Origin: an uncultured Candidatus Saccharibacteria bacterium | Lineage (GTDB): Bacteria; Patescibacteriota; Minisyncoccia; UBA6257; 2-01-FULL-56-20 | Assembly (NCBI GenBank): GCA_964646415.1 | Contig: CAZYEL010000002.1 | Coordinates: forward strand, 8,538-72,537 | Reading direction: 5' to 3' | Length of the DNA stretch: 64,000 bases | Shown here: positions 1-64,000 of the stretch, piece by piece | Layout of the letters: every line of letters begins with the position of its first letter | How positions within the stretch are numbered: the first letter of the stretch is position 1 | Notes under the pieces: generated by a model | Database searches by the model: none | Told to the model about the DNA's origin: nothing | Seen by the model: only the letters and a program-made list of their open reading frames with translations | Translations under genes and position numbers: made by a program

Positions 1-1469
1 TTTTGGAGCGCCGTTACATCATCGCCATTTGAACCAAGAGAGAGGTCATACATGAACTGATACCCAACGGTCTGCGCCGCCACGGGGACGTTTGGCGCAC
101 TCGCGGTAACTTTCGCCACAAGCTGCAACAGCGTGTTCTGCATGGTCTGGATTTCCGCCACAAGCTGCAACAGCTTGCTCTGCATGGACTGAAGGACCGC
201 AAGCACCTCGGCATTCGTCGAAGCGGTCTGCGGAGCTGCCGCAACCACCGGCGCCGGTGCTGCGGGCGTAGGTACCGGCACGGGCGCCACCGGTGCAGCA
301 GGAGCAGGAGCGGCAACTGGGGGAGCAGCGGCAGGACCGTTTATCACGGTGAAAAAGACGGTGGCACAGTTATTTGAATTCGACGCATCGCACACAGTGA
401 CGAATGCGGAGCCTGGAGCAACGCCGGTAAGCGTGAGCGTTCCCGCGTTCAAACTCGCCTTCACCAGATTCGGGCTTGGATTGTTCCCAATGGTGTATTT
501 CCCGGAAGCGCCCGAAACGGTTACCGGCGTATCCTGCCCCACCGTCACCGGCGGATTTGCCGCGCCAAACACAACCAAAGACTGGCTCGCGGCGGCGGCT
601 GACGCGCTTACGCTCACGGAAAGCGTGCCGCACGAACTTGTTCCGGAAGAACACACGGTGACTACCGCCGTCCCGCTCGTCGCGGGCGCATAGAGCGTGA
701 CAGTCGAACTGCTAAGCGTCGCCTGAACGACGGTTGGATTCGAATTCGAAGTAATGGCGTAATTACCGGTCCCGCCCGAAACGGTTATGGGCAAAGTTTG
801 CCCGGATGAAAGCGTGATATTGTTTTGGCTGAAAGAAACCGTTGCCACGCTCGCAGCCTGCACCGAAATGCTCACAATCGTGCAGCTTGACGCAGTACCG
901 ACATAACAAAGCGTCGCCGACGACGAACCAATCTGGTTTCCGGTCACGGTAACCTGCGTTCCGTTCGCGAACACTGTCGCAATCGTGGGCAGAGAGTTCA
1001 CCAGCAAATATACGCCGGTGGCACTCCCCTGCGAAATCACCGTCGTTGACTGCCCGACGCCAATCGTAACACTGCTTTGGCTGAACGTCGGCGCGCCCGT
1101 GGGCGTGGCCGTCGAAGCCGCCGCACCGGAGGTCGGCCATGCCTGCACCGAGGACTGCTGCCCGTTCACGATAACGTACACCGAGCCGCCGGTGTTGATT
1201 GCGTAGGAAGATGCGCTCAAAGTCACCCCAAACGAACCGTTGGCGTTAGTACTCCCCAATGCGGTCGAAAAAGCTCCCGACCCGGTACCCACGTTGTAAT
1301 AGAACATCACGCCCGCATTTGGGTCACCGGTGACGCTTATCTGCGCCGAATCGCCCCCCGCACTCGCGAGCGAGAGTATCGGCACTGCCGCATATACACG
1401 GGGAACACCGAATACGCCAATAAGGGCGAGAAAAAGTACAACCTTCGGGAACAGAAATCTCTTAGACAT
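1..1469 (-). CDS. Secreted surface protein with tandem Ig-like (BIG-like) repeats. Partial: the N-terminus lies in the window and the ORF runs off the left edge.
   Basis: A minus-strand ATG at 1469..1467 gives MSKRFLFPKVVLFLALIGVFGVPRVYAAVP, a signal peptide. Repeated Thr/Ser/Val-rich modules follow (for example ...TAVVTVCSSGTSSCGTLSVSV and ...AFVTVCDASNSNNCATVFFTV), then a Pro/Ala-rich linker. The frame stays open to position 1, so the ORF track (which appears to require an in-window stop) does not list it. Confidence 0.55.
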   Translation of the reverse strand, partial: MSKRFLFPKVVLFLALIGVFGVPRVYAAVPILSLASAGGDSAQISVTGDPNAGVMFYYNVGTGSGAFSTALGSTNANGSFGVTLSASSYAINTGGSVYVIVNGQQSSVQAWPTSGAAASTATPTGAPTFSQSSVTIGVGQSTTVISQGSATGVYLLVNSLPTIATVFANGTQVTVTGNQIGSSSATLCYVGTASSCTIVSISVQAASVATVSFSQNNITLSSGQTLPITVSGGTGNYAITSNSNPTVVQATLSSSTVTLYAPATSGTAVVTVCSSGTSSCGTLSVSVSASAAAASQSLVVFGAANPPVTVGQDTPVTVSGASGKYTIGNNPSPNLVKASLNAGTLTLTGVAPGSAFVTVCDASNSNNCATVFFTVINGPAAAPPVAAPAPAAPVAPVPVPTPAAPAPVVAAAPQTASTNAEVLAVLQSMQSKLLQLVAEIQTMQNTLLQLVAKVTASAPNVPVAAQTVGYQFMYDLSLGSNGDDVTALQ

Positions 1470-1559
1470 TACTTTGTAGCATACCATAAACAATCCGAGC
1501 GGGAAAATTGCGATTATTGCGCCGCACACCGCAGATATTGTATTACATCTCCTATAAAC

Positions 1560-2204
1560 ATGCAGCGGACAGTATCACTTTCAACAGCCGTTTTAATCGC
1601 CATCGTGGTGGGAATTATCTCCTACACGCTTGGCAGCGACTACGGGACGACGGGCACTCCCCGCGATTGCGAACCCTGCAACGGTTCGAGTGCGCAGATT
1701 CTCACCATCCGCCGCACCGATGCCATGCCGGACTTCACCGTGCACATTGACTCGGAGCAAACAAGCAGCTCCAAATTCATGGACTTTGCCATCACCAATC
1801 ACTCATCCTCAACCACCTACGATATAAAAGTTTTTTACCTCTTCCCCGGCATCCGGAACGACCACGCCCCGGCGTTTATACGAAACATCAACGTGTTCCA
1901 CGACGCGACCCTCATCGCTCGCCTGGATGAGCTCCCTTATTCTTCCGCCCAGGTCTCCACATCGACGCCGCTCCTTATCCCGCCCGGCGCTTCGCAGAAC
2001 TTCAGCATCTTCGGGCGCGTGGTCGGGTCGTATCCCACCTCCACCGCGCAGGTCGCGATAGGCAACATCTATGCGGTGCCAACGGGAGAAAGCTCAAGCA
2101 CCTCGCCGGAAACCGTATATAAGGAAAGCAACGGCGTGCCGCTTGCGCCGCCCGCAAGCACACCGGACGAATCGCTGGAATCGGCGGTATTCCTGATTCC
2201 GTAA
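1560..2204 (+). CDS. Hypothetical membrane-anchored protein, about 214 aa
   Basis: The first in-frame ATG inside track ORF 1077..2204 gives MQRTVSLSTAVLIAIVVGIISYTLG, one N-terminal transmembrane helix. The rest is Ser/Thr-rich with no recognisable motif. Confidence 0.4.
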   Translation: MQRTVSLSTAVLIAIVVGIISYTLGSDYGTTGTPRDCEPCNGSSAQILTIRRTDAMPDFTVHIDSEQTSSSKFMDFAITNHSSSTTYDIKVFYLFPGIRNDHAPAFIRNINVFHDATLIARLDELPYSSAQVSTSTPLLIPPGASQNFSIFGRVVGSYPTSTAQVAIGNIYAVPTGESSSTSPETVYKESNGVPLAPPASTPDESLESAVFLIP

Positions 2205-2262
2205 TCTTCGCCGATCAAACCTACGTCGCAAAGTGGCGCTCAGCTAAACGCTTTTTCGAGAG

Positions 2263-3054
2263 CTATATCGAACCAGCGCTCAGCTCCCAAAGAGTTTCAT
2301 AAACTGCCCTCATACTTTCCGCAATGCTTGCGCTTCGGATAATAATGCCGTGTTCTTTGCTTTTGATAAGCGATATGATGCCAACACAATCAGCATAAAT
2401 ATCAATTTCGTTTTTGAAGTGGTACAGACCAGGGGATAGAAAACGCACAGTACGCAATTCTTGGCGGTTTCGTTCGGGAGAAAATTCCTTGATCGCTTTT
2501 TCAGTTTTAGGGATGATTCCCCGCGTGGGGATACCAAGATTTGTGCGGCGCTTCCAATAATTATTCAAAAAGTTTTGGTCAAAACCAGATTCCAAAGATT
2601 CGATCGAAGCGAATGAAAGTATCTGATCGGGTTTTGTCTTCAACGTGTCATTCAAAACTTCTTTGATCCCGTCGACCCCTTCATAAAAAAGAATGGTTGG
2701 CTTTTCTTCGGCAGAAGAGAAATTGGCTTCAAATTCATGCTTGAACAACTCCGCTTTTTCAATCATCTCCGCAACTTGTCCTTGTTTTAACTTCAGCTTG
2801 GCGACAATGTCCGAATACTCCGCCGGCACAAAGTATTTCGTACGATTGTTCTTTTTTGCTCGGATTCTTACAAATCCTTTGCGTGAAAGTCGTTTTAGAG
2901 CCTCATACGCGGTAATTCTGTTGAGACCTGCCGCTTTGGCGACAGCGCTTGCCGAGCCAGAACCCAACTCTAGCGCGGCAAGATAGACCGCCATTTCAGC
3001 GCCGTTTAACCCAAGTTCTATTAAAAAATGTTTGACTTCTGTTTTTATATCCAT
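2263..3054 (-). CDS. TrmB-family transcriptional regulator
   Basis: The N-terminal winged helix-turn-helix LIELGLNGAEMAVYLAALELGSGSASAVAKAAGLNRITAYEALKRL is typical of TrmB. The C-terminal TrmB-like domain is present. Confidence 0.65.
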   Translation of the reverse strand: MDIKTEVKHFLIELGLNGAEMAVYLAALELGSGSASAVAKAAGLNRITAYEALKRLSRKGFVRIRAKKNNRTKYFVPAEYSDIVAKLKLKQGQVAEMIEKAELFKHEFEANFSSAEEKPTILFYEGVDGIKEVLNDTLKTKPDQILSFASIESLESGFDQNFLNNYWKRRTNLGIPTRGIIPKTEKAIKEFSPERNRQELRTVRFLSPGLYHFKNEIDIYADCVGIISLIKSKEHGIIIRSASIAESMRAVYETLWELSAGSI

Positions 3055-3232
3055 ATCTGTAGTATAGAATTTACAACATTAATTGCAAGTCGCCACGTCA
3101 ATAACCTTTATAGGTAAAGGAACTATGGTTATTCAGTGGATACTTCGGTAAGAAGTGTAAATCTTAATTTACCTAGTTTGGCTCATCGTATAAAACATGA
3201 TTGGAACATTCAACAAACCAATATGACACGTT

Positions 3233-3841
3233 ATGAAAATTCTTGTTATTGAAGATAAAGATAAGCACCGCAAAGCCGCGCAGGAAACCCTAAGCGCTCA
3301 CGAACTCACAGTCGTTTCATCTTTCGACGAAGGTATTAAGGCCTTGAATCGAAAAGTTGACTACGAATTGCGGGAGCGGCTCGCCAAAGAGGTCGGTCTT
3401 GGAGATCTCCCCCAAACCGGCACCGATGCCAAGAAAGGTGCTTGGTTCAAACTCCGCAATGAGCTGAATGAACGCGCAAGCCAGCAACCCGACTTTGAGG
3501 TGGTGCTCGCCGACATGATGATGCCGATGAGCAGGGAAGGTGCCGCATCCAGCACATACCAGCGTGGTGTCGAGGTCCCGTACGGGTTCGTACTTGTTCT
3601 TGTAGCCGCACGGATGGGCGCCAAATACATCGCAATGGTGACGGATACGAATCATCATCACAGCGCGATGAGCGCATCTCTGGATCACCTTGGAAGCTGC
3701 TATTATAAAGGCGACGAGGAGCCATTCGAAATCAATGGGGCGAAGTGCCTGTTCCTGCACGCTCCATTCATCGAGGATGCCGCCAAAGATTGGGGTCGAG
3801 TGCTCAGACACCTTATCACTGGGTCCGACAAAGAGAAATAA
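3233..3841 (+). CDS. Atypical CheY-like receiver-domain protein
   Basis: It starts MKILVIEDKD. The putative phospho-acceptor region VVLADMMMP resembles the DLVLLDIMMP consensus. A roughly 60-aa insertion and a His-rich stretch (TDTNHHHSAM) make it non-canonical. Confidence 0.45.
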   Translation: MKILVIEDKDKHRKAAQETLSAHELTVVSSFDEGIKALNRKVDYELRERLAKEVGLGDLPQTGTDAKKGAWFKLRNELNERASQQPDFEVVLADMMMPMSREGAASSTYQRGVEVPYGFVLVLVAARMGAKYIAMVTDTNHHHSAMSASLDHLGSCYYKGDEEPFEINGAKCLFLHAPFIEDAAKDWGRVLRHLITGSDKEK

Positions 3842-3858
3842 CTCCCAAGCATTACCCG

Positions 3859-3899
3859 AAAACCTCACACATTTCATGTGTGAGGTTTTCAATTTTCTG
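3859..3899 (+). terminator. Rho-independent terminator after the receiver-like gene
   Basis: A perfect 14-bp stem aaaacctcacacat / atgtgtgaggtttt with loop ttc, followed by ttttcaattttct. Confidence 0.7.
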
Positions 3900-3983
3900 G
3901 CATCACCTTCCTCACACTTCGCGTGCATACACCATCGCCTAAGTCTGATAAGATAAGCCATGTAAAGGGAAATATCTCACTTT

Positions 3984-4946
3984 ATGCTTATTGATGACGT
4001 AACAATCACGGTTGTTTCCGGCAACGGCGGGAGAGGCGCCGTCGCGTTCAACAAAAATATGATGAGTCTGGGCCCCGCCGGCGGCTCCGGCGGGAATGGC
4101 GGAAGCGTCTATGCGGAAGGTATTCCGGACATCGGCGCCTTGCGGCAGTTCCGCCACAAAAAAGAATTTGCCGCGATGAACGGCGGAGAGGGCAGAAGCC
4201 AATTCCGGGACGGACGCGACGGCGACGACCTTACTCTTAAAATGCCGGTGGGAACCGCCATCCATAGCCTCGACACCGAGGAAACCGTCGAAGTAACGAA
4301 GGTCGGCGAGCGGATACTCCTCGCGCAGGGCGGCCACGGAGGCAAAGGCAACTTTCAATATAGGTCATCCACGAATACTTCGCCCCGAGAGTTCCAGAAC
4401 GGATTCCCGGGCGAGAATCTTACGCTCCGGTTTGAATTGAAACTTATTGCGGACGTGGGATTCGTGGGACTTCCGAACGCCGGGAAATCGAGCTTTTTGA
4501 ACGAGCTCACCAACGCGAAAGCCAGGGTGGCGAATTATCCCTTCACCACGCTCGAACCGAATCTCGGCGCATATTACGAACTCATTCTTGCGGATATCCC
4601 AGGGCTGATTGAGGGCTCCTCCTCGGGCAAGGGACTTGGGGTAAAATTCCTGCGCCACATTGAGCGCACACGGATTCTCTTCCACCTCGTTTCCGCCGAA
4701 TCCCCCGCTCCCGCCGATGATTACCGGATTGTCCGGAAAGAACTGGATACTTATGCAAAAGCGCTTGTCGAAAAACCGGAGTATCTTTTCCTTTCTAAAA
4801 GCGATTGCGTACCCCCTGCGGAACTGAAGAAAAAGCTTGCAACACTGAAGAAAATTAATCCCAAGGTGATCGCCATCTCCATCCACGACGAAGCAAGCAT
4901 CATAAAAATCCAGAAAATCCTGAATACTCTGAAAACGGCAAAGTAG
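3984..4946 (+). CDS. obg: GTPase Obg
   Basis: The Obg fold N-terminus is glycine-rich. The G domain carries GFVGLPNAGKSSFLN, a DIPGLIEG switch and the other GTPase motifs. Confidence 0.9.
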   Translation: MLIDDVTITVVSGNGGRGAVAFNKNMMSLGPAGGSGGNGGSVYAEGIPDIGALRQFRHKKEFAAMNGGEGRSQFRDGRDGDDLTLKMPVGTAIHSLDTEETVEVTKVGERILLAQGGHGGKGNFQYRSSTNTSPREFQNGFPGENLTLRFELKLIADVGFVGLPNAGKSSFLNELTNAKARVANYPFTTLEPNLGAYYELILADIPGLIEGSSSGKGLGVKFLRHIERTRILFHLVSAESPAPADDYRIVRKELDTYAKALVEKPEYLFLSKSDCVPPAELKKKLATLKKINPKVIAISIHDEASIIKIQKILNTLKTAK

Positions 4947-4954
4947 TCCAAAGA

Positions 4955-5356
4955 TTGCACAATCATTCCCTAGAATTACCCCTGAAGAAGCCGTATACTT
5001 CACGCATGGGAACATTGCGCACCGACGAACTTGAAAAGACCTACGCGGCATACCGGAACCGCGGCGAGCTGGAGAATGATTGCAAGTTGTGCGGGAAACC
5101 TCCGCGTCAGACTTTCCAACACTGGAAAATTGTGCAGAATGATTTCCCCTACGACAAAATCGCGTCGGTGCACCACATGATTGTTCCGCTACGACACATG
5201 TCAGAATCGGAACTCTCACCGGAAGAAACGGAGGAACTGCGCGAATTGAAAAGCAGCTACTTAAACGAGCACTACGAGTTCATTATCGAGCCCGTGCAGC
5301 GAAAAAAAACTATTCCCAACCACTTTCATCTGCATCTGATTGTCGCGAAGGATTAG
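4955..5356 (+). CDS. HIT-family hydrolase
   Basis: The C-terminal histidine triad is NHFHLHLIV (HxHxHxx). The true start may be the internal M at about 5006. Confidence 0.6.
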   Translation: MHNHSLELPLKKPYTSRMGTLRTDELEKTYAAYRNRGELENDCKLCGKPPRQTFQHWKIVQNDFPYDKIASVHHMIVPLRHMSESELSPEETEELRELKSSYLNEHYEFIIEPVQRKKTIPNHFHLHLIVAKD

Positions 5357-5361
5357 AACCC

Positions 5362-6291
5362 ATGAAAAGAAACTACGGACCATATCTCATATTCCTCGCG
5401 GCGATGCTCTGGGCAACGGACGCGCCATTCCGCGTACACCTCACGAAAGAGTTAAGCAGCAACTTCATTGTCCTCGCGGAGCACTTCGTGGATGTTCTTA
5501 TCGTCCTGCCACTCCTCTTCCTCCACCGCGCCGCACTGAAAAAACTCTCCGCGCGGCAGTGGTGCGCGGTTGTAGTTATCGCCGTGGGCGGAAGCGCGCT
5601 TGCCTCCGTCGCCTTCACGCAGGCGTTCCACTATGTAAATCCCTCCGTAGCAATCCTCCTTCAGAAGCTCCAGCCGCTTATCGCCATCGGGCTTGCCGCG
5701 GGCCTGCTTAAAGAGCGCATCGGCAAATACTTTTGGGGCTGGGCGGCGCTCGCCCTCTTCGGGGCGTACATCATCTCTTTCCCCAACCTGAAACCGGAAC
5801 TCTTCCCCGGCGAACAATTTAATCCGAACACGGCAGGCGTGGGACTGGCGCTCCTCGCGGCGCTTCTCTGGGGCGCCTCGACGGTTCTGGGAAGATACGT
5901 CCTCCGCAACGCCGACTTCAAAGTAATGACCTCGCTCCGATTCGTCCTTGCCTTTGTGTTCCTCTTGATTCTGAACTTCTGGCAGGAGTCTTTCCCCGCG
6001 GCAGCCCAGATTTCCGCAAAGGATATATTCTACATCGCCGTTATCGCCATCACCTCCGGCGTGGTATCGCTCTTTATTTACTACCGCGGACTTTCGACCA
6101 CCAAAGCTTCCGTCGCAACCCTTGCGGAGCTTGGATTCCCCATGGCTGCGGTGCTCGTGAACTGGTTCTTTATCGCCGACGCGACACTTTCGCAAATGCA
6201 ACTCCTCGGCATGGCGCTTCTGCTTTTCGCCATTTACAAACTGGCGCGCGGAAATTCGACCGAAGTGAATCCACCGACAGCTTCGGCGTAG
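5362..6291 (+). CDS. EamA/DMT-family transporter
   Basis: About 10 predicted transmembrane helices with the duplicated EamA-domain architecture. Confidence 0.75.
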   Translation: MKRNYGPYLIFLAAMLWATDAPFRVHLTKELSSNFIVLAEHFVDVLIVLPLLFLHRAALKKLSARQWCAVVVIAVGGSALASVAFTQAFHYVNPSVAILLQKLQPLIAIGLAAGLLKERIGKYFWGWAALALFGAYIISFPNLKPELFPGEQFNPNTAGVGLALLAALLWGASTVLGRYVLRNADFKVMTSLRFVLAFVFLLILNFWQESFPAAAQISAKDIFYIAVIAITSGVVSLFIYYRGLSTTKASVATLAELGFPMAAVLVNWFFIADATLSQMQLLGMALLLFAIYKLARGNSTEVNPPTASA

Positions 6292-6293
6292 GC

Positions 6294-7019
6294 ATGGAGG
6301 ATGGAAGAACTTACATGCCCATCACGCACGACGAGCAGCGGGAAAAATGGAACGAGGAGCACCGTACGCCATTCGCCCTTAAGCAAATGGATGTGCAAAC
6401 GGCTTCGAGAGGCGTGAGGCTCTTTTTGGAATTTCTTCAGAGAAAAGATGCGCATAATCTGATTGGTCTTGAGATGGGTTGCGGCAAGGGACGCAATGTC
6501 ATTGGTCTCGCGAGGGAAAACATCGTTACGAAAATGTACGGCTTCGACTTTTCCGACGTTGCCATCGGTGAAGCCCGACGGCGGGCGGAAGAAGAAAAGG
6601 TATCAAGCAAAGTCCAATTTGACGTAATGGATGCCACGCAAACCTGGAAATATGAATCCGACTTCTTTGATTTTGGCATTGACTGCTTCGCCTCAACCGA
6701 TATTGAAAGCATGGAGGGTAGAAAGTTCGCGGTCGGCGAAATGCGGCGAGTGTTGAAACCAAGCGGGTACTTCCTCGTATACGTAATGTCTACCGACGAC
6801 GAATACCACAAAATGATGGCGGTTAAATCCCCCGCTGATGAAGCGAATGCATTCTACAACGAAGTAAATGGTAAATTTGAGAAATCCTTCTCCAAAGAGG
6901 AACTCGATGCGATGTATAAGAACTTTAAGCTTATTGAGTCAAAAAGGATTGAGAAAGCCACGAAGTTCTTCGAAAAATCCTACAACTGCAAACTTCACTG
7001 GAGGGTTTATAAAAAGTAG
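6294..7019 (+). CDS. Class I SAM-dependent methyltransferase
   Basis: Motif I LEMGCGKGRN and an acidic motif II (FDFSDVAI), consistent with a Rossmann-fold methyltransferase. Confidence 0.7.
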   Translation: MEDGRTYMPITHDEQREKWNEEHRTPFALKQMDVQTASRGVRLFLEFLQRKDAHNLIGLEMGCGKGRNVIGLARENIVTKMYGFDFSDVAIGEARRRAEEEKVSSKVQFDVMDATQTWKYESDFFDFGIDCFASTDIESMEGRKFAVGEMRRVLKPSGYFLVYVMSTDDEYHKMMAVKSPADEANAFYNEVNGKFEKSFSKEELDAMYKNFKLIESKRIEKATKFFEKSYNCKLHWRVYKK

Positions 7020-7044
7020 CGTTGCATAGGGGTATAATGGTCAT

Positions 7045-8211
7045 ATGACCCTCGCACTCACCGTTATTCGCTGGATTTTGGGAGTCGTGTGCGCCCTCTT
7101 TCTTGCCGCGCTGGTGCTCGTTACCGTGGGAATCGGCGTCCCTGCAACAAAACTCGCAAGCTCCGATTATGCGAAGCAAGTCCTCACCGCAAGCGGCATT
7201 TATGAACGGGCATCCGATATCGGAGTGGACTTTGTTCTCGTCAAAGTCCGCGCGACCGCCCAAGGCGCAGCCGCCCCGGGCGACGTGAAATCAATGAGCC
7301 GCAGGCTCGTGGACGGATCCGAACTCCGGCGCGAAGTGCATGACCTCTTCCCTCCCGAGTGGATACGGGCGCAGGCGGAAGCGAATATTGAAGGACTCTA
7401 TTGGTACCTTCGGGGCGGTCCCGCCTTTACACCCGTGCTTGATGTCGCCGGCCGGGAACGCGCCGCGCAGCAATCACTCGGTGGAATATTCAAGGGGAAA
7501 ATCAATGGGCTCCCCGCATGCGCATCGGGCGTCGCGGGCGACATGAACCGCCTCGACATTTTTTCCACAACCTGCTGGCCCGCAAACCTCAAGAAAGCGG
7601 AGGCGCATGCGAAAATCGATGACGCACTCAAAGATGCGCCCATCCTGAAGAGCGGCCAGCTGAACCTCGAAAATCCCGACGCGAAGGTCCTCGCGAATAT
7701 CGAGCCCGTCCGCCGCGCCTACAAGGTTGCCGCTTCCCTCCCCCCGCTCCTCGTCTCTCTCATTGCGCTTCTTTTCGCTCTTTCCTTCTTTCTTATCCCG
7801 GGAAAAATCCCGAAAATCGCCGTACCCGCAGGCATCTTGGGCGCGACCGGCCTCGTTCTTTCCGGTGCCGCACTTCTCTTCCGTACGCAATTCGGAAACG
7901 TCTGGGGCACTTTTGCCGAACCGCGGCTCGTGTCCCATGCGCCGTGGCTAAACGACGCGCTTGAAACCCTCGCTTCTGCCGCCATGCATGGCATGACCGG
8001 AGGATATTTACTCTGGGGCTTTTTCGCGATTGTGCTCGGAGCGCTGTTCCTCCTTACGCTCCATTATCCCGCCGCACTGAAAGCAGTCACCGTGGCGATT
8101 GCGATTATGGGCATTGCGGGCGTAATCGGCACCGCCGCATTCGGCATAAGCATACAAAACCGCATTGCCGCGCTCCGGGAAAATACAAGCTTATCCCTTC
8201 CGGCGAGATAA
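7045..8211 (+). CDS. Hypothetical polytopic membrane protein with a large extracytoplasmic loop
   Basis: An N-terminal transmembrane helix, about 200 aa of soluble domain, then about 5 C-terminal transmembrane helices. No recognisable motif. Confidence 0.5.
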   Translation: MTLALTVIRWILGVVCALFLAALVLVTVGIGVPATKLASSDYAKQVLTASGIYERASDIGVDFVLVKVRATAQGAAAPGDVKSMSRRLVDGSELRREVHDLFPPEWIRAQAEANIEGLYWYLRGGPAFTPVLDVAGRERAAQQSLGGIFKGKINGLPACASGVAGDMNRLDIFSTTCWPANLKKAEAHAKIDDALKDAPILKSGQLNLENPDAKVLANIEPVRRAYKVAASLPPLLVSLIALLFALSFFLIPGKIPKIAVPAGILGATGLVLSGAALLFRTQFGNVWGTFAEPRLVSHAPWLNDALETLASAAMHGMTGGYLLWGFFAIVLGALFLLTLHYPAALKAVTVAIAIMGIAGVIGTAAFGISIQNRIAALRENTSLSLPAR

Positions 8212-9381
8212 AACCCGGCCTTCAATCTCAAGAAGGCGGTTGTATTTCGCAATCCGTTCGCCGCGCCGCGGCGCACCCAGCTTGATGGCATCCGCACCGA
8301 CGCCGTACGCAAAGTCCGCGATGAAGTCGTCATTCGTTTCGCTCCCCCGGTGGGAGGCAATTACCATCCACCCATACGTCCGCGCAAGACGCACCGCCTG
8401 AATCGCTTCCGTAACCGTTCCTATTTGATTGGGTTTTATAATGACGCCGCGGACGGCTTCTTCCCGCGCCGCCTTCTCCATGCGCGAAACATTTGTCGTG
8501 GTAAGGTCATCCCCGGTAATACACACCGAGCCGCCCCAGCCGCGGTTCAGCGTTGCAAAATTCCGGAAGTCGTCTTCGCCGAACGGGTCTTCGAGGTATA
8601 TAAGCGGGAATTCCCTGATGAGCCGCGCATAACGCGCCATAAGTTCCCGCGGCGGGCGCCGGATGCCGCTTGCCGCCGCATCCAACCCAAACTCGATTTT
8701 CCGCTCAAGTCCGAGCGCTTGCGCAACACGTCGCATAACGACAAACGGCTCGCGATAATCCTTAAAGAGAGGGGCGAATCCTCCTTCATCGCCCGCATGC
8801 GCGGCGGAAGGGCCTTTCGCCCGCACAAGGTACGCACGGAGCGCGTGATACAGCCGCACCGCAATATCCACCTCGTCGCGAATACTTTTCCCTTCCGGAA
8901 TGACAAGGTATTCCTGAAAATCGAGCCCGTTTCCTGCGTGCATTCCTCCCTCAATAAGATTCACCAAAAGCCGCGGCGGGCGCCCGGGAACTTTGAAGCC
9001 GCCGATGCGCCGGAGGTGCCGCCAGAGCGGGATATTCCCCGCCAGGGCACCCGCGCGGGCGCAGGCAACCGAAGCGGCGAGAATCGCGTTTGCGCCAAGC
9101 CGGCGCTTGTTGCTCGTACCGTCAAGCTTCAGAAGCAACGCATCGATCTTTTCCTGCTCCGCCGGATTGAGCCCCTTCAGTCTAGGCGCGATAATGCGCA
9201 GAATATTGCGCACCGCTTTCTCCGCCGGAAGCGCGCGCGCCTCATGGGTCCCGGCACTCTCTCCCTTCGGTATGGACGCATGCACCGCGATGCGGCCGCA
9301 GAAAAGCGACGCCTCAACCGTCCAGTTGCCCTGGGAATCGAGTTCCTGACGCGCAGTAAGCTTGGTGATACGAAGCGCCAT
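8191..9381 (-). CDS. eno: Enolase (phosphopyruvate hydratase)
   Basis: The signature SHRGSETNDDFIADFAYG (SHRSGETED motif) and full-length similarity to Eno. Confidence 0.95.
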   Translation of the reverse strand: MALRITKLTARQELDSQGNWTVEASLFCGRIAVHASIPKGESAGTHEARALPAEKAVRNILRIIAPRLKGLNPAEQEKIDALLLKLDGTSNKRRLGANAILAASVACARAGALAGNIPLWRHLRRIGGFKVPGRPPRLLVNLIEGGMHAGNGLDFQEYLVIPEGKSIRDEVDIAVRLYHALRAYLVRAKGPSAAHAGDEGGFAPLFKDYREPFVVMRRVAQALGLERKIEFGLDAAASGIRRPPRELMARYARLIREFPLIYLEDPFGEDDFRNFATLNRGWGGSVCITGDDLTTTNVSRMEKAAREEAVRGVIIKPNQIGTVTEAIQAVRLARTYGWMVIASHRGSETNDDFIADFAYGVGADAIKLGAPRRGERIAKYNRLLEIEGRVLSRRKG

Positions 9382-9386
9382 GGGAT

Positions 9387-10393
9387 TTATTTCACGACAT
9401 TCTCCGGCTTCCCATCCATGAAACTCCGGATATTGCGGAGAGTGGTTTGCAAAATGCGCTGCATCGCTTCTTTCGAATTAAAGGCGTTGTGCGGCGTGAT
9501 GAGCACGTTCGGCATCCGTATCAGCTCGTGATTACGCAGCAAAACTTTGAGCTCGCTTTCACTCGGGTGCCCGGAAGAGAGGAAAAGCATCTCGTCCCGC
9601 GATTCGTTTTCCTCTTCAAGCACATCGAGTCCCGCACCGCCCAGTATCCCCTCTTGCAACGCCATAACAATCGCTTCCGTTTCCACAATCGCGCCGCGGG
9701 CGGTGTTCACAAGATATGCGCCCCGCTTTACCGTGCGTATATTCCCTTTGTGTATAAGGTGGTGCGTCTGCTCGTTATACGGGCAGTGCACCGTGATGAA
9801 ATCGGAGGAAGCGAGCAGCTCATCCAACCCCGCATAGGTAAACCCCATGCGCTCCGCAAGCGCGGAATCAGGGTACGGGTCATGCGCAACGACATTCATA
9901 TCGAATCCTTTCGCAATCTTCACCGCTTCTCTCCCGATACGGCCGGTGCCTATCACGCCGAGCGTTTTCCCGCGCACATCCACCCCCCGCAAATCATCAT
10001 TGCGGAACGTCCCCGTTTCCTTCACCCGGTCTATCCCCTGATATATTTTTCTCGAAAGATTCAAAATGAGGCCGAACGCGTACTCCGCGACGGTGTTATC
10101 GCCGTAGCCGGGAACGTACAGCACCGTTACTCCCCGCCGCTTCGCCGCAACGATATCAATGTGGTCATACCCCGTGGAACGGGTGGCGAGGCACTTCAGT
10201 TTCGGAAACTGCGCGAAGAGCGCATCGTCGAACTTTGTGTGTACGAATATCGCCGCAATTTCGATGTCTTCCCGTTCCTTCGGAGCGACTTCCGTGCATT
10301 TTTTTTCGTGCAGCCGCAGCTCTTCGCCGGGAAACGCCGTGCGGATTTCCGCTTCCTCCCAATCCTCGACTTGGAAAAATCCTATCGTCATTG
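9387..10393 (-). CDS. D-isomer-specific 2-hydroxyacid dehydrogenase (glycerate dehydrogenase / hydroxypyruvate reductase-like)
   Basis: The NAD-binding motif GVIGTGRIGREAVKIA and the catalytic R/E/H region (LITPHNAFNS). I trimmed the track ORF to the ATG giving MTIGFF..., which overlaps the ppsA stop by a few nt. Confidence 0.85.
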
Positions 10394-12925
10394 GCGTCTT
10401 TTCTTCCGGAGACGCCCTTCGGCTTTTGCGATTGCCAGCGTCGTGCGGATAACCGTATCGGCGTTGAGCGATATGCTCTCGATGCCCGCGCGCACGAGGA
10501 GTTCCGCGAATCCCGGGTGGTCCGAAGGCGCCTGCCCGCAAATGCCGATATATTTCTTTTTCTTTCTGCATACCGCAATTACTTTGGTGATAAGCTGCCG
10601 CACCGCATCGTCGGTTTCATCGGCAACTTTGTTCACGATTCCCGAATCGCGGTCAAGTCCGAGCGTGAGCTGCGTGAGATCGTTCGACCCGATGGACATG
10701 CCGTCGAATATCTTAAGAAACTCTTCCGCAAGGAGTACATTTGAGGGAATCTCGCACATTACGTAGACCGGCGTTCTTTCCCCCCGTCCGCCCGCAAGAT
10801 TCGCAAGTCCGGATCCGGCCATAAGCATAAGCGTTTTCCGCCCCTCCTCAACCGTCCTGCAAAACGGCACCATGGGAATCACGTTCCGGAGCCCCATGCG
10901 CTCCCGGACAATCCGCACCGCCTTGCATTCAAGCAAAAACGCATCTTTGAATTTCGGGTCGTAGTATCGCGACGCGCCCCGCCAGCCGATCATCGGATTC
11001 TCCTCCTCCGGCTCGTATGCGGCGCCGCCCGCAAGCGAGCGGTATTCGTTGCTCTTGAAGTCAGAAAAGCGGACAATGACCGGATGCGGGTAAAATGCCG
11101 CGCCGATTTTCGCGATGCCATAGGCGAGATTATCCACGTAGTAATCCACGGGGCGCTCCCAGCCGCGCATCTTCTCTCTGATGATGCGGCGCACCTCGGG
11201 CGTCTGGGAACGGTAATTCAAGAGTGCCATCGGATGCACGCCGATTTTTGAAGCGATAATAAACTCCTCCCGCGCAAGCCCTACGCCTGCGTTCGGCAGG
11301 AATGATGTTTCAAACGCCGAATCGGGAATCGCCACATTCACCATCACCTTCGTCCTTGGCTTCGGGATTTTCCGCACGTCATGCGCATGCGTCTTGAATT
11401 TCAGCGCGCCCGCATACACCGCGCCTTCGCTTCCGGTCGTATCCACGGTAAGCATCTCTCCGGTCTTTATTCTTCTTGTGGCATGCTCCGTGCCCACCAC
11501 CGCGGGAATACCGAGCTCGCGGCTCACGATCGCCGCGTGGCTCGTGCGCCCGCCTTTGTCCGTCACGATTGCGGCGGCAATTTTCATAATCGGCTCCCAG
11601 TCCGGGTCGGTCATGGTAGTCACCAGGATCTCTCCCCGCTTGAACTCCCCGATGTGCTTCGCGTCCATGATCACGCGCGCCTTCCCTGTCGCAATACGCG
11701 AACCGACGGAAGCGCCGCGCACCAGCGGCTCCCTTCCCTGCGCGCGGAGGCGGTATTCCGTAACTTTCGAATAATCCCGGTTTGCATGCACCGTCTCGGG
11801 ACGCGCCTGGACAACATAGAGTTCGCCGGTGACGCCGTCCTTCGCCCACTCCATATCCATCGGCGTCCATTTGCCGTTCTTCCCGGAATAGTGCTCCTCG
11901 ACCGCAACGGCCCAGCGCGCGAGCGTGAGCACCTCATCTTCCTGCAGCACGAAGCGGTCCCGCTCCGCGGGCGACGTACGCACCACTTTTGTCCGCTTGA
12001 TGCCGCTGCCGCGTGCGGCATACACCATTTTCTCGTTCTTGTTGCCGAGCCGCCTGTCGATAATAGGAACCAATCCTTTTCCCCCGATTCCCTTCTTCCA
12101 TACTATGAATTCATCGGGTGTCACGCGTCCCTGCACAATCATCTCGCCCAACCCCCACACCGCATTGATTACCACCGCGTCGCGAAAACCGGATTCCGTA
12201 TCAAGCGTAAATATGACTCCGGATGCGCCCTTATCCGACCGCACCATTTTCTGCACGCCTACCGAAAGCGCGATTTTCAAATGGTCGAACCCTTTGTCCG
12301 CACGGTAAGAAATCGCGCGATTGGTAAAAAGCGAAGCCATTGCCGCCCGGGTCGCGGCAACCAGGCCGTCTCCGCCACGGATACCGAGATATGTTTCATG
12401 CTCCCCGGCAAAACTTGCGCCGGGAAGGTCTTCCGCCGTCGCGGAAGAGCGCACCGCAACATCCACGCCTTTTCCGTAACGCTTTTCAAGTCCCTCATAC
12501 GCCCTCCGGATTGCCGCTTCGAGGTCTTCCGGGAACGGCGTCCGGCGGATAGCGTCGCGCACTTCTTTCCCCCGCAACGCAAGCTCACGAAGGTTTCTCG
12601 TATCCAACCCCTTAAGCGTAACGCGCACAAATTTGGCGAGCCCGGTTGTTTTGAGAAAGTGATAATAGGCATCCGCGGTAATCGCGAATCCCGACGGCAC
12701 TCGCACCCCTTTCTTGCGAAGCGAGCGAATCATTTCGCCGAGCGACGCATTTTTACCGCCCACACGGCCCACGTCCCCGATGCCCACCTCTTCAAACGGA
12801 AGAATGAATCCCGTTAGAAATTTCCGCGAGGCATTTGTATCCCTACGGGAATTTAACCCTGGCGATAACCCGCGCCGCAAACGTTGGGGTATTATTTCTA
12901 ACGGGATGAATGAACGCGGTGACAT
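10388..12925 (-). CDS. ppsA: Phosphoenolpyruvate synthase (pyruvate, water dikinase)
   Basis: The N-terminal ATP-grasp region (GGKNASLGEM), the phospho-histidine domain GGRTSHAAIVSRELGIPAVVG and the C-terminal PEP-utilising domain are all present. The first roughly 40 aa of the track ORF are probably not translated. Confidence 0.9.
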   Translation of the reverse strand: MSPRSFIPLEIIPQRLRRGLSPGLNSRRDTNASRKFLTGFILPFEEVGIGDVGRVGGKNASLGEMIRSLRKKGVRVPSGFAITADAYYHFLKTTGLAKFVRVTLKGLDTRNLRELALRGKEVRDAIRRTPFPEDLEAAIRRAYEGLEKRYGKGVDVAVRSSATAEDLPGASFAGEHETYLGIRGGDGLVAATRAAMASLFTNRAISYRADKGFDHLKIALSVGVQKMVRSDKGASGVIFTLDTESGFRDAVVINAVWGLGEMIVQGRVTPDEFIVWKKGIGGKGLVPIIDRRLGNKNEKMVYAARGSGIKRTKVVRTSPAERDRFVLQEDEVLTLARWAVAVEEHYSGKNGKWTPMDMEWAKDGVTGELYVVQARPETVHANRDYSKVTEYRLRAQGREPLVRGASVGSRIATGKARVIMDAKHIGEFKRGEILVTTMTDPDWEPIMKIAAAIVTDKGGRTSHAAIVSRELGIPAVVGTEHATRRIKTGEMLTVDTTGSEGAVYAGALKFKTHAHDVRKIPKPRTKVMVNVAIPDSAFETSFLPNAGVGLAREEFIIASKIGVHPMALLNYRSQTPEVRRIIREKMRGWERPVDYYVDNLAYGIAKIGAAFYPHPVIVRFSDFKSNEYRSLAGGAAYEPEEENPMIGWRGASRYYDPKFKDAFLLECKAVRIVRERMGLRNVIPMVPFCRTVEEGRKTLMLMAGSGLANLAGGRGERTPVYVMCEIPSNVLLAEEFLKIFDGMSIGSNDLTQLTLGLDRDSGIVNKVADETDDAVRQLITKVIAVCRKKKKYIGICGQAPSDHPGFAELLVRAGIESISLNADTVIRTTLAIAKAEGRLRKKRRQ

Positions 12926-12931
12926 ATATTT

Positions 12932-14230
12932 TTATTCTTTTAGCGCAATAACAAGATCCGACACATTCGACCCCGTAATTCCCGTACTAAGAAAATCGCC
13001 GACCTCGCGAAAGAACACGTAGGAATCGTTCGCCGCAAGATATTCGCCGGGCGCACGACCGAGCGCCTCGGCATGCTCTCCCGTCATTATATCGCATAGT
13101 GCCCCCGCATAGTCACTGTTATCCCTTCCGTCGGAGGCAAGCGAGAGCACCACTTCGCCGCGCTCCAGAAACCGGAGAGCGGAAAGCGCAAGCTCCATAT
13201 TGCGTCCGCCCGTTCCCGCCCCCTTTACGGTTACCGTCGTTTCACCCCCGTACAACAGCGCGCAGCGCGATTTTCCGGCGTGAAGCGCGCGAGCAATTTT
13301 CTCACCCGCTTCCCGCGCCTCCCCCACCAGTGCACCGCTCCGAGAATCGGGCGCGAATCCCCGCTGTTTCGCCGCATCCGCCATCGCGCGGAGCGCTATG
13401 TCGTTCGACACAGCAACGATGTTTTGAATTTTCTCGAAATATTTTTCGTCTTTCGGCGTTTCCACAAGCCCGCACCGTTCGCCCCCGCACGCCGCACGCA
13501 ACCCGTATTTCTCAAGTATCATTTCGGCATCACGAACACTCGTCGCATCCTTCACCGTAGGTCCGGAAGCGATAAACTGCACGTCATCGCCCGCAACATC
13601 GGAGAAAATGAGCGAGGCAACCCGCGCCGGGTACGCCTGCTGCGCAAGATATCCGCCCCGTGCCTGCGACGGGAGATGCTTCCGCACCGTATTCATTTCC
13701 TGTATTGCCGCGCCGCTCCGCATAAGCGCGCTCACTATTTTTCCCTCATCCCCGCAACCTTCTTCCCTCGGCAGACAAAGAAGCGTCGAACCTCCCCCTG
13801 AAATTATAAAAAGCACAAGGTCGTTTTCGCCCAGCCCCGCGAGCACCCCTCTCAGCATCGCAGACCCCCGGGCATTCGCCTCCGAAGGCAACGGATGAGT
13901 GCCTTCCACCGCGGTTATCCTTTCGAGCGGCGGCGGCGTCCCGACGCCGAGCGCCACGCCGCGGGTAATCGCCTCTCCCAATATGCGCTCAAGCGCCTTC
14001 GCCGCCTCAAACGCGCATTTCCCCACGCCCGCGACCACGATTTTATCCCCGGTACGCATCGGGTAGCTCTTCTCGCCGATTGTCACGCTTCCCTCCCCGG
14101 TTTTCACCCACTTCCCGATAACCTCCGCAGTGCGTATTGCCCGAATTCCTTCTTCCGCAATCTCCAAAGCCGCGCGTCTTGTTGCGGATGTCGCAAGCTT
14201 CTCAAAATTCTTTATCGCGCGCGTTTCCAT
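12932..14230 (-). CDS. Glycerate 2-kinase, MOFRL family
   Basis: The MOFRL architecture is recognisable (...IISGGGSTLL..., GGETTVTVKGAGTGGRNMELALSA...SDGRDN). Confidence 0.85.
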   Translation of the reverse strand: METRAIKNFEKLATSATRRAALEIAEEGIRAIRTAEVIGKWVKTGEGSVTIGEKSYPMRTGDKIVVAGVGKCAFEAAKALERILGEAITRGVALGVGTPPPLERITAVEGTHPLPSEANARGSAMLRGVLAGLGENDLVLFIISGGGSTLLCLPREEGCGDEGKIVSALMRSGAAIQEMNTVRKHLPSQARGGYLAQQAYPARVASLIFSDVAGDDVQFIASGPTVKDATSVRDAEMILEKYGLRAACGGERCGLVETPKDEKYFEKIQNIVAVSNDIALRAMADAAKQRGFAPDSRSGALVGEAREAGEKIARALHAGKSRCALLYGGETTVTVKGAGTGGRNMELALSALRFLERGEVVLSLASDGRDNSDYAGALCDIMTGEHAEALGRAPGEYLAANDSYVFFREVGDFLSTGITGSNVSDLVIALKE

Positions 14231-14337
14231 GCCGCGTTGTGTAAATTGCCAGGATGCCTCTTTATATGCATGGTACTTGCCCTCTATTGTAGCAAATCAC
14301 CGGGACACGCCACGGGCGAATTTGGTATAATTCTTAT

Positions 14338-14733
14338 ATGAAAGGCTACGTTGGCAACATTGAGGAAGAATCCCTCAAAAACGAGTGTTTCAGGAAAGTC
14401 CTCTACACCGCAAAAAAGAGCCAGCTTGTGCTGATGAACTTGCAGCCGGGAGAGGACATCGGCGAAGAGGTACATCAGCTCGACCAATTCCTCCGGTGCG
14501 AAGCCGGTACCGGCAAAGCAATCCTCAATGGAATCGAATATCCGGTCCATGACGGGACGGCAGTAGTGGTTCCCGCAGGAGTGAACCACAACATCATTAA
14601 TACGTCGCCCGACGCGCCCATGAAGCTTTACACCATCTATTCCCCGCCGAATCATCGCAACGTAGTGGTGCATCGCACGAAAGCGGATGCAGAGGCCGAC
14701 GAAGAGCACTTCGACGGGAGATTGAGTGAATAA
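14338..14733 (+). CDS. Cupin-domain protein
   Basis: A small beta-barrel cupin with metal-ligand-like residues (HQLDQF...H) and typical cupin spacing. Confidence 0.6.
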   Translation: MKGYVGNIEEESLKNECFRKVLYTAKKSQLVLMNLQPGEDIGEEVHQLDQFLRCEAGTGKAILNGIEYPVHDGTAVVVPAGVNHNIINTSPDAPMKLYTIYSPPNHRNVVVHRTKADAEADEEHFDGRLSE

Positions 14734-15169
14734 TCGAACCGCCCGCCCCCTCATGCACTGGAGCATTTACGCGTTAGGCTCGGCAGTCTTTGCGGCGCTG
14801 GTCGCCATTTTCGGCAAGCTCGGTCTTCAAGGAATAGATTCCACGCTTGCGACAACCGTCCGCTCGGTCGTAATGACGCTCTTCCTTGTTCTTGTTTCAT
14901 TCTCGCTCGGGAAGTTCGAATTCCTGGGCACCCTGAACAACCGGGCACTCGCCTTCATTATCCTTTCCGGGCTCGCGGGCGCGCTCTCCTGGCTCTTGTA
15001 TTTCCTCGCCATTAAGCTCGGGCCCGTTTCCGGCGTCGCAGGCATCGACCGGACAAGCGTAGTCTTCGCACTCATCCTCGCCGCACTTTTCCTGGGCGAA
15101 TCGTTCACTGCGCAAAAAGCGCTGGGTGCGGCGCTTGTCGCAATCGGCGCGGTCCTCCTTGCGATATAG
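14726..15169 (+). CDS. EamA-like 4-transmembrane half-transporter
   Basis: 147 aa with 4-5 transmembrane helices and a single EamA domain. It pairs with the adjacent frameshifted copy. Confidence 0.55.
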   Translation: MNNRTARPLMHWSIYALGSAVFAALVAIFGKLGLQGIDSTLATTVRSVVMTLFLVLVSFSLGKFEFLGTLNNRALAFIILSGLAGALSWLLYFLAIKLGPVSGVAGIDRTSVVFALILAALFLGESFTAQKALGAALVAIGAVLLAI

Positions 15170-15174
15170 CGAAC

Positions 15175-15480
15175 ATGCCGCTCACCGGCTTGTCGTATGC
15201 AATCAGTGCCGCCGTTACGTGGGGGCTGGTTTACACCATTGACCAGCGGATACTCCGAAATACGACTCCCTTTACTCTTCTTTTCGTTAACTCGCTTATC
15301 ACCGTAGCTATCCTGCTTCCCTTCATATTTTTAGAGCGGAAAGAATTTGCCGCACCGCGCCCGGCTCCGCGCTTCTCCTCGGCGGCTCGCTCATAGTTAT
15401 AGGCTCGGCCATTATCATCTCATCGGGGCGAAAAACCCTGAAAAATAAGGCTTTCCCATGTGAGCGACTAGAAACTAGCA
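15175..15480 (+). pseudogene. Second EamA-like half-transporter, interrupted by a +1 frameshift near 15360
   Basis: Frame A ends ...APRPAPRFSSAARS*. The overlapping frame continues TAPGSALLLGGSLIVIGSAIIISSGRKT..., a typical EamA C-terminus. This is either a real frameshift or an assembly error. Confidence 0.4.
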
Positions 15481-15550
15481 ATTAGAAATCTAGAATTTAG
15501 GCGGCTAGCAATACGGATCAACGAATAACGCACAAATCATTTATCTATTC

Positions 15551-15590
15551 CATATACAAACTTATTGCACGTGCAATAAGTTTGTATATG
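15551..15590. repeat. 40-bp perfect palindrome catatacaaacttattgcac|gtgcaataagtttgtatatg
   Basis: Read directly from the sequence. It is AT-rich and lies between the convergent EamA pseudogene (+) and uvrA (-). A partial copy of the leader-element arm (atcaacgaataacg, 15517..15530) lies just 5' of it. Confidence 0.8.
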
Positions 15591-15695
15591 TTTATATGAA
15601 ATACGGCGGCTTAAAACATCGCCACGTTTTAAAATCCAATTCGTTGCCCGCCTGTCAGTGATTCAGTTTTTATGAGTTTTAGGCGATTCGCGCTT

Positions 15696-18269
15696 TTATG
15701 CGCCTGCTCTTCCCAATACTTTGCGGAGATACTCCCCCGTAAAACTTCCTTTCTTACGCGCAATCTCTTCGGGAGTGCCCGCCGCCACAATTTCACCTCC
15801 CTTCTCCCCTCCTTCGGGACCAAGGTCAATCACCCAGTCCGCGGTCTTGATGACGTCCAAGTTATGCTCGATTACGACAACCGTGTTCCCGCGGTCAGCG
15901 AGCCGTTGAAGGACTTGCAGCAATTTATCCACGTCCGCGAAGTGAAGTCCCGTCGTCGGCTCGTCCAAAATATACAGCGTACGGCGCGTGTCGCGCTTCC
16001 CCAATTCCGACGCAAGCTTCACGCGCTGGGCTTCGCCTCCAGAGAGCGTCGTCGCGGACTGTCCTAATTCCAAATACCCCAATCCAACCTCATCCAAAAT
16101 TTTGAGACGATCCGCAAGCCACGGGATATCATCGAAGAATTTCACCGCTTCCTCAATCGTGAGTTTCAAAATCTCAAATATATTTTTACCTTTGTATTCC
16201 ACCGCAAGTGTCTCGCGATCGAAGCGTTTGCCTTTGCAGATATCGCACTGGATATAGACCGTCGGCAAAAAGTGCATCTCGATTGCGAGCGTGCCATGCC
16301 CCTCGCAATTCTCACACCGTCCGCCGGGAACGTTGAAACTAAACCGGCCGGGCTTGTAGCCGCGTACTTTCGCATCTGGCGTTGCGGCAAAAAGGTCGCG
16401 GATAAACGTCCAAGCACCCACATAGGTCGCCGGGTTTGAGCGCGGCGTGCGTCCGATTGCCGACTGGTCAATGTTAATCACGCGGTTCACGTGCTCCAGT
16501 CCGAAGATGCCGCTGTGCACGCCTTCCTTATAGCTCGAACCATGCCACCGGTTCGCGAGCGTCTTGTAAAGCACGTCATACACCAAACTCGACTTCCCCG
16601 AACCCGAGACGCCGGTTACCGCCGTGAAACGCCCTACGGGAATTTCCACGTCGATGTTCTTGAGATTATTTTCCTTTGCGCCTTTGATGGAAATGAACTT
16701 CGTCCCCTTGCCGATGCCGCGCCGTTCGCTCGGAACATTAATAAATCGCTTGCCCCGGAGGTACTCAAGCGTAAGCGACTGGGGAAATGCTCCCATGCTC
16801 TTCGCCGAGAGTATTTCCGGTATCGCACCTTGCGCCACAATCTTTCCTCCGTGTACTCCCGCGCCGGGTCCGAAATCAACCAGGTGGTCGCTCTCACGGA
16901 TGGTTTCCTCATCGTGCTCCACCACCACAATCGTGTTCCCCAGGTCACGGAGGTCATGAAGCGTCTTGATAAGCTTTGCATTGTCGCGCTGATGCAATCC
17001 GATCGTCGGCTCGTCCAAAATATAGAGCGTCCCCACGAGGCGCGAACCCACCTGCGACGCGAGGCGTATCCGCTGCGCTTCGCCGCCGGAAAGTGTTCCC
17101 GCCCGCCGCTCCAACGTAAGGTACTCGAGCCCCACATCAAGCATAAACTTCAGCCGGTTTTTAATCTCACGGAGCGGCGCTTCGGCAATTTCCTTGAAGC
17201 GTGCGGCGCCTTTAAGTTCAAGCTTTCCCATAAAGTCATATGCCTCGCCGATGGAGTAGGCAACCACTGATGCGATATTTTTCCCCTGAATCAAGACGTT
17301 CAGACTTTCCTCTTTAAGCCGTTTTCCCGCGCATATAGGACAAATTTTCTCGGACCACAAATCCTCCGTGCCCAATCCATGGCATTGCGGACATGCACCA
17401 TACGGACTGTTAAACGAGAAAAGGCGCGGTTCGATTTCCGGAAACGAGAATCCGTCGTTCGGGCAGGTAAATTTTGCGGAAAGAGACACCTCCTTGTCCG
17501 TCACGACCGTCACCACGTCATTGCCGTACTTCAAAGCAGTCTCAATCGCTTCGGAGAGCCGTAAGCGGTTGTCCTTTATGTCTTGTCCGCCAGAGGCGGA
17601 TCCGCCTTCGGCGGAAAATCTCACGCCCGCGGGAATACGGTCAACTACCAAATCAATGGAATGAGCTTTGTAGCGGCTAAGCTCCACCCGCTCACGGAGC
17701 GTTTTATAAATTCCATCCACACGCACCTCGGAGAACCCCGCATTCAAAAAGTCGTAGAGCAGCTGGTAATACTCCCCTTTCCGTCCGCGCACGACAGGCG
17801 CAAGAATCACAATGTTTTTCTTTGATTTATTTTCATTCGAAATCTGAATCGCAACATCCACAATTTCCTCATTCGTCATTTTCTGGATTTCTTTGCCGCA
17901 CTTGGGACAATGCGGCTTTCCCGCACGGGCAAAAAGCACGCGGAGATAGTCGTAAATTTCCGTCACCGTTGCCACCGTCGAGCGCGGATTCGAAGAGTGG
18001 CTCTTTTGGTCAATCGAAATTGCCGGTGAGAGCCCTTCAATATCGTCTATATCCGGCTTATCAAGCCGCCCCAAGAACTGCCGCGCATATGCGGAGAGCG
18101 ATTCGATATAACGGCGCTGGCCTTCCGCGAAAATCGTATCGAACGCCATGCTCGATTTCCCCGAACCGGAAAGGCCGGTAAACACGACCATTTTGTCGCG
18201 CGGTATTTCGAGATTTATGTTCTTTAAATTGTGCTCGCGCGCTCCTTTTATGATGATTTTGTCTTTCAT
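15696..18269 (-). CDS. uvrA: Excinuclease ABC subunit A
   Basis: Two ABC ATPase modules ([18 protein letters not shown]) with zinc-finger Cys clusters. I set the start at the ATG giving [18 protein letters not shown]. The 39-aa track extension is an alternative-start artefact. Confidence 0.95.
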
Positions 18270-18310
18270 GATTCCTTGCTTATATGCGCAATTCTGATTC
18301 CCAATATGCC

Positions 18311-18342
18311 GAGGATTAACCTCCTGCAGGAGGTTAATCCTC
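18311..18342. promoter_or_regulatory. 32-bp perfect palindrome gaggattaacctcctg|caggaggttaatcctc, about 42 nt upstream of the uvrA start
   Basis: Read directly from the sequence. It is centred on CTGCAG. Its position matches an operator overlapping the uvrA promoter. It is not a canonical LexA box. Confidence 0.6.
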
Positions 18343-18718
18343 GAAACATTGATCATAACGCAGAAACCGCCCCCTCCATGCGGCATATAGAGGGTAGCAG
18401 GGGAAAGTGTACCTCATCACCAACAAAAAACCACCTTCTCGCGGCGGGTTATACGGAGAGTTTCCTGCTGGCTTTAGCAGGAAACTCTATCTTGGTTCTT
18501 CGCCTCGCGCTTGAAACTCCTCCGCTGGTTTCACAAGTTATTGACTCTCAACGTGATACCCAAGGGCAACACATGCTTCGAGTCCTTGTGGTGAAATATT
18601 GTTTTGAACGGAAGTTTTGCACGAGCCTCAGAACCGTAATAATTTTCCCGCTTCTTTCCAAAAAGTCAATGGGGACATGGGGAGATGTGGTGGATAACCC
18701 CCGAGAAAAAGTGGATAA

Positions 18719-20836
18719 CTAAGTCTTTTCTGTGGATAGACTTTTCATATTCTTTGCGAGAACCTTGATTTCATCCCGCAAAATCGCGGCAAGCTCGAAA
18801 TTCAGTCCTTTCGCGGCTTCCCGCATCTCCCGCTCCTTCTCCCGCATAAGTTTTTCCATGGCGGTTTTGGATTTGGGGATGGGTTTGAGCTCAAGCTTCA
18901 ATACCTCTTCGGGCAAAATACTCGCGATTTTTCGGACAATCGTCTTCGGTGTAATGCCATGCTTTTCGTTATAAGCGATCTGGAGCTTCCGGCGCCGTTC
19001 GGTCTCCGACATCGCGCGCCTGATCGAACCCGTGATGTGATCCGCATACATGAGCACTTCCCCGCGCACGTTCCGCGCGGCCCGCCCGATGGTCTGGATG
19101 AGCGAGGTCTCACTCCGCAAAAATCCTTCCTTGTCCGCATCGAGAATCGCGACAAGCGAGACCTCCGGCAAATCAAGCCCCTCACGCAGGAGATTTACGC
19201 CCACGAGTACGTCGAACCCTCCTTTCACTTCTGAACCTTTCCGGAGATTCGTGAGAATCCGGATGCGGTCGAGCGTTTTTACATCAGAGTGCAAATATGC
19301 AACTTGTATCCCCTTGTCGCTTTTCGCTTGTCGCTTGTTACTAAGGTACTCCGCAAGGTCCTCCGCCATCTTTTTGGTAAGCGTCGTCACAAGTACCCGC
19401 TCTTTTGCCGCAATGCGCTCTTCAATGCGCGGGATCAAGTCGTCCACCTGCCCGCGCGCGGGGCGAATGGTGATTTTGGGGTCGATAAGCCCCGTTGGTC
19501 GTATTATCTGTTCTACGACCAACCCTGAGCCCGTCGAAGGGTCGGACTTCTTCAACTCATACAGCCCCGGAGTCGCAGAAGTGTATATCACCTGCCCCAC
19601 GCGCTTTTCGAACTCCGCGAACTTCAACGGCCGGTTATCCGCTGCGGAGGGAAGACGGAACCCGTATTCGATGAGCGTTCTCTTCCGCGATGCGTCGCCA
19701 TGATACATCCCCTGAATCTGCGGCACGGTGATGTGGGACTCGTCAATGATAGTCAGGAAATCGGGCGTTCCCAAGGTTCGACCTTGAGAATCCCCTAAAG
19801 GTCGAACCTTTGATGCACTTCGAGGAAAGTAGTCGAGGAGCGTATCCGGCGGCTCCCCTGCCGCGCGCCCGGAAAGATGCCGCGAGTAATTCTCGATGCC
19901 GTGGCAATAACCGATCTCGCGAATCATCGCGACGTCGAACTTCGTCCTGCGCTCGAGCCGTTCCGCCTCGAGAAACTTTTTGTTGTCCTCAAAATATTTG
20001 AGTTGCGCCTTGAGCTCCTCCTGAATCGCGCCGATTGCACGCTCACGGGCGTCCTTTTCGGTAATAAAGTGCTTTGCGGGCGGAATAATCACTTCCTCAA
20101 GCGGCGGAGTCTTCCCGTGCCGGAAACCCACGACGGGGTCGACTTCATAAATTGCGGCGATGGTGCCGCTCCGGACTTCCATGTTGTAAATCACCTCTCG
20201 GTCGGGCGGCATTATTTCCCAGTTTTCCCCGCGGAGACGGAACGTGCCGCGTTTCAAGTCGGAATTCGTGCGCGTAAACTGGAGCTCGATAAGTTTCCGC
20301 GCAAATTCTTTCCGTTCCATCCTATCCCCCACCTTGAACCGAAAAATATTCGCGGCATAGGTTTCGGGGGCGCCTAAGCCATAAATGCAGGAAACGGATG
20401 CCACCACAATCACGTCCCTGCGCGTGAGAAGCGCCGTTGTCGCCGCGTGGCGCAGCTTATCAATCTCGTCGTTGATGAGCGCTTCCTTGTCGATATAGGT
20501 GTCGGACGACGGAATATACGCCTCCGGCTGGTAATAATCGTAGTAGGATACGAAATAATTCACCGAATTCTTCGGGAACAGTTCCCTGAATTCATTCGTA
20601 AGTTGCGCCGCGAGCGTCTTGTTGTGCGCAATCACGAGCGTAGGCCTCTGCACCGCCGCAATCACGTTTGCCACAGTAAATGTTTTTCCGCTCCCCGTGA
20701 CACCCAAAAGCGTCTGGTGGCGATATCCTTTCTCCAAACCAGAAACAAGCTTCTCGATAGCTTGTGGCTGGTCACCAGCAGGCTTTAAATCTTTTGCGAG
20801 TTCGAATCCTGCCATAGCAGAAAAACTATACAGCAA
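18719..20836 (-). CDS. uvrB: Excinuclease ABC subunit B
   Basis: The helicase motifs (GVTGSGKT, DESH) and the UvrB beta-hairpin region are present. It also carries an unusual 19-aa in-frame insertion (see the repeat feature at 19766..19822). Confidence 0.95.
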   Translation of the reverse strand: MLYSFSAMAGFELAKDLKPAGDQPQAIEKLVSGLEKGYRHQTLLGVTGSGKTFTVANVIAAVQRPTLVIAHNKTLAAQLTNEFRELFPKNSVNYFVSYYDYYQPEAYIPSSDTYIDKEALINDEIDKLRHAATTALLTRRDVIVVASVSCIYGLGAPETYAANIFRFKVGDRMERKEFARKLIELQFTRTNSDLKRGTFRLRGENWEIMPPDREVIYNMEVRSGTIAAIYEVDPVVGFRHGKTPPLEEVIIPPAKHFITEKDARERAIGAIQEELKAQLKYFEDNKKFLEAERLERRTKFDVAMIREIGYCHGIENYSRHLSGRAAGEPPDTLLDYFPRSASKVRPLGDSQGRTLGTPDFLTIIDESHITVPQIQGMYHGDASRKRTLIEYGFRLPSAADNRPLKFAEFEKRVGQVIYTSATPGLYELKKSDPSTGSGLVVEQIIRPTGLIDPKITIRPARGQVDDLIPRIEERIAAKERVLVTTLTKKMAEDLAEYLSNKRQAKSDKGIQVAYLHSDVKTLDRIRILTNLRKGSEVKGGFDVLVGVNLLREGLDLPEVSLVAILDADKEGFLRSETSLIQTIGRAARNVRGEVLMYADHITGSIRRAMSETERRRKLQIAYNEKHGITPKTIVRKIASILPEEVLKLELKPIPKSKTAMEKLMREKEREMREAAKGLNFELAAILRDEIKVLAKNMKSLSTEKT
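19766..19822 (-). repeat. In-frame 57-nt palindromic insertion inside uvrB, encoding RSASKVRPLGDSQGRTLGT
   Basis: It lies between the conserved DYFP and PDFLTIIDESH segments. The DNA holds inverted copies of aaggttcgacctt and aaggtcgaacctt (19771..19812). Confidence 0.6.
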
Positions 20837-20857
20837 AAAATTAATTCTTGCCTCATT

Positions 20858-20881
20858 CTACCATTCGAGCGAATGGTTCTT
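20858..20881. promoter_or_regulatory. Palindromic motif tctaccattcgagcgaatggttct upstream of uvrB
   Basis: It is near-identical to ctctacctttcgagcgaaaggttct upstream of the ArsR-family gene, and related to the 40-bp palindrome at 41075..41114. Confidence 0.55.
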
Positions 20882-20904
20882 TAGGGAAAAGAGAGATTTT
20901 AGTC

Positions 20905-20949
20905 AATAAAAACGAAATTGCCCGAGCGGGATTTCCCCCGCCCGGGCAA
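20905..20949 (-). terminator. Rho-independent terminator downstream of the AT-rich cassette
   Basis: The minus strand reads gcccgggcggg-ggaaatc-ccgctcgggc followed by aatttcgtttttatt. Confidence 0.65.
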
Positions 20950-20975
20950 CTATAATAACCTATGGTCTATTTTGG

Positions 20976-21383
20976 TTATTTTAAACACTTTGGAAGGCCA
21001 TTAAACCGAACGCAATCTTTAAATGTTTCCCACATAGAATCAACCTCATTTTTAGTATATATATTTTTCTGTACTTCTATCGTTTTATCCATAAACTTTT
21101 CATAAAATTCTTGATACCTCACGTAATTATTATTAATGTAATCGATTGCTACGACAACAAAGGCTATTGCCACCGCAACGGTCACTCCCACTATAAGGTT
21201 ATGGATGACTTTTATTCCTTCTCTTGTTTTTTCTATCTCAGAATCCAAAACGGAAACCTTTTTACCTAAAGTAGTTATGAGCGCATCCACCTCCGTACTT
21301 CCACTTCCCGCTTGACTTCCTGTCGCTGCTGCCCTACTTTCTGTCCCGGCTCCTGCGGCTGTCTCAGTTTGGATCTCGGGCAT
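20976..21383 (-). CDS. Hypothetical single-pass membrane protein (AT-rich cassette, gene 3)
   Basis: A low-complexity Ala/Gly/Ser/Thr N-terminus, one transmembrane helix (IVGVTVAVAIAFVVVAI), and no recognisable domain. Local GC is clearly lower than in the flanks. Confidence 0.45.
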   Translation of the reverse strand: MPEIQTETAAGAGTESRAAATGSQAGSGSTEVDALITTLGKKVSVLDSEIEKTREGIKVIHNLIVGVTVAVAIAFVVVAIDYINNNYVRYQEFYEKFMDKTIEVQKNIYTKNEVDSMWETFKDCVRFNGLPKCLK

Positions 21384-21387
21384 ATTA

Positions 21388-21768
21388 TCAATCTACTGTA
21401 ATAATGTCGTTTCTATCGAAGCTCACTACTTGATCGTTAATTTTAAAAATAATTCTATAGATGCCTTTTTCTGGAAAACGAGCCCCAATGAGGTTAATCA
21501 CTAGATTTGCATTGGGCTTGTTTTCGAGATTGACAAGTTTCATTTCCGAAGAAACAATTTTATTACCACTGGGCGATATAATTTCGATTGTTTTCTTTTT
21601 ATCAAAAATCACACCCGTCACGTTAATTGCAATTGAAAACCTCGGATGAAAAGCTGGAAGACCATCCGTTTTAATCAGATCAAATATACCTATAACACTT
21701 AATTTTTTTTCTTCCGAAAAAAAGGCGTTCTCGCATACATGCAGAAAATTTATCTTAAAATCATTCAT
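21388..21768 (-). CDS. Hypothetical small protein (AT-rich cassette, gene 2)
   Basis: 126 aa with beta-rich composition and no recognisable motif. It lies 20 nt downstream of the protease gene and 4 nt upstream of gene 3, which suggests translational coupling. Confidence 0.4.
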   Translation of the reverse strand: MNDFKINFLHVCENAFFSEEKKLSVIGIFDLIKTDGLPAFHPRFSIAINVTGVIFDKKKTIEIISPSGNKIVSSEMKLVNLENKPNANLVINLIGARFPEKGIYRIIFKINDQVVSFDRNDIITVD

Positions 21769-21788
21769 TGTTTTTTACAGAATATTAC

Positions 21789-22814
21789 TCACTTCCACCC
21801 CTGCTCCATAATTCTCCATCCGACCTGTTCTTGCGGGACTTGAATCGGCCCCTGCGGGGTCTGCTGCACCATATTCACTTGCTGTTTGCGGTATTCGATG
21901 GAAAGCTCAAAGTGGCGTGATTCCTGCCAACTTTCGATAAACGCAATCTTATATTGCTTTCGATTTTGCATAGCATTTATACCCAACTCGTTTTCCGGGT
22001 TCCAGAGCGTTTCAAGGTCCATATCTTTCCTGTACTCCTCAAACAGCTCCGTCATCGCCTTCGCAAGAAGGTTATCCGCGTACGCAACCGACTTCAAACC
22101 CAAGTCCTCCTTCGCCTCCTTTCGCCCGATGAAATACTGGTGCGAGTAAAGTTTTTCGGTGAAGTAATCAACAATCTTTTCCACTTCATCATCCTTCATT
22201 GGCGCTTTATGACTCTTCAGCAACCGCTTCGCGAGGATGCGGATGAGGTTATGAATACGGTTTACGTTCCCGAGCGCCAAAGGATGAATCTGCGGATTCG
22301 ACTCCACGAATTTCGAGAAGATACGCGAAAGCTCTTCGTCGTTCTTGATACCGAACTTATTTTTCGCCAAATCGAAATATGCCATCACGTCCTCGACGGA
22401 AATCGGGATTCTGTTCTGCGGGTTCTGGGGGTCTTGCGGGTTGAAAACATTCGCCGTTGAGGGGTCGATCGGCGAGATTTCTGAAAGGTCGCTCATCGCA
22501 ATTTCATCCGCGCCGAGAGCAATCATCGTCGCCGCACTGTGCGCCTTATACGGCACGAGTACGGAAAACTTATCACAATACTCCCGAATCATGGACACAA
22601 TCCTCCACGGCACCATTGTGTCGCCTCCGGCACTATAGAGAAACAGGTCGATATTCTGGGTTTTCCCGATTGCGCGGAGTTGCTTGCTCACCACGGGAAT
22701 CACGTCCATCGCAATCCGCGCGTTCACCGGTCCTGTCCGGTCGCTTGTGACATAGGTAATTACCCGCGAATTCCGTAGTCCTTGTATCTGATGTATGAGT
22801 TGTTTCTTATCCAT
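21789..22814 (-). CDS. SDH-family (ClpP-fold) serine protease (AT-rich cassette, gene 1)
   Basis: The core IDLFLYSAGGDTMVPWRIVSMIREYCDKFSVLVPYKAHSAATMIALGADEIAMSDLSEISPIDP matches the serine dehydrogenase proteinase (ClpP-class) core (...HTPGG...AMSGGT.IALAADEI...PVDP). About 170 extra C-terminal residues follow. Confidence 0.7.
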   Translation of the reverse strand: MDKKQLIHQIQGLRNSRVITYVTSDRTGPVNARIAMDVIPVVSKQLRAIGKTQNIDLFLYSAGGDTMVPWRIVSMIREYCDKFSVLVPYKAHSAATMIALGADEIAMSDLSEISPIDPSTANVFNPQDPQNPQNRIPISVEDVMAYFDLAKNKFGIKNDEELSRIFSKFVESNPQIHPLALGNVNRIHNLIRILAKRLLKSHKAPMKDDEVEKIVDYFTEKLYSHQYFIGRKEAKEDLGLKSVAYADNLLAKAMTELFEEYRKDMDLETLWNPENELGINAMQNRKQYKIAFIESWQESRHFELSIEYRKQQVNMVQQTPQGPIQVPQEQVGWRIMEQGWK

Positions 22815-22858
22815 CGCAATAAGGCAATTATACTCCAGTCATCCCAACTTTCCAACAG

Positions 22859-22904
22859 TTTCGTACTATTCGCTTATTCGTACGAATAAGCGAATAGTAC
22901 GAAA
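22859..22904. promoter_or_regulatory. 46-bp perfect palindrome tttcgtactattcgcttattcgta|cgaataagcgaatagtacgaaa at the 5' end of the AT-rich cassette
   Basis: Read directly from the sequence. It is centred on GTAC. It lies 45 nt upstream of the protease start and 44 nt downstream of the MazG-like stop. Confidence 0.75.
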
Positions 22905-22947
22905 GAATGACCACCCAACAGCCAGAAATCCGTATATGCGATTCTTC

Positions 22948-23325
22948 CTACCGCGTATCCCCGTCGCCGTGGAGCGTCCCGCGCTCCTTACGCGAGAAAA
23001 GCTTTTCGATGTTCCCCTTCGCAACTTCTTCGAGCGAGAGCCCAAGCTCGGTTGCAACCTGCGCCACGTACCACAACACATCGCCAAGTTCCCCGCGAAG
23101 CGCCGCCTTTCGCTCATCGCTCATAACCCCACCGTCATCCCGAAACGCTTTCTTCACTTTTTCCGCAACCTCCCCCACCTCCCCGGCAAGTCCCAAAACC
23201 GGATACACCAAATTACTGCCGCTATTCGGATAAATCGCCGTCTTGCGGGATTCCTTTTGGTATTCTTCGAATGTCATCGCCGTGAATTTATTTTTTATGG
23301 CAACCCTGCCTTCGACAAAGGGCAA
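22948..23325 (-). CDS. MazG-like nucleotide pyrophosphohydrolase (all-alpha NTP-PPase)
   Basis: The motif EVGEVAEKVKK...ELGDVLWYV is typical of small MazG-domain proteins. Confidence 0.7.
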   Translation of the reverse strand: MPFVEGRVAIKNKFTAMTFEEYQKESRKTAIYPNSGSNLVYPVLGLAGEVGEVAEKVKKAFRDDGGVMSDERKAALRGELGDVLWYVAQVATELGLSLEEVAKGNIEKLFSRKERGTLHGDGDTR

Positions 23326-23410
23326 AGTTCATGCTTGTGCGGTCTCGCGAACCCCCGTAAAGTCCCGCCCCTCGCGGAACCACGGGGCGCCATCCTAGCG
23401 CAAAGTCTTT

Positions 23411-24061
23411 TTAATTTGGAAGTTTGGCTAATGGACATAGTTCGTGCCGATGAGGGCGAGCTGGGCAATATTTTCTTCCATAATCAATCAGTAAATATGT
23501 CGCCCTGAACCAGTCCTTCTTCGGGATGATTACCATCAAGTCCCGCTCGATTTTCTCCGGCGTCTTTTCGCGGCTCAACCCCAGCACTCTCGACAAGCGC
23601 TTCACGTGCGTATCGACGGCAATCCCCTCCACGACGCCATACGCGTTCCCAAGGATTACGTTCGCGCTTTTCCGCCCAACGCCGGGAATCGTGAGCATCT
23701 CCTCCATCGTGCGGGGTAGTTTTCCGTCAAACCGCTCCTTCACTGCCTTCGCCGCCGCAAGGATATTCCGCGTTTTCGCCCGGAAGAAGCCACATTGGTG
23801 GATATCCTTCTCAAACTCCCGCGGATTGGCTTCCGCATAGTCCTTGAGTTTGAGATACTTCTTAAAGAGCGCGGGCGTCACCTCGTTCACCTTCTTATCG
23901 GTACACTGTGCGGAAAGCTGGACCGCCACAAGCAATTCCCAGTTGTTTCCATACTTTAAAGCGATTTTCGGGTCCGGAAAGAGCTTCTGAAGCGTATGAA
24001 AAACCTTCGCCGCCCGCTTCTTAAGTTTTGAGAAATCTTTTTCGATTGCCATAGGCACCAT
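23411..24061 (-). CDS. nth: Endonuclease III
   Basis: The HhH-GPD motif (IPGVGRKSANVIL), the catalytic Lys/Asp spacing and a C-terminal Cys cluster. Confidence 0.9.
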   Translation of the reverse strand: MVPMAIEKDFSKLKKRAAKVFHTLQKLFPDPKIALKYGNNWELLVAVQLSAQCTDKKVNEVTPALFKKYLKLKDYAEANPREFEKDIHQCGFFRAKTRNILAAAKAVKERFDGKLPRTMEEMLTIPGVGRKSANVILGNAYGVVEGIAVDTHVKRLSRVLGLSREKTPEKIERDLMVIIPKKDWFRATYLLIDYGRKYCPARPHRHELCPLAKLPN

Positions 24062-24133
24062 TATACCCCGCGCGGGAAATTTTCCGGGATTTTTTCCCGC
24101 CCAATCCTTGGGAGGATCATAATTTCACGATAT

Positions 24134-24162
24134 TTGACAATCCTCGTCAAACCTGCTATCAT
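24134..24162 (+). promoter_or_regulatory. Sigma70-type promoter TTGACA-17-TATCAT for the 3D-domain gene
   Basis: TTGACA at 24134..24139 and TATCAT at 24157..24162, with a 17-nt spacer. A small GC hairpin followed by a U-tract (24182..24204) sits in the leader, before an AAGGA Shine-Dalgarno sequence. Confidence 0.6.
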
Positions 24163-24223
24163 ATCCCCTAACAATTGAATACCCCTTCAAAGGGGGGTTT
24201 TTATTTAAGCGGCGCAAGGAATC

Positions 24224-24667
24224 ATGACTAAAACACTTATTCTTACCCTTATAACGGGTTCGCTCATACTCTACCCTTCCGCAACAGGGATTACTATGGC
24301 GGACGAGAAAATTGCCGGCATTCCCGCCGAAGCAACGCTTCTTCAGAGTGCGCCGCGGGCCCATATTGCGAAGCAAGCATCCATGGTTACCGTCTGGATT
24401 ACCGCATATTCAAGCACGCCCGAGGAAACGGACGACACGCCCTTCATCACTGCAAAAGGCACGCTGGTGCGCGATGGCATCATTGCCGCGAACTTCCTTC
24501 CCTTTGGGACCAAAGTCAAGATTCCTTCGCTTTTTGGGGATAAGATTTTTGTGGTGGAAGACCGCATGCACCGCCGGAAAACGAACAACGTGGACATATG
24601 GATGCCTACGAAGATGGACGCGCTCCGGTTTGGCGCGCATAAAGTGCAGATTGCGGTGTTGAATTAA
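24224..24667 (+). CDS. Secreted 3D-domain (RlpA/MltA-like double-psi beta-barrel) protein
   Basis: A signal peptide, then the 3D domain motifs (ITAYSSTPEETDDTPFITA...GTLVRDGIIAAN...GTKVKIP). Confidence 0.7.
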   Translation: MTKTLILTLITGSLILYPSATGITMADEKIAGIPAEATLLQSAPRAHIAKQASMVTVWITAYSSTPEETDDTPFITAKGTLVRDGIIAANFLPFGTKVKIPSLFGDKIFVVEDRMHRRKTNNVDIWMPTKMDALRFGAHKVQIAVLN

Positions 24668-24700
24668 CAGGGCAAACTAATAACTTATAACCAATAACTG

Positions 24701-24730
24701 GACCCCGCGAAAGCGGGATTTTTATTTATT
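24701..24730 (+). terminator. Rho-independent terminator
   Basis: The hairpin ccccgc-gaaa-gcggg followed by atttttatttatt. Confidence 0.6.
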
Positions 24731-24756
24731 GATAATCTACAGGTAAAATAGAAGCT

Positions 24757-25326
24757 ATGAGAAAAGTACTCAAAAAAAGTTTCTTCAATCGCCCGACGCT
24801 CAGCGTGGCGAAAGAGCTTCTCGGGAAGTTTCTTGTGCGGCGGATGAGCACAAAAACAGTCGCAGTGATGCTCACCGAAGTTGAGGCGTACGACGGACCA
24901 GAAGACAAAGCGTCACACGCTTCGCGAGGCATCACTCCCCGCACCAAAATCATGTTTGGTAGGGCGGGGCGTTTCTACGTCTATCTCACCTACGGCATGC
25001 ACTGGATGCTGAATGTTGTGACAGGCGCGAAAGGATATCCGGCTGCAATTCTTATCCGAGCGGGAGTCGCTTATCACTTACCGCTTACCGCCTCCAAACT
25101 CATCAGTGGTCCGGCGCGGCTTACGAAATATCTCCGCATCGGGAAAAGTTTCAACGGGAAACCAGCAACGAGAAAAACCGGGCTCTGGTTTGAAAACAGA
25201 GGAATAAAAATCAGTGCGAAAGACATTGTTGCAGGCAAACGAATCGGCGTGGAATACGCCGGTGCATGGGCGAAGAAACCCTACAACTTCAAATTGCGCC
25301 TTCCCGCTTCAAAATCGCGCGCTTGA
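24757..25326 (+). CDS. mpg: DNA-3-methyladenine glycosylase (Mpg/AAG family)
   Basis: The segment EVEAYDGPEDKASHASRGITPRTKIMFGRAGRFYVYLTYGMHWMLNVV matches the AAG-family core. Confidence 0.85.
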   Translation: MRKVLKKSFFNRPTLSVAKELLGKFLVRRMSTKTVAVMLTEVEAYDGPEDKASHASRGITPRTKIMFGRAGRFYVYLTYGMHWMLNVVTGAKGYPAAILIRAGVAYHLPLTASKLISGPARLTKYLRIGKSFNGKPATRKTGLWFENRGIKISAKDIVAGKRIGVEYAGAWAKKPYNFKLRLPASKSRA

Positions 25327-25537
25327 GCTTCACTCCGCGGTTATAGCCGCCAATCTCTCCGTCGGAACGAACCACACGATGGCAAGGAATCTTCGGGTCA
25401 AAATTCTTAGCCAAAATATTTCCCACCGCACGTGAAGCATCGGGATTCCCTGCGCGGCGTGCGACTTCCTTGTACGTCAACGCCTTCCCGCAAGGAATTT
25501 TTGAAACCACTGCGTACACCCGCTCTTGGAAAGTCAT
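25289..25537 (-). CDS. ogt: Methylated-DNA-protein-cysteine methyltransferase, DNA-binding domain only
   Basis: The active-site PCHRV motif and the helix-turn-helix YKEVARRAGNPDASRAVG. It is short (82 aa) and lacks the N-terminal domain. Confidence 0.8.
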   Translation of the reverse strand: MTFQERVYAVVSKIPCGKALTYKEVARRAGNPDASRAVGNILAKNFDPKIPCHRVVRSDGEIGGYNRGVKLKRAILKREGAI

Positions 25538-25950
25538 GCGAGTAAATTCAAGCCCGTCTCTGCGTCCGGCATGCGCTCAAGCTTTCCGGAAAACGCCTCA
25601 AGGCGCACTTCGCATGTTCCGGAAACGACAATTTCCTTCACGTGCCCCGCCTTGGCAGCACAATCCTTTCCTGAAAACACCCCATGCACATGCACTGCAT
25701 ATTCCCCCTTGCAAATGCCGATATTACCGGTGAGCGATGCAATCTCCACCTCCCTCATTATCGTCTCAAGATATTGCCTTGCCTCGAAATCATAGTACGC
25801 AAGCGTAACTCTTAAAGCGGCACCCAGCCCTTGGAATGTGCCCGCGCGGATGTGCGAATCTCGTGCGAAGGATATGATCCCCGTAAGCAACTCTTCCCCC
25901 TTGTCGAACCGAAGTATGGATACAGAACCTTCCCTTAGAATTTCTTTCAT
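25534..25950 (-). CDS. PPC (DUF296) domain protein
   Basis: The segments GEYAVHVHGVFSG...GHV...GTCEV are typical of the PPC/DUF296 fold. Confidence 0.6.
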   Translation of the reverse strand: MKEILREGSVSILRFDKGEELLTGIISFARDSHIRAGTFQGLGAALRVTLAYYDFEARQYLETIMREVEIASLTGNIGICKGEYAVHVHGVFSGKDCAAKAGHVKEIVVSGTCEVRLEAFSGKLERMPDAETGLNLLA

Positions 25951-26768
25951 TCCACTATCATAACTTCCCCGCCCTTGCGCCGCAAAAAGCCTTCCCGCTC
26001 AAGCGCACGGAATACTTTATCCATACGCTCGCCGGATTCACCGGTGAATGCCACAAACGACAAAACCGCCACGCGGGATTTCTCCGCAAGGAGCCGTACC
26101 ACGCGCCCGCGAAGCTCCCGGTCAGAACCTCTGAACGGCGATTGACGGCGATATTCCGCGCTTCTTCGGTTGGGATTCAAGACGCTTTTCCCCAGCATGG
26201 AGCCGTAATCCATGAGCGCCCAATACCACTCACGCGGCTTCTTTCTATCAAGCGCTTCTGCCGCGATTGCTACTACCTCTTCTTCCGGAACATTGCGTCG
26301 CCGCGGGAAAAAGTGGTGGAGAATCGCGCGCCGTATGTTTGTCTCGATAAACGTCGCAGGCGCATTGAAAGCGAAAGCGGCGATAGAGCCGGCCGTTGCC
26401 GGGCCCACGCCGGGAAGCGTTTCAAGCGCCTCGGGCGTGCACGGTAATTTACCGCAATACTCTTCCATGACAATTTTTGAAACCCGATGGAGTGCGAGCG
26501 CGCGGCGATTATATCCCAATCCCTGCCACACCCGGAGTACGCTCGCGGGAGAAGCGTTTGCAAGCGCGCGGAAATTCGGGAATGCTTTGAGAAACTCCCC
26601 GTACTTTCCCCGCACGCGTTCCACCTGCGTCTGCTGGAGCATTATTTCCGATACCGCGATTGCGTAGGGATTCCGTGTGCGTCGCCACGGAAAGTCTCTG
26701 CCGTGCGCGCGATAATAATTCCGCACGATGCGGCGAAATTGTGCGACTTGCTCTTCGCTCTTTGCCAT
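25947..26768 (-). CDS. MutY-like HhH-GPD adenine glycosylase, without a recognisable Fe-S cluster or NUDIX domain
   Basis: The N-terminus YYRAHGRDFPWR, the QQTQVERV motif and the HhH-GPD motif LPGVGPATAGSIAAFAF. Confidence 0.75.
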   Translation of the reverse strand: MAKSEEQVAQFRRIVRNYYRAHGRDFPWRRTRNPYAIAVSEIMLQQTQVERVRGKYGEFLKAFPNFRALANASPASVLRVWQGLGYNRRALALHRVSKIVMEEYCGKLPCTPEALETLPGVGPATAGSIAAFAFNAPATFIETNIRRAILHHFFPRRRNVPEEEVVAIAAEALDRKKPREWYWALMDYGSMLGKSVLNPNRRSAEYRRQSPFRGSDRELRGRVVRLLAEKSRVAVLSFVAFTGESGERMDKVFRALEREGFLRRKGGEVMIVE

Positions 26769-26771
26769 GCG

Positions 26772-27068
26772 CTATAGGCTTGTTTCCATGAGCGGCATCC
26801 CCTTCTTCGCGCATCCTTCCGCCTGGCATACGCCAGGCTTCGGCGATACTCCTCCGCAACCGCCAGTGCACATGTAATGCGTCCCGCGCTTCCGAAAACT
26901 CTCATACGCGAGATATCCGGAAAGTACGACAATAAGCACACTTACCCAAACAGGCACCGAACGCCCCGCAAACGACATTTCCCATCGAAGCGCAGCCCGC
27001 ACAAGATGTGCAAGCGCGATTACCCCAAACACGACCCCGGTTGCTTTCACCAATGAGCGAATGTTCAT
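26772..27068 (-). CDS. Small membrane protein with a C-terminal Cys-rich motif, possibly metal-binding
   Basis: I trimmed it to the M giving MNIRSLVKATGVVFGV... The C-terminus reads CTGGCGGVSPKPGVCQAEGC. It overlaps the msrB end by 4 nt. Confidence 0.35.
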   Translation of the reverse strand: MNIRSLVKATGVVFGVIALAHLVRAALRWEMSFAGRSVPVWVSVLIVVLSGYLAYESFRKRGTHYMCTGGCGGVSPKPGVCQAEGCAKKGMPLMETSL

Positions 27069-27508
27069 TTTGATTTGGAATTTTTCTTCGTGTCTTTTTG
27101 AAGTTCGAGACAAACGGAGTTGATGCAAAAATGTTCGCCGGAAGGAAAAGTCTCGTCTTTGAAAATATGCCCAAGATGCGAACCGCATTTCGCACACATT
27201 ACTTCAATGCGATGCATTCCATGCGAATCATCATTCTCCAGCCGCACCGCCCCGGGAAGAGCCCGACTGAATGAAGGCCATCCGCGAAGTCCTGCCGGCC
27301 CCTTCTCTGCGTCGAATTTCGTGTCCGACGGAAAAAGCGCCGCTTCGCATACGCCACATTGATACACCCCGTCGTCAGTCGTATGGACATATTTTCCGCT
27401 ATAAGGCGCTTCGGTCCCCTTCTCCCGCGCCACCTTGTAAAGCTCCGGCGCAAGCTTTCTCTTCCACCCGGCTTCGTCGTCTGATATATCTTTTGAACCG
27501 CATACCAT
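27065..27508 (-). CDS. msrB: Peptide-methionine (R)-S-oxide reductase
   Basis: The CxxC pairs (CGVCEA, CAKCGSHLGHIF) and the catalytic motif RYCINSVC, as in the SelR domain. Confidence 0.9.
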   Translation of the reverse strand: MVCGSKDISDDEAGWKRKLAPELYKVAREKGTEAPYSGKYVHTTDDGVYQCGVCEAALFPSDTKFDAEKGPAGLRGWPSFSRALPGAVRLENDDSHGMHRIEVMCAKCGSHLGHIFKDETFPSGEHFCINSVCLELQKDTKKNSKSK

Positions 27509-27875
27509 GCCGCTTTATTGTACCAAATGAAAAGCTCCAAGGGAGGAAATCACAAGCCCCGGTATCCCGGGGCTTGTGCTGCCTGTGTTATCTGCGGCGC
27601 TTGCTGCTTTTCCGCCGCTTGCTCACACGCTTCACTGTTCTCTTTTTCGTCTTCTTTGCCTTTTTCTTTTTTGCCATTTTTCAAACTACTATCCCAATAT
27701 GAACGCCGACCTTTGAGGCGGCGGCGATCGCATCTCGCTCCGTCTGCAAAAAATTTTTAAAAAATAGAATGCCTCGCCCTTATTAAAAATTGTAGAGCGT
27801 ATTGCGCATATGTACAGAGAAGTTATGCACAACCCTGCGAAAATTTTCCGAACCTTCGATGGCGGTGAAAGAAAA

Positions 27876-28061
27876 TCAGCGCGGAGAAGAATTCACGCTG
27901 CCGCTTATCAATGCCGGAGGAAAGTGAGGCGTGTTTCCGCCGACAAGCGATATGCCCTTCGAACGATAGAATAAAAGCGCCAAAACACTGACGGCAACCG
28001 CGACAACAAACACCACGATATGCATCATTCCCTCCCGGTCGGTAATTTTCATAACCCTCAT
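27876..28061 (-). CDS. Possible small transmembrane peptide coupled to the dinB stop
   Basis: 61 aa with one hydrophobic helix (IVVFVVAVAVSVLALLF). It overlaps the dinB stop by 4 nt. Support is weak. Confidence 0.25.
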   Translation of the reverse strand: MRVMKITDREGMMHIVVFVVAVAVSVLALLFYRSKGISLVGGNTPHFPPALISGSVNSSPR

Positions 28062-29131
28062 TCTAAACCCTCCACCCGTACTCCGACAAGCCGTACGGGC
28101 TTCTTGGCGGGATTCTCCCGGGCATCGAAAAAAGGCATAAGCAACTTGAGCATTTCAAAGGCGAGCGCGTCCGCAGACGCAAGCGCATCGGGAAATGTCC
28201 GCGATCTGGTCATTGTCCTGAAATCAGCGAAGCGCACCGTGAGCACCGCGCGCCGGAAAGCGGAAAAGCCCTGCCGCCCAAGCCGCGCAACAACGGCATC
28301 CGCAAGCGCCCGCACCCGCGCCGAGACGAAGGAAGGCTCTCCCGTATCTTGTTCAAACGTCTCCTGCTCGCCCATAGACTTTGTTTCTTCTTCAATACCC
28401 ATCGGCGTGTCATCCCTGCCGCGCAAACGCTCATATAACTGCACGCCCCATACCCCGCACAGTTCCCGAAGCTCTTCGGAGGAAAATGGCAGGAGATCGC
28501 GCACGAATCGCGCCCCGCGCCTCGCGAAAAGCGCCTCGGTCTTCGGCCCAACCCCGGGAATTGCACGAAGCGGGAGCGGCGCAATCGTTCCCGCCGCCGC
28601 CTCTTCCCGTATCACGGTAAGTCCGTCGGGCTTATGCATCTCCGTCGCAATCTTTGCAATAAAGCGATTCGGACCGATGCCCACCGTCGTAGTAAGCCGC
28701 TCTTTCTTCCCTATGGAACTTTTAATCTCCCGCGCAATTTTCTCCGCCGCTTGATATGAGCCGGCAGAGGAAAGGTCGAGATATGCTTCATCAATGCTTG
28801 TCTGCTCCACGCAAAGGACTTTCTCCGAAGCAATCCCCATAATCCGCCGTGAAACTTCCCCATATTTTCTCATGTTCACGGCGCAAAACACCGCAGCAGG
28901 TTTCCCTGCCGCGCGGGCTTCTTCGGCCAAACGCCACGCCCGCGAAATCGGCATCGCGGAATGCATCCCGTATTCACGGGCTTTATAATTTGCCGTCGAT
29001 ACCACGCCCCGCCCCTCCCCGCCCTTGGGGTCCGCACCCACCACAAGCGGTTTTCCGCGGAAACGCGGATTGTCCCGCTCCTCCACGGAAGCGAAGAAGG
29101 CGTCCATATCCAAATGAGCGATTATTCTCAT
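28058..29131 (-). CDS. dinB: DNA polymerase IV (Y-family)
   Basis: The N-terminus MRIIAHLDMDAFFASVE and the motif SIDEAYLD. I set the start at the ATG at 29131; the track M at 29140 is a TTG. Confidence 0.9.
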   Translation of the reverse strand: MRIIAHLDMDAFFASVEERDNPRFRGKPLVVGADPKGGEGRGVVSTANYKAREYGMHSAMPISRAWRLAEEARAAGKPAAVFCAVNMRKYGEVSRRIMGIASEKVLCVEQTSIDEAYLDLSSAGSYQAAEKIAREIKSSIGKKERLTTTVGIGPNRFIAKIATEMHKPDGLTVIREEAAAGTIAPLPLRAIPGVGPKTEALFARRGARFVRDLLPFSSEELRELCGVWGVQLYERLRGRDDTPMGIEEETKSMGEQETFEQDTGEPSFVSARVRALADAVVARLGRQGFSAFRRAVLTVRFADFRTMTRSRTFPDALASADALAFEMLKLLMPFFDARENPAKKPVRLVGVRVEGLE

Positions 29132-29346
29132 ACTCTCCAATCTATACCTCGATATGGATGCGGGAAAGGGGTCGGGGAAACGGGAGCTTCCCCGTTGCGG
29201 AAGTATTGAAACCGCTGGGTTTCAAGGAGCGGAGCGACGCATCCATGTCTAAATGAGAAATTATTCGCATGGCTGCATTATCACCCTCCAGGAATAAAGA
29301 AGCTTCGAGAATTCTCGAAGCTTCTTTCCCTCCGGACGCATACCTT

Positions 29347-29637
29347 CTAGAGATTGTTCTGGATATCAACGTCAAGCATATCCACGTCATTGTCCAAATC
29401 CAGACTCCCGGAATCCGCGGCATTGAGGTCACGCTCAATCGCTCCCGTGCTGTCGGCTGCCGGCGCCGCCGGAGCAACTGTTTGCGGAAGAGGAGGTACC
29501 GTGGCGGGTGCGGCAACTTGACCACTTTGAGTGGGCGAAGCTATCTCTGAACCGGTACCCACGTACCACCACGCAACCGCTGCCACAACCAGAACCACCA
29601 CCACTGCGACTATCCAAGCTGTTTTATTTTCTTGCAT
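29347..29637 (-). CDS. Small membrane-anchored protein with a Pro/Ala-rich middle and an acidic C-terminus
   Basis: An N-terminal transmembrane helix (WIVAVVVVLVVAAVAWWYV) followed by a low-complexity tail. Confidence 0.35.
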   Translation of the reverse strand: MQENKTAWIVAVVVVLVVAAVAWWYVGTGSEIASPTQSGQVAAPATVPPLPQTVAPAAPAADSTGAIERDLNAADSGSLDLDNDVDMLDVDIQNNL

Positions 29638-29655
29638 TGTAGGTAATGAAAATTA

Positions 29656-30336
29656 TTACGACGACGTTGCGTTTGTGCCGGTGGCTCTCACGCTATCATC
29701 ATCCACGCCCGGGATGCCGCGAAGCGCCTGAATCGCTTTCTGCACCGCCTCGCGCGCGCTTTTCATTGCACCGTCGCGCAAATCCATGAGGTCTTTTTTA
29801 AGCGCAACGTGCGACGCCTGGAATGCCGCGCGGAGTCTCGCGTCGGTCGTGACCGTCACCTGGTACGTTTTTTTTGCTTGAACTTCCGCCGCCGTCCTCG
29901 CACCGGCAATTGCCGCGTTCGCTTCCTGCAACGCCGCGTTCACCGCCGCTACGTCTTTTCCCGCCGCGTGCGCCTTATCGCGCCGGCTCTCCACTTTCGC
30001 AAGCGTCGCATCATACCTCTCAAGCACATTGGTGAAATGCGTCGCCCATTTTTCATTCAAAGCGCCAAGTCGCTCAAAAAGATTGTCCGCGGCTTGTTTC
30101 TTTTTCTCGTCTTTTACCTGTTTCAGTTTTGCCTGGAACTCCGTTCGCGCCGTTTTCATCCTCTCCGCCGCATCTTTCTTCGCCGTCTCGAACTTCACCC
30201 GCAATTCTTCGACCGCTGCGCGGCGCACCTCCCCCCGCGTCGTCGTCGCGGGAGCCTGGGCGCCCGCAATCGCAACCGCTGCAACATACGCCACCACCGC
30301 ACCTCCTCCCATAAAATTCTTAATAATTGTGCTCAT
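29656..30336 (-). CDS. Secreted coiled-coil protein, hypothetical
   Basis: A signal peptide (MSTIIKNFMGGGAVVAYVAAVAIAGAQA) followed by long Ala/Lys/Glu-rich helical repeats. Confidence 0.45.
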   Translation of the reverse strand: MSTIIKNFMGGGAVVAYVAAVAIAGAQAPATTTRGEVRRAAVEELRVKFETAKKDAAERMKTARTEFQAKLKQVKDEKKKQAADNLFERLGALNEKWATHFTNVLERYDATLAKVESRRDKAHAAGKDVAAVNAALQEANAAIAGARTAAEVQAKKTYQVTVTTDARLRAAFQASHVALKKDLMDLRDGAMKSAREAVQKAIQALRGIPGVDDDSVRATGTNATSS

Positions 30337-30449
30337 ACTGTGAATTGTATAAGGTAAAATCCGGCTTTCCAAGCAAGGTTACCCACAGAACACGAACGAA
30401 TCATGAATTATCTGGGGAAAAATGCTTTAAGTATTCCCCCGCCCCAGCC

Positions 30450-30917
30450 CTATAATTCCCCAACTTCCCGTAGTGAATGCTTCATTATTACGTCGCCCTT
30501 GCCGAATAAAAACTTCCCGGCGAACTTCTTCCCCTCAAGGAACAACGGGAACCAATAGCGGTCATCGGGCCACATGGAATCGTAGGGAATCTCGTCTGCG
30601 CCGAACCACCGCGGCTTCATCTCGTCGCTCTCACATGGCTCTCCGCTGAATTCCGTAGCGCGGAAAATATGCACCTCAAGAATCTCCGGGTTCCCTCGGA
30701 ATTCAAAGCTGATGATGCCCACCTTCACCGCGTCACTCACTGCAATCCCCGCTTCCTCGCGCAATTCCCGCTGCATCGCCTCCTCAATCGTCTCCCCTTC
30801 CTGCACTTTTCCGCCAAAGCCATTCCACCGCCCCGCCCCGAACCCGCGCTTCTTGAGCCCCAGCAAAATCCGTGGGGGCTGATGCACCAGGCAAAGCGTC
30901 AAAGCCTTCTTCGTCAT
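30450..30917 (-). CDS. NUDIX hydrolase (MutT / 8-oxo-dGTPase-like)
   Basis: The Nudix box [24 protein letters not shown]. Confidence 0.8.
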
Positions 30918-31180
30918 TCGAGCGACATAATCTGCAATCCCTTCGCTTTTATCTCCTCTTCGGGCCAGTATAACTTATCAACTTTAAATACCCGGGCATA
31001 CGTCACTTTCTTCTCGACTTTTCTCCCTGTGTATCCTTTCGTTTTCGGGTCCCACTCCTCGAGCAGAAGCGTGTCGCCCTCATGTACCTCGAATTCATTC
31101 AGGCGCAGCTCGTATTTCTTCTTGCCTGATGCCACGTCGTCGAAATACTCGGGCCATATTTTCTTTTTAATTATTGCCAT
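30914..31180 (-). CDS. DUF3850 (ASCH/PUA-like) domain protein
   Basis: The segment [23 protein letters not shown]...[19 protein letters not shown] matches the DUF3850 pattern. Confidence 0.6.
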
Positions 31181-31232
31181 TGGAGGTTAAAAAAAGAAAG
31201 TAGAAAATGGAAAATAGAAGCTGCTCGCATAA

Positions 31233-31748
31233 CTACTTCATAACCCCATATCGAAGCCGGATGGTACTCGCGGAAAGTTTCGAAATTTCGAGCAACTCAA
31301 GCTTCACCTCCGCATCCGTGTCCTTAAAAAGTTTAATGCCCTTCCCGAAAACCAACGGTTCGACGTCAAGAATCATCTCATTGAACAAACCCTCTTTCAA
31401 GAATCCGGCGTTCAAGGTCCCGCCACCTCCCACGACGATTTCTTCGAACCCCTTCTCCTTCAAAACTTCAACCGCTTCGCGCGGCGAAGAGACAAAAATC
31501 GTATTCATATCATTCTTATTTTCATTCTTCTCTGAAACTATTACCACCATCGGATTCCCGCATTTTTCAAAATCTCCTCCTTCTTTCATAAGTTTATAGG
31601 TGTTCCGGCCAACTACGACATTCCCCCGCTCCTTCACAAAATCGTAATACGCCTCGAATTCTTCTTCCGACCACGGCGTGTCGCCATTCTCGCGGGCGAT
31701 ATACCCGTTTGCCGTGATTGCCATGTAGAGAATGACTTTCATATTCAT
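31233..31748 (-). CDS. Dihydrofolate reductase-family protein (RibD C-terminal domain-like)
   Basis: The segment ILYMAITANGYIA...VVVGRNTY...VVGGGGTLNAGFL matches the DHFR/RibD_C fold. Confidence 0.7.
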   Translation of the reverse strand: MNMKVILYMAITANGYIARENGDTPWSEEEFEAYYDFVKERGNVVVGRNTYKLMKEGGDFEKCGNPMVVIVSEKNENKNDMNTIFVSSPREAVEVLKEKGFEEIVVGGGGTLNAGFLKEGLFNEMILDVEPLVFGKGIKLFKDTDAEVKLELLEISKLSASTIRLRYGVMK

Positions 31749-31772
31749 GCCTTTGCTATATCATATACAACA

Positions 31773-32711
31773 ATGAATATTTTGCACAAAGAAATTTTGG
31801 AGATTCCGGATGCAGCAGCTGCTTGTTACGAAAAGAATCACGGGCTTGTGCTGCCCACCAATGTCCCCTACCTTGCCATGGGCGGCGCCTCTTATGCTCC
31901 GCTTACACTGTTTTACTGTGGCGCAGCTATCCAACCCATAACCGCTTCCGAATACTTTCATTACCGACCGCAGGCCATCCTCCCCCAAGGCGTACTCCTT
32001 TCGCAGTCCGGCGAAAGCTCGGAAACGCTCTGGTGCCTAGAACGATTCGAAAAAGTAATCGCGGTCACGAACAACCCCAAATCTACGCTTGCAACCTCGC
32101 CCAAAACCGTTCAGGTGGCGCCACTCATGGCGGGCGAGGAAAAGTTTCTCTCCTCCACGAAAACCTACGTGAACATGCTCATCGCGCTCTACCTGGGGTT
32201 GGGCATCGACCCCGCTCCGGGGATTGCGGCGCTCAAAGCGAACTTTCCCAAAATCCAAACCGAGGCGGGAAAGAATGCGGCACGTATACATGCGGCCATC
32301 GCCGACAAAAAACAGCGGGGATTGTACGTCTTGGGAAGCGGACCGAATGCCGCGACCGCCATGCATGCCGCGCTCATTCTCACCGAAACGCTCTGCCTCC
32401 CGTGGCACGGCATGTCGCTCGCGCAATTTGACCATGGCCCAAAAGAAGCCGCCGTGGATGCGGTAGTGATTCTCCTCGACGGCAACGGCAAAGACCACGC
32501 GCGCATTGATTACGCCGGAAAAATATTTGCGGAACAAGCCCGCGCGCATGTTATACGAATTAAGGAACGAGAACTTGCGGAGCCCCTCACACCGCTCACG
32601 CTCATCACGCACGTCTGCCTCCTTATGGATTACCTCGGCGATGCACTCGGCGTAACCGCGGCATCGCGCATCGGAAGCAAAATCACCCGCGTCCCAAAGG
32701 AAGTGCATTGA
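31773..32711 (+). CDS. SIS-domain sugar-phosphate isomerase/deaminase-like protein, two SIS domains
   Basis: The phospho-sugar binding motif SQSGESSETL, and a second SIS-like half (LGSGPNAATAMHAALILTE). Confidence 0.7.
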   Translation: MNILHKEILEIPDAAAACYEKNHGLVLPTNVPYLAMGGASYAPLTLFYCGAAIQPITASEYFHYRPQAILPQGVLLSQSGESSETLWCLERFEKVIAVTNNPKSTLATSPKTVQVAPLMAGEEKFLSSTKTYVNMLIALYLGLGIDPAPGIAALKANFPKIQTEAGKNAARIHAAIADKKQRGLYVLGSGPNAATAMHAALILTETLCLPWHGMSLAQFDHGPKEAAVDAVVILLDGNGKDHARIDYAGKIFAEQARAHVIRIKERELAEPLTPLTLITHVCLLMDYLGDALGVTAASRIGSKITRVPKEVH

Positions 32712-32766
32712 GATAAACACCTGGAAAAATGGGGGTACTAATGTGACGCAGTCCGCAAATAAATTT

Positions 32767-33645
32767 CTAAGCCGAGAAAATTATCTCAAAAATCTTCTGG
32801 CCGATACGTGAAGGGTTGCGTACCTCCAACGCAATTTTGCATGGAGGATTCGCATCGCTGAGAATCGTCCGGCCCCGTTCTACTCCGTTGGTTACAACCT
32901 GGATACCAGATATAATCCATTCAAGGCTGCCCGGGAAATACATGGAGTATATTGCAAGCGGATCATGAAGGTGGAAAACCAACTCTCGTTTTCCACCATG
33001 GCTTTCAAACCAAGTGAGCAGCATCTTTTTGACCCAAGCTACGTGCGCCGTATTGTCCGGTATCCGGACAACATCATCCTTTGTCCAGAAAACCTTTTTG
33101 GTGACATCAAGCGGCACAACATTTATGCCCGCGCCTCCAAAGTGAGCAAAAACGTATTCCGCAGCTTCAGGATCGAATGCAATATTCGTCTCCGCATGCG
33201 AAGTTTCGTTTCCCGGTACATGAATCGCCCCTCCCATGACGGTAATATTTTCTATATTCCCACGGCGCAGCATAGCACCGACTCCCGTCATTGGCCCGAT
33301 TGAGATGATGCTTTTCGCCGCACCAGATGCCGCCTGCGTTTTTACACCGGACACGTCTACCGCAGGATGTATCCCACAGACACCGTCCTCGCCATGAAAA
33401 TAAGACGGCCAAGGGTGCTCCAACGGCTTCACGGGATTCTTCGGGCCGCTTTCAAAAAACCAATGAGGAGCAGCAAACGATATAAACTCTTTCGCATTTT
33501 GCGCAGTATATTCCTCTGGCGCATTTCCAAAAGTAGAAACAAGCGTATGCCCTCCTCTCGCTGATAGTTTCAACAGGAGAAGCAGCGCAATAATGTCATC
33601 TACTCCCGGGTCAGAAACAACCGTATACGTTTCGGTATTTTTCAT
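32767..33645 (-). CDS. Nucleoside hydrolase (IU-NH family)
   Basis: The N-terminal Asp cluster VVSDPGVDDIIAL (DxDxxxDD). I trimmed it to the M giving MKNTETY. Confidence 0.8.
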   Translation of the reverse strand: MKNTETYTVVSDPGVDDIIALLLLLKLSARGGHTLVSTFGNAPEEYTAQNAKEFISFAAPHWFFESGPKNPVKPLEHPWPSYFHGEDGVCGIHPAVDVSGVKTQAASGAAKSIISIGPMTGVGAMLRRGNIENITVMGGAIHVPGNETSHAETNIAFDPEAAEYVFAHFGGAGINVVPLDVTKKVFWTKDDVVRIPDNTAHVAWVKKMLLTWFESHGGKRELVFHLHDPLAIYSMYFPGSLEWIISGIQVVTNGVERGRTILSDANPPCKIALEVRNPSRIGQKIFEIIFSA

Positions 33646-33734
33646 TTTGATTGTTACAATTAATGAGGGGATGGTGCTATTTTCCATAATAACACCATCC
33701 CCATTTTGTTACCTCCGCTTTCGATACGTGCGCC

Positions 33735-35573
33735 TTAGATGCCGATGATTGCGCGTATCAGTTCAATCGTCCCTTGCGTGCACGAACTTGCCGCAGCGAT
33801 GCGCTCGGCAGGAACATTGCCAAGAAGTTGGACCAATCCAACACGGCACAGCGCGGGAGCGTACGTGAGGTCACTCCTGGAGTTCCCAATCATCCAGCAC
33901 TCCTTGCCCTCCTTATACAATTCCCACCCAATCCGACGGAGGGCTCGCCCTTTCCCGGAAGAAAGGCTGACGGCGTGTACAGCAATAAACCCATGCTCCG
34001 GCGAAGAATCAACGCTGATGTTCGGTTGAACGCGCTCCACGTGAGCAGCGACTTTCGCCGCTAACTCGCCGTCCGGCACGCCTTTCTTCACGCAAAACAT
34101 CGAAACGCTGGCGATGCGCCCTGCGCCGAACCCTATCCCCGTATCCGCCCTGTTCGTCCTGTCGTGCGGTTCCTGGAATTCCGGGCTTACCACATCCGGC
34201 AACACGCATACGGAATGCGCCTGCGCCCACTCTTGAACTATCCGCCTGGTCATCGCCGCGTCAACTCCCTCTCGTAGCACACACCCCTCCATAGGACGTA
34301 GTTCTTGAGAAGAGAAGAGGAGCGCGCCATTCTCGGCAATCGTAGGACCGTCAATGCCGTACTTTGCTCCCCACAACATGAGCAGCTCCGCAGGAGAATC
34401 CGAGCATAGCCCTATCTGCCAGCCACGCGCTTTCGCCTCGGCCACCACGGCCCTCAATTCGCCCTCATCCGCAGCCAGCAACCCGGCGTCTTCGGTGATT
34501 AGAGTCCCGTTGAGGTCTATCCAGATGACTCCCTTCCCCAGGCACTTGAAGTTCGTTGCGGGCGGAATCAAAAGGAGGTCACGCATGTGCTCACAAAATG
34601 AGTACATTGCGGTCTCCCAGTCGAATCCCCACTTTACGGCCATCGCCGCAAAGCATTTGTCCGCATCCCCAACCTTTACTTCAGGAAAACCTCTCCAGAA
34701 TTCGAGGCTACATTCCCAAATTTTCCTCGAGAACTCCAGCACTCGCTCCCGTGGGACGCTCGACCTTGCAAAAGTGTCCACGAAGGGAAGCACGTAGGGC
34801 GCTCTGCACTCTTCCGGGTAATCATGGGACGTCGTGCGGGGATAATGTATCACAAGACCGCCCCCGTATGACCCCGCGAGGAAATCCCGCGGGTCGTTGA
34901 GGTCGACGACCTCTTCCGACGTATAACTATGAAGAGCTTCGACTGGCACGCCTACTCTTGGTTCTCCAACTTGCATCCCAACGATAAGTTTTTTGATAAC
35001 AATCTTGTCACTCACCGATCGCATCAAGTGGACAAACTCCTGAATTGTGCCGCCGGAGAAAACATCGTCCTCGATGAGGATATATTCTCCCGCAGGAATT
35101 CTCCTTATTTGCTGCTCTAAAGGAAGAAATCCTGGTCGCTCATGAATCCCTAACTCGACATTTCCTCCCGGAGCGAATATCCGGGACACGCCCAGATTTA
35201 TATCTCCCTTAATGCAAGGGTCCATTGAGATAGTGGGGCACCCTCCTGCTTTTTCCATGATTCCCCTTTCAATGTCTTCAAGCCGATGACTCACAATTTC
35301 GAGGGAAGCTTTTCCACGAAACGCCTGAGAGTAGATTTCGTAGAGGTTTACCACAAATCTATCCCACGCCTCCTTTGCAGCTCTTCCTAATTTAAGGTGT
35401 TGCAACGCCCACTTTCCCTCGTCCCGGAATAAATACAGTCTTTTCATATCGAATCTCTTTCTTTTTTGTCTCCCCGCACCAGCCCGCGGAGAATTTGTTA
35501 ATGTGCGTTTTCGGGCTGGAAGAGAAGATATGGAGATGCGCCGGAAGCTTTCGGAGCATATCGCCTTTCCCAA
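33735..35573 (-). CDS. Fusion protein: type-I phosphoribosyltransferase domain plus a HAD-superfamily phosphatase domain
   Basis: The PRPP-binding motif YILIEDDVFSGGT is in the N-terminal half. HAD motifs are in the C-terminal half (VIWIDLNGTLI, GNSRSDL). The start may be the internal M giving MKRLYLF at about 35447. Confidence 0.55.
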   Translation of the reverse strand: MGKAICSESFRRISISSLPARKRTLTNSPRAGAGRQKRKRFDMKRLYLFRDEGKWALQHLKLGRAAKEAWDRFVVNLYEIYSQAFRGKASLEIVSHRLEDIERGIMEKAGGCPTISMDPCIKGDINLGVSRIFAPGGNVELGIHERPGFLPLEQQIRRIPAGEYILIEDDVFSGGTIQEFVHLMRSVSDKIVIKKLIVGMQVGEPRVGVPVEALHSYTSEEVVDLNDPRDFLAGSYGGGLVIHYPRTTSHDYPEECRAPYVLPFVDTFARSSVPRERVLEFSRKIWECSLEFWRGFPEVKVGDADKCFAAMAVKWGFDWETAMYSFCEHMRDLLLIPPATNFKCLGKGVIWIDLNGTLITEDAGLLAADEGELRAVVAEAKARGWQIGLCSDSPAELLMLWGAKYGIDGPTIAENGALLFSSQELRPMEGCVLREGVDAAMTRRIVQEWAQAHSVCVLPDVVSPEFQEPHDRTNRADTGIGFGAGRIASVSMFCVKKGVPDGELAAKVAAHVERVQPNISVDSSPEHGFIAVHAVSLSSGKGRALRRIGWELYKEGKECWMIGNSRSDLTYAPALCRVGLVQLLGNVPAERIAAASSCTQGTIELIRAIIGI

Positions 35574-35576
35574 GCA

Positions 35577-35607
35577 AAAACCGCCTTGCGGGCGGTTTTT
35601 GCTGCTG
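35577..35607 (-). terminator. Rho-independent, probably bidirectional terminator
   Basis: The hairpin aaaaccgcc-ttgcg-ggcggtttt, flanked by A- and T-runs. Confidence 0.55.
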
Positions 35608-35714
35608 TGCTCTTAAAGAACCGCCCGTTTAAGTACGGCGGCTCCGACGAACGTTTGCTATTTGTATGAATGCCAGTTGCATTTGTGTAAATGATACGGA
35701 GAACTCCCTCCTTG

Positions 35715-35981
35715 TCAACTCTTCCAGTTCCACCACTTGAGAAGTTCCGGATTGTGCCGCGCGTGCGAAGCGTAATATACCGCACATCGCATTACATACA
35801 ACATACAGCGATCTATGTGCCGACCTTCACACGCGCACAGTTTCTGATAAAGCTTTTCTGGATCTCTTCCTTTCAAATCTCGCTCCGCGCGGATGCCGAT
35901 ATTCCAAAAATCTTCGGCGATTTCCTTTCCCACGCCGGGAATCGTGCGGAGCGCCCGAAGCGATTCTTTTTTATTTTCCAT
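35715..35981 (-). CDS. Helix-hairpin-helix DNA-binding protein (Cdd1 / pathogenicity-locus family)
   Basis: The segment IPGVGKEIAEDFWNIGIRAERDL...LCACEGRHIDRCMLYVMRCAVYYA. Confidence 0.55.
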   Translation of the reverse strand: MENKKESLRALRTIPGVGKEIAEDFWNIGIRAERDLKGRDPEKLYQKLCACEGRHIDRCMLYVMRCAVYYASHARHNPELLKWWNWKS

Positions 35982-36564
35982 CTTTCAAAACAATTCCTTC
36001 AAGGTGCGTCACCACCAAATCTTTCCCGATGACCTCGCACTCCGCAAACCCGCAATCGGCGACGTCGCCTATCTCCCCTTTTTTCATGATATCCCGAAAC
36101 ACCACCTTCATGGGACCGCCGTGGAACACGACCGCGATGCACTCATACCGCACGTCTTTCGTCATCTCCCGCACCACAAGCTGCACCCGCATGCTGAACT
36201 CCGCATAGGTCTCCGCTCCCGCGACCGTGTGCATCCTGTCTTTCACAAGCTCCACAAGTTCGGGATGCAGTTGCTTCGCCTCTTCCCTCTTCATACCCGT
36301 GAGAATCCCGTACATATTCCGCTCTTTAAGATGCTGCTTCACCATGACCGCGCACCCAAGCCGCTTCGCAAGAATTTCCGCGGTTTCGCGCGCCCGGAAA
36401 AGCGGGCTCGAAAGCACCGCCTCAATTCCCTTGTCTTTGAGTTTCTCTCCCAATTCCTCCGCCTGGTTTCGCCCTAACTCGGTAAGGTGGTCGTCATAAT
36501 CGCCGCCGTAGCGGTCTTCAATGTCGCCCATCGTCTGCCCGTGCCTGATGAAAAAAATGGTCAT
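35971..36564 (-). CDS. Histidine phosphatase (phosphoglycerate mutase family)
   Basis: The RHG motif in MTIFFIRHGQT and the downstream catalytic His (VVFHGGPMK). The start is trimmed from a TTG-extended track ORF. Confidence 0.75.
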   Translation of the reverse strand: MTIFFIRHGQTMGDIEDRYGGDYDDHLTELGRNQAEELGEKLKDKGIEAVLSSPLFRARETAEILAKRLGCAVMVKQHLKERNMYGILTGMKREEAKQLHPELVELVKDRMHTVAGAETYAEFSMRVQLVVREMTKDVRYECIAVVFHGGPMKVVFRDIMKKGEIGDVADCGFAECEVIGKDLVVTHLEGIVLKDGK

Positions 36565-36565
36565 G

Positions 36566-36805
36566 TTATTTCTCCCGCACCCACTTGAACCTCGGGCGCT
36601 TCTCCCTACCCACTTCAACTTCATCCGTGAACGTCGCGAAGGGACGCACAAAAAACGGAAACTTCCCAAATTCCGTTTCTAAGTCGGGGCATTCCTGCAA
36701 CGATTTGTAGACAACCATTTTCTCCTTCGTGTCGCTGTGATGCGCTACACCAACTAATTCGTAATAACCTCCCTTGTAGTGCTGATAGATGCCTGGTTTG
36801 AGCAT
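36566..36805 (-). CDS. DUF1653 protein
   Basis: The segment GIYQHYKGGYYELVGVAHHSDTKEKMVVYKSL matches DUF1653. Confidence 0.6.
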   Translation of the reverse strand: MLKPGIYQHYKGGYYELVGVAHHSDTKEKMVVYKSLQECPDLETEFGKFPFFVRPFATFTDEVEVGREKRPRFKWVREK

Positions 36806-36812
36806 GTTTTTA

Positions 36813-37436
36813 TTATTTCCTATATTTCGCAACAAGGAAAAGAACGAGGAAGAGTGCCATAAAACCCACGGCAACATACACCCCGTAGGCGAATGCAACG
36901 CCCCCGAGGTAGAAAAACGCCAAGCTCCCCAGTGCATCCACGCTCACGCTTGCAAGCAAAAAATTCCGGAACGATATCTTTGAAAGTCCGGCGGCGTAAC
37001 TTAAGAAGTCCACGACCACCGCCGACATGAACCGGAGCGCGACAAATCCCCAAAACTGCCGCCGCACCGAAATCTTTTCCTGCCATCCGTGCAGCTCCTG
37101 AAGAGGAGCGAATTTCGCCGCAATCGGTTCCCGCCACTTTCGTGCAATAAAAAAGGCGCACACCGAGCCAAGCTCTACGCCAGCCAAGTTATACAACCAC
37201 GCCTCCTGCCATGGCAACAACGCAATACTCGCGAACGCAACCGGCGCGCCGGGAAGCGGCGCGAGCACTACACCCAAAAAACGGAACACGATGATAACGA
37301 GCGGGGCAAGCGCCGGATATTTCTTAATAATCTCCACCGCATATTGGTTATACCCGGGGAAAAATATGGGCACGAGAAAAACGACAGTGAGTAATGCTCC
37401 CGCCGTTATCCATAAAACCTTTTTCTTATTAGACAT
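36813..37436 (-). CDS. DedA / SNARE-associated (TVP38/TMEM64) family membrane protein
   Basis: Multiple transmembrane helices and the DedA core (...FRFLGVVLAPLPGAPVAFASIALLP...). The start is set at MSNKKK. Confidence 0.7.
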   Translation of the reverse strand: MSNKKKVLWITAGALLTVVFLVPIFFPGYNQYAVEIIKKYPALAPLVIIVFRFLGVVLAPLPGAPVAFASIALLPWQEAWLYNLAGVELGSVCAFFIARKWREPIAAKFAPLQELHGWQEKISVRRQFWGFVALRFMSAVVVDFLSYAAGLSKISFRNFLLASVSVDALGSLAFFYLGGVAFAYGVYVAVGFMALFLVLFLVAKYRK

Positions 37437-37887
37437 CCTTATGAGTACCCCATCCGAACTCGGAATATGGAATTTTATTCGAAAAGCTTTGAATCGCGTA
37501 CCGGATGTAGGGAATGGTGTTCTCGGGAAGATGGTCCAACGGAAACCAGTCCAAATCATCACATTTGTCCGGTTCCATATTTTTTATCTCGCCGTTCCAT
37601 TTGCTCACCGCAAAGAAGAAATCGATGCGCTCATGGTCGCCGCACCAGCGGTGCATTGTGAGCGCAAGACTCAAGTCATCGAGCGCAACCTGGACACCCA
37701 CCTCCTCCGCCGCCTCCCTCGCCATAGCTTCCCGAAATGTTTCTCCCCCTTCGGCATGTCCCGAGGGCAATCCGTAATTCCCGTCCTCATAGCCGGTCTG
37801 GAACCTTCGCGACAGTAAAATCTTCCCGTCTTTTATGAAAAGGGCGTAGATCGAAGGAATAATTTTGAAACGTTCCTTAGCTGCCAT
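37429..37887 (-). CDS. NUDIX hydrolase
   Basis: The Nudix box GHAEGGETFREAMAREAAEEVGV. Confidence 0.8.
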   Translation of the reverse strand: MAAKERFKIIPSIYALFIKDGKILLSRRFQTGYEDGNYGLPSGHAEGGETFREAMAREAAEEVGVQVALDDLSLALTMHRWCGDHERIDFFFAVSKWNGEIKNMEPDKCDDLDWFPLDHLPENTIPYIRYAIQSFSNKIPYSEFGWGTHKDV

Positions 37888-38269
37888 AAAGCTCTATCTG
37901 AATCCCATCCGGATCGCTTAAAAAGCAATACACTCCCTCACTCGCACCTGTACGCGGTTCGGATATATCCACTTTCATTTTTAGTTCTTCGTATGCGTTT
38001 CGTACATCCGCCACGGAAAAAGCGATATGCCGGATGCCTTTTATTTTCAGGTTCTTCAAATCGTCCTTCGGCTCCTTCTTATCTTCAAACTCCCAAATTT
38101 CGAGCCGCGCATTCCCAAGCTTCAAAAAAACCGCTTTCCCGCGTAGATCCGCCCGCGCAAAACGCTGCGCCTCTTCGAACCCGAAGATTTCTTTATAAAA
38201 CTGCGCCGAGCGTTCGAGGTCCTCAACGCTTATCGCAATGTGGTCGATTCCTTTTATGCTCCGTGACAT
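37877..38269 (-). CDS. VOC / glyoxalase-family protein
   Basis: Paired beta-alpha-beta-beta-beta modules with the metal ligands H and E (GIDHIAISV...GIRHIAFSV...E). Confidence 0.75.
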   Translation of the reverse strand: MSRSIKGIDHIAISVEDLERSAQFYKEIFGFEEAQRFARADLRGKAVFLKLGNARLEIWEFEDKKEPKDDLKNLKIKGIRHIAFSVADVRNAYEELKMKVDISEPRTGASEGVYCFLSDPDGIQIELYGS

Positions 38270-38335
38270 TTTTTATACCCCGTAAAATTTGCTTCGCTCA
38301 TCACGGGGCAAGCTTCTTCCCCTTTCAATAATAAG

Positions 38336-40966
38336 CTATCTTCCATGACAATGCTTATACTTTTTCGGTCGTCCATCTTCGTGTTTCGCTCCGCACGGGC
38401 ACGGCTCGTTCCTCCCCACTTTTCCGATTGAGTCCGCCGCCTGCCGGACTTTCGCGGGAATCACCGACACGTTCTCCGGTTGCTTCCCCGCAACACCCTG
38501 CCGTGCGAGCCGGAATACGTTTAGAAATATCCACGCATTGAAGTTCGCCCAGAAGCTCCTGAAAAGCCGGTGTGCTTCGTGGCGGTATTCCACAAGCGGG
38601 TCCTTTTGCGCGTAGGCACGAAGCCCGATGGACTCGTTCAATGCCTCAAGATCTTCGAGGTGGTTCATCCACAGGAGGTCGAGAATGTTGAGCATCCGGC
38701 CCAAGGTTTGCGGGTCGGCGCTCGCCTCAAGGCTCCGCTTTGCGAGTATATCCTTGAGCGTCGCATAATTCGCGATGTGCGCTTCCTCGCCCTTCTCCGC
38801 GATTCCAGCTTCCGCAAGCCCCTTCGCTACGTTCTCTTTCGCCTCGCCGGAGAAATCTCCCGCCTGCGCTTCGGGAGGAATAAGCACTTTCAAATGCCCC
38901 TCCGCTGCTTCAAAGACAAGTTTCGTAAGCTCACCTTTGTTCATGCTCTCCATAATCTCCTGCCGCCGCGCATAAACGGCGCTCCGCTGCTTGTTCAGCA
39001 CGTCGTCATACTCAAGCAAGTGTTTCCGCATGTCGAACGTCGCGCCCTCCACCTTCGCCTGCGCCTGCGCCACCGCTTTCGAAACGATTCCCGCCTCAAT
39101 CGGCTGGTCTTCCGGCAAATCAAAGCGCGTCATGAGTTTTTTAATCATCTCCCCACCAAAGACGCGGAGGAGGTCGTCTTCAAGCGAAAGGTAGAACCGA
39201 GAAGAGCCGGGGTCGCCCTGCCGCCCGGAACGGCCGCGGAGCTGGTTGTCTATGCGCCGCGCCTCATGCCGCTCGGTACCGATGACGTGGAGCCCTCCCA
39301 CCGCGCGCACTTTTTCCGCTTCCGCGGCTGAAGGAGGGTTGCCGCCAAGAATGATGTCCACGCCGCGCCCCGCCATGTTCGTCGCCACCGTCACCGCCCC
39401 GGCTCTTCCCGCCTGCGCGATTATCGCGCCTTCGCGCTCGTTGTTCTTCGCATTCAACACTTCGTGAGGCACGTGCTCACGCTCCAAGAACGCCGAGAGA
39501 AGCTCGTTTTTCGCAATTGAGGTCGTGCCCACCAGAACCGGCTGCCCCTTCTCGTGCCGCGCCTTGATTTCCTTCGCCGCCGCCATCCACCGCGTTTCGG
39601 CGGTTTTGTAAATCACGTCCGCCAAATCTTTCCGCACAAAGGGCTTGTTCGGCGGAATACTCGTCACCTCCATCCCGTACACTTTATGGAACTCCTCAGC
39701 AGACGTCTGCGCCGTTCCCGTCATGCCCGCGAGCTTCTTGTAGAGGCGGAAATAATTTTGAATCGAGATGCGTGCATAGGTTTTGGATTCCTGCTGCACG
39801 GGAACCGATTCCTTCGCCTCAATCGCCTGGTGGAGCCCGCCGCTGTAGCGCCGCCCGTGGAGCAGACGCCCCGTGAATTCGTCCACCAGCACAATCTCGC
39901 CGTTCTTGACCACGTAATCCTTGTCGCGGTGGAACAGCGCCTTCGCTTTCAAACTCTCTTCAAGATAGTGCACAAGCCGGAGATTTTGAGGCCCGTAAAG
40001 GTCACGCACGCCGAGCATCGCCTCCACTTTCTCAATACCCTCGTTTACGATGCACACCGACTTGGTTTTTTCATCCACGGTGTAGTGCGTCTCGGGCTGC
40101 AGGTCGCGCACCACGCGCGTGAACGTTTTGTAATACTCGCTCGACTCGGTGTCCGGCGCCGCGATGATAAGCGGCGTCCGCGCCTCGTCAATCAAAATGC
40201 TGTCCACCTCGTCGATAATCGCATAGTAATTGCTTCCCCGCGCGGACTGCACCTGGCCAAATAAACTGTAGGAAAGATTGTCCCGCAAATAATCGAAACC
40301 GAATTCGTGGTTCGTGCCGTACGTCACGTCCGCCAAGTACGCCTCGCGTCGCGTGATGGGACGCAGGAACTCCTGCTGCACGAGGAAACTTCCGGTTTCA
40401 TCGCGCTCCTTATCGAGCAGCTTTGATTCTCCTTCTCCCTCTTTTTTCTTTTCGGACTCCGCTGGTGCTTTATACGTAGGGTCGTAGAGATACGCCGCGT
40501 TTGGCACAAGGCATGCGACGGAGAGCCCCAAAGCTCGGTAAATCTGCCCCATCCACACGGCGTCGCGCCGCGCGAGGTATTCGTTCACCGTCACCACGTG
40601 CACGCCTTTCCCGCCAAGCGCATTCAAGTAGGCAGGCGCCACCGCTGCAAGCGTCTTCCCTTCACCCGTCATCATCTCGGCGATGCCGCCCTCATGAAGC
40701 ACCATGCCGCCCATAAGCTGCACATCGTAGGGGCGCTGCCCCAGGGTCCGCCGCGCCGCCTCGCGCGAGAGCGCAAACGCACGCGGCAGCATGTCGTCAA
40801 GCGGCGTCCCGCTCCCCGCCAGTGTTTTAAGCTTTGCACTCTCCTCGCGGAGCGCCTCGTCCGAGAGCTGCTGCACCTCCGGCTCAAGCGCGGTAATAGC
40901 CACCGCCCGTTCCCGGAAAGCGTTCAGCTTCCTTCCGCTAAAAATATTTTTTACGATGCCGAGCAT
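38336..40966 (-). CDS. secA: Preprotein translocase ATPase SecA
   Basis: The DEAD motor motifs (MTGEGKTL, DEVDSILIDEA), the preprotein cross-linking domain and the C-terminal zinc finger CPCGAKHEDGRPKKYKHCHG. Confidence 0.95.
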   Translation of the reverse strand: MLGIVKNIFSGRKLNAFRERAVAITALEPEVQQLSDEALREESAKLKTLAGSGTPLDDMLPRAFALSREAARRTLGQRPYDVQLMGGMVLHEGGIAEMMTGEGKTLAAVAPAYLNALGGKGVHVVTVNEYLARRDAVWMGQIYRALGLSVACLVPNAAYLYDPTYKAPAESEKKKEGEGESKLLDKERDETGSFLVQQEFLRPITRREAYLADVTYGTNHEFGFDYLRDNLSYSLFGQVQSARGSNYYAIIDEVDSILIDEARTPLIIAAPDTESSEYYKTFTRVVRDLQPETHYTVDEKTKSVCIVNEGIEKVEAMLGVRDLYGPQNLRLVHYLEESLKAKALFHRDKDYVVKNGEIVLVDEFTGRLLHGRRYSGGLHQAIEAKESVPVQQESKTYARISIQNYFRLYKKLAGMTGTAQTSAEEFHKVYGMEVTSIPPNKPFVRKDLADVIYKTAETRWMAAAKEIKARHEKGQPVLVGTTSIAKNELLSAFLEREHVPHEVLNAKNNEREGAIIAQAGRAGAVTVATNMAGRGVDIILGGNPPSAAEAEKVRAVGGLHVIGTERHEARRIDNQLRGRSGRQGDPGSSRFYLSLEDDLLRVFGGEMIKKLMTRFDLPEDQPIEAGIVSKAVAQAQAKVEGATFDMRKHLLEYDDVLNKQRSAVYARRQEIMESMNKGELTKLVFEAAEGHLKVLIPPEAQAGDFSGEAKENVAKGLAEAGIAEKGEEAHIANYATLKDILAKRSLEASADPQTLGRMLNILDLLWMNHLEDLEALNESIGLRAYAQKDPLVEYRHEAHRLFRSFWANFNAWIFLNVFRLARQGVAGKQPENVSVIPAKVRQAADSIGKVGRNEPCPCGAKHEDGRPKKYKHCHGR

Positions 40967-41074
40967 AGCAATAATAATAAAAACCGTGAATCCGCTCTAC
41001 CGAAGAACGCCTACAACTATACAGCGTTTAAGGTTTCTTTTCCATAACTGCGCGTCCGGATCCACTCATATGTC

Positions 41075-41114
41075 CCCCTCATTCTACCTTTCGCGCGAAA
41101 GGTAGAATGAGGGG
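41075..41114. promoter_or_regulatory. 40-bp perfect palindrome cccctcattctacctttcgc|gcgaaaggtagaatgagggg, about 110 nt upstream of secA and 30 nt downstream of the ArsR-family gene
   Basis: Read directly from the sequence. Its core TACCTTTCG-CG-CGAAAGGTA is related to the motifs at 41447..41470 and 20858..20881. Confidence 0.7.
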
Positions 41115-41142
41115 AATCAATTCTTGCTACAACGCTTATTTA

Positions 41143-41403
41143 CTACAGTAAAGCAATGATCCGCTCTACCGGAACGGACTGACTCCTGGCAAGCCAATAA
41201 TATGCCTGCGCGCTCCGCTGCTCGCGCTCCACAATGTCGCACCCACTAAGTATGCCGAGATGCTTTGAAGTTGCTTTGAGTGAAATGCGAACCTCCCGGG
41301 CAATATCTCCCACGGAGGCCTCGCCGTGATGTTTGAGGTGCTTAAGAATCGCAAGCCGCCTCCTATTGGCAAGTGCTTTTAGCGGTTTCTCCATTTCGCG
41401 CAT
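41143..41403 (-). CDS. ArsR/SmtB-family transcriptional regulator
   Basis: The winged helix-turn-helix ANRRRLAILKHLKHHGEASVGDIAREVRISLKATSKHLGIL. Confidence 0.8.
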   Translation of the reverse strand: MREMEKPLKALANRRRLAILKHLKHHGEASVGDIAREVRISLKATSKHLGILSGCDIVEREQRSAQAYYWLARSQSVPVERIIALL

Positions 41404-41446
41404 AGCAATAAAATTGCAAAAAATATCCAGTGCCTCTCTCCTATAC

Positions 41447-41470
41447 TCTACCTTTCGAGCGAAAGGTTCT
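41447..41470. promoter_or_regulatory. Palindromic motif tctacctttcgagcgaaaggttct in the promoter region of the ArsR-family gene
   Basis: Read directly from the sequence. It lies about 45-65 nt upstream of the arsR-like start. Confidence 0.6.
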
Positions 41471-41489
41471 CATAACGGGCGGCTTTTCG

Positions 41490-41834
41490 CTATCCCTGTT
41501 TTGATACTCGCCGGGGGTTATCTACAAACTTCGTCTTATATTTGGCGATTTCGACTTCAAGAACATGGTGCAAGCGGTCGATTGCGACCCGCACGTCTTC
41601 CGCGCATTCCTCCGCGCGCACAAGCTCCTTCGGCAAGCGGAGATTCGCCTCCGCGCGGAATATTACTCCTTTTTTGTGATGCTCCGTCGTCTTCGCGATT
41701 TCCACACGCAATTCAATGTCGCCTTCCGCATCAAACCGCTTCACAAACTTCTGAAGCGTCCCCAGCTTTTTCTCCACGAACGACTTTAATGCGGGAGTCC
41801 ACTCGAAACCGGTTGCTTTAAGATTGAGGTTCAT
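41490..41834 (-). CDS. hpf: Ribosome hibernation promoting factor (RaiA/HPF, short form)
   Basis: The N-terminus MNLNLKATGFEWTPALKSFVEKKL and the sigma54-modulation protein fold. Confidence 0.85.
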   Translation of the reverse strand: MNLNLKATGFEWTPALKSFVEKKLGTLQKFVKRFDAEGDIELRVEIAKTTEHHKKGVIFRAEANLRLPKELVRAEECAEDVRVAIDRLHHVLEVEIAKYKTKFVDNPRRVSKQG

Positions 41835-41878
41835 AACTATATTCTACTATACATATAAAGCCCTGCCAAAATTTCACC

Positions 41879-42805
41879 TTACAGCATCTGTACCTCCGGC
41901 TCGAGCAACACCCCGAATTTCTTTTTCACCGCACGCTGCACCCGCGCAATAAGCTTCTTTACATCTGCCGCTTTCGCGCCTCCTTTGTTCACGATGAAAT
42001 TCGGATGCTTCGTGGAAACTTCCGCGCCGCCGACGCGCGCACCTTTCATTCCGGCTTCCGAGATGAGGTACGCCGCCGGCACCACCGGGAAAGGGTCTCG
42101 CTTCACCACATGCGCAACGGCGTGAAATGCATCTTTGGGAAAATCTTTCACGTCTACGTTTTTGAAAATGCTCCCCACGTTCGGGAACTCAAGCGGATGC
42201 CGCGCCTTCCGGTACGCAATCTTCTCCGCAGTCGCCTTTTGAATCGCCCGCCGGTTATCCTTCTTCAGCCTGAACACCACTCCCGTCACAATTTCCTTTC
42301 CCCCTCTTTGTTTGAAAATACTCGAGCGATACCCGAAGCAACATTTCGCTCCCGTGCATGTTCTCTCTTGTAAACTTTGAATCCCAAGACTTCGCACTTC
42401 CAAAATAGAGTCCTTCGTTTCGCCCCCGAACGCCCCCGCATTCCCGCGGATTGCGCCGCCCACCGTTCCCGGAAGCCCGCCCGCCCATTCCAATCCCGAC
42501 AAGCCGTTTTTTGCGGCGAACGCGACAAGGCGGCGCATCGGCACTCCCGCGCCCGCATCAATACAGGTTCCTTTCACGGAAAGCGCCATGAACGCCGGGC
42601 GGACCACAAGTCCCTTGAATCCCCCGTCGTGCACGAGGAGGTTTGTGCCTCCCCCAAGCACAAAAACTTTGAGTTTTTTCTCTTTCGCAATCCGCAAAGC
42701 GCCCATAAGAACCGCAATGCTCTTCGCCTCAAAAAAATAACGGGCACGGCCGCCTATTTTGTACGCCACATGCCCGGCAAGGGAAACGTTTCTTCGAAAG
42801 CGCAT
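41879..42805 (-). CDS. murB: UDP-N-acetylenolpyruvoylglucosamine reductase
   Basis: The FAD-binding region (KIGGRARYFFEAKS...VLGGGTNLLV) and the C-terminal MurB domain. I set the start at the ATG giving MRFRRNV; the track M at 42865 is a TTG. Confidence 0.9.
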   Translation of the reverse strand: MRFRRNVSLAGHVAYKIGGRARYFFEAKSIAVLMGALRIAKEKKLKVFVLGGGTNLLVHDGGFKGLVVRPAFMALSVKGTCIDAGAGVPMRRLVAFAAKNGLSGLEWAGGLPGTVGGAIRGNAGAFGGETKDSILEVRSLGIQSLQERTCTGAKCCFGYRSSIFKQRGGKEIVTGVVFRLKKDNRRAIQKATAEKIAYRKARHPLEFPNVGSIFKNVDVKDFPKDAFHAVAHVVKRDPFPVVPAAYLISEAGMKGARVGGAEVSTKHPNFIVNKGGAKAADVKKLIARVQRAVKKKFGVLLEPEVQML

Positions 42806-43150
42806 AACATAAGGATTCCCTCCCGAAGAGCTGCAGGTGGTGACCTCTCCCGCACATCTCCGCAACGCGAAGCGTAAGGGTAGATGTGCGCAGATCCCGT
42901 TTGTCCACGATAGAGGCGTGCGGTGCTTCTATGCGGAGACAGCGGGATCACGCCAACTGTAACCGCTCGCGTTGTCGCTCGCGGACAGTTGCGGGACAAT
43001 TCTGCCCTACATGGTCGTCAGTGGTGACCTCCAATTCTGTTTGTAATGAATGAGTGCTCGCTGACGACCATGTAGGGAACAATATGTGAATGAGTGCTCG
43101 CCTGCAGCTCTTCGGGAGTAATCATTCAAAATAATACCAATTCCCTGATA
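42806..43150 (-). promoter_or_regulatory. Long structured 5' region upstream of murB
   Basis: A 17-bp perfect inverted repeat ccctacatggtcgtcag (43005..43021) / ctgacgaccatgtaggg (43061..43077). Two direct copies of gaatgagtgctcgc (43048..43061 and 43088..43101). A 9-bp inverted repeat cgcacatct/agatgtgcg at 42850..42890. No protein-coding signal. Confidence 0.45.
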
Positions 43151-43156
43151 AAAACC

Positions 43157-43185
43157 AAACCCCGCCGTGAGGCGGGGTTTGACCA
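43157..43185 (-). terminator. Rho-independent terminator (minus strand)
   Basis: The hairpin ccccgcc-gtga-ggcgggg. The minus-strand downstream run is tttggtttttatc. Confidence 0.6.
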
Positions 43186-43423
43186 AACAGATGGATGGGA
43201 CATACCTTAGTCGATATCATCGTTAAGGTATACTCACACTCATTCGGGGGTAGTGTAGCAGATATCTTTCAAAAAAGCAAGGGGGGTGGTTGGTTGTGGA
43301 AGCGAGTCGGGATAATCGTCGTCGGTCTATGGGGAACACACTCTCAACAACAAAACTCAAACCTGTATTCCAACTTTATAACCAAAGTCCATTTGCCATA
43401 CTCGCCTCTATAGCCTTCAACTT

Positions 43424-44023
43424 TTAGCCAGTCCGGCGGAACACCCAAAACTTGTAGCCAAAAAAGTTCCACAGGAACGACGCGGCAACGCCGCAAAGCC
43501 CGCCGACGTTCAGCCATAACTCGGGCGAAATGCCCGGATGAGAAACAAAATTCACCACAAACGAAACCGCCCCCACATTAAGCCCCCATCCAATAAACGA
43601 GATGAAATAGAACTTAAACGCTTCCCCCGCCTTCGGGCGTTCATGCGCTCCGAACGTCCAAAATTTGTTCCAAAAAAAGCTGTTGGTCGTCGCTCCCACG
43701 AAAGCGACAGTTGCAAATACCGGAATGAGCGCGCCGGACGTTACATGGAAAAGGAGTGACTGCAGATTCAAAAGTCCGAAACTGATGAGCGTGTTCAGCG
43801 TCCCCACCGCGCCGAACTTCGCGAACTGGTAGAGCGCGGGAACAAGCTTCCCCAGGAGATACGCCACAAAGAGCGCGAACGGGGCGAACACCAGGCACCC
43901 AAACACAACCCCCGCGCGGAGCACGGGGGTTATCTCTTGCGCCACGTTTGTCAAAACGGGCTGGGCAAGAAAACCTATCGCAAGGCCGATGATGGTTACT
44001 ATCGCAAAATCCCATCTATTCAT
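43424..44023 (-). CDS. GtrA-family membrane protein
   Basis: The segment KFGAVGTLNTLISFGLLNL...NSFFWNKFWTF matches the GtrA-like pattern. Confidence 0.7.
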   Translation of the reverse strand: MNRWDFAIVTIIGLAIGFLAQPVLTNVAQEITPVLRAGVVFGCLVFAPFALFVAYLLGKLVPALYQFAKFGAVGTLNTLISFGLLNLQSLLFHVTSGALIPVFATVAFVGATTNSFFWNKFWTFGAHERPKAGEAFKFYFISFIGWGLNVGAVSFVVNFVSHPGISPELWLNVGGLCGVAASFLWNFFGYKFWVFRRTG

Positions 44024-44066
44024 TTTGGTTGACTTCTGCGTCAGTCCGCGTCCGTCTGCGCTATGA

Positions 44067-44834
44067 CTAGCGAATTTCGTAGGTGACGTTCACGCTCAAC
44101 TTCACTTCGCTTGTTCCTGGCTGAATGGTCGGTGCCACCGGCGCCGATGCGCCGCCCATTCCAAGACCGAACTTTTCGGCAGAAGCCATCATGTAAGGAA
44201 TCGGGCCTTGCTGGTACTCCGACGCGGTAATCACCCCTCCCAACACCACTCCCGCTTCTCCCGCTATCTCACGCGCCTTCGCTTCCGCCTTCCTGAACGC
44301 ATCCTTGCGCGCCTGGCTCAAGTACTGCTCCGGGTTATCAATGGTGAAGTTCACGCCTCCGATTTGGTTCACTCCAAGCGGCGTGAGCCCCGCAATAACC
44401 GTAGCCACTTTTTCGAGCTTCCGTACTTTAATAGTCAAGGTCTGCGTAAGCGTGTACCCGGTGATGAAATTCCTCTGCGTTGTGCGGTCATACTGGTAAT
44501 TCGGCTGGAGCGAGTACGAAGTGGTCTTCATGTCCGCCTCCGCAATTTCCAGGCCCTTCACGAACTTCGCCACCGCATTCATCTTCTGATTGTTGCTGTC
44601 GGAAAGTTCGTCCGGATTTTTCCCCTGCGAAATCACGGAAAACGACAATTCCGCAATGTCCGGCGCGGCGAGCGTCTTTCCCTCCGCGGAAACCGCAATC
44701 GTGCGGACCGGCACGAACGACCTCCCCCACTTCCCCACCGCGGGCATCGCAAAAAACACCGCGCACACGACCCACACCACCAGAAGCACATCAAGCAATA
44801 TCCAGAAATACAACTTTGCTCTTGTTTCGTGCAT
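44067..44834 (-). CDS. SIMPL-domain (DUF541) periplasmic protein
   Basis: A transmembrane/signal anchor followed by the SIMPL domain (...GYTLTQTLTIKVRKLEKV...). Confidence 0.7.
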   Translation of the reverse strand: MHETRAKLYFWILLDVLLVVWVVCAVFFAMPAVGKWGRSFVPVRTIAVSAEGKTLAAPDIAELSFSVISQGKNPDELSDSNNQKMNAVAKFVKGLEIAEADMKTTSYSLQPNYQYDRTTQRNFITGYTLTQTLTIKVRKLEKVATVIAGLTPLGVNQIGGVNFTIDNPEQYLSQARKDAFRKAEAKAREIAGEAGVVLGGVITASEYQQGPIPYMMASAEKFGLGMGGASAPVAPTIQPGTSEVKLSVNVTYEIR

Positions 44835-44910
44835 ATCAATAGCTTATAGCGAATTGCAAATAGCGCATCGCGATAACATTAATGACTTAATAACTGATGA
44901 CCTTTATTTA

Positions 44911-45705
44911 TTACTTGTGCCTCATGCTACCACATTTTTCCGCTGCCTTCAAAATTCCCAAGAACTCCTTTGGCTTCAAACTTGCCCCGCCGACAAGCGC
45001 GCCGCCGATTTCGGGCTCGCGCAAAAATGAACCGGCATTCTTCGCGTTTACGGAGCCGCCGTACAAGACAGCAAGTGGCAAATAGCAAATGGCAAGTAGC
45101 TGGGATTTTATGAAGCGAATCATCTCGACGGCGTTTTTGGGGTCGTCCGCGGCGTGAGTCGGGTCGCCTCCACTGATTGCCCACACCGGCTCGTACGTGA
45201 TAGATAGCTTTAAGCCTTGAACTTCAAGCTTCAAGTGGTCAATGCCACTCAAATCCTCTCTAAGCTGCCGCTCCACGAAGCGCTTCGCGGCGGGAATGCC
45301 CTTGCGGCGCACCTCTTTCGACTCCCCCACGCAGAGAATTACGTGTAACCCCGCCTTGAGCGCGGCGAGTACTTTCTTGTTCACCATCACATCGGTCTCC
45401 GCGAGATTGTGCCGCCGCTCGGAGTGCCCGACAATCACATACTCCACGTTTGAACTTTTGAGCATCGCCGCCGACACCTCGCCCGTAAAAGCACCCGCCT
45501 CTTCCCAAAACACGTCCTGCGCGCCGAACTTCACCTTCCCCGTCGACTCATGCGACATATCGGTGAGCCACACGAAAGGCGGGCAAAGCACCACGTCCAC
45601 TTTCTTGGGAGAAGATTTGATAACCGCCTCCGCCAACTGCTCCGCCTCCTTGTAGGTAGGAGGGTTCATCTTCCAATTGGCGATGATGAGTTTATTCACA
45701 GGCAT
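44911..45705 (-). CDS. tpiA: Triosephosphate isomerase
   Basis: The motifs ANWKMN, VGHSERR, YEPVWAI and YGGSV. Confidence 0.9.
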   Translation of the reverse strand: MPVNKLIIANWKMNPPTYKEAEQLAEAVIKSSPKKVDVVLCPPFVWLTDMSHESTGKVKFGAQDVFWEEAGAFTGEVSAAMLKSSNVEYVIVGHSERRHNLAETDVMVNKKVLAALKAGLHVILCVGESKEVRRKGIPAAKRFVERQLREDLSGIDHLKLEVQGLKLSITYEPVWAISGGDPTHAADDPKNAVEMIRFIKSQLLAICYLPLAVLYGGSVNAKNAGSFLREPEIGGALVGGASLKPKEFLGILKAAEKCGSMRHK

Positions 45706-45744
45706 ATTGGGATTTTAACACAAAGCCGTAGCAAACAAGGAACT

Positions 45745-46245
45745 TCAATTCTTGATCAAAGAAAACTCAAGAAAGTTGAGTACTTTATTTTTAAGTTCAT
45801 CAAAAGAGGAAACATGTTTGTCGCTTCTTTCTGCGATTATGATTGACAAGTTATAGTAGCCATACTCTTCCGGCCTAAAATCATTGAAATCATGGAAGCT
45901 ATCATAATTCGGAAATAATTCTCTTAGCTTAGTTTGATAATCTTTTTTTGTTTTGCCTGCAATATCGTGATCGTTGTAGAAAATAAAGAATAGCGTAGTG
46001 GCTAGAGCAACTCTTTTATTGCCGTTCGAGAAGAAGTGCCCTTTGCTGATTTGGACGAGCAGATAAGCCGCTTTTTCAATAACGGTGGGATAAAAATCCA
46101 TCTGTACTCCTCGCAAAACACCGCATAATTTCTCTACGCCATTTTTTTCTAACGAGAAATCAGGAACACTTTCATGTGAAGAAAAGTGGTCTTTAACAAC
46201 TTCAAAAATAGCCCTCAAATCATCCGGGTCTACATAAATCACCAT
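45745..46245 (-). CDS. doc: Doc-family (Fic/Doc) toxin
   Basis: The Doc signature HFFSNGNKRVALATT (HxFx(D/N)GNKR). It lies in an AT-rich island. Confidence 0.75.
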   Translation of the reverse strand: MVIYVDPDDLRAIFEVVKDHFSSHESVPDFSLEKNGVEKLCGVLRGVQMDFYPTVIEKAAYLLVQISKGHFFSNGNKRVALATTLFFIFYNDHDIAGKTKKDYQTKLRELFPNYDSFHDFNDFRPEEYGYYNLSIIIAERSDKHVSSFDELKNKVLNFLEFSLIKN

Positions 46246-46253
46246 TGATATCT

Positions 46254-46424
46254 CTATCTATCCGCAAGCCGTTCCAAAGCCCTGCCAAACCTAGTACTCA
46301 CAATGCTGGAGACCGATTCCCGGCGGCGCTTCACTTCACGATTTTCACGCTCGGTTTTAACATCCTTTCTTTCATTATTCTCTCTCCCCTTATTTTGGAA
46401 AAAGGACTTGATTTTATTGACCAT
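46254..46424 (-). CDS. Small charged ORF immediately upstream of doc, a putative antitoxin
   Basis: The minus strand encodes MVNKIKSFFQNKGRENNERKDVKTERENREVKRRRESVSSIVSTRFGRALERLADR*, ending 8 nt before the doc ATG. It is not in the ORF track (under 60 aa). No recognisable Phd fold. Confidence 0.3.
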   Translation of the reverse strand: MVNKIKSFFQNKGRENNERKDVKTERENREVKRRRESVSSIVSTRFGRALERLADR

Positions 46425-46631
46425 GATATGGATTTGCTAGAGATACAATTATTGTAGCACAAGCCCCTAGGTTAGTTGGGGACAGGGCCACATAGTAAAA
46501 CACGGTTCTTCATAGCATTGCAATATCGCCGGTTGGCAACAATAAGTTTGTGCGCGTTCATTTTTAATTCTATTTGCACAAAAAAAGCTTTGCGGGAGAG
46601 TTGGAATTGATGTATTATGCTTTCTGTTTGA

Positions 46632-46703
46632 AGGCCCCATCGTCTAGTGGTTAGGACACTGCGTTCTCAGCGCAGGAACAGGAGTTCGATTCTCCTTGGG
46701 GCT
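46632..46703 (+). tRNA. tRNA-Glu (anticodon CUC)
   Basis: I built the cloverleaf by hand. Acceptor GGCCCCA/TGGGGCT (G1-U72), D-arm GTCT-AGTGGTTA-GGAC, anticodon stem CTGCG/CGCAG with loop TTCTCAG, T-arm AGGAG-TTCGATT-CTCCT, discriminator A. No CCA is encoded. Confidence 0.85.
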
Positions 46704-47502
46704 ACGGATAAAATGTTTTACTATCGTGCACGAGCTTAATACGTCCGATATTGAGAAACAGGAAGCTATTGTCCGCCGAATTACTCACCAAAGATTGGGT
46801 GGATTCTGCACTTACCTTAATAAAGCAATCGATGTCTTGATCAAGCTTTATTACAGGTTGCCAAAAATAAAGGACGTAGAAACTCTTGAAGATAGATATC
46901 TATCTGATCTCGGTTACTGGCTTTATATGTCTACATTCACATTTCGATCTTGTTTCCTTCTCATCGAAAACGGTTATTATCTTGAAGCAAATATAATATG
47001 TCGAAGTCTGATCGAGATTTATGTAAAAATGCGCTATTTTGAGAACCGTAAGGATCAATTAGAAACTTTCGAGCAGCCACATATCAATTCTAAGAAGAGA
47101 CCCACGGTGAACTTTAAAACAATGTTTGATGAGGTTTTGCCAGGATACTACGATGAAGTCTATAGATTTATGCTTTCTCATATGGCTCATGGTGGGGTAG
47201 GGGCTCGACTTTTCAAAGTCAGATTCAGATCGCCGACAAATATGGAAGCAGACCAAGGCGTTGTATTCAATGAAGAGTGGGGTAGTATGGTAATTAATAA
47301 TTTAAGTAGTTATATTTTTGGTTATATAAGGTTTTATAAACACATCTACCCCGATACCATAAAAGGATTAGAGCCCGATGTGATTAAAGAACTATTATCA
47401 GTGGAGAAAACTTTAGAGACTAATTTTAATCAGCATATCCAGCTTAAAGGAAAAGAAAATGCTTGGCATAAAGTTTCCCGGCAAATCTGGGATTTCAAGT
47501 AG
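46696..47502 (+). CDS. Hypothetical protein in the AT-rich island adjacent to tRNA-Glu; possible HEPN/Abi-like
   Basis: AT-rich codon usage and no clear family. The motif RFMLSHMAH fits an Rx4H HEPN-like motif. The track ORF start overlaps the tRNA, so the true start is probably internal (for example the GTG giving VHELNT at about 46726). Confidence 0.4.
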   Translation: MGLRIKCFTIVHELNTSDIEKQEAIVRRITHQRLGGFCTYLNKAIDVLIKLYYRLPKIKDVETLEDRYLSDLGYWLYMSTFTFRSCFLLIENGYYLEANIICRSLIEIYVKMRYFENRKDQLETFEQPHINSKKRPTVNFKTMFDEVLPGYYDEVYRFMLSHMAHGGVGARLFKVRFRSPTNMEADQGVVFNEEWGSMVINNLSSYIFGYIRFYKHIYPDTIKGLEPDVIKELLSVEKTLETNFNQHIQLKGKENAWHKVSRQIWDFK

Positions 47503-47513
47503 ATTAGAGATTA

Positions 47514-48803
47514 CTACCCCACCTTAATCTCCCCCACCACCTCCTCAAGATGCATCGCGTGCGAGCCCTTCACAAGCACGAGGTCTCCTTTTTGAATCAG
47601 GTTATGCACCGGATTCGCCGCATCTTCCGCCGTATCGAAACTCATAATGCGGTCGCGGGGAACGCCGGCATGGAGGGCGGCGTCGGCAATGAGCTTCGCG
47701 TGCGCGCCCACGGTGACGATTATGTCCGCGCATTTCGCGGCGAGCCGCCCGGCTGATTCATGCGCCTGCATCGCGAACGAGCCGATTTCAAGCATATCGC
47801 CCAGAACCGCGACGCGGCGGGTTCCCGGAAGGTCGCGGAGCGTCTCGAGTGCGCTCCGCATCGAGAGCGGACTTGCGTTGTACGAGTCGTCGAGCACGCA
47901 CGACTCCTTTACTCCCGCATGCAAATCCATACGTCCCTCTGCAGGCACATAGCGCTTCAATGCCTCGGAAATCGTGACGAGGTTCATGCCGAAAATCAAC
48001 CCGACGGACGCCGCCGCGCCCGCCGCGTACGCGTGCGCGCGCCCGAAGGCGTTGTCGAGCCGCACCGGCACGAAACTGCCGCCGTGCTCTATCTTAAACG
48101 AAATGCCGAGCGGCTTCCCTTCGAAGACCTTGTGCTCGAACCGCGCGAGCGCAACTTCCGCGCCGTCCCCGAATCCGTAAGTGCATACGTGCGCGCGCGT
48201 CTGGTCTTTAAGCGCCATGACCGCCGGGTCGTCGTGATTCAGCACCGCGAACCCCGCGGCGGGAAGGCTCTCGATAAGCCGCGCCTTTTCGCGGGCGACC
48301 TCCCCGGGATTCGCATAGAACTCCACATGCACCGGCACCTCGCCTATCGCCGTGATAACGCTCACGCTCGGCCGCGCAATCGAAAGGAGTTCCTTGATGT
48401 CCCCGGGTTTGTCCGCACCGTATTCAAGCACAAGAATCTCCGGATACTTCTTCTTCGGCAGAAAAAGAAACTGCGCCATGCCGCCGCAGAGCACCCGAAA
48501 CCAAAAAAACGCCTTGCGCACGGGCTGCCCCGGAGGAGCTTCCCTGCTCACGAGTCTCGCCGCAGCATCTCCCCACTCTCCCAAAATGGCGACAGGGAGC
48601 CCCAAATCGTTATTCAAATTCCCCGGCGCGGCGCGCACCCGCCGGGCCGCCCCGAGCACGGCGGCAATCGCAAGCTTTGCGGAAGTCTTGCCGACGCTCC
48701 CCGTTACCCCCACGATATCCGGCTCGAACCGCCACAATGTAAGCCGCGCAAGCGTTTTCAATTTCCAACGCAACATACTACGCACAAAATTTCTCATACT
48801 CAT
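47514..48803 (-). CDS. murF: UDP-N-acetylmuramoyl-tripeptide--D-alanyl-D-alanine ligase
   Basis: The Mur ligase P-loop GVTGSVGKTS, the central domain and the C-terminal GSHAMHLE. Confidence 0.9.
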   Translation of the reverse strand: MSMRNFVRSMLRWKLKTLARLTLWRFEPDIVGVTGSVGKTSAKLAIAAVLGAARRVRAAPGNLNNDLGLPVAILGEWGDAAARLVSREAPPGQPVRKAFFWFRVLCGGMAQFLFLPKKKYPEILVLEYGADKPGDIKELLSIARPSVSVITAIGEVPVHVEFYANPGEVAREKARLIESLPAAGFAVLNHDDPAVMALKDQTRAHVCTYGFGDGAEVALARFEHKVFEGKPLGISFKIEHGGSFVPVRLDNAFGRAHAYAAGAAASVGLIFGMNLVTISEALKRYVPAEGRMDLHAGVKESCVLDDSYNASPLSMRSALETLRDLPGTRRVAVLGDMLEIGSFAMQAHESAGRLAAKCADIIVTVGAHAKLIADAALHAGVPRDRIMSFDTAEDAANPVHNLIQKGDLVLVKGSHAMHLEEVVGEIKVG

Positions 48804-48835
48804 GACTTATAACTTATAACGAATGCCGTTATTAG

Positions 48836-50503
48836 TCATAAGTTATTAGTTTTTGCCGCACTCGGCAGCCTGTCCGGCGGCACGTTGTAATAATTTAGCA
48901 TGAATTGCGCAAGGCTTTGGAACGCGGGCACGACGGAGAAGCCCGCAAGCGGCGCATCGGGCGGCTGGTCGAGCTTGATAAGAATGACAAAGCGGGGGTT
49001 GGTTGCCGGCCCGAATCCGACGTACGTATTGACAACATTTTCGGTATACCCTCCTTTTTTGAAATCAGGCACGAACGCGGTGCCGGTTTTCCCCGCAATG
49101 GCGTATCCGTTCACGCGGGCAACCGCCGCCCGGTCGACTGCGGACACCATCATGCCGGTGACCTGCCGCGCGGCATCCTCGCTCACCGCGCGCCGCACCA
49201 CTTTTGGTCCAAGACTCGCATCAACATACGGGCGCATAAGATTCCCGCCGTTCGCAATCGCGCCCACGGCCTGGAGAAGTCCGAGCGGCGTCACCGCAAT
49301 CCCCTGCCCGTAAGAAGCGGTGGCAAACACGATATCGCGCGCCCCCCGTTCGAGAAGCGGCCGGAGACTCCCCTTCACCTCGCCGGGGAGCGTAATGCCG
49401 GTCTTCTGGTCCAGCCCGAAGCGCCGGAGATATTCCAAAAAGGGAACATTGCCAAGCTTCTGCTGCGCGAACACCGCGCCGGTGTTCAACGAATGCTCGA
49501 TTGCATACGTCATGGAAACCTTCCCATGCTCACCGCGCGTCGCATAATCGAAATTTTTGATGGTATACCCGTTCATCGTGAGCATGCCTTTATCAACATA
49601 GGTGGTACTCGAAGCAATTTTCCCCGCGTCGATGGCGCCCGCCATGGTAACCACCTTGAGCACCGAGCCAGGCTCGTAAATCCGCTGCACCGAAGGATTC
49701 ATGAAATGCTCAAGCGGAAAAGTCCTGTAGGAATTCGGGTCGAATGTCGGGTAGCTCCCCATCGCGAGAATTTTCCCCGTCTTCGGTTCCGCGATGAGGA
49801 TGCTCCCTCCCTGCGCGCGGTATTCCGCCACAAGGTCTTTCAAGACGCGCTCCGTCTCGGCCTGAATGGTGGGGTCAAGCGTGAGCACCACATCCCCGCC
49901 GGATTGTGATGCGGTGAATTTTCCGTCTTCTTCGACTCCCGGCACGCCCTTCAGCGTGTCGTCAAAAAACTCCTCCACCCCGTACCGCCCCTTTTCCGCC
50001 TCGCCGCTTGCATCCGGCGCCACAAATCCCAGGACCTGCGCCCCAAGCGTCCCGTTCGGATATGACCTTCCGGACATGGCATCCACATATATTCCCTTCA
50101 AGTCCAGCGCCGCAACGGCGCCTGCCGTCGCCTCATCGGGCCGCTTTGAAAGAAGCACGTACAAACTGCCCTGCCGCGAAAACTTCGCGCGAAGCTCGTC
50201 GACGGAAAGGGGCACCACTCCCGCAAGAGTGTTCGCCGCCTCTTCAGGGTCGTCGATTTCTTTGGGAACGGCGTAGATGGTCGGAAAATCTTTGTTGAGC
50301 GCCATAGGAAACCGCGTGCCGTCTTTTCCCGTAAAATAAACAAGCCCCCGCGGCGCCTCAAACGACGCTATGGCGCGGTACTGCGACTGCGCACGGGCAA
50401 GAAATTGCTCCCCGCGCACAAGCTGCAGGTCGTACAAGCGGCCAATGAGGGCAAGATACCCGAGTGCGATGCCGAATATCACTGCCCCGAAACGGAACGC
50501 CAT
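48836..50503 (-). CDS. ftsI: Penicillin-binding protein 2 / FtsI-type transpeptidase
   Basis: An N-terminal transmembrane helix, the dimerisation domain, and the transpeptidase motifs (SVLK-like, SxN, KTG: AGKTGTA). Confidence 0.9.
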   Translation of the reverse strand: MAFRFGAVIFGIALGYLALIGRLYDLQLVRGEQFLARAQSQYRAIASFEAPRGLVYFTGKDGTRFPMALNKDFPTIYAVPKEIDDPEEAANTLAGVVPLSVDELRAKFSRQGSLYVLLSKRPDEATAGAVAALDLKGIYVDAMSGRSYPNGTLGAQVLGFVAPDASGEAEKGRYGVEEFFDDTLKGVPGVEEDGKFTASQSGGDVVLTLDPTIQAETERVLKDLVAEYRAQGGSILIAEPKTGKILAMGSYPTFDPNSYRTFPLEHFMNPSVQRIYEPGSVLKVVTMAGAIDAGKIASSTTYVDKGMLTMNGYTIKNFDYATRGEHGKVSMTYAIEHSLNTGAVFAQQKLGNVPFLEYLRRFGLDQKTGITLPGEVKGSLRPLLERGARDIVFATASYGQGIAVTPLGLLQAVGAIANGGNLMRPYVDASLGPKVVRRAVSEDAARQVTGMMVSAVDRAAVARVNGYAIAGKTGTAFVPDFKKGGYTENVVNTYVGFGPATNPRFVILIKLDQPPDAPLAGFSVVPAFQSLAQFMLNYYNVPPDRLPSAAKTNNL

Positions 50504-50796
50504 TGTGTATCCACCGCTACATACACCGGATTTTTCTCCCGGACGAGCGACCTCAATTCCGCGAACGCGGCAAGATGCGCAGTATCAAAAAGAGAAAGGA
50601 GATTGCTCTTCAGTCTGGCGTTTTCCGCTTCCTGCCTCTGAAGTGCGGCGGTTGCGGCGCTTATGCCCCTTTCGAAACTCATGGAGCGATTATATGCAAA
50701 TACAAGCGACCCGGCGCCCGCAATCATTATAAAGACCATACATGCAAGTATAACCGTAAGAATACTTTTTTTATTGTGAGGTTTGATAAAAGTCAT
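50479..50796 (-). CDS. ftsL: FtsL-like cell-division protein
   Basis: A small bitopic protein with one transmembrane helix followed by a coiled coil (ALQRQEAENARLKSNLLSL). It sits between rsmH and ftsI. Confidence 0.6.
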   Translation of the reverse strand: MTFIKPHNKKSILTVILACMVFIMIAGAGSLVFAYNRSMSFERGISAATAALQRQEAENARLKSNLLSLFDTAHLAAFAELRSLVREKNPVYVAVDTQWRSVSGQ

Positions 50797-50852
50797 GAAA
50801 GTAGAACTTAGGATTTAGCCATTAGAAGTTATGAGTGTCTAATTTCTACTGG

Positions 50853-51734
50853 CTAAGTTCTAATGGCTATCCGTGCGGCGCGCAGTTTTGCCGAACGACT
50901 CCGGGGATTCACTGCAATTTCTTCCTCGGAAGCAGTCACGGGCTTTTTGGTGATAATTTCGAGCGCCCCCTGCGCCGCCATCTCCCGAAACATTGTTTTC
51001 ACGATTCTGTCTTCGAGCGAATGGAATGAAATAATCACGACGCGTCCTCCGACACGCACTATCTTCGGCAACTCCAGAATCACGCGGCGGAGATTTTCAA
51101 GTTCGCCGTTCGCGTAAATCCGCAGGGCCTGGAAGGTGCGCGTGGCGGGGTGTATCCTCCCCCGTTCGTAATTTCCCGGAACCGCCGCGAAAACGGTTTC
51201 CGCAAGTTCCTTCGAAGTCAGAATCGGCGTCTGCTTCTCCCGCATCGCAATCGCCCGGGCAATCCGCATCGCGTATCGTTCTTCGCCGTAATCGCGGATA
51301 ATCCGCACCAGCTCGCGCTCGGGAGTTTTCCGGAGCAGGACCGCGACAGGCTCGCGGCTTCCGTCGTAGGTCATGAGAAGCGGCTCATCCCGCTCGAAGC
51401 TGAATCCCCGGGGCATATCCAGCTGTTCCGACGAGAACCCCAAGTCAAGGAGCAATCCATCCGCGTTCGGCAGGTTTCGCTCCGCGAGAATTTCCGGAAG
51501 GTCGGCGTAATTGCCATGGACAAGCACTATGTTTTCGCTATTCGCCATCCGCTCTTTGCTCTTTGCGAGCACGCGCTCATCCCAATCGATTCCCAAAAGT
51601 TTCCCGTCCGGTTTAACTTTTTCAAGAATCGCTTTCGCATGTCCCCCGCCGTTCACCGTCCCGTCAATTACGAACTTCCCCGGCGCAAGCGCCAGATATT
51701 GCAAAACTTCTTCTAAAAGAACAGGCGTATGCAT
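50853..51734 (-). CDS. rsmH: 16S rRNA (cytosine1402-N4)-methyltransferase
   Basis: The start MHTPVLLEEV and the motif DGTVNGGGHA. I trimmed it to the ATG at 51734; the track M at 51752 is a TTG. Confidence 0.9.
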   Translation of the reverse strand: MHTPVLLEEVLQYLALAPGKFVIDGTVNGGGHAKAILEKVKPDGKLLGIDWDERVLAKSKERMANSENIVLVHGNYADLPEILAERNLPNADGLLLDLGFSSEQLDMPRGFSFERDEPLLMTYDGSREPVAVLLRKTPERELVRIIRDYGEERYAMRIARAIAMREKQTPILTSKELAETVFAAVPGNYERGRIHPATRTFQALRIYANGELENLRRVILELPKIVRVGGRVVIISFHSLEDRIVKTMFREMAAQGALEIITKKPVTASEEEIAVNPRSRSAKLRAARIAIRT

Positions 51735-51802
51735 GACGATGACGAATGACAATAACTATGACTGCACTCTAAACATTTGCCGCGTCATCGTCATGGTCAT
51801 CG

Positions 51803-52234
51803 TTAAATTCCAAGTTCCCCCAGCTTCTCCGCAATTTCTTCCGACGCCCCTTCCGTCTTCCGCTTGTACTCCGCCCATCGGGCGCTGTCCCAAATCTCCG
51901 CTCTGCTGTGGAGCCCCGCAAACGTCACTTCTTTCGAAAGACCCGCATACTTCCGGAGATAATCGGGAACAAGAATCCTTCCCTGACCGTCGAGCGCCAC
52001 ATCCATCGCGCCCGCAAGCATAAGCCGTACGAACGCCCGCGAGTTCGCCTGCGCGAGCGGCAGGGCAACCAGCTTCGCCGCAAGCGCTTCCCACTCCTTC
52101 GTCGCAAACAAAAACAAACAATTGTCCAAACCGCGCGTGATGATGGTGCCGACGCCAAGCGCGTCCTTAAACTTGGCCGGTATTGCCACCCGACCTTTTG
52201 AATCCATTGTGTGGTTGTATTCTCCGAGCAACAT
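51803..52234 (-). CDS. mraZ: Transcriptional regulator MraZ
   Basis: The duplicated MraZ domains with DxxxR motifs (MDSKGRVAIP, LDGQGRILVP). Confidence 0.9.
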   Translation of the reverse strand: MLLGEYNHTMDSKGRVAIPAKFKDALGVGTIITRGLDNCLFLFATKEWEALAAKLVALPLAQANSRAFVRLMLAGAMDVALDGQGRILVPDYLRKYAGLSKEVTFAGLHSRAEIWDSARWAEYKRKTEGASEEIAEKLGELGI

Positions 52235-52242
52235 GTTGCTTT

Positions 52243-52312
52243 ATCAACGAATACCGAATGGATTGCGAATTTACGAATTCGTACATTCGAAATAGATTCG
52301 TTATTCGCTGAT
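52243..52312 (-). repeat. Conserved leader element, copy A, ending 8 nt upstream of the mraZ ATG
   Basis: Plus strand atcaacgaataccgaatgg...ttcgttattcgctgat. It has about 19-bp terminal inverted repeats and shares both arms with the copies at 58777..58859 and 59411..59489. Confidence 0.75.
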
Positions 52313-52515
52313 GGTTATACCCAGAAGTGAGGACTTATCCACAGCTTTATCCACTTCCCCCCACTTTGATACAATCTTATACCACTTTTATCTACTGTCA
52401 AAACAATTAAAAACTCGCGAGGAAAACAAAAAATGCCTTATTTTTCAAGGCAATTCTCAAGACAAGACACAAACTATGCACAGTTCCCCTTTACGGGGGC
52501 TTCCCCACTCTCGAT

Positions 52516-53205
52516 TCAGGCCTTTCCGCGAACAAGTTTAAGATTTTTCACTTCCTCATACACGGTCCCGAAAACCATCCCCAGGAAAAAACCGTAGATG
52601 TATTCCTCAAGAGGGATTCCAAGAACAAGCACGCCCCATGTTCCCTGAAAATTCCACTCGCGCACGATGAACCCCCCGAACGCGAAGTCCACGAAGCGCA
52701 GCACAAGCACATACAGCGCCATGAACGTAACGCCCGCGAGCGCGCTTGGCTTTGCAAGGTCCGGGCGCGTCACAAGGAAGTAAGGCGCGAGGAGCGTCAC
52801 CACAATGAACCATGCCCAAAGAACGGAGTAGGACGTATATAACTTCACGAACACGAGAACGGCGGTGGACAAAAGAAGCGAACCGTAAATCATGTACGCG
52901 TGCGCGCGGCGGGGATGGAAACGCCGCGAGGGGACAAGCGCGTAGCCGAAAATCTCTTCATAGAGCGACGCGGCGACCCCGCCGATAAAAAAAGTGTGGA
53001 GCAGGCTCTCGACGTCGAACAGCCCGAAGAATTTGTGTATCACCGCCGGATTCCAGTATTCGGGCACAAAAAGCGGCTGGGTGAATCCGAACGGAAGAAA
53101 CAGGAAACTCACGAACAAAATCTCGTACCGGAGGTCTTTGCGGTAGAGAAAAAGCGCGAGCCATATAAGGCCGAAGATAACCGAGGAAGTGAGGTATGCG
53201 TACAT
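52516..53205 (-). CDS. Lycopene-cyclase-domain membrane protein (CrtYcd-like)
   Basis: Polytopic, with PLEEY-type motifs (IPLEEYIYGF). Confidence 0.45.
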   Translation of the reverse strand: MYAYLTSSVIFGLIWLALFLYRKDLRYEILFVSFLFLPFGFTQPLFVPEYWNPAVIHKFFGLFDVESLLHTFFIGGVAASLYEEIFGYALVPSRRFHPRRAHAYMIYGSLLLSTAVLVFVKLYTSYSVLWAWFIVVTLLAPYFLVTRPDLAKPSALAGVTFMALYVLVLRFVDFAFGGFIVREWNFQGTWGVLVLGIPLEEYIYGFFLGMVFGTVYEEVKNLKLVRGKA

Positions 53206-53209
53206 GGCA

Positions 53210-53959
53210 TTACGCCTTTCCCAAAAATACCTTCTCCAATATCCCGCTCTCCACTATTTTTTTCGATTCTCCTTCCGCAACTACTTTTCCTTTATCGAGC
53301 ACATACGCGCGGCTCGCGATGGAAAGTAGGGAAACAAGATTATGCTCCACGATAAGTATCGCGGTTCGGTGCCGGCCTGCCCGCCGAAACCTCAGCGTAG
53401 GCGGGTCGCTTATTTCTTTTATTTTTGCAAACACTTCTTTCACGATTTTGGGAGCCAAGCCAAGCGAGGGCTCGTCCAAGAGCAATACTTTGGGTTCGGT
53501 AATCATGCCGCGCGCAATTGCGAGCATCTGCTGCTCGCCGCCGGAGAGCATTCCCGCACTGCGGCTCCGCTTGTGTTTCAAGACCGGAAAGAAGTCCATC
53601 ACCTCCACGATGCGCCGCTTTCGCTCTGTTTTGTCTTTTACCAAAAATCCCCCCACCTCCAAATTTTCTTCGACGTTCAATCCCGTGAACACCCGCCGCC
53701 CCTGCGGCACGAAAGAAATACCGCGTGCAACAATTTCGTGCGGCACCGGCTTGATTGCTGCGCCATGCCAACGCACCTCACCGCTTTCGAGAGGCGCGAG
53801 TCCGAATATCGCTTTCAAGATGGTGGACTTCCCCGCTCCGTTCGGCCCCATGAACGCCACCACTTCCCCCTCGTCAAGTGAAACGCTCGCGCCGTCGAGT
53901 GCTTTGACACCGCCATAATGCACATGCACATTGTTTACTTGTAGTAACATGTCTTTCAT
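53210..53959 (-). CDS. livF: Branched-chain amino acid ABC transporter ATP-binding protein (LivF-like)
   Basis: Walker A GPNGAGKST, signature LSGGEQQM, Walker B LLLDEP. It has about 11 extra residues (PPTLRFRRAGRH) before the H-loop. Confidence 0.85.
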   Translation of the reverse strand: MKDMLLQVNNVHVHYGGVKALDGASVSLDEGEVVAFMGPNGAGKSTILKAIFGLAPLESGEVRWHGAAIKPVPHEIVARGISFVPQGRRVFTGLNVEENLEVGGFLVKDKTERKRRIVEVMDFFPVLKHKRSRSAGMLSGGEQQMLAIARGMITEPKVLLLDEPSLGLAPKIVKEVFAKIKEISDPPTLRFRRAGRHRTAILIVEHNLVSLLSIASRAYVLDKGKVVAEGESKKIVESGILEKVFLGKA

Positions 53960-54046
53960 AAATTCTAAATTCTAATATCGAAATTCGAAACAATATCTAA
54001 TTTCAAATGTTTAAAATTCAAAACGGTTTGGGTTATTGTCCTCCAA

Positions 54047-54060
54047 AGGCGGATCCGCCT
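54047..54060. repeat. REP-like palindrome aGGCGGATCCGCCt in the livG-livF spacer
   Basis: The 12-bp perfect core GGCGGATCCGCC. A second copy at 54950..54961 has a similar flank, ctcc..ag/GGCGGATCCGCC/t.cgg.gg. Confidence 0.6.
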
Positions 54061-54131
54061 CGGGCGGAAGATTTTGAACATTGGGATTTGTTTAGGATTT
54101 CGGATTTAGATATTAGGATTTGTGGCGAGCT

Positions 54132-54878
54132 TCATTCGCCAAGATATGCTTCCACCACCTCCCTCCTCGAGAGCACCTCATCCGGTTTCCCTTCCGCGAG
54201 AAGTTTCCCCGAATCGAGCACAAAAACGTAATCCGTGAGGCGGCGGATAAGCCCCATGTCGTGCTCCACCAAAATAATCGTTTTGCCCGCCGCTTTGAGC
54301 GCGCGGAACACTTCCGCCACCGTTTCCACCATTGCCGGGAAAAGTCCCGCGAAGGGCTCGTCAAAAAGATAAATATCCGAACGCATGGCATATGCCCTGG
54401 CAATCTCCAGAAGCTTTCGCTGTCCATAGGAAAGATTCACCGCAAGCTCGTTCCTCTTCTCCCAAAGCCCCACAAGCCGCAGCACTTCCTCCGCTTGCTT
54501 GAGGTGAAATTCGCTGTGCCGCTCAAACAACGCTCCGAATACGCCGCGTTCGGTGAGCACGAAGAGAATGTTGTCCAAGACGGGCATCTGCTCAAAGAGC
54601 CGCACATTCTGGAACGTCCGCGTGATGCCGTACGCGGGCAACTCCTGCGGCAAAATCCGCTTGAGCGCAACGCCGCTCACCACCACCGCGCCGCCGTCCA
54701 TGGGGAGAAGTCCGCTTATCACATTGATAAGCGTGGTTTTCCCCGAACCGTTCGGACCCACAAGCGCGGTGATGCTCCCCTTCTCTATTTTGAGCGAAAG
54801 GTTATCCACCGCGTACACTCCCCCGAAGTGCTTTGCAAGGTTCTTTATCTCAAGCGCGATCATGATATAACGATGCAA
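54132..54878 (-). CDS. livG: Branched-chain amino acid ABC transporter ATP-binding protein (LivG-like)
   Basis: Walker A GPNGSGKTT, signature LSYGQRKL, Walker B YLFDEP. Confidence 0.85.
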   Translation of the reverse strand: MHRYIMIALEIKNLAKHFGGVYAVDNLSLKIEKGSITALVGPNGSGKTTLINVISGLLPMDGGAVVVSGVALKRILPQELPAYGITRTFQNVRLFEQMPVLDNILFVLTERGVFGALFERHSEFHLKQAEEVLRLVGLWEKRNELAVNLSYGQRKLLEIARAYAMRSDIYLFDEPFAGLFPAMVETVAEVFRALKAAGKTIILVEHDMGLIRRLTDYVFVLDSGKLLAEGKPDEVLSRREVVEAYLGE

Positions 54879-54949
54879 ATATACTAATGCGTACTAATTA
54901 TACGAATCGGAATTCCTATTGGTATCATTAGCATGAATTCTCCGCCAGA

Positions 54950-54961
54950 GGCGGATCCGCC
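54950..54961. repeat. REP-like palindrome GGCGGATCCGCC in the livM-livG spacer
   Basis: The second copy of the 12-bp palindrome, nested inside ctccgcc...ggcggatccgcc...cggagg. Confidence 0.6.
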
Positions 54962-54994
54962 TTCGGAGGAGTATATTAATATTAGCATCGCGTA

Positions 54995-55876
54995 TTAGAA
55001 TTTATACTCCCCCATTATTCCCTGCGGCCTGTATAACATAAAGAGAATGAGCGCCAAGCCATAAACCGCCTGCTGCATATTCGCCGCAATGCTTGCAGGA
55101 AATCCCGCAAAGCGCAGCGCTTCGGGAAGCAGTATAAGGATGAGCGCACCCACGAGAGACCCCCGGATGTTCGCAAATCCCCCAACCACCACAACGGCAA
55201 GGACAAGTACCGAAGTCATTACGTCAAAAGTAGAAGGGTCAATGAACGCGAGGTATGACGCGAAGAGTGCTCCGGCAAGTCCCGCACACGCGGCAGCAAT
55301 GCCGGACACCGCAACTTTATACGCAAGCGTATGATACCCGAATACGCGCGCCGCCTCTTCATCTTCGCGAATCGCTTTGAGCACTCTCCCGAACGAGGAA
55401 GATACGACTCTCCGTGCAAACCAATACACCATACCCAGCAAAATAACGGTGAGAAAAAGAAATAAAATCGGCGTACCAATCCGTATCCCCAGAAAAGTTA
55501 CGGGCAGCGAGAAGGGGCGGCCGATTCCCGGGATTCCCAGCGGTCCATTCGTAAGACTTTCCCAATTCACGAATACGCTCACCACAAGATAGTTGAACGC
55601 TATGCTTCCAAACACATAGTAGTCGCCCCCCAGCCGCGAGAAAACCCACCCGGCGCATGCTCCTATCACCGCCGCGATCAATATTCCCGAAAGAGCGGCG
55701 AGAAAAAATCCCATGCCGAGCTTGGTCATAAGAATTGCCGCTGCGTAGGCGCCGATGCCGAAAAATGCCGCATGCATTACGGACACAAGACCGGTGAATC
55801 CCACAACCAAATTCAAGCTGACGCCTAAAATGGCGTAGATGGAAAATAAGGTGGCGAGGTGGATAAAATAAGACAT
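54995..55876 (-). CDS. livM: Branched-chain amino acid ABC transporter permease (LivM-like)
   Basis: About 8-9 transmembrane helices and the Liv permease family pattern. Confidence 0.8.
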   Translation of the reverse strand: MSYFIHLATLFSIYAILGVSLNLVVGFTGLVSVMHAAFFGIGAYAAAILMTKLGMGFFLAALSGILIAAVIGACAGWVFSRLGGDYYVFGSIAFNYLVVSVFVNWESLTNGPLGIPGIGRPFSLPVTFLGIRIGTPILFLFLTVILLGMVYWFARRVVSSSFGRVLKAIREDEEAARVFGYHTLAYKVAVSGIAAACAGLAGALFASYLAFIDPSTFDVMTSVLVLAVVVVGGFANIRGSLVGALILILLPEALRFAGFPASIAANMQQAVYGLALILFMLYRPQGIMGEYKF

Positions 55877-55929
55877 AACAAATTACAAAATCCAAAATCC
55901 AAAATCCCAGCTTTGATATTTGAGCTTTG

Positions 55930-56799
55930 TCATTTGGATTTTCCTAAGATTCCCTGCGGTCTGAAAATCAAAAATAGCGTAAGCAACCCGAATGCAATCG
56001 CTCCCTTCCACTGGCTTGGGATAAACCAAATTGCAAAGTTTTCAACAAACCCCAGGAGAAACGCCCCGAGCACTCCTCCCGCCATATTCCCGATACCGCC
56101 CACAATGGATGGAATCGCCCCTTCTATCACGATGAATAACCCCATGTTCGGCTGGATACCGGTGTCCATTCCCACAAGCACTCCCGCAAATCCCGCGAGC
56201 GCGGCACCCAGAAAAAATATCCAAGAAATGACGCGATTGGTGTTTATTCCCAACATCTTTGCCACCTCCTCGTCATCCGAAAGCGCACGAATCACTTTCC
56301 CAAACATCGTAAAGCGCATCAGGAAAAACGATGTGACGCTTACCGCCAGGGCAAGCCCGATGATCCACAGCTGCACACCGGTAACGGATGCCCCCGCTAT
56401 CTCAAACACGCGCCCCCCTTGGGAATCGGAGAGCAGAAAAAACTGGCTGCTGAATATCACCGAGAGTATGGCTTGCGCAACAGTAAACAGCCCAAGCGAT
56501 GCAACAAAATGTGCCAGGGGTTTCGCGCGCCGCTTCCGCAGCGGCTTAAACACAAATATATCCGAAAGCGCCCCGGCAGCACCTCCGGCAAGCGTTCCCA
56601 AAATCATGCTCGGCAAGATTCCCCACCCCATCCCCCGCAACACGAAAAACGCTCCATACGCGCCCACGGCGGCGTAGCTCCCGTGCGCCATGTTAATGAA
56701 CCGTGTCGCTCCGAAAATAAGATTGAATCCGAGCGTGATAAGCGTATATATCGCTCCCGCAATCAGGCTGTTCGCGACAAGCTGGGCGAAAATGTCCAT
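55930..56799 (-). CDS. livH: Branched-chain amino acid ABC transporter permease (LivH-like)
   Basis: A polytopic permease with the typical LivH architecture. Confidence 0.8.
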   Translation of the reverse strand: MDIFAQLVANSLIAGAIYTLITLGFNLIFGATRFINMAHGSYAAVGAYGAFFVLRGMGWGILPSMILGTLAGGAAGALSDIFVFKPLRKRRAKPLAHFVASLGLFTVAQAILSVIFSSQFFLLSDSQGGRVFEIAGASVTGVQLWIIGLALAVSVTSFFLMRFTMFGKVIRALSDDEEVAKMLGINTNRVISWIFFLGAALAGFAGVLVGMDTGIQPNMGLFIVIEGAIPSIVGGIGNMAGGVLGAFLLGFVENFAIWFIPSQWKGAIAFGLLTLFLIFRPQGILGKSK

Positions 56800-56880
56800 A
56801 GAAAGCGTTAAGCTTTAAGTGATAAACGATAAGAAAAAACCGCGCATACGCAAGATTCAGTAATTCTAGCGGGTTATGAA

Positions 56881-56911
56881 GCAAAAAAGCAAAAGCCCCG
56901 CAGAATGGGGC
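56881..56911 (-). terminator. Intra-operon Rho-independent terminator or attenuator after the substrate-binding protein gene
   Basis: The minus strand reads gcccc-attctgc-ggggc followed by ttttgcttttttgc. Confidence 0.55.
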
Positions 56912-56957
56912 CTTTGCCACTTATCACTTATCGCTTCGCACTCAAGCAATATTCCTG

Positions 56958-58121
56958 CTATTTCTGCTCCGCCGCCTTCCCGTCCTTCACCACTTTCACG
57001 ATGTAGCTTGCACTTACCGGGTCGCCATTCGCATCAAATGCAACTTTCGCCGCAGAAACGCCTCCAGTGTACTCGGTTTTATAGAGCTCGTTCTTTATCG
57101 CCGTGGAGTCGGTTCCAACCTTCGCCATCACCTGCGCGAGAATCTTGATGCCATCGTACGCCCCGGGGCTGCATGCAATCACATTCTCACTCCCCGTTTT
57201 TTCTTTCATCTTCGCCTTAAACGCATCCGAGAGCGGGGCTGACACCACCGTGAACAAAGCTCCTTCTCCCGCAGCTCCCACATCGGTCCAAACCTTCGGG
57301 TCATCCCAAGCGTCCGCGCCAAAGAGTGGTACGCCAAGCTTCAAATCTGCCGCCTGCTTAATGCCGATAATTGAGTCTCCGGTATAGCCCGCGAAGTAAA
57401 CAATGTCGGGTTTTGCGGCTTTGATTTTGGTAATCTGCGTTCTAAGATCACGCACCGCCTGGTCATACCCTTCGCTCGCAACAACCGTACCTCCAAGCTT
57501 TACGAATGTATCCTTAAACACGCCGCTTACCCCCACCCCCCAATCGCTTTTCACATAGAGAACACCCACCTTCCGTTTCCCCAACGTCGCATAAGCGTAG
57601 TTTGCACCAAATGTTCCCTGAAGAAGGTCAGAGGGATAATCCCGGAAAATATAATCTCCCGCCTGCGTAACCGAAGGCGCCGAAGAGCAGTACGAGAGCA
57701 CCACGCGCTTTGCCTGCTCCGCCGCGCTCGCAAACGCCATTGTCTCGCCCGAGCAGGCACCGCCAAGAATCACCGGCACATTATCCGCATTAATAAGCTT
57801 GTTCGCCGCATCCGAGCCGTCTTTTCCATTACACCTCCCGTCTTCGTAAATCACCCGAAGCGGGCGGCCGTTTACTCCCCCGGCAGCGTTTACCTCTTCA
57901 AGTGCAATCTCCACTGCGGCTTTCGCGTTCTGCCCAAGATTCGCCGTGTCCCCCGTAAGCGGCCCGATAAACCCGATGGTTATGGGTTGCGCCACAGCCT
58001 GCCCGGGCGCCGCCGGACCGTTCGCCGTCTCCGGCGACTGGAGCAAGGCATACACCCCCGCAAGCACCGCTATGATAATTACCACTCCCAACACCAATCT
58101 TCCTGAACTGTTCATGTCCAA
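56958..58121 (-). CDS. livK: Branched-chain amino acid ABC transporter substrate-binding protein (LivJ/LivK-like)
   Basis: A signal anchor and the type I periplasmic-binding fold (Leu/Ile/Val-binding family). Confidence 0.8.
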   Translation of the reverse strand: MDMNSSGRLVLGVVIIIAVLAGVYALLQSPETANGPAAPGQAVAQPITIGFIGPLTGDTANLGQNAKAAVEIALEEVNAAGGVNGRPLRVIYEDGRCNGKDGSDAANKLINADNVPVILGGACSGETMAFASAAEQAKRVVLSYCSSAPSVTQAGDYIFRDYPSDLLQGTFGANYAYATLGKRKVGVLYVKSDWGVGVSGVFKDTFVKLGGTVVASEGYDQAVRDLRTQITKIKAAKPDIVYFAGYTGDSIIGIKQAADLKLGVPLFGADAWDDPKVWTDVGAAGEGALFTVVSAPLSDAFKAKMKEKTGSENVIACSPGAYDGIKILAQVMAKVGTDSTAIKNELYKTEYTGGVSAAKVAFDANGDPVSASYIVKVVKDGKAAEQK

Positions 58122-58260
58122 TATAAATATAAAATAGGTGACCTTTTATTTGCCTTCATTTTACTACCCTCCCAACATAGGATGCAAGCCTCCGTTCTTT
58201 TGGTAGTTTATGATGAAGTTTGCGGGCAACGCCTTTTTGTTTTACCATCTTCAATTGTAA

Positions 58261-58332
58261 GCGCGTTTAGCTCAGTGGCAGAGCGTTCCGTTCACATCGG
58301 AAAGGTCGCAGGTCCGATCCCTGCAACGCGCA
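58261..58332 (+). tRNA. tRNA-Val (anticodon CAC)
   Basis: Acceptor GCGCGTT/AACGCGC, D-arm GCTC-AGTGGCA-GAGC, anticodon stem TTCCG/CGGAA with loop TTCACAT, T-arm GCAGG-TCCGATC-CCTGC, discriminator A. No CCA is encoded. Confidence 0.85.
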
Positions 58333-58340
58333 CAAATAAC

Positions 58341-58370
58341 AAAAGAGCGGCTCCCGCCGCTCTTTTGCAT
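58341..58370. terminator. Bidirectional Rho-independent terminator (tRNA-Val on +, rplL on -)
   Basis: The hairpin agagcgg-ctcccg-ccgctct, flanked by aaaa and tttt. Confidence 0.6.
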
Positions 58371-58403
58371 TTCTGCGCCCTACTGCTTACTACATACCAC
58401 CTA

Positions 58404-58769
58404 CTATTCTATAACCGCCTTCGCCCCCGCCGCTTCGAGTTTCTTTTTTACTTCCTCCGCCTCTTCCTTCTTCAATCCTTCCTTCACCGTCTTCGGCGCG
58501 GCGTCCACCAAGTCCTTCGCTTCTTTGAGTCCCAGGCTCGTTACCTCGCGGATAACCTTGATGACATTAATCTTTGTCGCACCCGACTCCTTAAGCACCA
58601 CATTGAAGCTCGTCTGCTCCTCTACGGCGGCGGCCGGCGCGCCTCCGCCGGAAGCTACGGCGGCCGAAGCCGAAATACCGAACTTTTCTTCAAGCTTCTT
58701 CACCAACTCCGCAAGCTCAACCACGGTGAGCGTTTCCACCTTCGCAATGATGTCGTTAAGTTTTTCCAT
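58404..58769 (-). CDS. rplL: 50S ribosomal protein L7/L12
   Basis: The start [31 protein letters not shown], an Ala/Gly hinge and the C-terminal domain ...[18 protein letters not shown]. The start is trimmed from the track extension. Confidence 0.9.
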
Positions 58770-58776
58770 GTTCTTT

Positions 58777-58859
58777 ATCAACGAATATCGAATGGATTGC
58801 GAATGACCCAATAAAACCTCGCAATTCGTAAATTCGTAAAATATTCGTTATTCGATGAT
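58777..58859 (-). repeat. Conserved leader element, copy B, ending 7 nt upstream of the rplL ATG
   Basis: Plus strand atcaacgaatatcgaatggattgcgaatg...ttcgtaaaatattcgttattcgatgat. Confidence 0.75.
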
Positions 58860-58877
58860 TTACCCTTACGACCTTTT

Positions 58878-59402
58878 CTAGGTTTTGGCCTGTTTTGATT
58901 TTTCCTGGAGCAAATACATAAATGAGCGCAACGGCGCCGCAAACATACCGAGAAGCTGGGCCAGCAAAACCTCGCGCGGCGGGAGCTTGCCGATGAAGAG
59001 CACCTGGTCCGCGCCTACAGGGATTTTTCCTTTCGCGTCATATGCGCCCAAGATGTGCTTCACCCACATTCCCTTCTCGCCCCCTTCCGGCACTTCAAGC
59101 TTCGAGAAAAAGTTGTACACGGGCCCGCTGATTTTCTCCATATTGCCCTTCGAGAAAATCGTTCCCACCGAGCCGCCGAACTGCTTCACATCGTATGCAA
59201 TCCCCTTCTCCTTCAAAAGCACGTTCAAAAGCCGCTTCTTGATGACAAGAAACTCGGCGCCCGCTTCGCGCGCCGCTTTCCGCAGCTTCTTCAGGTTCTC
59301 GTTCGAAACGCGCGAAAAATCCGCGAAGACGACTGCTTCGCTTTCCGCAAGGAGCTTCCGCCCCTTTTCGAGTTCCGATGCTTTTTGGGATTTGGTCTTC
59401 AT
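58878..59402 (-). CDS. rplJ: 50S ribosomal protein L10
   Basis: The L10 fold consensus (...AVVFADFSRVSNENLKKLRKAAREAGAEFLVIKKRL...). Confidence 0.9.
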   Translation of the reverse strand: MKTKSQKASELEKGRKLLAESEAVVFADFSRVSNENLKKLRKAAREAGAEFLVIKKRLLNVLLKEKGIAYDVKQFGGSVGTIFSKGNMEKISGPVYNFFSKLEVPEGGEKGMWVKHILGAYDAKGKIPVGADQVLFIGKLPPREVLLAQLLGMFAAPLRSFMYLLQEKSKQAKT

Positions 59403-59410
59403 GGTTCTCC

Positions 59411-59489
59411 ATCAACGAATATCGAATTGAGAACGAATAAACGAATGAATCTCATTCGCAAATTCGTACAATATTCGTTATTCGCTGAT
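59411..59489 (-). repeat. Conserved leader element, copy C, ending 8 nt upstream of the rplJ ATG
   Basis: Plus strand atcaacgaatatcgaattgagaacgaataaacgaatg...aattcgtacaatattcgttattcgctgat. A TATAAT box lies immediately upstream on the transcribed strand. Confidence 0.75.
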
Positions 59490-59633
59490 TATAAATAAAA
59501 ACAGCCCCCTCCAAAGGCCGTCCGAGAATGACGATGACTCGTCATATTTCCTCGGCGGGGCTTACTCCTTGCGAATGCCCGCTGTCTTTGGATTTGGGTA
59601 CTATAGCATGCGCCCCACCGACGTCAACCTCCC

Positions 59634-60251
59634 TTAATGGTTATGTTGCTTGATCGCAAACACATGCGTTTTTTCTGCCGGGGAATCCTCGGCGAGAAGA
59701 AGCAGCTCCGAATTTCCGAAGTGAAACATGGAGAGGACACGCTCCCACGGAAGGCCATAATACGCCGCATAGAGCATCTTCCCCATATCGCCATGCCCGA
59801 CAAGAAGCACGTTCCCTTCGGCGTGCTTCTCTTTCACCCAGTAGATTACCTTTCTGCTCCGCTCCATCTCTTCCGGGAATGTTTCCGCGCCCTGGGGATT
59901 GATGAAATAAACCACCGGGTCGGCTTTGATGATGTCGGGGGTGCACAGCTTTTCGATGTCCTGCACCCGCTTTCCCGTCATAACGCCGAAATCCCGCTCG
60001 GTGAGGTCATCAAGCACGACGGGCGCTTTCGCTCCCAGCCCCTCCGCAATAATCTCCGCCGTACGCCGCGCCCGTACAAGAGGCGAGGCATAAATCGCAT
60101 CAAACGGAATCCCCTGCGTTTTGATGTTTGCCGCAAGCCGCTCCGCCTGGGCCATACCGAGCTTCGTGAGCGGCGTATCGCGCCGCCCGTTCAAGATACC
60201 TTTCGCATTGTCCTCGTCCTGCCCGTGCCGGGCAAGATATATCCGAAGCAT
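59634..60251 (-). CDS. Histidine phosphatase (phosphoglycerate mutase family)
   Basis: The RHG motif in MLRIYLARHGQDEDN and the second catalytic His (LLVGHGDM). Confidence 0.75.
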   Translation of the reverse strand: MLRIYLARHGQDEDNAKGILNGRRDTPLTKLGMAQAERLAANIKTQGIPFDAIYASPLVRARRTAEIIAEGLGAKAPVVLDDLTERDFGVMTGKRVQDIEKLCTPDIIKADPVVYFINPQGAETFPEEMERSRKVIYWVKEKHAEGNVLLVGHGDMGKMLYAAYYGLPWERVLSMFHFGNSELLLLAEDSPAEKTHVFAIKQHNH

Positions 60252-60298
60252 GCAAGTAGCATAATGCATTTTGTGTCAATTTGGGATACACTCAAAGC

Positions 60299-61199
60299 AA
60301 TGGAAAAGCGGGATGTCTTGATTATCGGCGCGGGAGAACTGGGACGCGCGATAAAAAAAGTGCTTGCGGAAAAGCGGGTGCGTCCCGCGCTGTGGGACAA
60401 GACTCCCGGGAAGGTTCCGCATCAAAAACCTCTCTCCGCTACCGCCCCGCGCGCCGCAATTATTCTTTTGTGCGTCCCCTCGTGGGCGCTGCGCGAGGTT
60501 GCAAGAGGGATACAACCGTACCTCGCGCGCGGAGCGACCCTCGTCACGTTCGCAAAGGGGCTTGAGCATACCTCGCACGAAACCGCCGCGGAACTCCTTG
60601 CACGGCTCCTGCCGCAACAGCAAACCGCATTCATCGGAGGTCCGATGCTTGCGGAAGAATTAGAGATAAAGAAAGGCGGCATGGGCATCCTTGCATCAAC
60701 GAATGTGCGGGCGCGGACACAGGTGCACGAACTCTTCCGCGGAAGCTCGCTCCGCCTTGAGTGCATGGGCGACCCGCGGAGCACGGCACTCGCCGGAGTC
60801 CTCAAAAACATTTACGCAATCGGGCTTGGCATCGCGACGGCGCTCCAGTGGGGAGACAACCGCAAAGGCTGGTTCGCGAGTGCCGCGTTCCGTGAAATAA
60901 GCGGCATCCTGCGGGAACTCCGCGCCGCGCCGGACGCGGCGTACAGCGCTGCGGGCCTGGGCGATTTCCTCGCGACCGGTTACAGCGGCTACTCAAGCAA
61001 CCACCACGTGGGACTCGAACTTATCAGGAAAGGCCGCGCGGAACGCCGGAGCGAAGGCACGTATTCCCTCCCCACGGTACTGGTACTCCTCGGGAAAAAG
61101 AAAAGGCGCTATGTGATTCTCACCGCGCTTGAAGCGGTCACCCTCCGCCGCGCAGATGCCACGAAAGCGTTCGAGAAACTCTTCAGCGAAACGTGTTGA
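60299..61199 (+). CDS. gpsA: NAD(P)H-dependent glycerol-3-phosphate dehydrogenase
   Basis: The N-terminal Rossmann motif LIIGAGELGRA and the GpsA core (...KNIYAIGLGIA...). I set the start at the ATG giving MEKRDV; the upstream part of the track ORF is antisense to the phosphatase gene. Confidence 0.8.
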
Positions 61200-61473
61200 T
61201 GAGAACCCATTTCAAAACCCTTTCCGCGACCGCGTTCCTGCTGGTGGCGCTGATCCGGCAAGGCGCGACGAGGAAGCTGTGCTTCGTGCACTGCGACGAG
61301 GAGCAACACCGCCGGGCGGCACCATCAGCGGAACCCGAAGGGATACGGCGAATATTCGCGATGGTCTGCGTCGTTCCTCCTTGGAGTACCACAGGGGTAT
61401 ACCGTCGTCGTCACTTCTTGCCCTCACAAAAATTCGCTCGTATCGCGGCCGGAAGAGGGTTGTGAAATGGGTG

Positions 61474-61926
61474 CTACCTCCTTCGCAACGCGAGATACTC
61501 TTTTACGCCTGCAAGCCACCCGCCGGAAAAATAATCCTCCGGTTTGAATGTTTTGATATCCACCCACTGCATTTCGGTGTGCGCGGACGAAAGATGCGCT
61601 TCGCCCTCCTCAAGCTTCGCTTCGTACCCGATTGCGAATATCCGTACGAGCGGCTTCTCCGGCGTCGCCTCCACCCGCTCATGGCGCATAAACACCACTG
61701 GTTCCCCAATTGCATATGCAATTCCCTCGCCCAACTCCTCGCGCATTTTTCGCCGCAGAATATCTTCAAGCGGCGTCTTGAACTCGGCGGCGGTGATTCT
61801 CCCGCCGGGCAAGTCCCATCTGGCAGTTGCCGGACCGAATTTGTCTTTCAAAATCAAAAGTTGCCCCTCGCGCTCGAGGAAAGCCTTTACCGCGACGAAA
61901 TACGCGTCTTTGACAACAGGCGGCAT
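61474..61926 (-). CDS. NUDIX hydrolase
   Basis: The Nudix box GGRITAAEFKTPLEDILRRKMREELG. Confidence 0.75.
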   Translation of the reverse strand: MPPVVKDAYFVAVKAFLEREGQLLILKDKFGPATARWDLPGGRITAAEFKTPLEDILRRKMREELGEGIAYAIGEPVVFMRHERVEATPEKPLVRIFAIGYEAKLEEGEAHLSSAHTEMQWVDIKTFKPEDYFSGGWLAGVKEYLALRRR

Positions 61927-62505
61927 TTACGGAAATAGGATTTTCCTAAACTCCTCCTTTTTCTTCGCATCACACTTCGCGCGGAGCATGTAATTCTTGA
62001 ACTCGGCAGACATCCAGAAACGCGGGTCGTCAACCAAACCAAGAAATGCGTCAAACGAGATGAGGCGCGTGCCGATTTTCTCTCCTGCGTCGAGCTGCGG
62101 CTCGGCGGTTTTTGCGCAGTCGCGGGCGATGAAATAATACACGTCATGGAGTATCTTGCTGTTATCCCGTCCGTGCTTCATAAAAAGCGACCACTGCGCC
62201 GACGTGTAACCCGTCTCTTCAAGAAGTTCCCGCTTCGCCTCTTCAAGCGGGTCTTCTCCCTTGTCCGCCCTCCCGCTCGGCAAGTTTATGTTTCCCAGCC
62301 TGTCCGGCTGGTCCTGTTCCTCAATAAGAAGCTTGTCACCCACCGTCGCAAATACTTCGATAGTCGGATAACGCCACACCCTCTCAAATGTCCCGCTGGT
62401 CCCATCAAACAACTTCTGCTCCCACTGCCACACCTCGAAAATCTCGCCCTTAAACACCCGCTTGGCGTTTACGGGAAGACCTTCTCTTGGCGTAACATCA
62501 TTCAT
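61927..62505 (-). CDS. NUDIX hydrolase (ADP-ribose pyrophosphatase-like)
   Basis: The Nudix box PSGRADKGEDPLEEAKRELLEETGY. Confidence 0.75.
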   Translation of the reverse strand: MNDVTPREGLPVNAKRVFKGEIFEVWQWEQKLFDGTSGTFERVWRYPTIEVFATVGDKLLIEEQDQPDRLGNINLPSGRADKGEDPLEEAKRELLEETGYTSAQWSLFMKHGRDNSKILHDVYYFIARDCAKTAEPQLDAGEKIGTRLISFDAFLGLVDDPRFWMSAEFKNYMLRAKCDAKKKEEFRKILFP

Positions 62506-62510
62506 CGTTT

Positions 62511-64000
62511 CTATTGCTGCAAGGCATAGAGACTTCCAAGTTTTGACCCACGCCTCTTGATTAACATATCAAACTTCCCGCGCTCCACAATCGCACCCTT
62601 GTCGAACACAATGACTTCGTCTGCGTTGCGAATTGTGGAAAGGCGGTGCGCCACAATAAGGAAAGTCTTGTTTCCGCCGAACTCGCCGAAGAGCCGGTCC
62701 ACGATGCGCTTCTCGGTTTTGCCGTCGAGGGACGATGTTGCTTCGTCCAAAATCACAATCGGGCAATCCTTGTAAATCGCGCGCGCAATGCCGATGCGCT
62801 GGCGCTCCCCTCCCGAAAGATTGTATCCCCGCTCTCCGATATAGGTATTGATTCCCTCGGGGAGCCGCGCGATTACCTCCTTCAAGTCGGCAACCTTGAT
62901 TGCGCGCGCAAAAAGCTCGCGGTCAAAATCGCGCATCATCGTGATGTTCTCCTGAAATGAGAGATTGAAAAGCTCCGCCTCCTGCAACACCACCGCGATG
63001 TTGCCGGTAACCGCCTCGCGGGACATCTCATAAAAATCGGTTTCGCCCACGGCGAACTTCCCACGCTTGAGCTCGTAGAGCCCGAGGAGAATCTTTACGA
63101 GCGTAGACTTCCCGCTGCCGGAACCTCCTGCGACTCCCACCCGCGCGCCGCGCGAGATATTCAAACTGAAACGGGAAAGTCCGGAATGCGTATTCGGATA
63201 GTAAAACTCGGCACGGTCGAGCGTGAGTGCATCCCACTCCTTCGGGAAGGGTTTCTTCCCCGAGCGCACCGCCGACTTCTCCCGGAAAATGGGCATCATG
63301 CGCCCGACGTCAACTTTGAATCCGACGAGTACCGTGCCGATGTCATTGATATCGTTCGCGGATTCCCGCAATTTACTGAAATACACGTAGAGCACGAGGA
63401 TTAAGCCGATACTCACCGTGCCGGCAAGAACCTGCTGCCCGATGAGGAAGAGAAGAATGCCGTACGCGCATCCGTTCCACACCTGGAAAAATTGCCACTT
63501 CTTATTATTTGTGTCCGCGATTTTGAACTGAAACTCTTTGACGCTCATTTCATGCGCCTGCACCCGCGAATGCACGTTGGATTCCGCGCCCGCGGCTTTG
63601 ATGGAAAGGATATTGCCTGCGCCTTCAATGTACGTTCCGCTTGAACGCTCGAGTGCCTGGTCGTACCCGAAACTTAATGCTTCCATTTTCCTGCTGAACG
63701 TAATAAGTATGGTGAGAAACACCGCAACGTACACCAACGCGAATACGAAAAGCGTCCAGTGCGTAAAAAAGAAAAATAAAGGAACGCCTATAAAATTCGC
63801 GAGAACGAGATATACGTTGCGGGTAGTGATTTGGATAAGCTCAAAGAGCGCCATGCTGCCGCCCAAAACCCGCTGGACCTTATTCCCGGTGTTCTCCTTG
63901 GCGTGCCACTCAATTGAAGCATCCATAAGCCGCTCGAATCCCTTCACCTTTGCGCGGGACCGCACCGCAATGGCGATCTTGCTTAAGATGTTTTTGGTGC
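62511..64000 (-). CDS. ABC exporter, fused transmembrane domain plus ATPase (MsbA-like). Partial: the N-terminus lies beyond the right edge.
   Basis: The C-terminal nucleotide-binding domain carries GGSGSGKST, LSGGERQRIGIARA and ILDEATSSLD. Only about 4 transmembrane helices are present, and the frame stays open to 64000. The track M at 63965 is a GTG. Confidence 0.8.
   Translation of the reverse strand, partial: TKNILSKIAIAVRSRAKVKGFERLMDASIEWHAKENTGNKVQRVLGGSMALFELIQITTRNVYLVLANFIGVPLFFFFTHWTLFVFALVYVAVFLTILITFSRKMEALSFGYDQALERSSGTYIEGAGNILSIKAAGAESNVHSRVQAHEMSVKEFQFKIADTNNKKWQFFQVWNGCAYGILLFLIGQQVLAGTVSIGLILVLYVYFSKLRESANDINDIGTVLVGFKVDVGRMMPIFREKSAVRSGKKPFPKEWDALTLDRAEFYYPNTHSGLSRFSLNISRGARVGVAGGSGSGKSTLVKILLGLYELKRGKFAVGETDFYEMSREAVTGNIAVVLQEAELFNLSFQENITMMRDFDRELFARAIKVADLKEVIARLPEGINTYIGERGYNLSGGERQRIGIARAIYKDCPIVILDEATSSLDGKTEKRIVDRLFGEFGGNKTFLIVAHRLSTIRNADEVIVFDKGAIVERGKFDMLIKRRGSKLGSLYALQQ

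Follow-up and report, generated by a model that had tools for sequence, protein, structure and literature searches.

The uvrB gene in the window (the whole 64-kb stretch of DNA that was analysed) contains an in-frame hairpin which is probably a REP/REPIN-like copy, belonging to a family spread through Patescibacteria and tolerated here in a loop of the protein. The insertion is polymorphic among UvrB relatives, copies of the family are dispersed and often lie in frame within other genes, and at some loci elsewhere they flank transposase genes.

The hairpin and its position in UvrB

The uvrB coding sequence occupies 18719..20815 on the minus strand (ORF list; 698 amino acids from the publicly annotated start), the open frame extending from 18719 to 20836. 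Its product shows 100% identity with P0001 (annotated 'excinuclease ABC subunit UvrB [Candidatus Liptonbacteria bacterium]') and matches solved UvrB structures with E = 8e-232. The translation contains ...PPDTLLDYFPRSASKVRPLGDSQGRTLGTPDFLTIIDESH... A segment of 57 nt, or 19 codons (RSASKVRPLGDSQGRTLGT; 19766..19822, minus strand), is absent from canonical UvrB; alignment with a solved UvrB (9gy7_E) leaves a gap of exactly 19 residues, with DYFPK on one side and DFLLIIDESH on the other. The in-frame palindromic insertion that the earlier note had described at 19766-19822 was thus confirmed by the sequence itself, by its 13-nt arms and by this gap. Its size of 19 residues had to be corrected, since a variable loop of ∼6 residues is already found at the site in the nearest relatives; judged from the sequence, the 57-nt segment is a lineage-variable loop plus a hairpin repeat. 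The codons of helicase motif II (DESH; 19733..19744, minus strand, read from the sequence and its translation) lie 7 codons 3' of the segment, and the location, previously given as 'domain 1b/3', is better stated as directly before the motif II strand.

The repeat unit proper (39 nt or 13 codons, KVRPLGDSQGRTL; 19772..19810, unstranded) consists of a pair of 13-nt arms joined by a 12-nt loop. On the plus strand, arm 1 (19773..19785, unstranded) reads AAGGTTCGACCTT, a mini-palindrome in itself (AAGGT-TCG-ACCTT), and arm 2 (19798..19810, unstranded) reads AAGGTCGAACCTT, the reverse complement of arm 1. A longer inverted repeat can be drawn with 16-nt arms (19773-19788 and 19795-19810; 94% complementary, 6-nt spacer), in which the inner 13 nt pair without mismatch. 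Folded as single-stranded DNA, the 57-mer reaches -14.0 kcal/mol versus -4.9 ± 1.7 in 200 shuffles (z = -5.25, equalled by 0/200 shuffles; z = -5.54 for the opposite strand). Stop codons are absent from the arms in all six frames; this was discounted as an adaptation, ∼40% of random 11-mers being equally stop-free by our estimate.

The same UvrB protein with its insert was assembled in the MAG GCA_016190325.1 and again in each of three sequencing runs made independently; an assembly artefact is ruled out because four independent assemblies agree. In the AlphaFold model of UvrB, residues 335-348 are coil with pLDDT <50 and the motif II region forms a strand (354-358) followed by a helix, which fits the earlier suggestion of a tolerated surface loop. 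On our reading the insert would be translated as a disordered, harmless loop.

Two other genes of the window deserve mention. uvrA, like uvrB, has an in-frame palindromic repeat. livF had been put forward as a second, weaker case of palindromic insertion: 11 residues are indeed inserted relative to the solved homologue 1ji0, but the underlying DNA is not significantly palindromic and folds no better than shuffled sequence (z = +0.44; 130/200 shuffles equally good), and the candidate was rejected as a palindromic element.

A dispersed repeat family with transposase-flanking copies

The core AGGTTCGACCT...AGGTCGAACCT occurs once in the 64-kb window. No second hairpin copy was found there with either the 13-mer (2 mismatches) or doublets (2 mismatches per arm), and one single 13-mer match at 12281 (2 mismatches permitted) is at chance level. 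Uniqueness of the palindrome, which the earlier note had named as an observation that would speak against a mobile element, did not extend beyond the window: the pattern AGGTTCGACCT N6-22 AGGTCGAACCT matched at least 117 stretches (at least 126 copies) in the genome collection (genome_contigs), where ∼0.5 chance matches would be expected by our estimate, and at least 120 stretches in the metagenome collection (metagenome_contigs), often inside ORFs. The named genome matches listed are almost all from Patescibacteria and, among the matches listed, the 11-nt core recurs in distant CPR phyla. Some other assemblies hold at least 3-8 matching loci. The IMG/VR viral collection gave 1 match, hence no sign of phage-borne spread of the repeat.

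In each family unit a core of 11-15 nt, (C)(A/G)AGGTTCGACCT(T/C)(G), is present twice in inverted orientation with 6-21 nt in between, and C-(A/G) ... (T/C)-G is the conserved flank; arm variants (AGGTCCGACCT) are present in L051 and L067. The bases flanking the core co-vary and make the stems longer, on average by 1.9-2.9 bp where 0.33 would be expected, and the whole unit forms a single hairpin of ∼40 nt (range 35-45 nt). The GTAG/CGTC tag is absent from the foot of the hairpin (GTAG upstream in 1/124 copies, CTAC downstream in 2/124, CGTC in 0/124 and GACG in 1/124). No target-site duplication of ≥3 nt was detected around the copies, as expected for Y1 transposition; 2-nt flank matches number 15 versus 7.8 expected, with uncertain boundaries.

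At five loci (L017, L095, L130, L139 and L255) copies lie within ∼65 nt of both ends of a gene, the so-called 'REPtron' layout, and the flanked genes encode IS200/RAYT-like Y1 transposases. For the copy-flanked ORFs of L017 and L095, Pfam Y1_Tnp scores 41 and 30 bits against a cut-off of 23, and in NCBIfam 'REP-associated tyrosine transposase' ranks first at 52 bits, below the RAYT cut-off of 80. RAYT-like genes were found in 8/117 genome loci and in 9/120 of the metagenome loci listed. Neither the 64-kb window nor Liptonbacteria loci L001-L013 yielded one. With one copy and no RAYT-like gene in the window, the hairpin is at most a candidate member of an active system in this genome.

Copies within ORFs occur in both orientations and in all three phases, and from one host and frame to another identical repeat nucleotides encode differing peptides. 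Of the genome copies listed, 54% fall within open frames ≥250 amino acids long, compared with 67% of random control positions; at least 73 copies (73/126 listed genome copies) are robustly in frame within ORFs of ≥200 amino acids with Pfam matches. The host ORFs include class I aminoacyl-tRNA synthetases (8 cases), TsaD, Dus, KsgA, PNPase, DnaG and UvrB. The earlier view that a palindromic element had inserted in uvrB without loss of frame was therefore essentially right, the core being dispersed and in frame in other ORFs as well.

Variation at the UvrB site, arm conservation and competing explanations

A same-length segment shared by all relatives would have indicated a lineage-wide loop, but this is not what the alignment shows: the 120 closest UvrB proteins have from 0 to ∼35 extra residues at the site, which is hypervariable. 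Among relatives at 85-91% identity, L011 has no insert, L005, L007 and L006 have the same hairpin, and L009 and L013 have unrelated ones; P0007, 85% identical, has no extra residues at all. The insert peptide is kept in four relatives, and the loop of the hairpin differs between orthologous UvrB copies by exactly one codon, which preserves the reading frame. More distantly, L131 and L132 carry a CGCGGAT...ATCCGCG-type palindrome at the same site. Together with one LeuRS loop, whose many different inserts include an entire hydrolase domain, the UvrB site ahead of motif II emerges as a permissive position accepting many kinds of insert.

Members of the repeat family itself are found in UvrB at the same site but in opposite orientation and another frame (L083, 59.5% identical) and at another site (L215); we count these as support for the family having reached UvrB independently more than once. 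A single ancestral insertion in UvrB is unsupported: the hairpin-bearing proteins group as one clade with 3.5% bootstrap in a neighbour-joining tree, and their non-monophyly requires loss and replacement, or else gain more than once, at the site. No pair of empty and filled sites that would define the insertion boundaries and target was found among near-identical strains. P0024, considered as an 'empty site' because of its PRSAS similarity, was rejected since the serine codons differ in type between the two sequences (TCN versus AGY).

In the explanation that we favour, a RAYT-like Y1 (HUH) tyrosine transposase would move, or have moved, the family as single-stranded hairpin DNA without target duplication; its role in mobilisation is suggested by the flanking layout at other loci. 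One copy would have entered the already variable UvrB loop, which separates the DYFP-terminated helix from the β-strand of motif II (DESH), and would have been retained because it adds 13 whole codons, no stop and residues that are harmless there, their translation giving a disordered loop. The copy may then have been passed down to a small set of Liptonbacteria lineages, others having different palindromes or none.

Conservation of the arms raises a second possibility, which we consider unlikely: that the hairpins are selected cis-elements, a specific stem being recognized in DNA or mRNA by a CPR-conserved factor, possibly a RAYT-like protein that has been domesticated or a protein that binds or processes RNA. 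It partly overlaps with the best explanation, as an insertion origin could be common to both. Arms evolve slower than the loop. They are 26/26 identical between the window and L005, L007 and L006, despite a uvrB third-codon identity of only 0.55-0.59 and wholly different flanks around the insert. Host-gene orthologues that are 50-76% identical likewise hold a copy at the same site and in the same frame, with identical arms and diverged loops and flanks; these pairs came from an exact-match pattern search, however, so that arm identity is partly built in. In a LeuRS sample picked by protein homology, 15 copies have intact arm peptides and ∼8 have mutated arms. The 11-nt core common to distant CPR phyla also fits recognition of a specific stem. 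On the other hand, decayed copies do occur, and the element is dispensable at each site, as 68/123 LeuRS and most UvrBs are without it. Its presence in unrelated hosts, in both orientations and all phases, speaks against a function tied to a particular gene. Nor did an Rfam search give any match reaching the gathering score of a known RNA family, the sole match being a miRNA precursor model at chance level (20 bits, E = 0.09; gathering score 69).

Arm conservation exceeds what is expected of a passive passenger and hints at function or homogenization beyond simple 'tolerated junk'. A doubtful reading is an old low-copy hairpin and RAYT system present across Patescibacteria, in which the stem sequence is selected at orthologous positions in essential genes; it would span lineages whose host proteins are only ∼50% identical. 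If this were true, the hairpins would not be neutral passengers but would function as cis-sites, either for a Y1 enzyme that has been domesticated or for a process at the RNA level, and they would be REP-like elements living mainly within coding sequence. The slower evolution of arms than of loops makes it a testable question whether copies are maintained for cause.

Alternatively, the palindrome could have been made locally, for instance through inverted duplication or a template switch where a fork had stalled, the UvrB site then being a mutational hot spot. Several unrelated palindromes do occur at this one site across lineages, and one of them, a perfect 17-bp hairpin in L135 that starts at DYFP's conserved Pro codon and has 0 matches in the metagenome collection, may have been generated in this way, e.g. 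by local inverted duplication. In LeuRS, native F and GR codons line up with the arms, a hint that the family core might form de novo out of common coding motifs. For the hairpin of the window such an origin is very improbable: its core is found exactly in hundreds of unrelated places and beside transposase genes, which is not locally repeatable, and the many inserts in the LeuRS loop point to a permissive site under a selection filter and not to site-specific mutation. Finally, an ordinary lineage-specific UvrB loop with incidentally palindromic DNA might be imagined from its position adjoining motif II and from the peptide conserved in four relatives, but this, like an assembly artefact, is scarcely credible given the folding score (z of -5.3, 0/200 shuffles equal), the other peptides encoded by the same nucleotides elsewhere, the lack of the segment in relatives at 85-88% identity and the identical sequence in four independent assemblies.

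Comparison with known repeat systems

The preferred reading, a REP/REPIN-like copy tolerated in a loop, makes the uvrB case a further example of a known oddity and not a new type of system. The earlier note had likened the insertion to Rickettsia palindromic elements (RPEs) and to Correia-like repeats. The first likeness is apt, the published intragenic REPs including two in the uvrB of R. conorii (PMC3733652). RPEs are palindromic repeats that sit in frame in intact ORFs and are believed to be accommodated in loops (see PMC3733652 for background). The uvrB element resembles them in behaviour only, as an in-frame palindromic insertion, and its host is a Candidatus Liptonbacteria. RPE-1 is ∼100-150 bp long, and RPEs are not known to have a dedicated transposase; the uvrB-type element is shorter, 35-45 nt, and linked to a Y1 transposase. 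The likeness to Correia elements is weaker. These are ∼100-150 bp long, with terminal inverted repeats and duplication of a TA target. Like them and other DDE MITEs, the CPR repeats are small, non-autonomous, of inverted symmetry and can be co-transcribed with genes, but the unit is one ∼40-nt hairpin, with no terminal-inverted-repeat structure and no duplication of ≥3 nt.

Closer precedents are the in-frame REP singlets and dimers that Di Nocera et al. (2013) described in uvrA, uvrB, uvrD, polA and recBCD (PMC3733652); besides R. conorii uvrB they concern uvrA of Thioalkalivibrio and O. terrae, so that the uvrB insertion itself has precedent. Those REPs are GTAG/CGTC-tagged and come from Proteobacteria, Verrucomicrobia and Rickettsia, whereas the present family is untagged and CPR-wide. 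They lie in repair genes; the CPR family is hosted for the most part by genes of translation and RNA modification, and no preference for repair genes is apparent.

The REP/REPIN-RAYT systems of E. coli, Pseudomonas and Stenotrophomonas likewise consist of imperfect palindromes of ∼20-40 nt, which commonly occur as inverted doublets able to fold into a longer hairpin, with a Y1/HUH gene bracketed by copies (here at the five loci above) and no target duplication; the uvrB copy has the short stem-loop that marks them, with a 13-bp perfect stem and a 12-nt loop. There are also differences. The GTAG/CGTC tag, which defines the published REP superfamilies, is lacking in the CPR family, and the CPR transposase scores under the NCBIfam RAYT cut-off (52 versus 80 bits). 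The literature describes REP families as species-specific for the most part (PMC6006769), in contrast to a core common across phyla here. The literature searched yielded no report of REP-like repeats in CPR/Patescibacteria.

Odd low-complexity inserts in CPR proteins (e.g. KVRPL...QGRTL, RFDL...RSNL, GSTL...KVEP) would be translated DNA repeats and not protein features, and aligners and structure predictors should handle them as repeat copies. The location of the family in housekeeping genes is at about chance level, in genomes with very little intergenic DNA, the share of copies within ORFs being only slightly below that of random positions. REP/RAYT elements are usually extragenic, largely species-specific and present in hundreds of copies, whereas the CPR family is low-copy (at least a handful per ∼1-Mb genome), has a cross-phylum core and is found in frame in housekeeping genes.

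The uvrB insert and its variable site

The insert in uvrB (18719..20836, minus strand; start at 20815 in the public annotation) is most plausibly a REP/REPIN-like repeat from a RAYT-associated family spread across CPR genomes, with the in-frame copy tolerated in a disordered loop that precedes motif II (RAYT, REP-associated tyrosine transposase; CPR, Patescibacteria). The product includes ...PPDTLLDYFPRSASKVRPLGDSQGRTLGTPDFLTIIDESH... in translation, and alignment to a solved UvrB (9gy7_E) requires a gap, exactly 19 residues long, which falls between DYFPK and DFLLIIDESH. The inverted-repeat arms (19773-19788 and 19795-19810) are 16 nt each and 94% complementary, with perfect pairing of the inner 13 nt (AAGGTTCGACCTT with AAGGTCGAACCTT). 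In single-stranded form, the 57-mer has a folding energy of -14 kcal/mol, versus -4.9 ± 1.7 for shuffled sequences (z = -5.25; 0 of 200 as good), and the opposite strand behaves in the same way relative to its shuffles. The palindromic in-frame insertion described in the earlier note was confirmed by the hairpin folding and the 19-residue gap. It is not an assembly artefact, since the identical insert-bearing UvrB is found on contigs of three independent sequencing runs; it is also encoded in a Candidatus Liptonbacteria MAG (GCA_016190325.1, contig JACPQV010000030.1). An AlphaFold model of the window's UvrB (mean pLDDT 75) has coil at residues 335-348, with pLDDT <50, shortly before the strand (354-358) that bears DESH.

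In an alignment of the 120 nearest UvrB proteins (74-100% identity), the region between DYFP and DFLT(I/V)IDESH was found to vary widely: some have no extra residues (e.g. the homologue P0007, 85% identical, DYFPEGFLT), a 6-residue loop (HTADGKP) is common and others have many different long inserts. The insertion therefore lies at a site of hypervariable length, and relative to neighbours the repeat unit itself (19772-19810; 39 nt, 13 codons, KVRPLGDSQGRTL) was placed within an already existing variable loop. Among stretches from relatives and collections (L-numbers), the hairpin occurs with both 13-nt arms 100% identical in L005 and L007, whose UvrBs are 91% identical, and in L006, at 85%, and the residues flanking it inside the insert are entirely different among these and the window. 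Other short GC-rich hairpins occupy the site in L009 and L013, and none is present in L011. At the very same site, the more distant L131 and L132 carry a CGCGGAT...ATCCGCG-type palindrome, and L135, also more distant, has a perfect 17-bp hairpin whose start coincides with the conserved Pro codon and for which the metagenome collection gave no match. UvrB has been struck by the family more than once; the L083 protein (59.5% identical to that of the window) carries it at the same loop in opposite orientation and another frame (DLQGSTLSPKGRTLKS), and L215 has a copy at a different UvrB site. In a neighbour-joining tree, the hairpin-bearing UvrBs are not monophyletic (3.5% bootstrap).

A dispersed repeat family and RAYT-like genes

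The hairpin is unique in the 64-kb window, even with two mismatches allowed per arm, yet it belongs to a dispersed family. The pattern AGGTTCGACCT N6-22 AGGTCGAACCT matched at least 117 stretches with at least 126 copies in species-representative genomes (about 0.5 chance matches estimated) and at least 120 stretches in a metagenome collection. The named genomes among the matches listed are nearly all Patescibacteria of many lineages (Kaiser-, Saccharibacteria, Paceibacterota, Morani-, Yanofsky-, Taylor-, Nealson-, Zambryski-, Vogel-, Adler-, Wolfe- and Microgenomates), with a few Omnitrophota and others; some assemblies have at least 3-8 matching loci each. A single match was obtained in 2.9 million viral contigs (L134 5185-5222, IMGVR_UViG_3300049982_000330, a 56-kb contig classed as viral). 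The copies have a longer consensus in common, (C)(A/G)AGGTTCGACCT ... AGGTCGAACCT(T/C)(G), with loops of 6-21 nt, many of them similar to the window's TGAGAATCCCCTAA (e.g. TGAGAATTCGGGGCTA, TGAATTCCCTAA). Each arm is a small palindrome in itself (AAGGT-TCG-ACCTT), and the bases flanking the core co-vary, lengthening the small and long hairpins by a mean of 1.9-2.9 bp versus 0.33 expected. Single arms, and doublets with reversed arm order, are also present.

An ORF with a copy on either side, in L017 and again in L095, has an HUH motif (MPNHFHL) together with a YIHxNP tyrosine motif. The two ORFs score above the cut-off for Pfam Y1_Tnp ('Transposase IS200 like'); in NCBIfam they come closest to 'REP-associated tyrosine transposase', with a score of 52 bits, below the cut-off of 80. 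Among the matches listed, tblastn found RAYT-like genes at 8 of the 117 loci from genomes and at 9 of the 120 from metagenomes. Both gene ends have a copy within ~65 nt in L017, L095, L130, L139 and L255; in several other loci, copies lie beside one end or within the gene. Target duplications of 3 nt or longer were not seen at family copies, which fits Y1 transposition. Neither the window nor the other Liptonbacteria loci examined contain a RAYT-like gene. Together, variable site, dispersed family and transposase link support the earlier interpretation of a small palindromic element inserted in frame.

Two RAYT-containing loci carry variant arms, AGGTCCGACCT...AGGTCGGACCT and AGGTCCGACCT...AGGTCGTACCT (L051 840-879, ~150 nt from the RAYT-like gene; L067 722-756, ~1.3 kb from it), which suggests a family wider than the exact pattern used in the search. 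Hairpin copies also occur, apparently in frame, within RAYT-like genes themselves (L046 1441-1474, L056 335-368, L183 4045-4078).

Host genes, recurring sites and conservation of the arms

The family is commonly found in frame within genes. Of the copies, 54% are spanned by an open frame of at least 250 aa, versus 67% of positions drawn at random from the same loci. Among the matches listed, 73 copies are well within ORFs of at least 200 aa; these match 127 Pfam families and include class I aminoacyl-tRNA synthetases (8), TsaD, Dus, KsgA, PNPase, DnaG and UvrB. Copies occur in either orientation and in all three phases, hence the recurring peptides RFDL / (K/E)VRP / GST(L/S/F) and RSNL / (K/E)VEP / GRT(L/S/F).

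In three genome matches, the hairpin is at one aligned position of LeuRS. Among 123 close homologues picked by protein similarity, this position has no insert in 68, an intact hairpin peptide in 15, a mutated version in ~8 (5 flagged automatically, 3 recognized by eye among 'other' inserts), an unrelated insert in ~27 (some of another repeat family, RTSDV...TSDVQ) and a whole hydrolase domain in 5. Since its occupants are so varied, the recurrence of sites seems better explained by a permissive loop, in which insertions can survive selection, than by targeting of a specific sequence; the UvrB site displays the same pattern. In the patescibacterial LeuRS proteins P0328, P0342, P0347 and P0351, the hairpin-hosting loop holds in some a ~200-residue alpha/beta-hydrolase domain and in others the RTSDV...TSDVQ peptide.

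The arms are better conserved than would be expected of a passive passenger. In UvrBs gathered by protein homology, they are 26/26 identical in three lineages whose gene-wide third-codon identity is only 0.55-0.59, while the loop and the flanks of the insert have diverged; between lineages the loops differ by precisely one codon, which preserves the frame. Orthologous hosts just 50-76% identical likewise have identical arms and diverged loops and flanks, a comparison biased because the pairs were found with the exact pattern. Arms do decay, as the mutated LeuRS versions illustrate. Selection on the stem, homogenisation between copies or repeated insertion are possible causes.

Other repeats in the window and known systems

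The earlier note proposed livF (53210..53959, minus) as a second, weaker case. Its 11-residue segment PPTLRFRRAGR (53369-53404) is indeed an insertion relative to a solved homologue (1ji0); the palindromic character did not hold, as shuffled sequences fold just as well (z = +0.44). Another palindromic repeat, CCGCCAGAGGCGGATCCGCCTTCGGCGG, is unrelated to that in uvrB; it consists of two tandem GC hairpins and has 3 copies in the window versus 0 expected. Two are intergenic, between livF, livG and livM (54040-54067, 54942-54969); one (17587-17614) lies in frame inside uvrA (15696..18269, minus) and encodes 10 residues, so that both nucleotide excision repair genes of the window hold in-frame palindromic repeats of different families. 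The uvrA insert is missing from four close orthologues and doubled in a fifth (L009). UvrA and UvrB of closely related Liptonbacteria and Parcubacteria (uvrA read in L006, L009 and L013; uvrB in L131, L132 and L135) have many lineage-specific in-frame inserts at several sites, many of which resemble translated repeats (e.g. FPRTRESKVSQGTLDSRFHGNDRK, RGLTRI...INAD...IGVNQR, PSASSGRG). Long palindromes lie between the uvrB stop and uvrA start (18302-18351, 18457-18488) and at 15551-15590, 22859-22904, 41075-41114 and 52243-52312; these are mostly intergenic, include perfect ones with 20-, 21- and 27-nt arms, and some are AT-rich with TTCGTA/TACGAA-like words. On the side of uvrB away from uvrA (~20976-31000), genes for DNA repair and nucleotide sanitising are densely clustered: two HhH-GPD glycosylases, a purine DNA glycosylase, an MGMT-like DNA_binding_1 protein, a DinB-type polymerase (IMS), MazG and NUDIX (gene table of L001, a Liptonbacteria locus covering this region).

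No paper on REP-like repeats in CPR bacteria was found in the literature searched. REPs have been catalogued in many prokaryotes by Di Nocera et al., with two in R. conorii uvrB and several in uvrA of Thioalkalivibrio and O. terrae, and some were equated with Rickettsia RPE-4 and RPE-6 (PMC3733652). The analogy to Rickettsia palindromic elements drawn in the earlier note is therefore sound, and the phenomenon of intragenic REPs in uvrB and uvrA already known. The REPtron layout, a RAYT gene flanked by REP copies, is a defining feature of REP/RAYT systems (PMC3337134, PMC3733652), and the CPR family displays it in the five loci with copies at both gene ends. The family differs from published REPs in that it is without a GTAG or CGTC tag, is low in copy number, has an intragenic share near random expectation and has a core common to several phyla.

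Follow-up and report, generated by a model that had tools for sequence, protein, structure and literature searches.

What is the AT-rich block of three genes that lies between uvrB and a MazG-like gene in the 64 000 nt stretch of DNA analysed here (the window), and is it, as a sequence-only reading had proposed, a single foreign island with a defence or stress function? The comparisons described below answer that the block, which lies in a groundwater Liptonbacteria genome, represents a module that is widespread and horizontally transmitted and is made up of a nearly invariant protease and interchangeable downstream genes. Judging from gene content and gene order, the module is probably an uncharacterised defence or addiction system, and we put the probability that the block is a two-part mobile conflict module, of the defence/abortive-infection or the addiction type, at roughly 0.5.

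Layout and composition of the block

The three ORFs are co-directional, on the minus strand, and are as tightly spaced as first reported, with gaps of 20 nt between the protease and DUF6941 genes and 4 nt between the DUF6941 and membrane protein genes. The features, in order of position, are:

20905..20951, minus strand: intrinsic-terminator-like hairpin and T tract, closing the operon before uvrB
20976..21383, minus strand: single-pass membrane protein, candidate effector (135 aa, transmembrane segment at about residues 63–85)
21388..21768, minus strand: DUF6941 protein, predicted all-beta sandwich, first gene of the cassette (126 aa)
21789..22814, minus strand: SDH-type ClpP-fold serine protease, invariant core of the module (341 aa)
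22827..22855, minus strand: sigma-70-like promoter of the protease operon (TTGGAA-17-TATAAT)
22859..22904, no strand: perfect palindrome of 46 bp at the upstream edge of the conserved protease block

The GC trough was confirmed: when the window is divided into 64 bins of 1 kb, the bin at 21001–22000 has the lowest GC content (0.383), and the deviation persists in a sliding-window calculation (400 nt minimum, 0.328), though the flanks are at 0.52–0.57 and not at the figure of about 60 % originally given. However, the trough covers only the DUF6941 gene, the membrane protein gene and the 3' third of the protease gene. Overall, the protease gene (GC 0.50, GC3 0.64) is close to host values, and it is syntenic in a sister Liptonbacteria contig (L003), where it is kept at the same nth-uvrB site. 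Hence, there is no compositionally foreign island of three genes, and the AT-rich unit that is swapped consists of the two downstream genes only, encoding the DUF6941 and membrane proteins. Across loci, the 1.2 kb downstream of the protease gene is mostly lower in GC than both the protease gene and the host. The claim of horizontal acquisition stands inasmuch as the evidence supports an accessory, acquired block, but the foreign AT-rich unit does not include the protease.

The palindrome noted previously at the 5' end consists of two arms of 23 nt that are 100 % complementary, with no spacer, and folded as RNA this region gives −46 kcal/mol (z=−6.3). The high-identity block common to the window and L003 begins within the palindrome, at 22897, and L003 includes a related, perfect 32 bp palindrome at the equivalent position. 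No palindrome was found in the protease upstream regions of most other loci, L003 alone having a related one, and it was therefore rejected as a conserved element of the family; a TTCG-N0-2-CGAA core is weakly enriched, occurring in 4 of 78 upstream regions where 0.7 would be expected. The palindrome may serve as an operator, form a hairpin or mark a recombination boundary. The promoter (22855..22827), which matches the consensus at 10 of 12 positions, lies between the palindrome and the protease ATG and leaves a very short leader (12 nt from the −10 hexamer to the ATG), and TTGAAA-17-TAAAAT is found at an equal distance from the ATG in many other loci. At the 3' end, the strong intrinsic terminator was also correctly recognised, and its hairpin (20951..20916) comprises 16 pairs, 10 of them G-C, and a loop of 4, followed by the T-rich tail TCGTTTTTAT. 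Rfam and tRNA scans in and beside the block returned no matches.

Exchange of the genes downstream of the protease

The window and L003 are 75–77 % identical in the flanks and 89.8 % identical in the protease block, and their homology is interrupted from exactly the protease stop codon to uvrB. Within this interval, L003 carries a cassette of c9, c18 and PIN-like genes. When the 76 loci with sufficient downstream DNA were examined, a co-directional ORF was found within 160 nt of the end of the protease gene in 59. The two genes often overlap, the median gap is 9 nt, and in most cases the ORF begins no more than about 10 nt from the protease stop codon. These first downstream genes form 13 clusters and 16 singletons and, thus, represent at least 29 unrelated families; many of the partners of the protease are small single-pass membrane proteins. 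Degenerate fragments of the protease gene were seen beside displaced cassettes in five locus types. L131, L085 and L130 have a pseudo-3' end of the protease that contains stop codons and is located 16 nt upstream of the DUF6941 gene; L062 and L070 also include 3' relics, and L076 a 5' relic. These displaced cassettes with their protease-gene fragments point to replacement of cassettes by recombination within the protease gene. The left junction of such exchanges lies in or at the end of that gene, of which displaced cassettes keep relics.

The DUF6941 protein had been described as belonging to no recognisable family. However, it matches Pfam PF22091 (DUF6941) over residues 8–114 with 66.2 bits against a threshold of 27 (E value 4.5e-18). 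Its structure model is of low confidence (pLDDT 64) and gave generic Ig-like matches only, so that no function can be derived from it. The membrane protein is, as originally described, a predicted single-pass protein, with a disordered N-terminus, a helix, the transmembrane segment and a C-terminal tail, and no family above threshold was found for it in the profile search. It belongs to cluster c5 and could be aligned with seven relatives. The c5 gene directly follows the protease gene, without DUF6941, in L015 and L020, and in L062 it is preceded by the protease 3' relic. No toxin or antitoxin domain was recognised in these two proteins of the window by profile searches, and they do not qualify as a type II toxin-antitoxin pair.

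The trio of protease, DUF6941 and membrane protein is recurrent. Among 15 loci with a close relative of the DUF6941 protein, the protease lies upstream in 13 and a membrane protein downstream in 13, and two have no protease. In L086, DUF6941 is between dnaK and dnaJ, away from the protease.

The exchange of cassettes could also be explained if the protease gene were a recombination hotspot and nothing else. The protease would then have its own function, for example as a peptidase or as an exclusion or defence factor that works alone, its gene would serve as a homology arm or landing site for unrelated cassettes, and the DUF6941 and membrane protein genes would be an independent two-gene unit. 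We consider this unlikely, though it is the alternative that survives best. It is consistent with the finding of cassette families away from the protease (c2, and c9-c18-c19 in L076) and of family members that have no partners (L127 and a gene in an Escherichia coli prophage), both of which also count against a conflict module, as well as with the two loci noted above that have DUF6941 and no protease and with the difference in GC content between cassettes and protease gene. Co-variation of protease sequence and cassette type was examined and rejected, as proteases share 79.7 % identity in pairs with the same cassette type and 78.4 % in pairs with different types, and the nearest-neighbour protease has the same cassette type in only 8 of 31 cases. 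Hence, specific recognition of substrates is not supported, and the result counts against a conflict module and in favour of a hotspot. Against a mere landing site, there are the operon-like spacing and shared strand in 59 of the 76 loci and a swap junction located exactly at the protease stop codon, neither an integrase nor flanking repeats were seen at the module, and the gene order protease, small protein, toxin is repeated in relatives that share only 30–48 % identity with the protease (see below).

Conservation of the protease

The SDH ClpP-class core identified from the sequence was confirmed by a match to Pfam PF01972 (SDH_protease, a ClpP-like family in MEROPS clan SK) that scores 52.5 bits, above the gathering threshold of 31.3, with an alignment that spans only residues 2–123 of the protease and positions 36–162 of the 286 in the profile. 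The N-terminal alpha/beta domain is a structural match to the ClpP/crotonase fold. The C-terminal half of approximately 170 aa, initially thought to be unmatched, aligns full-length across a large family whose members end in a conserved Trp-Lys. In an alignment of 32 sequences with identities down to 32 %, Ser93 (AHSAAT), Asp142 (SVEDV) and, in the C-terminal half, His225 (YSHQY) are invariant and follow the catalytic order Ser, Asp, His of PF01972. Asp142 is the likely catalytic Asp, D117 being nearly invariant in the same alignment. Because the catalytic residues are invariant, the protease is probably active. With 61.5 bits it falls below the cut-off of 250 for NCBIfam NF047768 (Clp_like_SDH) and, by this score, is a relative of that equivalog family and not the same equivalog. 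Neither a transmembrane segment nor a signal peptide was found in the protease sequence, and sequence searches against solved structures yielded no relatives of the protease or the DUF6941 protein.

Protease homologues fall into 3140 clusters, the best 120 of which are 81–100 % identical, and relatives were found in 139 of 185 579 species genomes, the best 80 sharing 73–97 % identity. The carriers belong to Omnitrophota, Nitrospirota, a wide range of Patescibacteria classes and Desulfobacterota-like bacteria (with 'delta proteobacterium' contigs of megabase scale). Relative to other loci, and with nth as the flank control for both measures, pS for the protease gene is 0.80–1.0 and pN 0.09–0.18, the synonymous sites being saturated, and GC3 ranges from 0.21 to 0.68 among loci and tracks host GC. 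Such extreme conservation is atypical of defence genes and argues against a conflict module.

Purifying selection of this strength would suit a housekeeping or stress function in quality control of membrane proteins, in which an SppA- or NfeD-like peptidase processes a membrane partner as 1510-N processes stomatin. The many small single-pass partners would fit, and the module lies within the hrcA-grpE-dnaK region in about 8 of 80 genome loci, a location that could alternatively indicate a role in protein quality control. We nevertheless regard this explanation as improbable. The distribution of the protease is patchy, the chromosomal sites of the module vary, some genomes have two copies, and the partners are mutually unrelated; a single syntenic site in all members of the clade, with one conserved partner family, was looked for and not found. 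The surroundings are, moreover, rich in restriction-modification and toxin-antitoxin genes. Though NfeD (1510-N, which acts with stomatin) and SppA are also ClpP-fold, ATP-independent enzymes, they have a Ser-Lys dyad, are membrane-anchored and have one conserved partner, whereas the protease here has invariant Ser, Asp and His, no membrane segment and unrelated, interchangeable partners. The NfeD1b_N profile scores 12.9 bits against the protease (cut-off 40), and neither cassette protein of the window has an SPFH match.

A prophage remnant, with a ClpP-like head-maturation protease and leftover phage genes, is highly improbable. In its favour are matches of the protease to head-maturation profiles (NF045542 and phrog_1684, both E value 1e-9), which are weak and limited to the ClpP core, a weak match of the DUF6941 protein to phrog_5881 and the presence of the broader family on 34 IMG/VR contigs. 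However, the best-matching profile of the protease is phrog_11747, of unknown function, no relative of the conserved clade was found in IMG/VR, and no portal, scaffold, capsid or terminase gene adjoins the protease, whether in the window or at any of the 80 genome loci. The homologue in E. coli prophages is a moron that lies apart from the head genes, between Q and the holin gene and on the opposite strand.

A possible function and known systems

The case for a two-part conflict module draws on the more distant relatives of the protease. In these, the protease gene is followed by genes for a small protein and a toxin, with gaps of −28 to +16 nt, and the effectors include PemK/MazF and PIN proteins confirmed with Pfam and a SIR2 protein that matches PADLOC Aga_SIR2 (E value 4e-15); in L125, PIN_3 follows the protease. 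A loose N-terminal Y/F-S/T-T motif was seen in the small middle proteins of these relatives and is not evident in the proteins of the window. The genes around protease relatives are rich in restriction-modification, toxin-antitoxin and recombinase functions, with an N6_N4 methylase within approximately 4 kb in 23 of the 80 genome loci, and with type III Res, RadC-JAB, Fic/Doc, Phd, AbiEii, GmrSD-HNH, EcoRI methylase and serine recombinase genes among the other neighbours. A defence or abortive-infection architecture, as first suggested, would be in keeping with these surroundings and effectors. The MazG-like and DNA-repair genes that adjoin the block in the window, noted earlier and confirmed here, are incidental neighbours. 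The MazG-like gene, which neither L003 nor any of the other 80 genome loci has, was rejected as part of the module and is a separate indel.

The first part of the proposed module is the SDH-type ClpP-fold serine protease, an ATP-independent enzyme whose gene has a promoter of its own and which is under extreme purifying selection and nearly the same in hundreds of lineages, and the second is a plug-in cassette that begins a few bases past the protease stop codon. The cassette consists of the DUF6941 beta-sandwich and single-pass membrane proteins in the window, of other small membrane proteins, PIN-like pairs or other genes elsewhere, and, in distant members, of a MazF, PIN or SIR2 effector preceded by a small disordered protein. 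We infer that the genes of the operon are functionally coupled and that the protease would control a toxic downstream effector by proteolysis. Most likely, it would remove a partner that neutralises the effector, namely DUF6941 in the window and the small protein where the effector is MazF or PIN, or else a part of the effector with the same neutralising role. Loss of the partner would free the membrane protein, leading to membrane damage and a stop in growth; the direction of this control, its trigger and any phage-related phenotype are likewise conjectural.

More tentatively, the modules may form a new class of immune or addiction systems, especially in CPR/Patescibacteria, in which an ultra-conserved ATP-independent ClpP-fold protease would be the universal switch for plug-in effectors (membrane proteins, PIN, MazF and SIR2) that are exchanged between phyla at the protease 3' end, leaving orphan cassettes with relics. 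Characterised defence or addiction systems are few in these host-dependent bacteria with tiny genomes. This compact module keeps one enzyme at about 80 % identity over several phyla, with a complete turnover of its partners, and could reveal how one protease is linked to many different effectors. The protease gene is also a ready-made anchor for mining new toxins and membrane effectors.

The combination was said to be unlike any described system, and no description of it was found in PADLOC or in the literature searched. PADLOC-DB v2.0.0 gave no match at E ≤1 for the three block proteins or the MazG-like protein, and PADLOC none for cassette families c2, c9, c45 and c5 or the E. coli homologue. 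Literature searches combining DUF6941, the PF01972/SDH protease or ClpP-like proteases with defence or toxin-antitoxin found nothing relevant. The closest named system is FS_HP_SDH_sah, reportedly from the phage-inducible chromosomal islands of Fillol-Salom et al. in Cell in 2022. It consists of a hypothetical protein and a protease of the PF01972 family (SDH_sah) and is listed as anti-phage; in it, as in the block, the protease has a small, uncharacterised partner and lies on mobile DNA. The window protease corresponds to SDH_sah at the Pfam level only, whereas the form found here has three genes, with DUF6941 and a membrane protein, and belongs to a protease clade with dozens of alternative cassettes and 73–97 % conservation across phyla. 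PMC13532340 names FS_HP_SDH_sah, a DefenseFinder system. The protease is not involved in the Tai paper (PMC11364771) or in a domain-centric defence screen (PMC13069673).

In tripartite toxin-antitoxin systems (TAC/CmdTAC and type VI SocAB), a conserved third component governs the stability of a small, labile toxin-neutralising protein, and the distant SDH relatives have a comparable order of protease, small protein and MazF or PIN. However, the third component here is a protease and not a SecB-like chaperone or ClpXP adaptor, the window has no known toxin or antitoxin domain, and proteolysis of the middle protein is what we infer. CBASS, Pycsar, retrons and gasdermin-protease systems also combine one conserved enzyme with many effectors, among them small membrane, PIN and SIR2 proteins, but the block includes no cyclase, reverse transcriptase or gasdermin, and identity of about 80 % is far above the usual conservation of those enzymes. 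Displaced downstream cassettes that retain pieces of a conserved upstream gene are also a feature of Rhs, CDI and other polymorphic-toxin orphan arrays. In those, the conserved protein varies at its own C-terminus, whereas here the same kind of displacement acts on separate ORFs after the protease gene.

A conserved protease gene with a replaceable downstream cassette

The three-gene block beside uvrB is well supported as one copy of a widespread, horizontally mobile module made up of an invariant SDH-type ClpP-fold protease that has its own promoter and a variable cassette swapped at the protease stop codon. The tightly spaced co-directional genes (gaps of 20 nt between genes 1 and 2 and 4 nt between genes 2 and 3), the 46 bp palindrome, the 3′ terminator and the DNA-repair neighbourhood (uvrA, uvrB, an nth-like gene, MPG, an Ogt-like gene and an HhH-GPD gene) picked out in the sequence-only reading were all recovered:

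22859-22904, perfect palindrome (23+23 nt) upstream of the protease gene
22855..22827, promoter-like TTGGAA-17-TATAAT after the palindrome, the -10 hexamer only 12 nt from the ATG
21789-22814, minus strand, gene 1, protease ORF, 341 aa
21388-21768, minus strand, gene 2, DUF6941 ORF, 126 aa
20976-21383, minus strand, gene 3, membrane-protein ORF, 135 aa
20951..20905, hairpin of 16 pairs with a T-rich tail, ending the block before uvrB

As RNA, the palindrome folds at -46 kcal/mol (z = -6.3). The low-GC island is also real, including the lowest of the 64 one-kb bins of the window (0.383, bin 21001-22000) and a 400 nt minimum of 0.328, though the flanks are at 0.52-0.57 GC and not the roughly 60 % first estimated. 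The trough takes in genes 2 and 3 together with the 3′ third of the protease gene, and the foreign composition claimed for all three genes holds for genes 2 and 3 but not for the protease, which as a whole is host-like (GC 0.50, GC3 0.64).

The source MAG is named Candidatus Liptonbacteria by NCBI, and the identical order of protease, DUF6941 protein, membrane protein and uvrB was found on two further public contigs. On L003, a sister Liptonbacteria contig, the protease gene lies at the same nth-uvrB site; the flanks share 75-77 % DNA identity with the window and the segment 22897..21794, which starts within the palindrome and runs to the stop codon of the protease gene, is 89.8 % identical. 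Homology is lost at the stop codon and regained at uvrB, and L003 carries three unrelated genes in between, from protein clusters c9, c18 and c19, the last PIN-like. The adjoining MazG-like gene of the window (22948-23325, minus strand) was correctly identified (Pfam MazG, E 6e-13; phage phrog_229, E 1e-39), but was not found at the other 80 genome loci and has no counterpart in L003, which has 165 bp in the same nth/protease gap instead. Because it is missing from L003, it is a separate, independent phage-like indel in the same hotspot and not part of the module.

Perfect palindromes with a TTCG-N0-2-CGAA core were found 30-90 nt 5′ of the protease start at 4 of 78 loci, with 0.7 expected: in the window (22859-22904), in L003 (about 5917-5948) and at loci L023 and L007. 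The window and L003 versions differ in sequence yet both are perfectly symmetric, which suggests that selection acts to keep the symmetry.

Conservation of the protease and features of its partners

The assignment of gene 1 to the SDH ClpP-class proteases stood (Pfam SDH_protease, 52.5 bits against a cut-off of 31.3), with only the first 123 residues aligned by that model. The profile phrog_11747 aligns almost full-length (E 6e-38), and most of the 429 representative relatives found at E ≤1e-30 in an exhaustive search have lengths of 330-400 aa, of which 270-340 residues align. S93, D142, H225 and W340 do not vary in an alignment whose most divergent members share 32 % identity, the residue order Ser-Asp-His being the source of the family name. 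Given the full-length family alignment and these invariant residues, the C-terminal half, previously described as unmatched, is part of the enzyme. Gene 2, thought to have no recognisable family, encodes a DUF6941 protein (PF22091, E 4.5e-18) with a low-confidence predicted structure, an eight-strand beta sandwich whose matches are generic Ig-like only. Gene 3 is, as first described, a single-pass membrane protein for which no family was found; its N-terminus is disordered and is followed by a helix, a single transmembrane segment and a short tail, and it groups in cluster c5 with seven similar proteins of other loci. None of the three proteins matched a PADLOC model.

The protease has 3140 homologue clusters, the best 120 of which are 81-100 % identical to it, compared with nine clusters for the DUF6941 protein in the same database. 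Relatives are encoded in 139 genomes in GTDB (one genome per species), and the best 80 of these, at 73-97 % identity, come from many Patescibacteria classes, Omnitrophota, Nitrospirota and Smithella/Syntrophaceae, and include megabase-scale 'delta proteobacterium' contigs; some genomes have two copies. These conserved-clade proteases form one 50 %-identity cluster, the next relatives sharing no more than 48 % identity. Their near-invariance is not simply the result of recent transfer, because GC3 ranges from 0.21 to 0.68 across loci, tracking host GC, and synonymous sites are saturated (pS 0.80-1.0). Together with a pN of only 0.09-0.18, this shows that purifying selection on the protein is very strong. 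The gene has also been exchanged recently in some cases, such as between the window and L003 (pS 0.36 and pN 0.017, against 0.76 and 0.11 for the adjacent nth gene).

Downstream cassettes and protease relics

Sequence extends 400 nt or more past the protease gene at 76 loci, and at 59 of these an ORF on the same strand begins no more than 160 nt downstream (median gap 9 nt; 50 of the 59 begin between -40 and +50 nt). The first downstream genes fall into 13 clusters and 16 singletons, and the GC content of the first 1.2 kb is usually below that of both protease and host. The following cassette types recur:

c2, a protein of ~200 aa with a transmembrane segment at its N-terminus, the first gene behind the protease in 12 loci
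DUF6941 protein then membrane protein, in eight loci and the window
c9, c18 and a PIN-like protein
c45, a 96 aa protein with a C-terminal transmembrane segment
c25 and c26, a GNAT acetyltransferase and a second protein, in Smithella
Bro-N and RhuM proteins

Cassette type is not tracked by protease sequence, as pairs with the same type share 79.7 % identity and pairs with different types 78.4 %.

Whether the trio is always together had been raised as a question. A membrane-protein gene is next after DUF6941 in all nine protease loci with DUF6941 (eight genome loci and the window). When metagenomes were also scanned starting from DUF6941, a conserved-clade protease (68-84 % identical) preceded it at 13 of 15 loci with a close relative, either immediately or at a distance of 0.3-1.6 kb occupied by additional genes, and a protein with 1-3 transmembrane segments was encoded directly downstream at 13 of the 15; the 24 loci whose DUF6941 members are more distant (23-35 % identity) have no protease. 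The trio thus recurs, but not always, and since a membrane protein of cluster c5 can follow the protease without DUF6941 (L015 and L020), the membrane protein looks like the core partner and DUF6941 accessory or regulatory.

Three loci (L131, L085 and L130) have an intact 3′ end of the protease gene; after it come genes for a c45-like membrane protein and a DUF2188 protein, and then a degenerate copy of the last ~56 protease codons, broken by stop codons and lying 16 nt 5′ of DUF6941 and the accompanying membrane-protein gene. Further relics correspond to protease residues 300-328 just 5′ of a c5 membrane-protein gene (L062), residues 322-339 (L070) and residues 1-31 before c9-c18-c19, upstream of an intact module (L076); none was detected in the window. 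These degenerate fragments show that the cassettes used to follow a protease gene immediately, until the arrival of protease-linked DNA displaced them, a pattern resembling the orphan cassettes of Rhs and CDI loci.

Distant relatives, functional coupling and neighbouring genes

No relative of the conserved-clade protease was found in IMG/VR, whereas the broader family (30-48 % identity) is present on 34 contigs there. Many of these contigs show the order protease, small protein (58-127 aa), larger protein, the genes being separated by -28 to +16 nt. Among the larger products are:

PemK/MazF toxin, L102 (E 8e-12) and L110 (E 2e-8)
PIN toxin, L093 and L099
PIN_3 protein after a 94 aa ORF, L125, a locus also encoding a HEPN-domain protein and an AAA_23/SMC-like ATPase
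SIR2 protein, 416 aa, matching defence-type SIR2 models (PADLOC Aga_SIR2, E 4e-15)
unassigned family of 141-244 aa, third gene, L092 (9379-10113), L096 (2580-3005) and L114 (9039-9626)

The unassigned proteins, without a Pfam or PADLOC match, may be a new effector family; they share a 'QGDIF/CDIF' motif at the N-terminus and, further on, a 'CD(L/F)' motif. The small proteins beside MazF have an acidic, Trp-containing C-terminal tail that in our judgement looks antitoxin-like. A loose N-terminal motif, hydrophobic-x-Tyr/Phe-Ser/Thr-Thr (for example INYTTAE, ISYSTAD, ITFSTGE and NYSTITNES), was seen in small proteins between broader-family proteases and PIN/MazF toxins (L093 9090-9371, L099 9074-9340, L101 1306-1536, L108 9124-9471, L110 6740-7066 and L102 8965-9291), and could be a putative protease recognition site.

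Functional coupling of protease and cassette is supported, though not proven: the genes are spaced as in an operon, the trio recurs, relics have been left behind, and the order protease, small protein, toxin is seen repeatedly. In the preferred mechanism, the protease would be a proteolytic switch acting on the cassette, removing a neutraliser (DUF6941 in the window, the small protein in the MazF and PIN versions) and so freeing a toxic effector, which in the window would be the membrane protein. The chief alternative is a protease gene that serves only as a recombination anchor, with unrelated cassettes piling up beside it. Housekeeping quality control, with the genes syntenic in all relatives, is poorly supported given the patchy distribution, differing chromosomal sites and unrelated partners, as is a prophage head protease, there being no structural phage genes nearby.

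The closest named system is FS_HP_SDH_sah of DefenseFinder (a hypothetical protein and a PF01972 protease), named in PMC13532340 and compared here at the level of the shared Pfam family. No published description was found of the DUF6941/membrane-protein form, the cross-phylum conservation or cassette displacement. Conceptually, this protease-and-cassette module resembles tripartite toxin-antitoxin systems, the NfeD protease with stomatin, defence systems with a conserved enzyme and modular effectors, and the orphan cassette arrays of polymorphic toxins. A full-length homologue, 34 % identical to the protease of the window (L168, 2229-3224, plasmid NZ_CP081704.1), is found in lambdoid prophages of Escherichia coli, where it is a lone moron on the opposite strand, with the Q antiterminator on one side and the lambda-type holin on the other; carried by 47 of 5426 complete genomes and at least 99.7 % identical among the 30 records listed, it offers a tractable model for the SDH protease family.

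Within about 4 kb of the conserved-clade protease, an N6_N4 DNA methylase was found at 23 of 80 genome loci, and a RadC-like JAB-domain gene (Pfam RadC, E 8e-44) is the immediate 5′ neighbour of the protease gene at ten of the 80 (among them L005, L009, L011, L015, L017, L045, L055, L062 and L072). A type III restriction-modification pair (N6_N4 methylase and ResIII) often follows the cassette, and RadC-JAB, protease, cassette and type III R-M may form a larger recurring island architecture. Other neighbours include type III Res, Fic/Doc, Phd, AbiEii, GmrSD-HNH, EcoRI methylase and serine recombinases. In several Patescibacteria (L023, L033, L069 and L070; protease at about 6001-7023 or 3544-4563) the hrcA-grpE-dnaK operon carries the module between its grpE and dnaK genes, and L086 has a DUF6941 gene (5001-5408) in the interval from dnaK to dnaJ. 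This heat-shock operon looks like a site of repeated insertion, or there may be a link to protein quality control.

In a second low-GC islet of the window (45745-47502; GC 0.409 in bin 46001-47000), a tRNA-Glu (46633-46705) has a minus-strand gene of the Fic/Doc family (45745-46245; Pfam E 9e-8) on one side and a plus-strand DUF5677 gene (46696-47502) on the other. The islet is probably a further small accessory or toxin-antitoxin-type insertion at a tRNA.

Follow-up and report, generated by a model that had tools for sequence, protein, structure and literature searches.

The window examined here, the whole 64-kb stretch of DNA that was analysed, carries three minus-strand genes that are each preceded by a copy of the same palindromic motif: uvrB (18719..20815), secA (38336..40966) and, directly upstream of secA, a gene for an 86-aa winged-helix protein of the ArsR/SmtB family that is presumed to be a regulator (41143..41403). 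The first-pass annotation of this sequence had proposed both the three-site motif and these gene identities, and both proved real. Pfam matches to UvrB, UvrB_inter and Helicase_C, together with a typical UvrB N-terminus read from the ATG at 20815, identify the first gene, Pfam SecA domains the second, and Pfam and NCBIfam models the third. Exact matches to CTACCWTTCGNNCGAAWGGT were found in the window at 20858-20877, 41084-41103 (on the other strand, 41086-41105) and 41448-41467; allowing up to three mismatches yielded six matches against 0.19 expected, a number that was reached in 0/100 shuffles. Read on the coding strand, the sites follow the pattern GAACC(W)TTCGCTCGAA(W)GG-TAGA(A/G)T, and they are separated from the ATG by ~41 nt (uvrB), ~43 nt (the regulator gene) and ~110 nt (secA).

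The site upstream of uvrB (20854..20883, minus strand; core ATTCGAGCGAAT at 20863-20874) reads AAAGAACCATTCGCTCGAATGGTAGAATG on the coding strand, scores 21.7 with the matrix for the motif family and contains TGGTAGAAT, which looks like an extended -10 element. The 24-mer originally described here is present, at 20857-20880 and so one nucleotide away from where it had been placed, and the terminator reported ahead of it corresponds to a terminator-like hairpin with a T-run at 20951-20916. The second 24-mer had been located exactly (41447-41470) and belongs to the site upstream of the regulator gene (41445..41472, minus strand; core TTTCGAGCGAAA at 41453-41464; coding strand GAGAACCTTTCGCTCGAAAGGTAGAGT), the presumed autoregulatory operator. 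This site has T/A beside the TTCG core, where A/T is 99% conserved, and also TAGAGT, and it is because of these TTTCG/CGAAA and TAGAGT variants that it scores low with the family matrix. The third site, likewise located exactly, is a 40-bp perfect palindrome (41075..41114; core TTTCGCGCGAAA at 41089-41100) with 100% complementary arms at 41075-41095 and 41094-41114. It lies 29 nt past the regulator stop codon and represents the “downstream” member of a conserved pair of sites. An orthologous secA-side palindrome is present in the close relative L003, with changes on both arms together. In L003, L006 and L032 the regulator gene adjoins secA and a site precedes secA; L024 has no site there. secA is a target wherever the regulator-secA synteny holds.

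A fourth site, missed in the first pass, is a 46-bp perfect palindrome, TTTCGTACTATTCGCTTATTCGTACGAATAAGCGAATAGTACGAAA, at 22859..22904, which is the best family-matrix match of the window (score 36.5). It is located downstream of mazG and upstream of a three-gene unit (20976..22814, minus strand) that encodes a Clp-fold SDH-family serine protease, a DUF6941 protein and an unknown 135-aa protein, and that ends at the terminator at 20951-20916. A promoter-like TTGGAA-17-TATAAT at 22855-22827 starts 3 nt beyond the gene-proximal end of the palindrome. The flanking base at this site is T (GCTTATTCG), as opposed to the C-type flank of the other three. Across the 64-kb window the family matrix found only the uvrB, secA and 22.8-kb sites, and no position scored above 8 in 20 shuffles; with the regulator's own upstream site falling below the threshold, the matrix is too strict for the lineage of this window. 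In addition, eight CGAAT/ATTCG pentamers, the same half-site, are symmetrically clustered at 52243..52312, between a TATAAC -10-like box and the ATG of mraZ (assigned by Pfam match). This cluster was not conserved upstream of the mraZ of the single comparison locus (L022), and it is a possible, uncertain related element.

The pairing of regulator and site extends across related genomes. TTCG-N2-CGAA occurs within 150 nt upstream of the regulator ortholog in 78/80 CPR loci and within 200 nt downstream in 68/80, often overlapping the stop codon. The two flanking sites that had been taken as a sign of autoregulation are a conserved arrangement, and these comparisons strongly support a predicted autoregulation of the ArsR-like gene through its upstream site. 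The full-site consensus is a 13-2-13 inverted repeat, ATTC-N4-ATTCG-N2-CGAAT-N4-GAAT, with ACC/GGT in the Liptonbacteria (CPR) lineage of the window where the family has CTA/TAG at the flank. In 1.26 Mb of sequence there were 194 occurrences of ATTCGNNCGAAT compared to 0-1 for control palindromes, and 174/192 copies (91%) lay outside open reading frames even though non-coding bases make up only 19%. Sites were oriented towards the downstream gene and its start codon and were found upstream of first genes, and the sampled loci held ~1 site for every 25 kb. The first-pass annotation had named a generic repeat, present in dozens of copies unrelated to promoters, as the finding that would speak against a regulon; copies are indeed numerous in each genome, but they are associated with promoters and non-random in placement. 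The motif is very probably the operator, as predicted from its distribution, of the small winged-helix ArsR-family protein.

The regulator exceeds the Pfam cut-offs for HTH_20 (35.7 bits, cut-off 27) and HTH_5 (33.2 bits, cut-off 22) and the NCBIfam cut-off for HTH_metalloreg (66.6 bits, cut-off 55). A profile of 18 homologs, covering residues 3-83, matches the solved structures of HlyU, NolR, CzrA, BigR, SmtB and CadC, with HlyU (3jth, E = 1.2e-10) and NolR (4omy, E = 9e-8) as the best matches. Judged by these profile scores and its homology to solved structures, the protein is a member of the ArsR/SmtB family. Its sequence matches that of a Candidatus Liptonbacteria protein at 100% identity, it has >700 close homologs, nearly all of 86 aa, and 424 regulator loci were confirmed by tblastn in GTDB species genomes. 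Identity across CPR classes is 60-85%, unusually high among transcription factors. The 18-homolog alignment shows neither conserved residues for sensing metals or thiols nor an invariant cysteine; its sole invariant histidine, H48, resides in the recognition helix, and the C-terminal helix shows no ligand cluster of the kind that marks an ArsR/SmtB metal/metalloid site. An AlphaFold2 model from the 18 sequences (pLDDT 74.7) is good for the helix-turn-helix and unreliable for the wing.

Further evidence linking protein and site comes from co-variation between the two. In the 59 loci with leucine at position 65 (numbered as in the protein of the window), C never predominates as the base 5' of ATTCG, whereas it occupies this place in 14/22 loci with another residue (Fisher test, 1.8e-10, without phylogenetic correction). 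The non-leucine cases fall into at least six separate sequence clusters, and paralogs residing in one genome adjoin their own site type (L022 versus L033, L021 versus L044). Position 65 falls in the stretch aligned with HlyU residues 17-91, and this part of ArsR/SmtB folds is the beta-hairpin wing. The co-variation of a wing residue with a flanking base supports the reading of the motif as a regulatory site recognized by the ArsR-like protein.

With respect to promoters, the sites show several geometries. The gene-proximal outer half-site is TAGAAT in 56/387 sites, 40 of which read TGnTAGAAT, and in several cases the start codon follows the TAGAAT half-site by 6-10 nt, which suggests leaderless mRNAs behind some of these sites. 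In a further subset, a -10 box lies 28-31 nt from the site centre. Such promoter geometry fits occlusion by a bound protein. Relative to recognisable promoters, however, the sites are not placed uniformly: for secA and a second candidate uvrB promoter the site is well upstream of the -35 box, which at the Clp-SDH gene comes shortly after the end of the long palindrome. These three arrangements are not explained by simple occlusion, and activation is possible there. The gene-proximal xxGAAT was also considered as a general -10 box and rejected, as conservation is 87% for the G in position 3 of the hexamer and only 50% for the A in position 2, and it would work as TGnTAGAAT in only ~10-15% of sites. 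It was likewise rejected as a -35 box, since -10 boxes at the right distance are only weakly enriched.

Taken together, we consider it reasonably probable that the motif is the operator of the ArsR/SmtB-fold protein encoded at 41143-41403, and that this protein would be an autoregulated repressor acting at many promoters per genome. It would most likely bind physically as one dimer, or as a pair of dimers like SmtB/CzrA-type proteins on 12-2-12 sites, and by sitting on or beside core promoters it would repress them, its own promoter and that of the gene immediately downstream among them. The regulator-site pair is conserved across Paceibacteria-type CPR bacteria and would be used at many promoters per genome, with a target set that turns over quickly between lineages; in this genome the predicted targets are uvrB, secA, the regulator itself and perhaps the Clp-SDH operon. 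As no sensing residues are conserved, control may depend on the level of the protein, on a partner protein or on proteolysis. Most likely, then, the protein is an ArsR/SmtB-type repressor that lacks a sensor, regulates its own gene and has a large regulon.

Known systems resemble this arrangement in part. The regulator has the same small winged-helix fold as SmtB, CzrA and CadC, which act on 12-2-12 operators, and is significantly similar to them in sequence; as in those systems, a long imperfect inverted repeat with a 2-bp centre (13-2-13 here) is found at the regulator's own promoter, which implies autoregulation. In contrast to them, the protein is shorter at 86 aa and lacks the alpha3N cysteine and the alpha5 His/Asp/Glu metal sites, no metal-efflux or detoxification operon is linked to it, its predicted regulon comprises dozens of unrelated genes, and its half-site is ATTCG instead of the TGAA/TTCA typical of that group. 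HlyU (Vibrio), NolR (Sinorhizobium), BigR and PagR likewise lack the classical metal sites and have targets beyond metal resistance. HlyU and BigR use redox-active cysteines, none of which are conserved here, and the regulons of these four proteins are small and lineage-restricted, whereas the present regulator and motif are conserved across several CPR classes.

An unlikely alternative is that the protein binds the same site as an activator or promoter-specifying factor, with the 13-2-13 repeat serving as a standard promoter cassette to which RNA polymerase is recruited. Some contigs do carry one oriented site in nearly every intergenic gap (ten sites in ~4 kb in L159), the consensus is asymmetric towards the gene, with the gene-proximal GAATA better conserved than its mirror image, and the sites well upstream of the nearest sigma-70-type promoter lie at distances more typical of activators; the high conservation of the regulator across classes points in the same direction. 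The distance from the site to the -10 box or start codon is broad, however, unlike that of fixed class I or class II activators, many sites overlap a -10-like box, and the ArsR/SmtB proteins characterised so far are nearly all repressors. That the motif is instead read by an alternative sigma factor or another DNA-binding protein, with the ArsR-like gene merely its best-conserved target, appears quite improbable. The link between the ArsR-like protein and the site comes from comparative genomics only, and an asymmetric site oriented with transcription that sometimes contains an extended -10 box could suit a sigma factor; the dyad symmetry, however, suits a dimeric helix-turn-helix protein and not a sigma factor, the 11 nt that separate ATTCG from GAAT leave too little room for a -35/-10 pair, and neither the wing-residue co-variation nor the adjacency of paralogs to their own site type is expected from it.

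The first-pass annotation had further suggested that uvrB belongs to the regulon and that the sites could mark a DNA-damage or stress regulon independent of LexA. The site before uvrB stands for this genome, but none of the other uvrB orthologs in related CPR loci (0/5) has one, and uvrB was absent among the ~250 open reading frames downstream of sites outside the window; uvrB is a predicted target in this genome only. Sites were equally absent upstream of uvrA orthologs (0/4) and present upstream of one of four dinB orthologs, so that an operator conserved before core repair genes across related genomes, as would be expected of an SOS-type system, was not found in these comparisons. The genes behind the ~250 sites are mostly unrelated housekeeping genes, with targets including tRNA synthetases, Mur ligases, secA, pgk, a release factor, topA, transporters and unknowns. 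Genes of DNA metabolism account for ~12% of ~120 scanned targets, and repair-type genes do recur among them (RarA x2, DinB, an ExoX-like protein, PD-(D/E)XK nucleases x2, MPG x2, Xth-like x2 and a PIF1-like helicase). The statement that no lexA is visible near these genes holds, as no LexA homolog was found in the 64-kb window; this says little, given that the window covers just a part of the genome. LexA homologs coexist with the regulator-site system in L046, L073, L074 and L187, and in these LexA-bearing loci lexA itself has no such site. A LexA/SOS network of Patescibacteria has reportedly been described by Sanchez-Osuna, Barbe and Erill (2017, in Environ Microbiol). It is alike in having palindromic operators in CPR genomes before some DNA-repair genes and differs in its regulator, an S24 peptidase LexA as opposed to the ArsR fold here, and in that repair genes are not conserved targets of the present system. 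A damage regulon with uvrB at its core is very improbable: the occurrence of the site before many unrelated housekeeping genes in hundreds of CPR/Patescibacteria suggests a broad regulon instead of a DNA-damage response. For the window, this corrects the notion of uvrB as part of a new damage regulon, which is appealing but not supported.

The palindromes themselves have a structural side. About 10% of the sites are perfect palindromes with 17-23-nt arms that change together, exceeding what the footprint of the regulator would need and suggesting an additional structural constraint, while in the majority of sites the perfect arms span just 6 nt. The idea that downstream sites are longer palindromes serving as terminators of the regulator gene was rejected, as their arm-length distribution is the same as that of upstream sites. 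The least probable reading of all, in which the palindromes are not operators and have a structural role as terminators, RNA hairpins or copies of a small dispersed repeat, draws on these long arms and on the secA palindrome at 41075-41114, which folds as RNA with -35.6 kcal/mol (z = -5.7), but this hairpin has no U-tract (GGGGGACAUAUG follows) and receives no call in a terminator scan, no Rfam family matches the sites, and what is conserved across bacterial classes is the core sequence and not the pairing, in sites that point to start codons and lie upstream of first genes.

To our knowledge, almost nothing is known on transcription control in CPR/Patescibacteria, which have few regulators and most of which are not cultivable alone, and literature searches on the motif and on a CPR/ArsR regulon found no description of such a regulator system. 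A more far-reaching extension, which we put forward tentatively and regard as possible but doubtful, is that the 86-aa sensor-less ArsR-fold protein would be a master transcription factor of Paceibacteria-type CPR, with its site in dozens of housekeeping promoters per genome and a role as a growth/quiescence switch or promoter-specifying factor. Paralogs with a changed wing residue would read a changed flanking base (leucine with A/T, serine or alanine with C), giving a single cell two regulons side by side that share the core motif, and the long palindromes would add a layer of DNA or RNA structure. If so, the system would cover housekeeping functions in translation, cell wall synthesis, secretion and DNA metabolism, and the ArsR fold would be used in an unusual way, without a sensor, on a global scale and with operator variants that are specific to each paralog. 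The prediction made here from sequence ties a residue to a base by a specificity rule and covers a broad set of targets, and the regulator-operator pair across several CPR classes would represent a first concrete, testable piece of the CPR regulatory network.

Exact matches to the 20-nt core pattern were found at 20858-20877, 41084-41103 (41086-41105 on the other strand) and 41448-41467, confirming the palindromic sites that the first-pass annotation had placed near uvrB (18719-20815), an ArsR-family gene (41143-41403) and secA (38336-40966). These gene identities also held, all three genes lying on the minus strand, and the coordinates of the second and third sites (41447-41470 and 41075-41114) proved exact, with the 24-mer of the first beginning at 20857 rather than 20858. 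At up to three mismatches, the core pattern has six matches compared to 0.19 expected, a number reached in none of 100 shuffles. On the coding strand, all three sites read GAACC(W)TTCGCTCGAA(W)GG, with TAGAAT or TAGAGT immediately after. As had been described, the arms of the secA-side palindrome are 100% complementary, and a hairpin with a T-run (20951-20916), a short way upstream of the uvrB site, closes the operon before it. A right motif half with one mismatch, TTCAAGCGAAAGGTAGA, lies inside the secA coding region (39179-39195) and is probably a chance occurrence or a remnant.

A search for the regulator in one genome per GTDB species yielded 424 confirmed loci, 80 of which were retrieved with flanks; names among these were Lipton-, Harrison-, Giovannoni-, Niyogi-, Lloyd-, Jorgensen-, Kerfeld-, Uhr- and Doudnabacteria. 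In 78 of the 80 loci, the 150 nt upstream of the ortholog contain a TTCG-N2-CGAA palindrome, and in 68 a second one is found within 200 nt downstream, frequently overlapping the stop codon; this pattern supports the autoregulation proposed from the flanking site pair, with physical binding as a prediction. In the closest relative (locus L003, regulator 85% identical), the layout hpf, regulator, secA is the same and both positions carry sites. Alignment of the sites yields the consensus a-TTC-tCTa-ATTCG-cg-CGAAT-rgk-n-GAAT-A. Its four ATTC(G) half-sites form a 13-2-13 inverted repeat whose gene-proximal outer arm, GAATA, is better conserved than the gene-distal one. ATTCGNNCGAAT occurs in 194 copies across 1.26 Mb, compared to zero or one for composition-matched control palindromes, and 174 of 192 copies fall outside ORFs, whereas 19% of the sequence is non-coding. 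The motif family is real, and the best explanation is that it forms the operator through which the neighbouring ArsR-fold protein would regulate itself, an arrangement that CPR lineages share. Both regulator-flanking sites in the window (41453-41464, 41089-41100) read TTTCG..CGAAA, symmetric on both arms, instead of the ATTCG..CGAAT found in 99% of sites elsewhere, in the uvrB site and in L003; this change might weaken the predicted autoregulation.

The 86-aa window regulator matches a Candidatus Liptonbacteria protein at 100% identity and has more than 700 homologs at roughly 60-85% identity, nearly all of 86 aa and, where source names are given, from Patescibacteria/Parcubacteria lineages. 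Pfam and NCBIfam matches place it in the ArsR/SmtB family, and its nearest solved relatives are HlyU, NolR, CzrA, BigR and SmtB. In an alignment of 18 homologs, recognition-helix residues S41, T45, S46, H48 and L49 are invariant and no conserved Cys or metal-ligand cluster was found, so the protein is predicted to be an ArsR-fold DNA binder that lacks the sensing sites known for this family.

In the window protein, residue 65 (QRS-x-Q) lies within a stretch that aligns with the wing region of the solved relatives. Where this residue is Leu, the base just 5' of ATTCG is predominantly C in 0 of 59 loci, compared to 14 of 22 loci with another residue, mostly Ser, Ala, Phe or Ile (Fisher test 1.8e-10, uncorrected for phylogeny). 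The non-Leu proteins form at least six separate sequence clusters, and their nearest neighbours are mostly Leu proteins. In addition, two genomes each encode two paralogs beside their own site types, one pairing L022 (Ser, CTCATTCG) with L033 (Leu, CTAATTCG or CTTATTCG) and the other L021 with L044. This co-variation, together with the paralog pairing, is the strongest indirect evidence that the regulator reads this site. The window regulator has Ala65, and the sites at uvrB, its own gene and secA have C at this base. A fourth site (22859-22904) has T, and because no Leu-type paralog is encoded in the window, it may belong to one encoded elsewhere.

Perfect palindromes make up about one tenth of sites, two of them in the window; their arms, 17-23 nt long, extend far past the consensus footprint. 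The outer arms vary among sites of one genome, and between orthologous sites both arms change jointly (window CTCATTCTACC..GGTAGAATGAG versus CTCACTCCACC..GGTGGAGTGAG in L003). As RNA, the secA palindrome is predicted to form a hairpin of -35.6 kcal/mol, with no U-tract after it. Operator function may be overlaid by a structural role or by a process at the DNA level that keeps the two arms symmetric. Two other perfect palindromes were observed: one of 40 bp (CATATACAAACTTATTGCAC/GTGCAATAAGTTTGTATATG, 15551-15590) that lacks a TTCG core and lies in the gap immediately 3' of uvrA, and one of 32 bp (AAAGAAGCTTCGAGAA/TTCTCGAAGCTTCTTT, 29296-29327) inside a 127-aa ORF just upstream of dinB, with 8 nt rather than 2 between TTCG and CGAA.

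SmtB/CzrA-type repressors use operators of 12-2-12 architecture, matched by the 13-2-13 site and its location at the promoter of the regulator itself. Among 387 unique sites, 56 have TAGAAT as their gene-proximal outer half-site; 40 of these 56 carry the extended -10 box TGnTAGAAT, and at several such sites the start codon follows 6-10 nt further on, which suggests leaderless mRNAs. In a smaller group, a TGnTATAAT box lies 28-31 nt from the site centre, so that the site covers the -35 region. That sites lie on or near the core promoter in variable positions favours repression. The regulator could conceivably act as an activator, since window sites also lie upstream of recognisable promoters: the secA palindrome is 30 nt upstream of TGGAAA-17-TATAGT, and at the Clp-SDH gene 3 nt separate the end of the fourth-site palindrome from the -35 box of TTGGAA-17-TATAAT downstream of it. 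The start codons at 20815, 22814, 40966 and 41403 lack a Shine-Dalgarno sequence and share similar contexts, TTATTGC(T/G)ATG, frequently with a -10-like box 7-12 nt upstream; many site-bearing genes in related loci also look leaderless.

A metagenome search with the oriented consensus returned at least 228 oriented instances in at least 120 loci and at least 652 kb. An ArsR-like ORF lies downstream of 20 of the 228 among the matches listed, so most copies would serve other genes. Among some 120 downstream ORFs annotated with Pfam were Arg-, Ser- and Glu-tRNA synthetases, a release factor, four Mur ligases, phosphoglycerate kinase, SecA, YchF, sugar-nucleotide enzymes, transporters, topoisomerase I and a DNA polymerase III delta-type clamp-loader subunit (DNA_pol3_delta2). 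The most recurrent non-regulator target, seen ten times, is a Cys-rich protein, about 580-620 aa long, that has zinc ribbons at both its N- and C-terminus and matches no Pfam family (L021:10363-12174, L035:10367-12229, L091:2399-4114 and seven others), often directly 3' of the regulator gene and in some cases as tandem paralogs. In the 80 loci, sites away from the regulator gene occur about once per 25 kb, and some contigs have one oriented site in almost every intergenic gap.

The small island at 20976-22814 is lower in GC (0.447 for 20001-22000), has a terminator of its own and encodes three proteins: a Clp-fold SDH-family serine protease, which matches the FFLEELY motif weakly, a DUF6941 protein and a 135-aa protein of no assigned function. 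Upstream of mraZ (51803-52234, minus strand, followed by mraW), eight CGAAT/ATTCG pentamers, equal to the operator half-site, form a symmetric array at 52243-52312, flanked by a TATAAC box on one side and the mraZ ATG on the other; in L022, the single further mraZ locus compared, GCGAG-type repeats take their place. Two direct TTATCCAC(A/T) boxes further upstream (52335-52355) look like DnaA boxes or MraZ boxes of the GTGG type, and the similar TGTGGATAA lies upstream of mraZ in L022 and of lexA homologs in L187 and L046.

The LexA-independent DNA-damage regulon proposed in the first-pass annotation is not supported: the motif lies within 250 nt upstream of uvrB orthologs in none of five other loci and of uvrA orthologs in none of four, was found upstream of dinB in one of four, and coexists with LexA homologs in four loci (L046, L073, L074, L187), where lexA itself has no site. 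Repair-type targets (RarA, DinB, an ExoX-like protein, PD-(D/E)XK nucleases, MPG, Xth-like proteins, a PIF1-like helicase) are a minority, no UvrB homolog occurs among about 250 ORFs that follow sites beyond the window, and secA has a site solely where the regulator gene adjoins. Together, the site's absence at orthologs, the lack of UvrB among these ORFs and LexA coexistence indicate that uvrB of this genome joined a broad regulon in its own lineage specifically; its site is not evidence for a damage response. The stretch 15696-29140 is dense in repair genes: uvrA, uvrB, mazG (22948-23325), an HhH-GPD glycosylase (23411-24061), a methylpurine glycosylase (MPG, 24757-25326) and dinB (28058-29140, minus strand). 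MPG homologs are site targets in L075 and L151, and the MPG gene of the window has no site.

No earlier description of this regulator and site pair was found in the searchable literature. We class the system as a putative variant of the ArsR/SmtB-type operator that is sensor-less, common to several CPR classes and of global reach.
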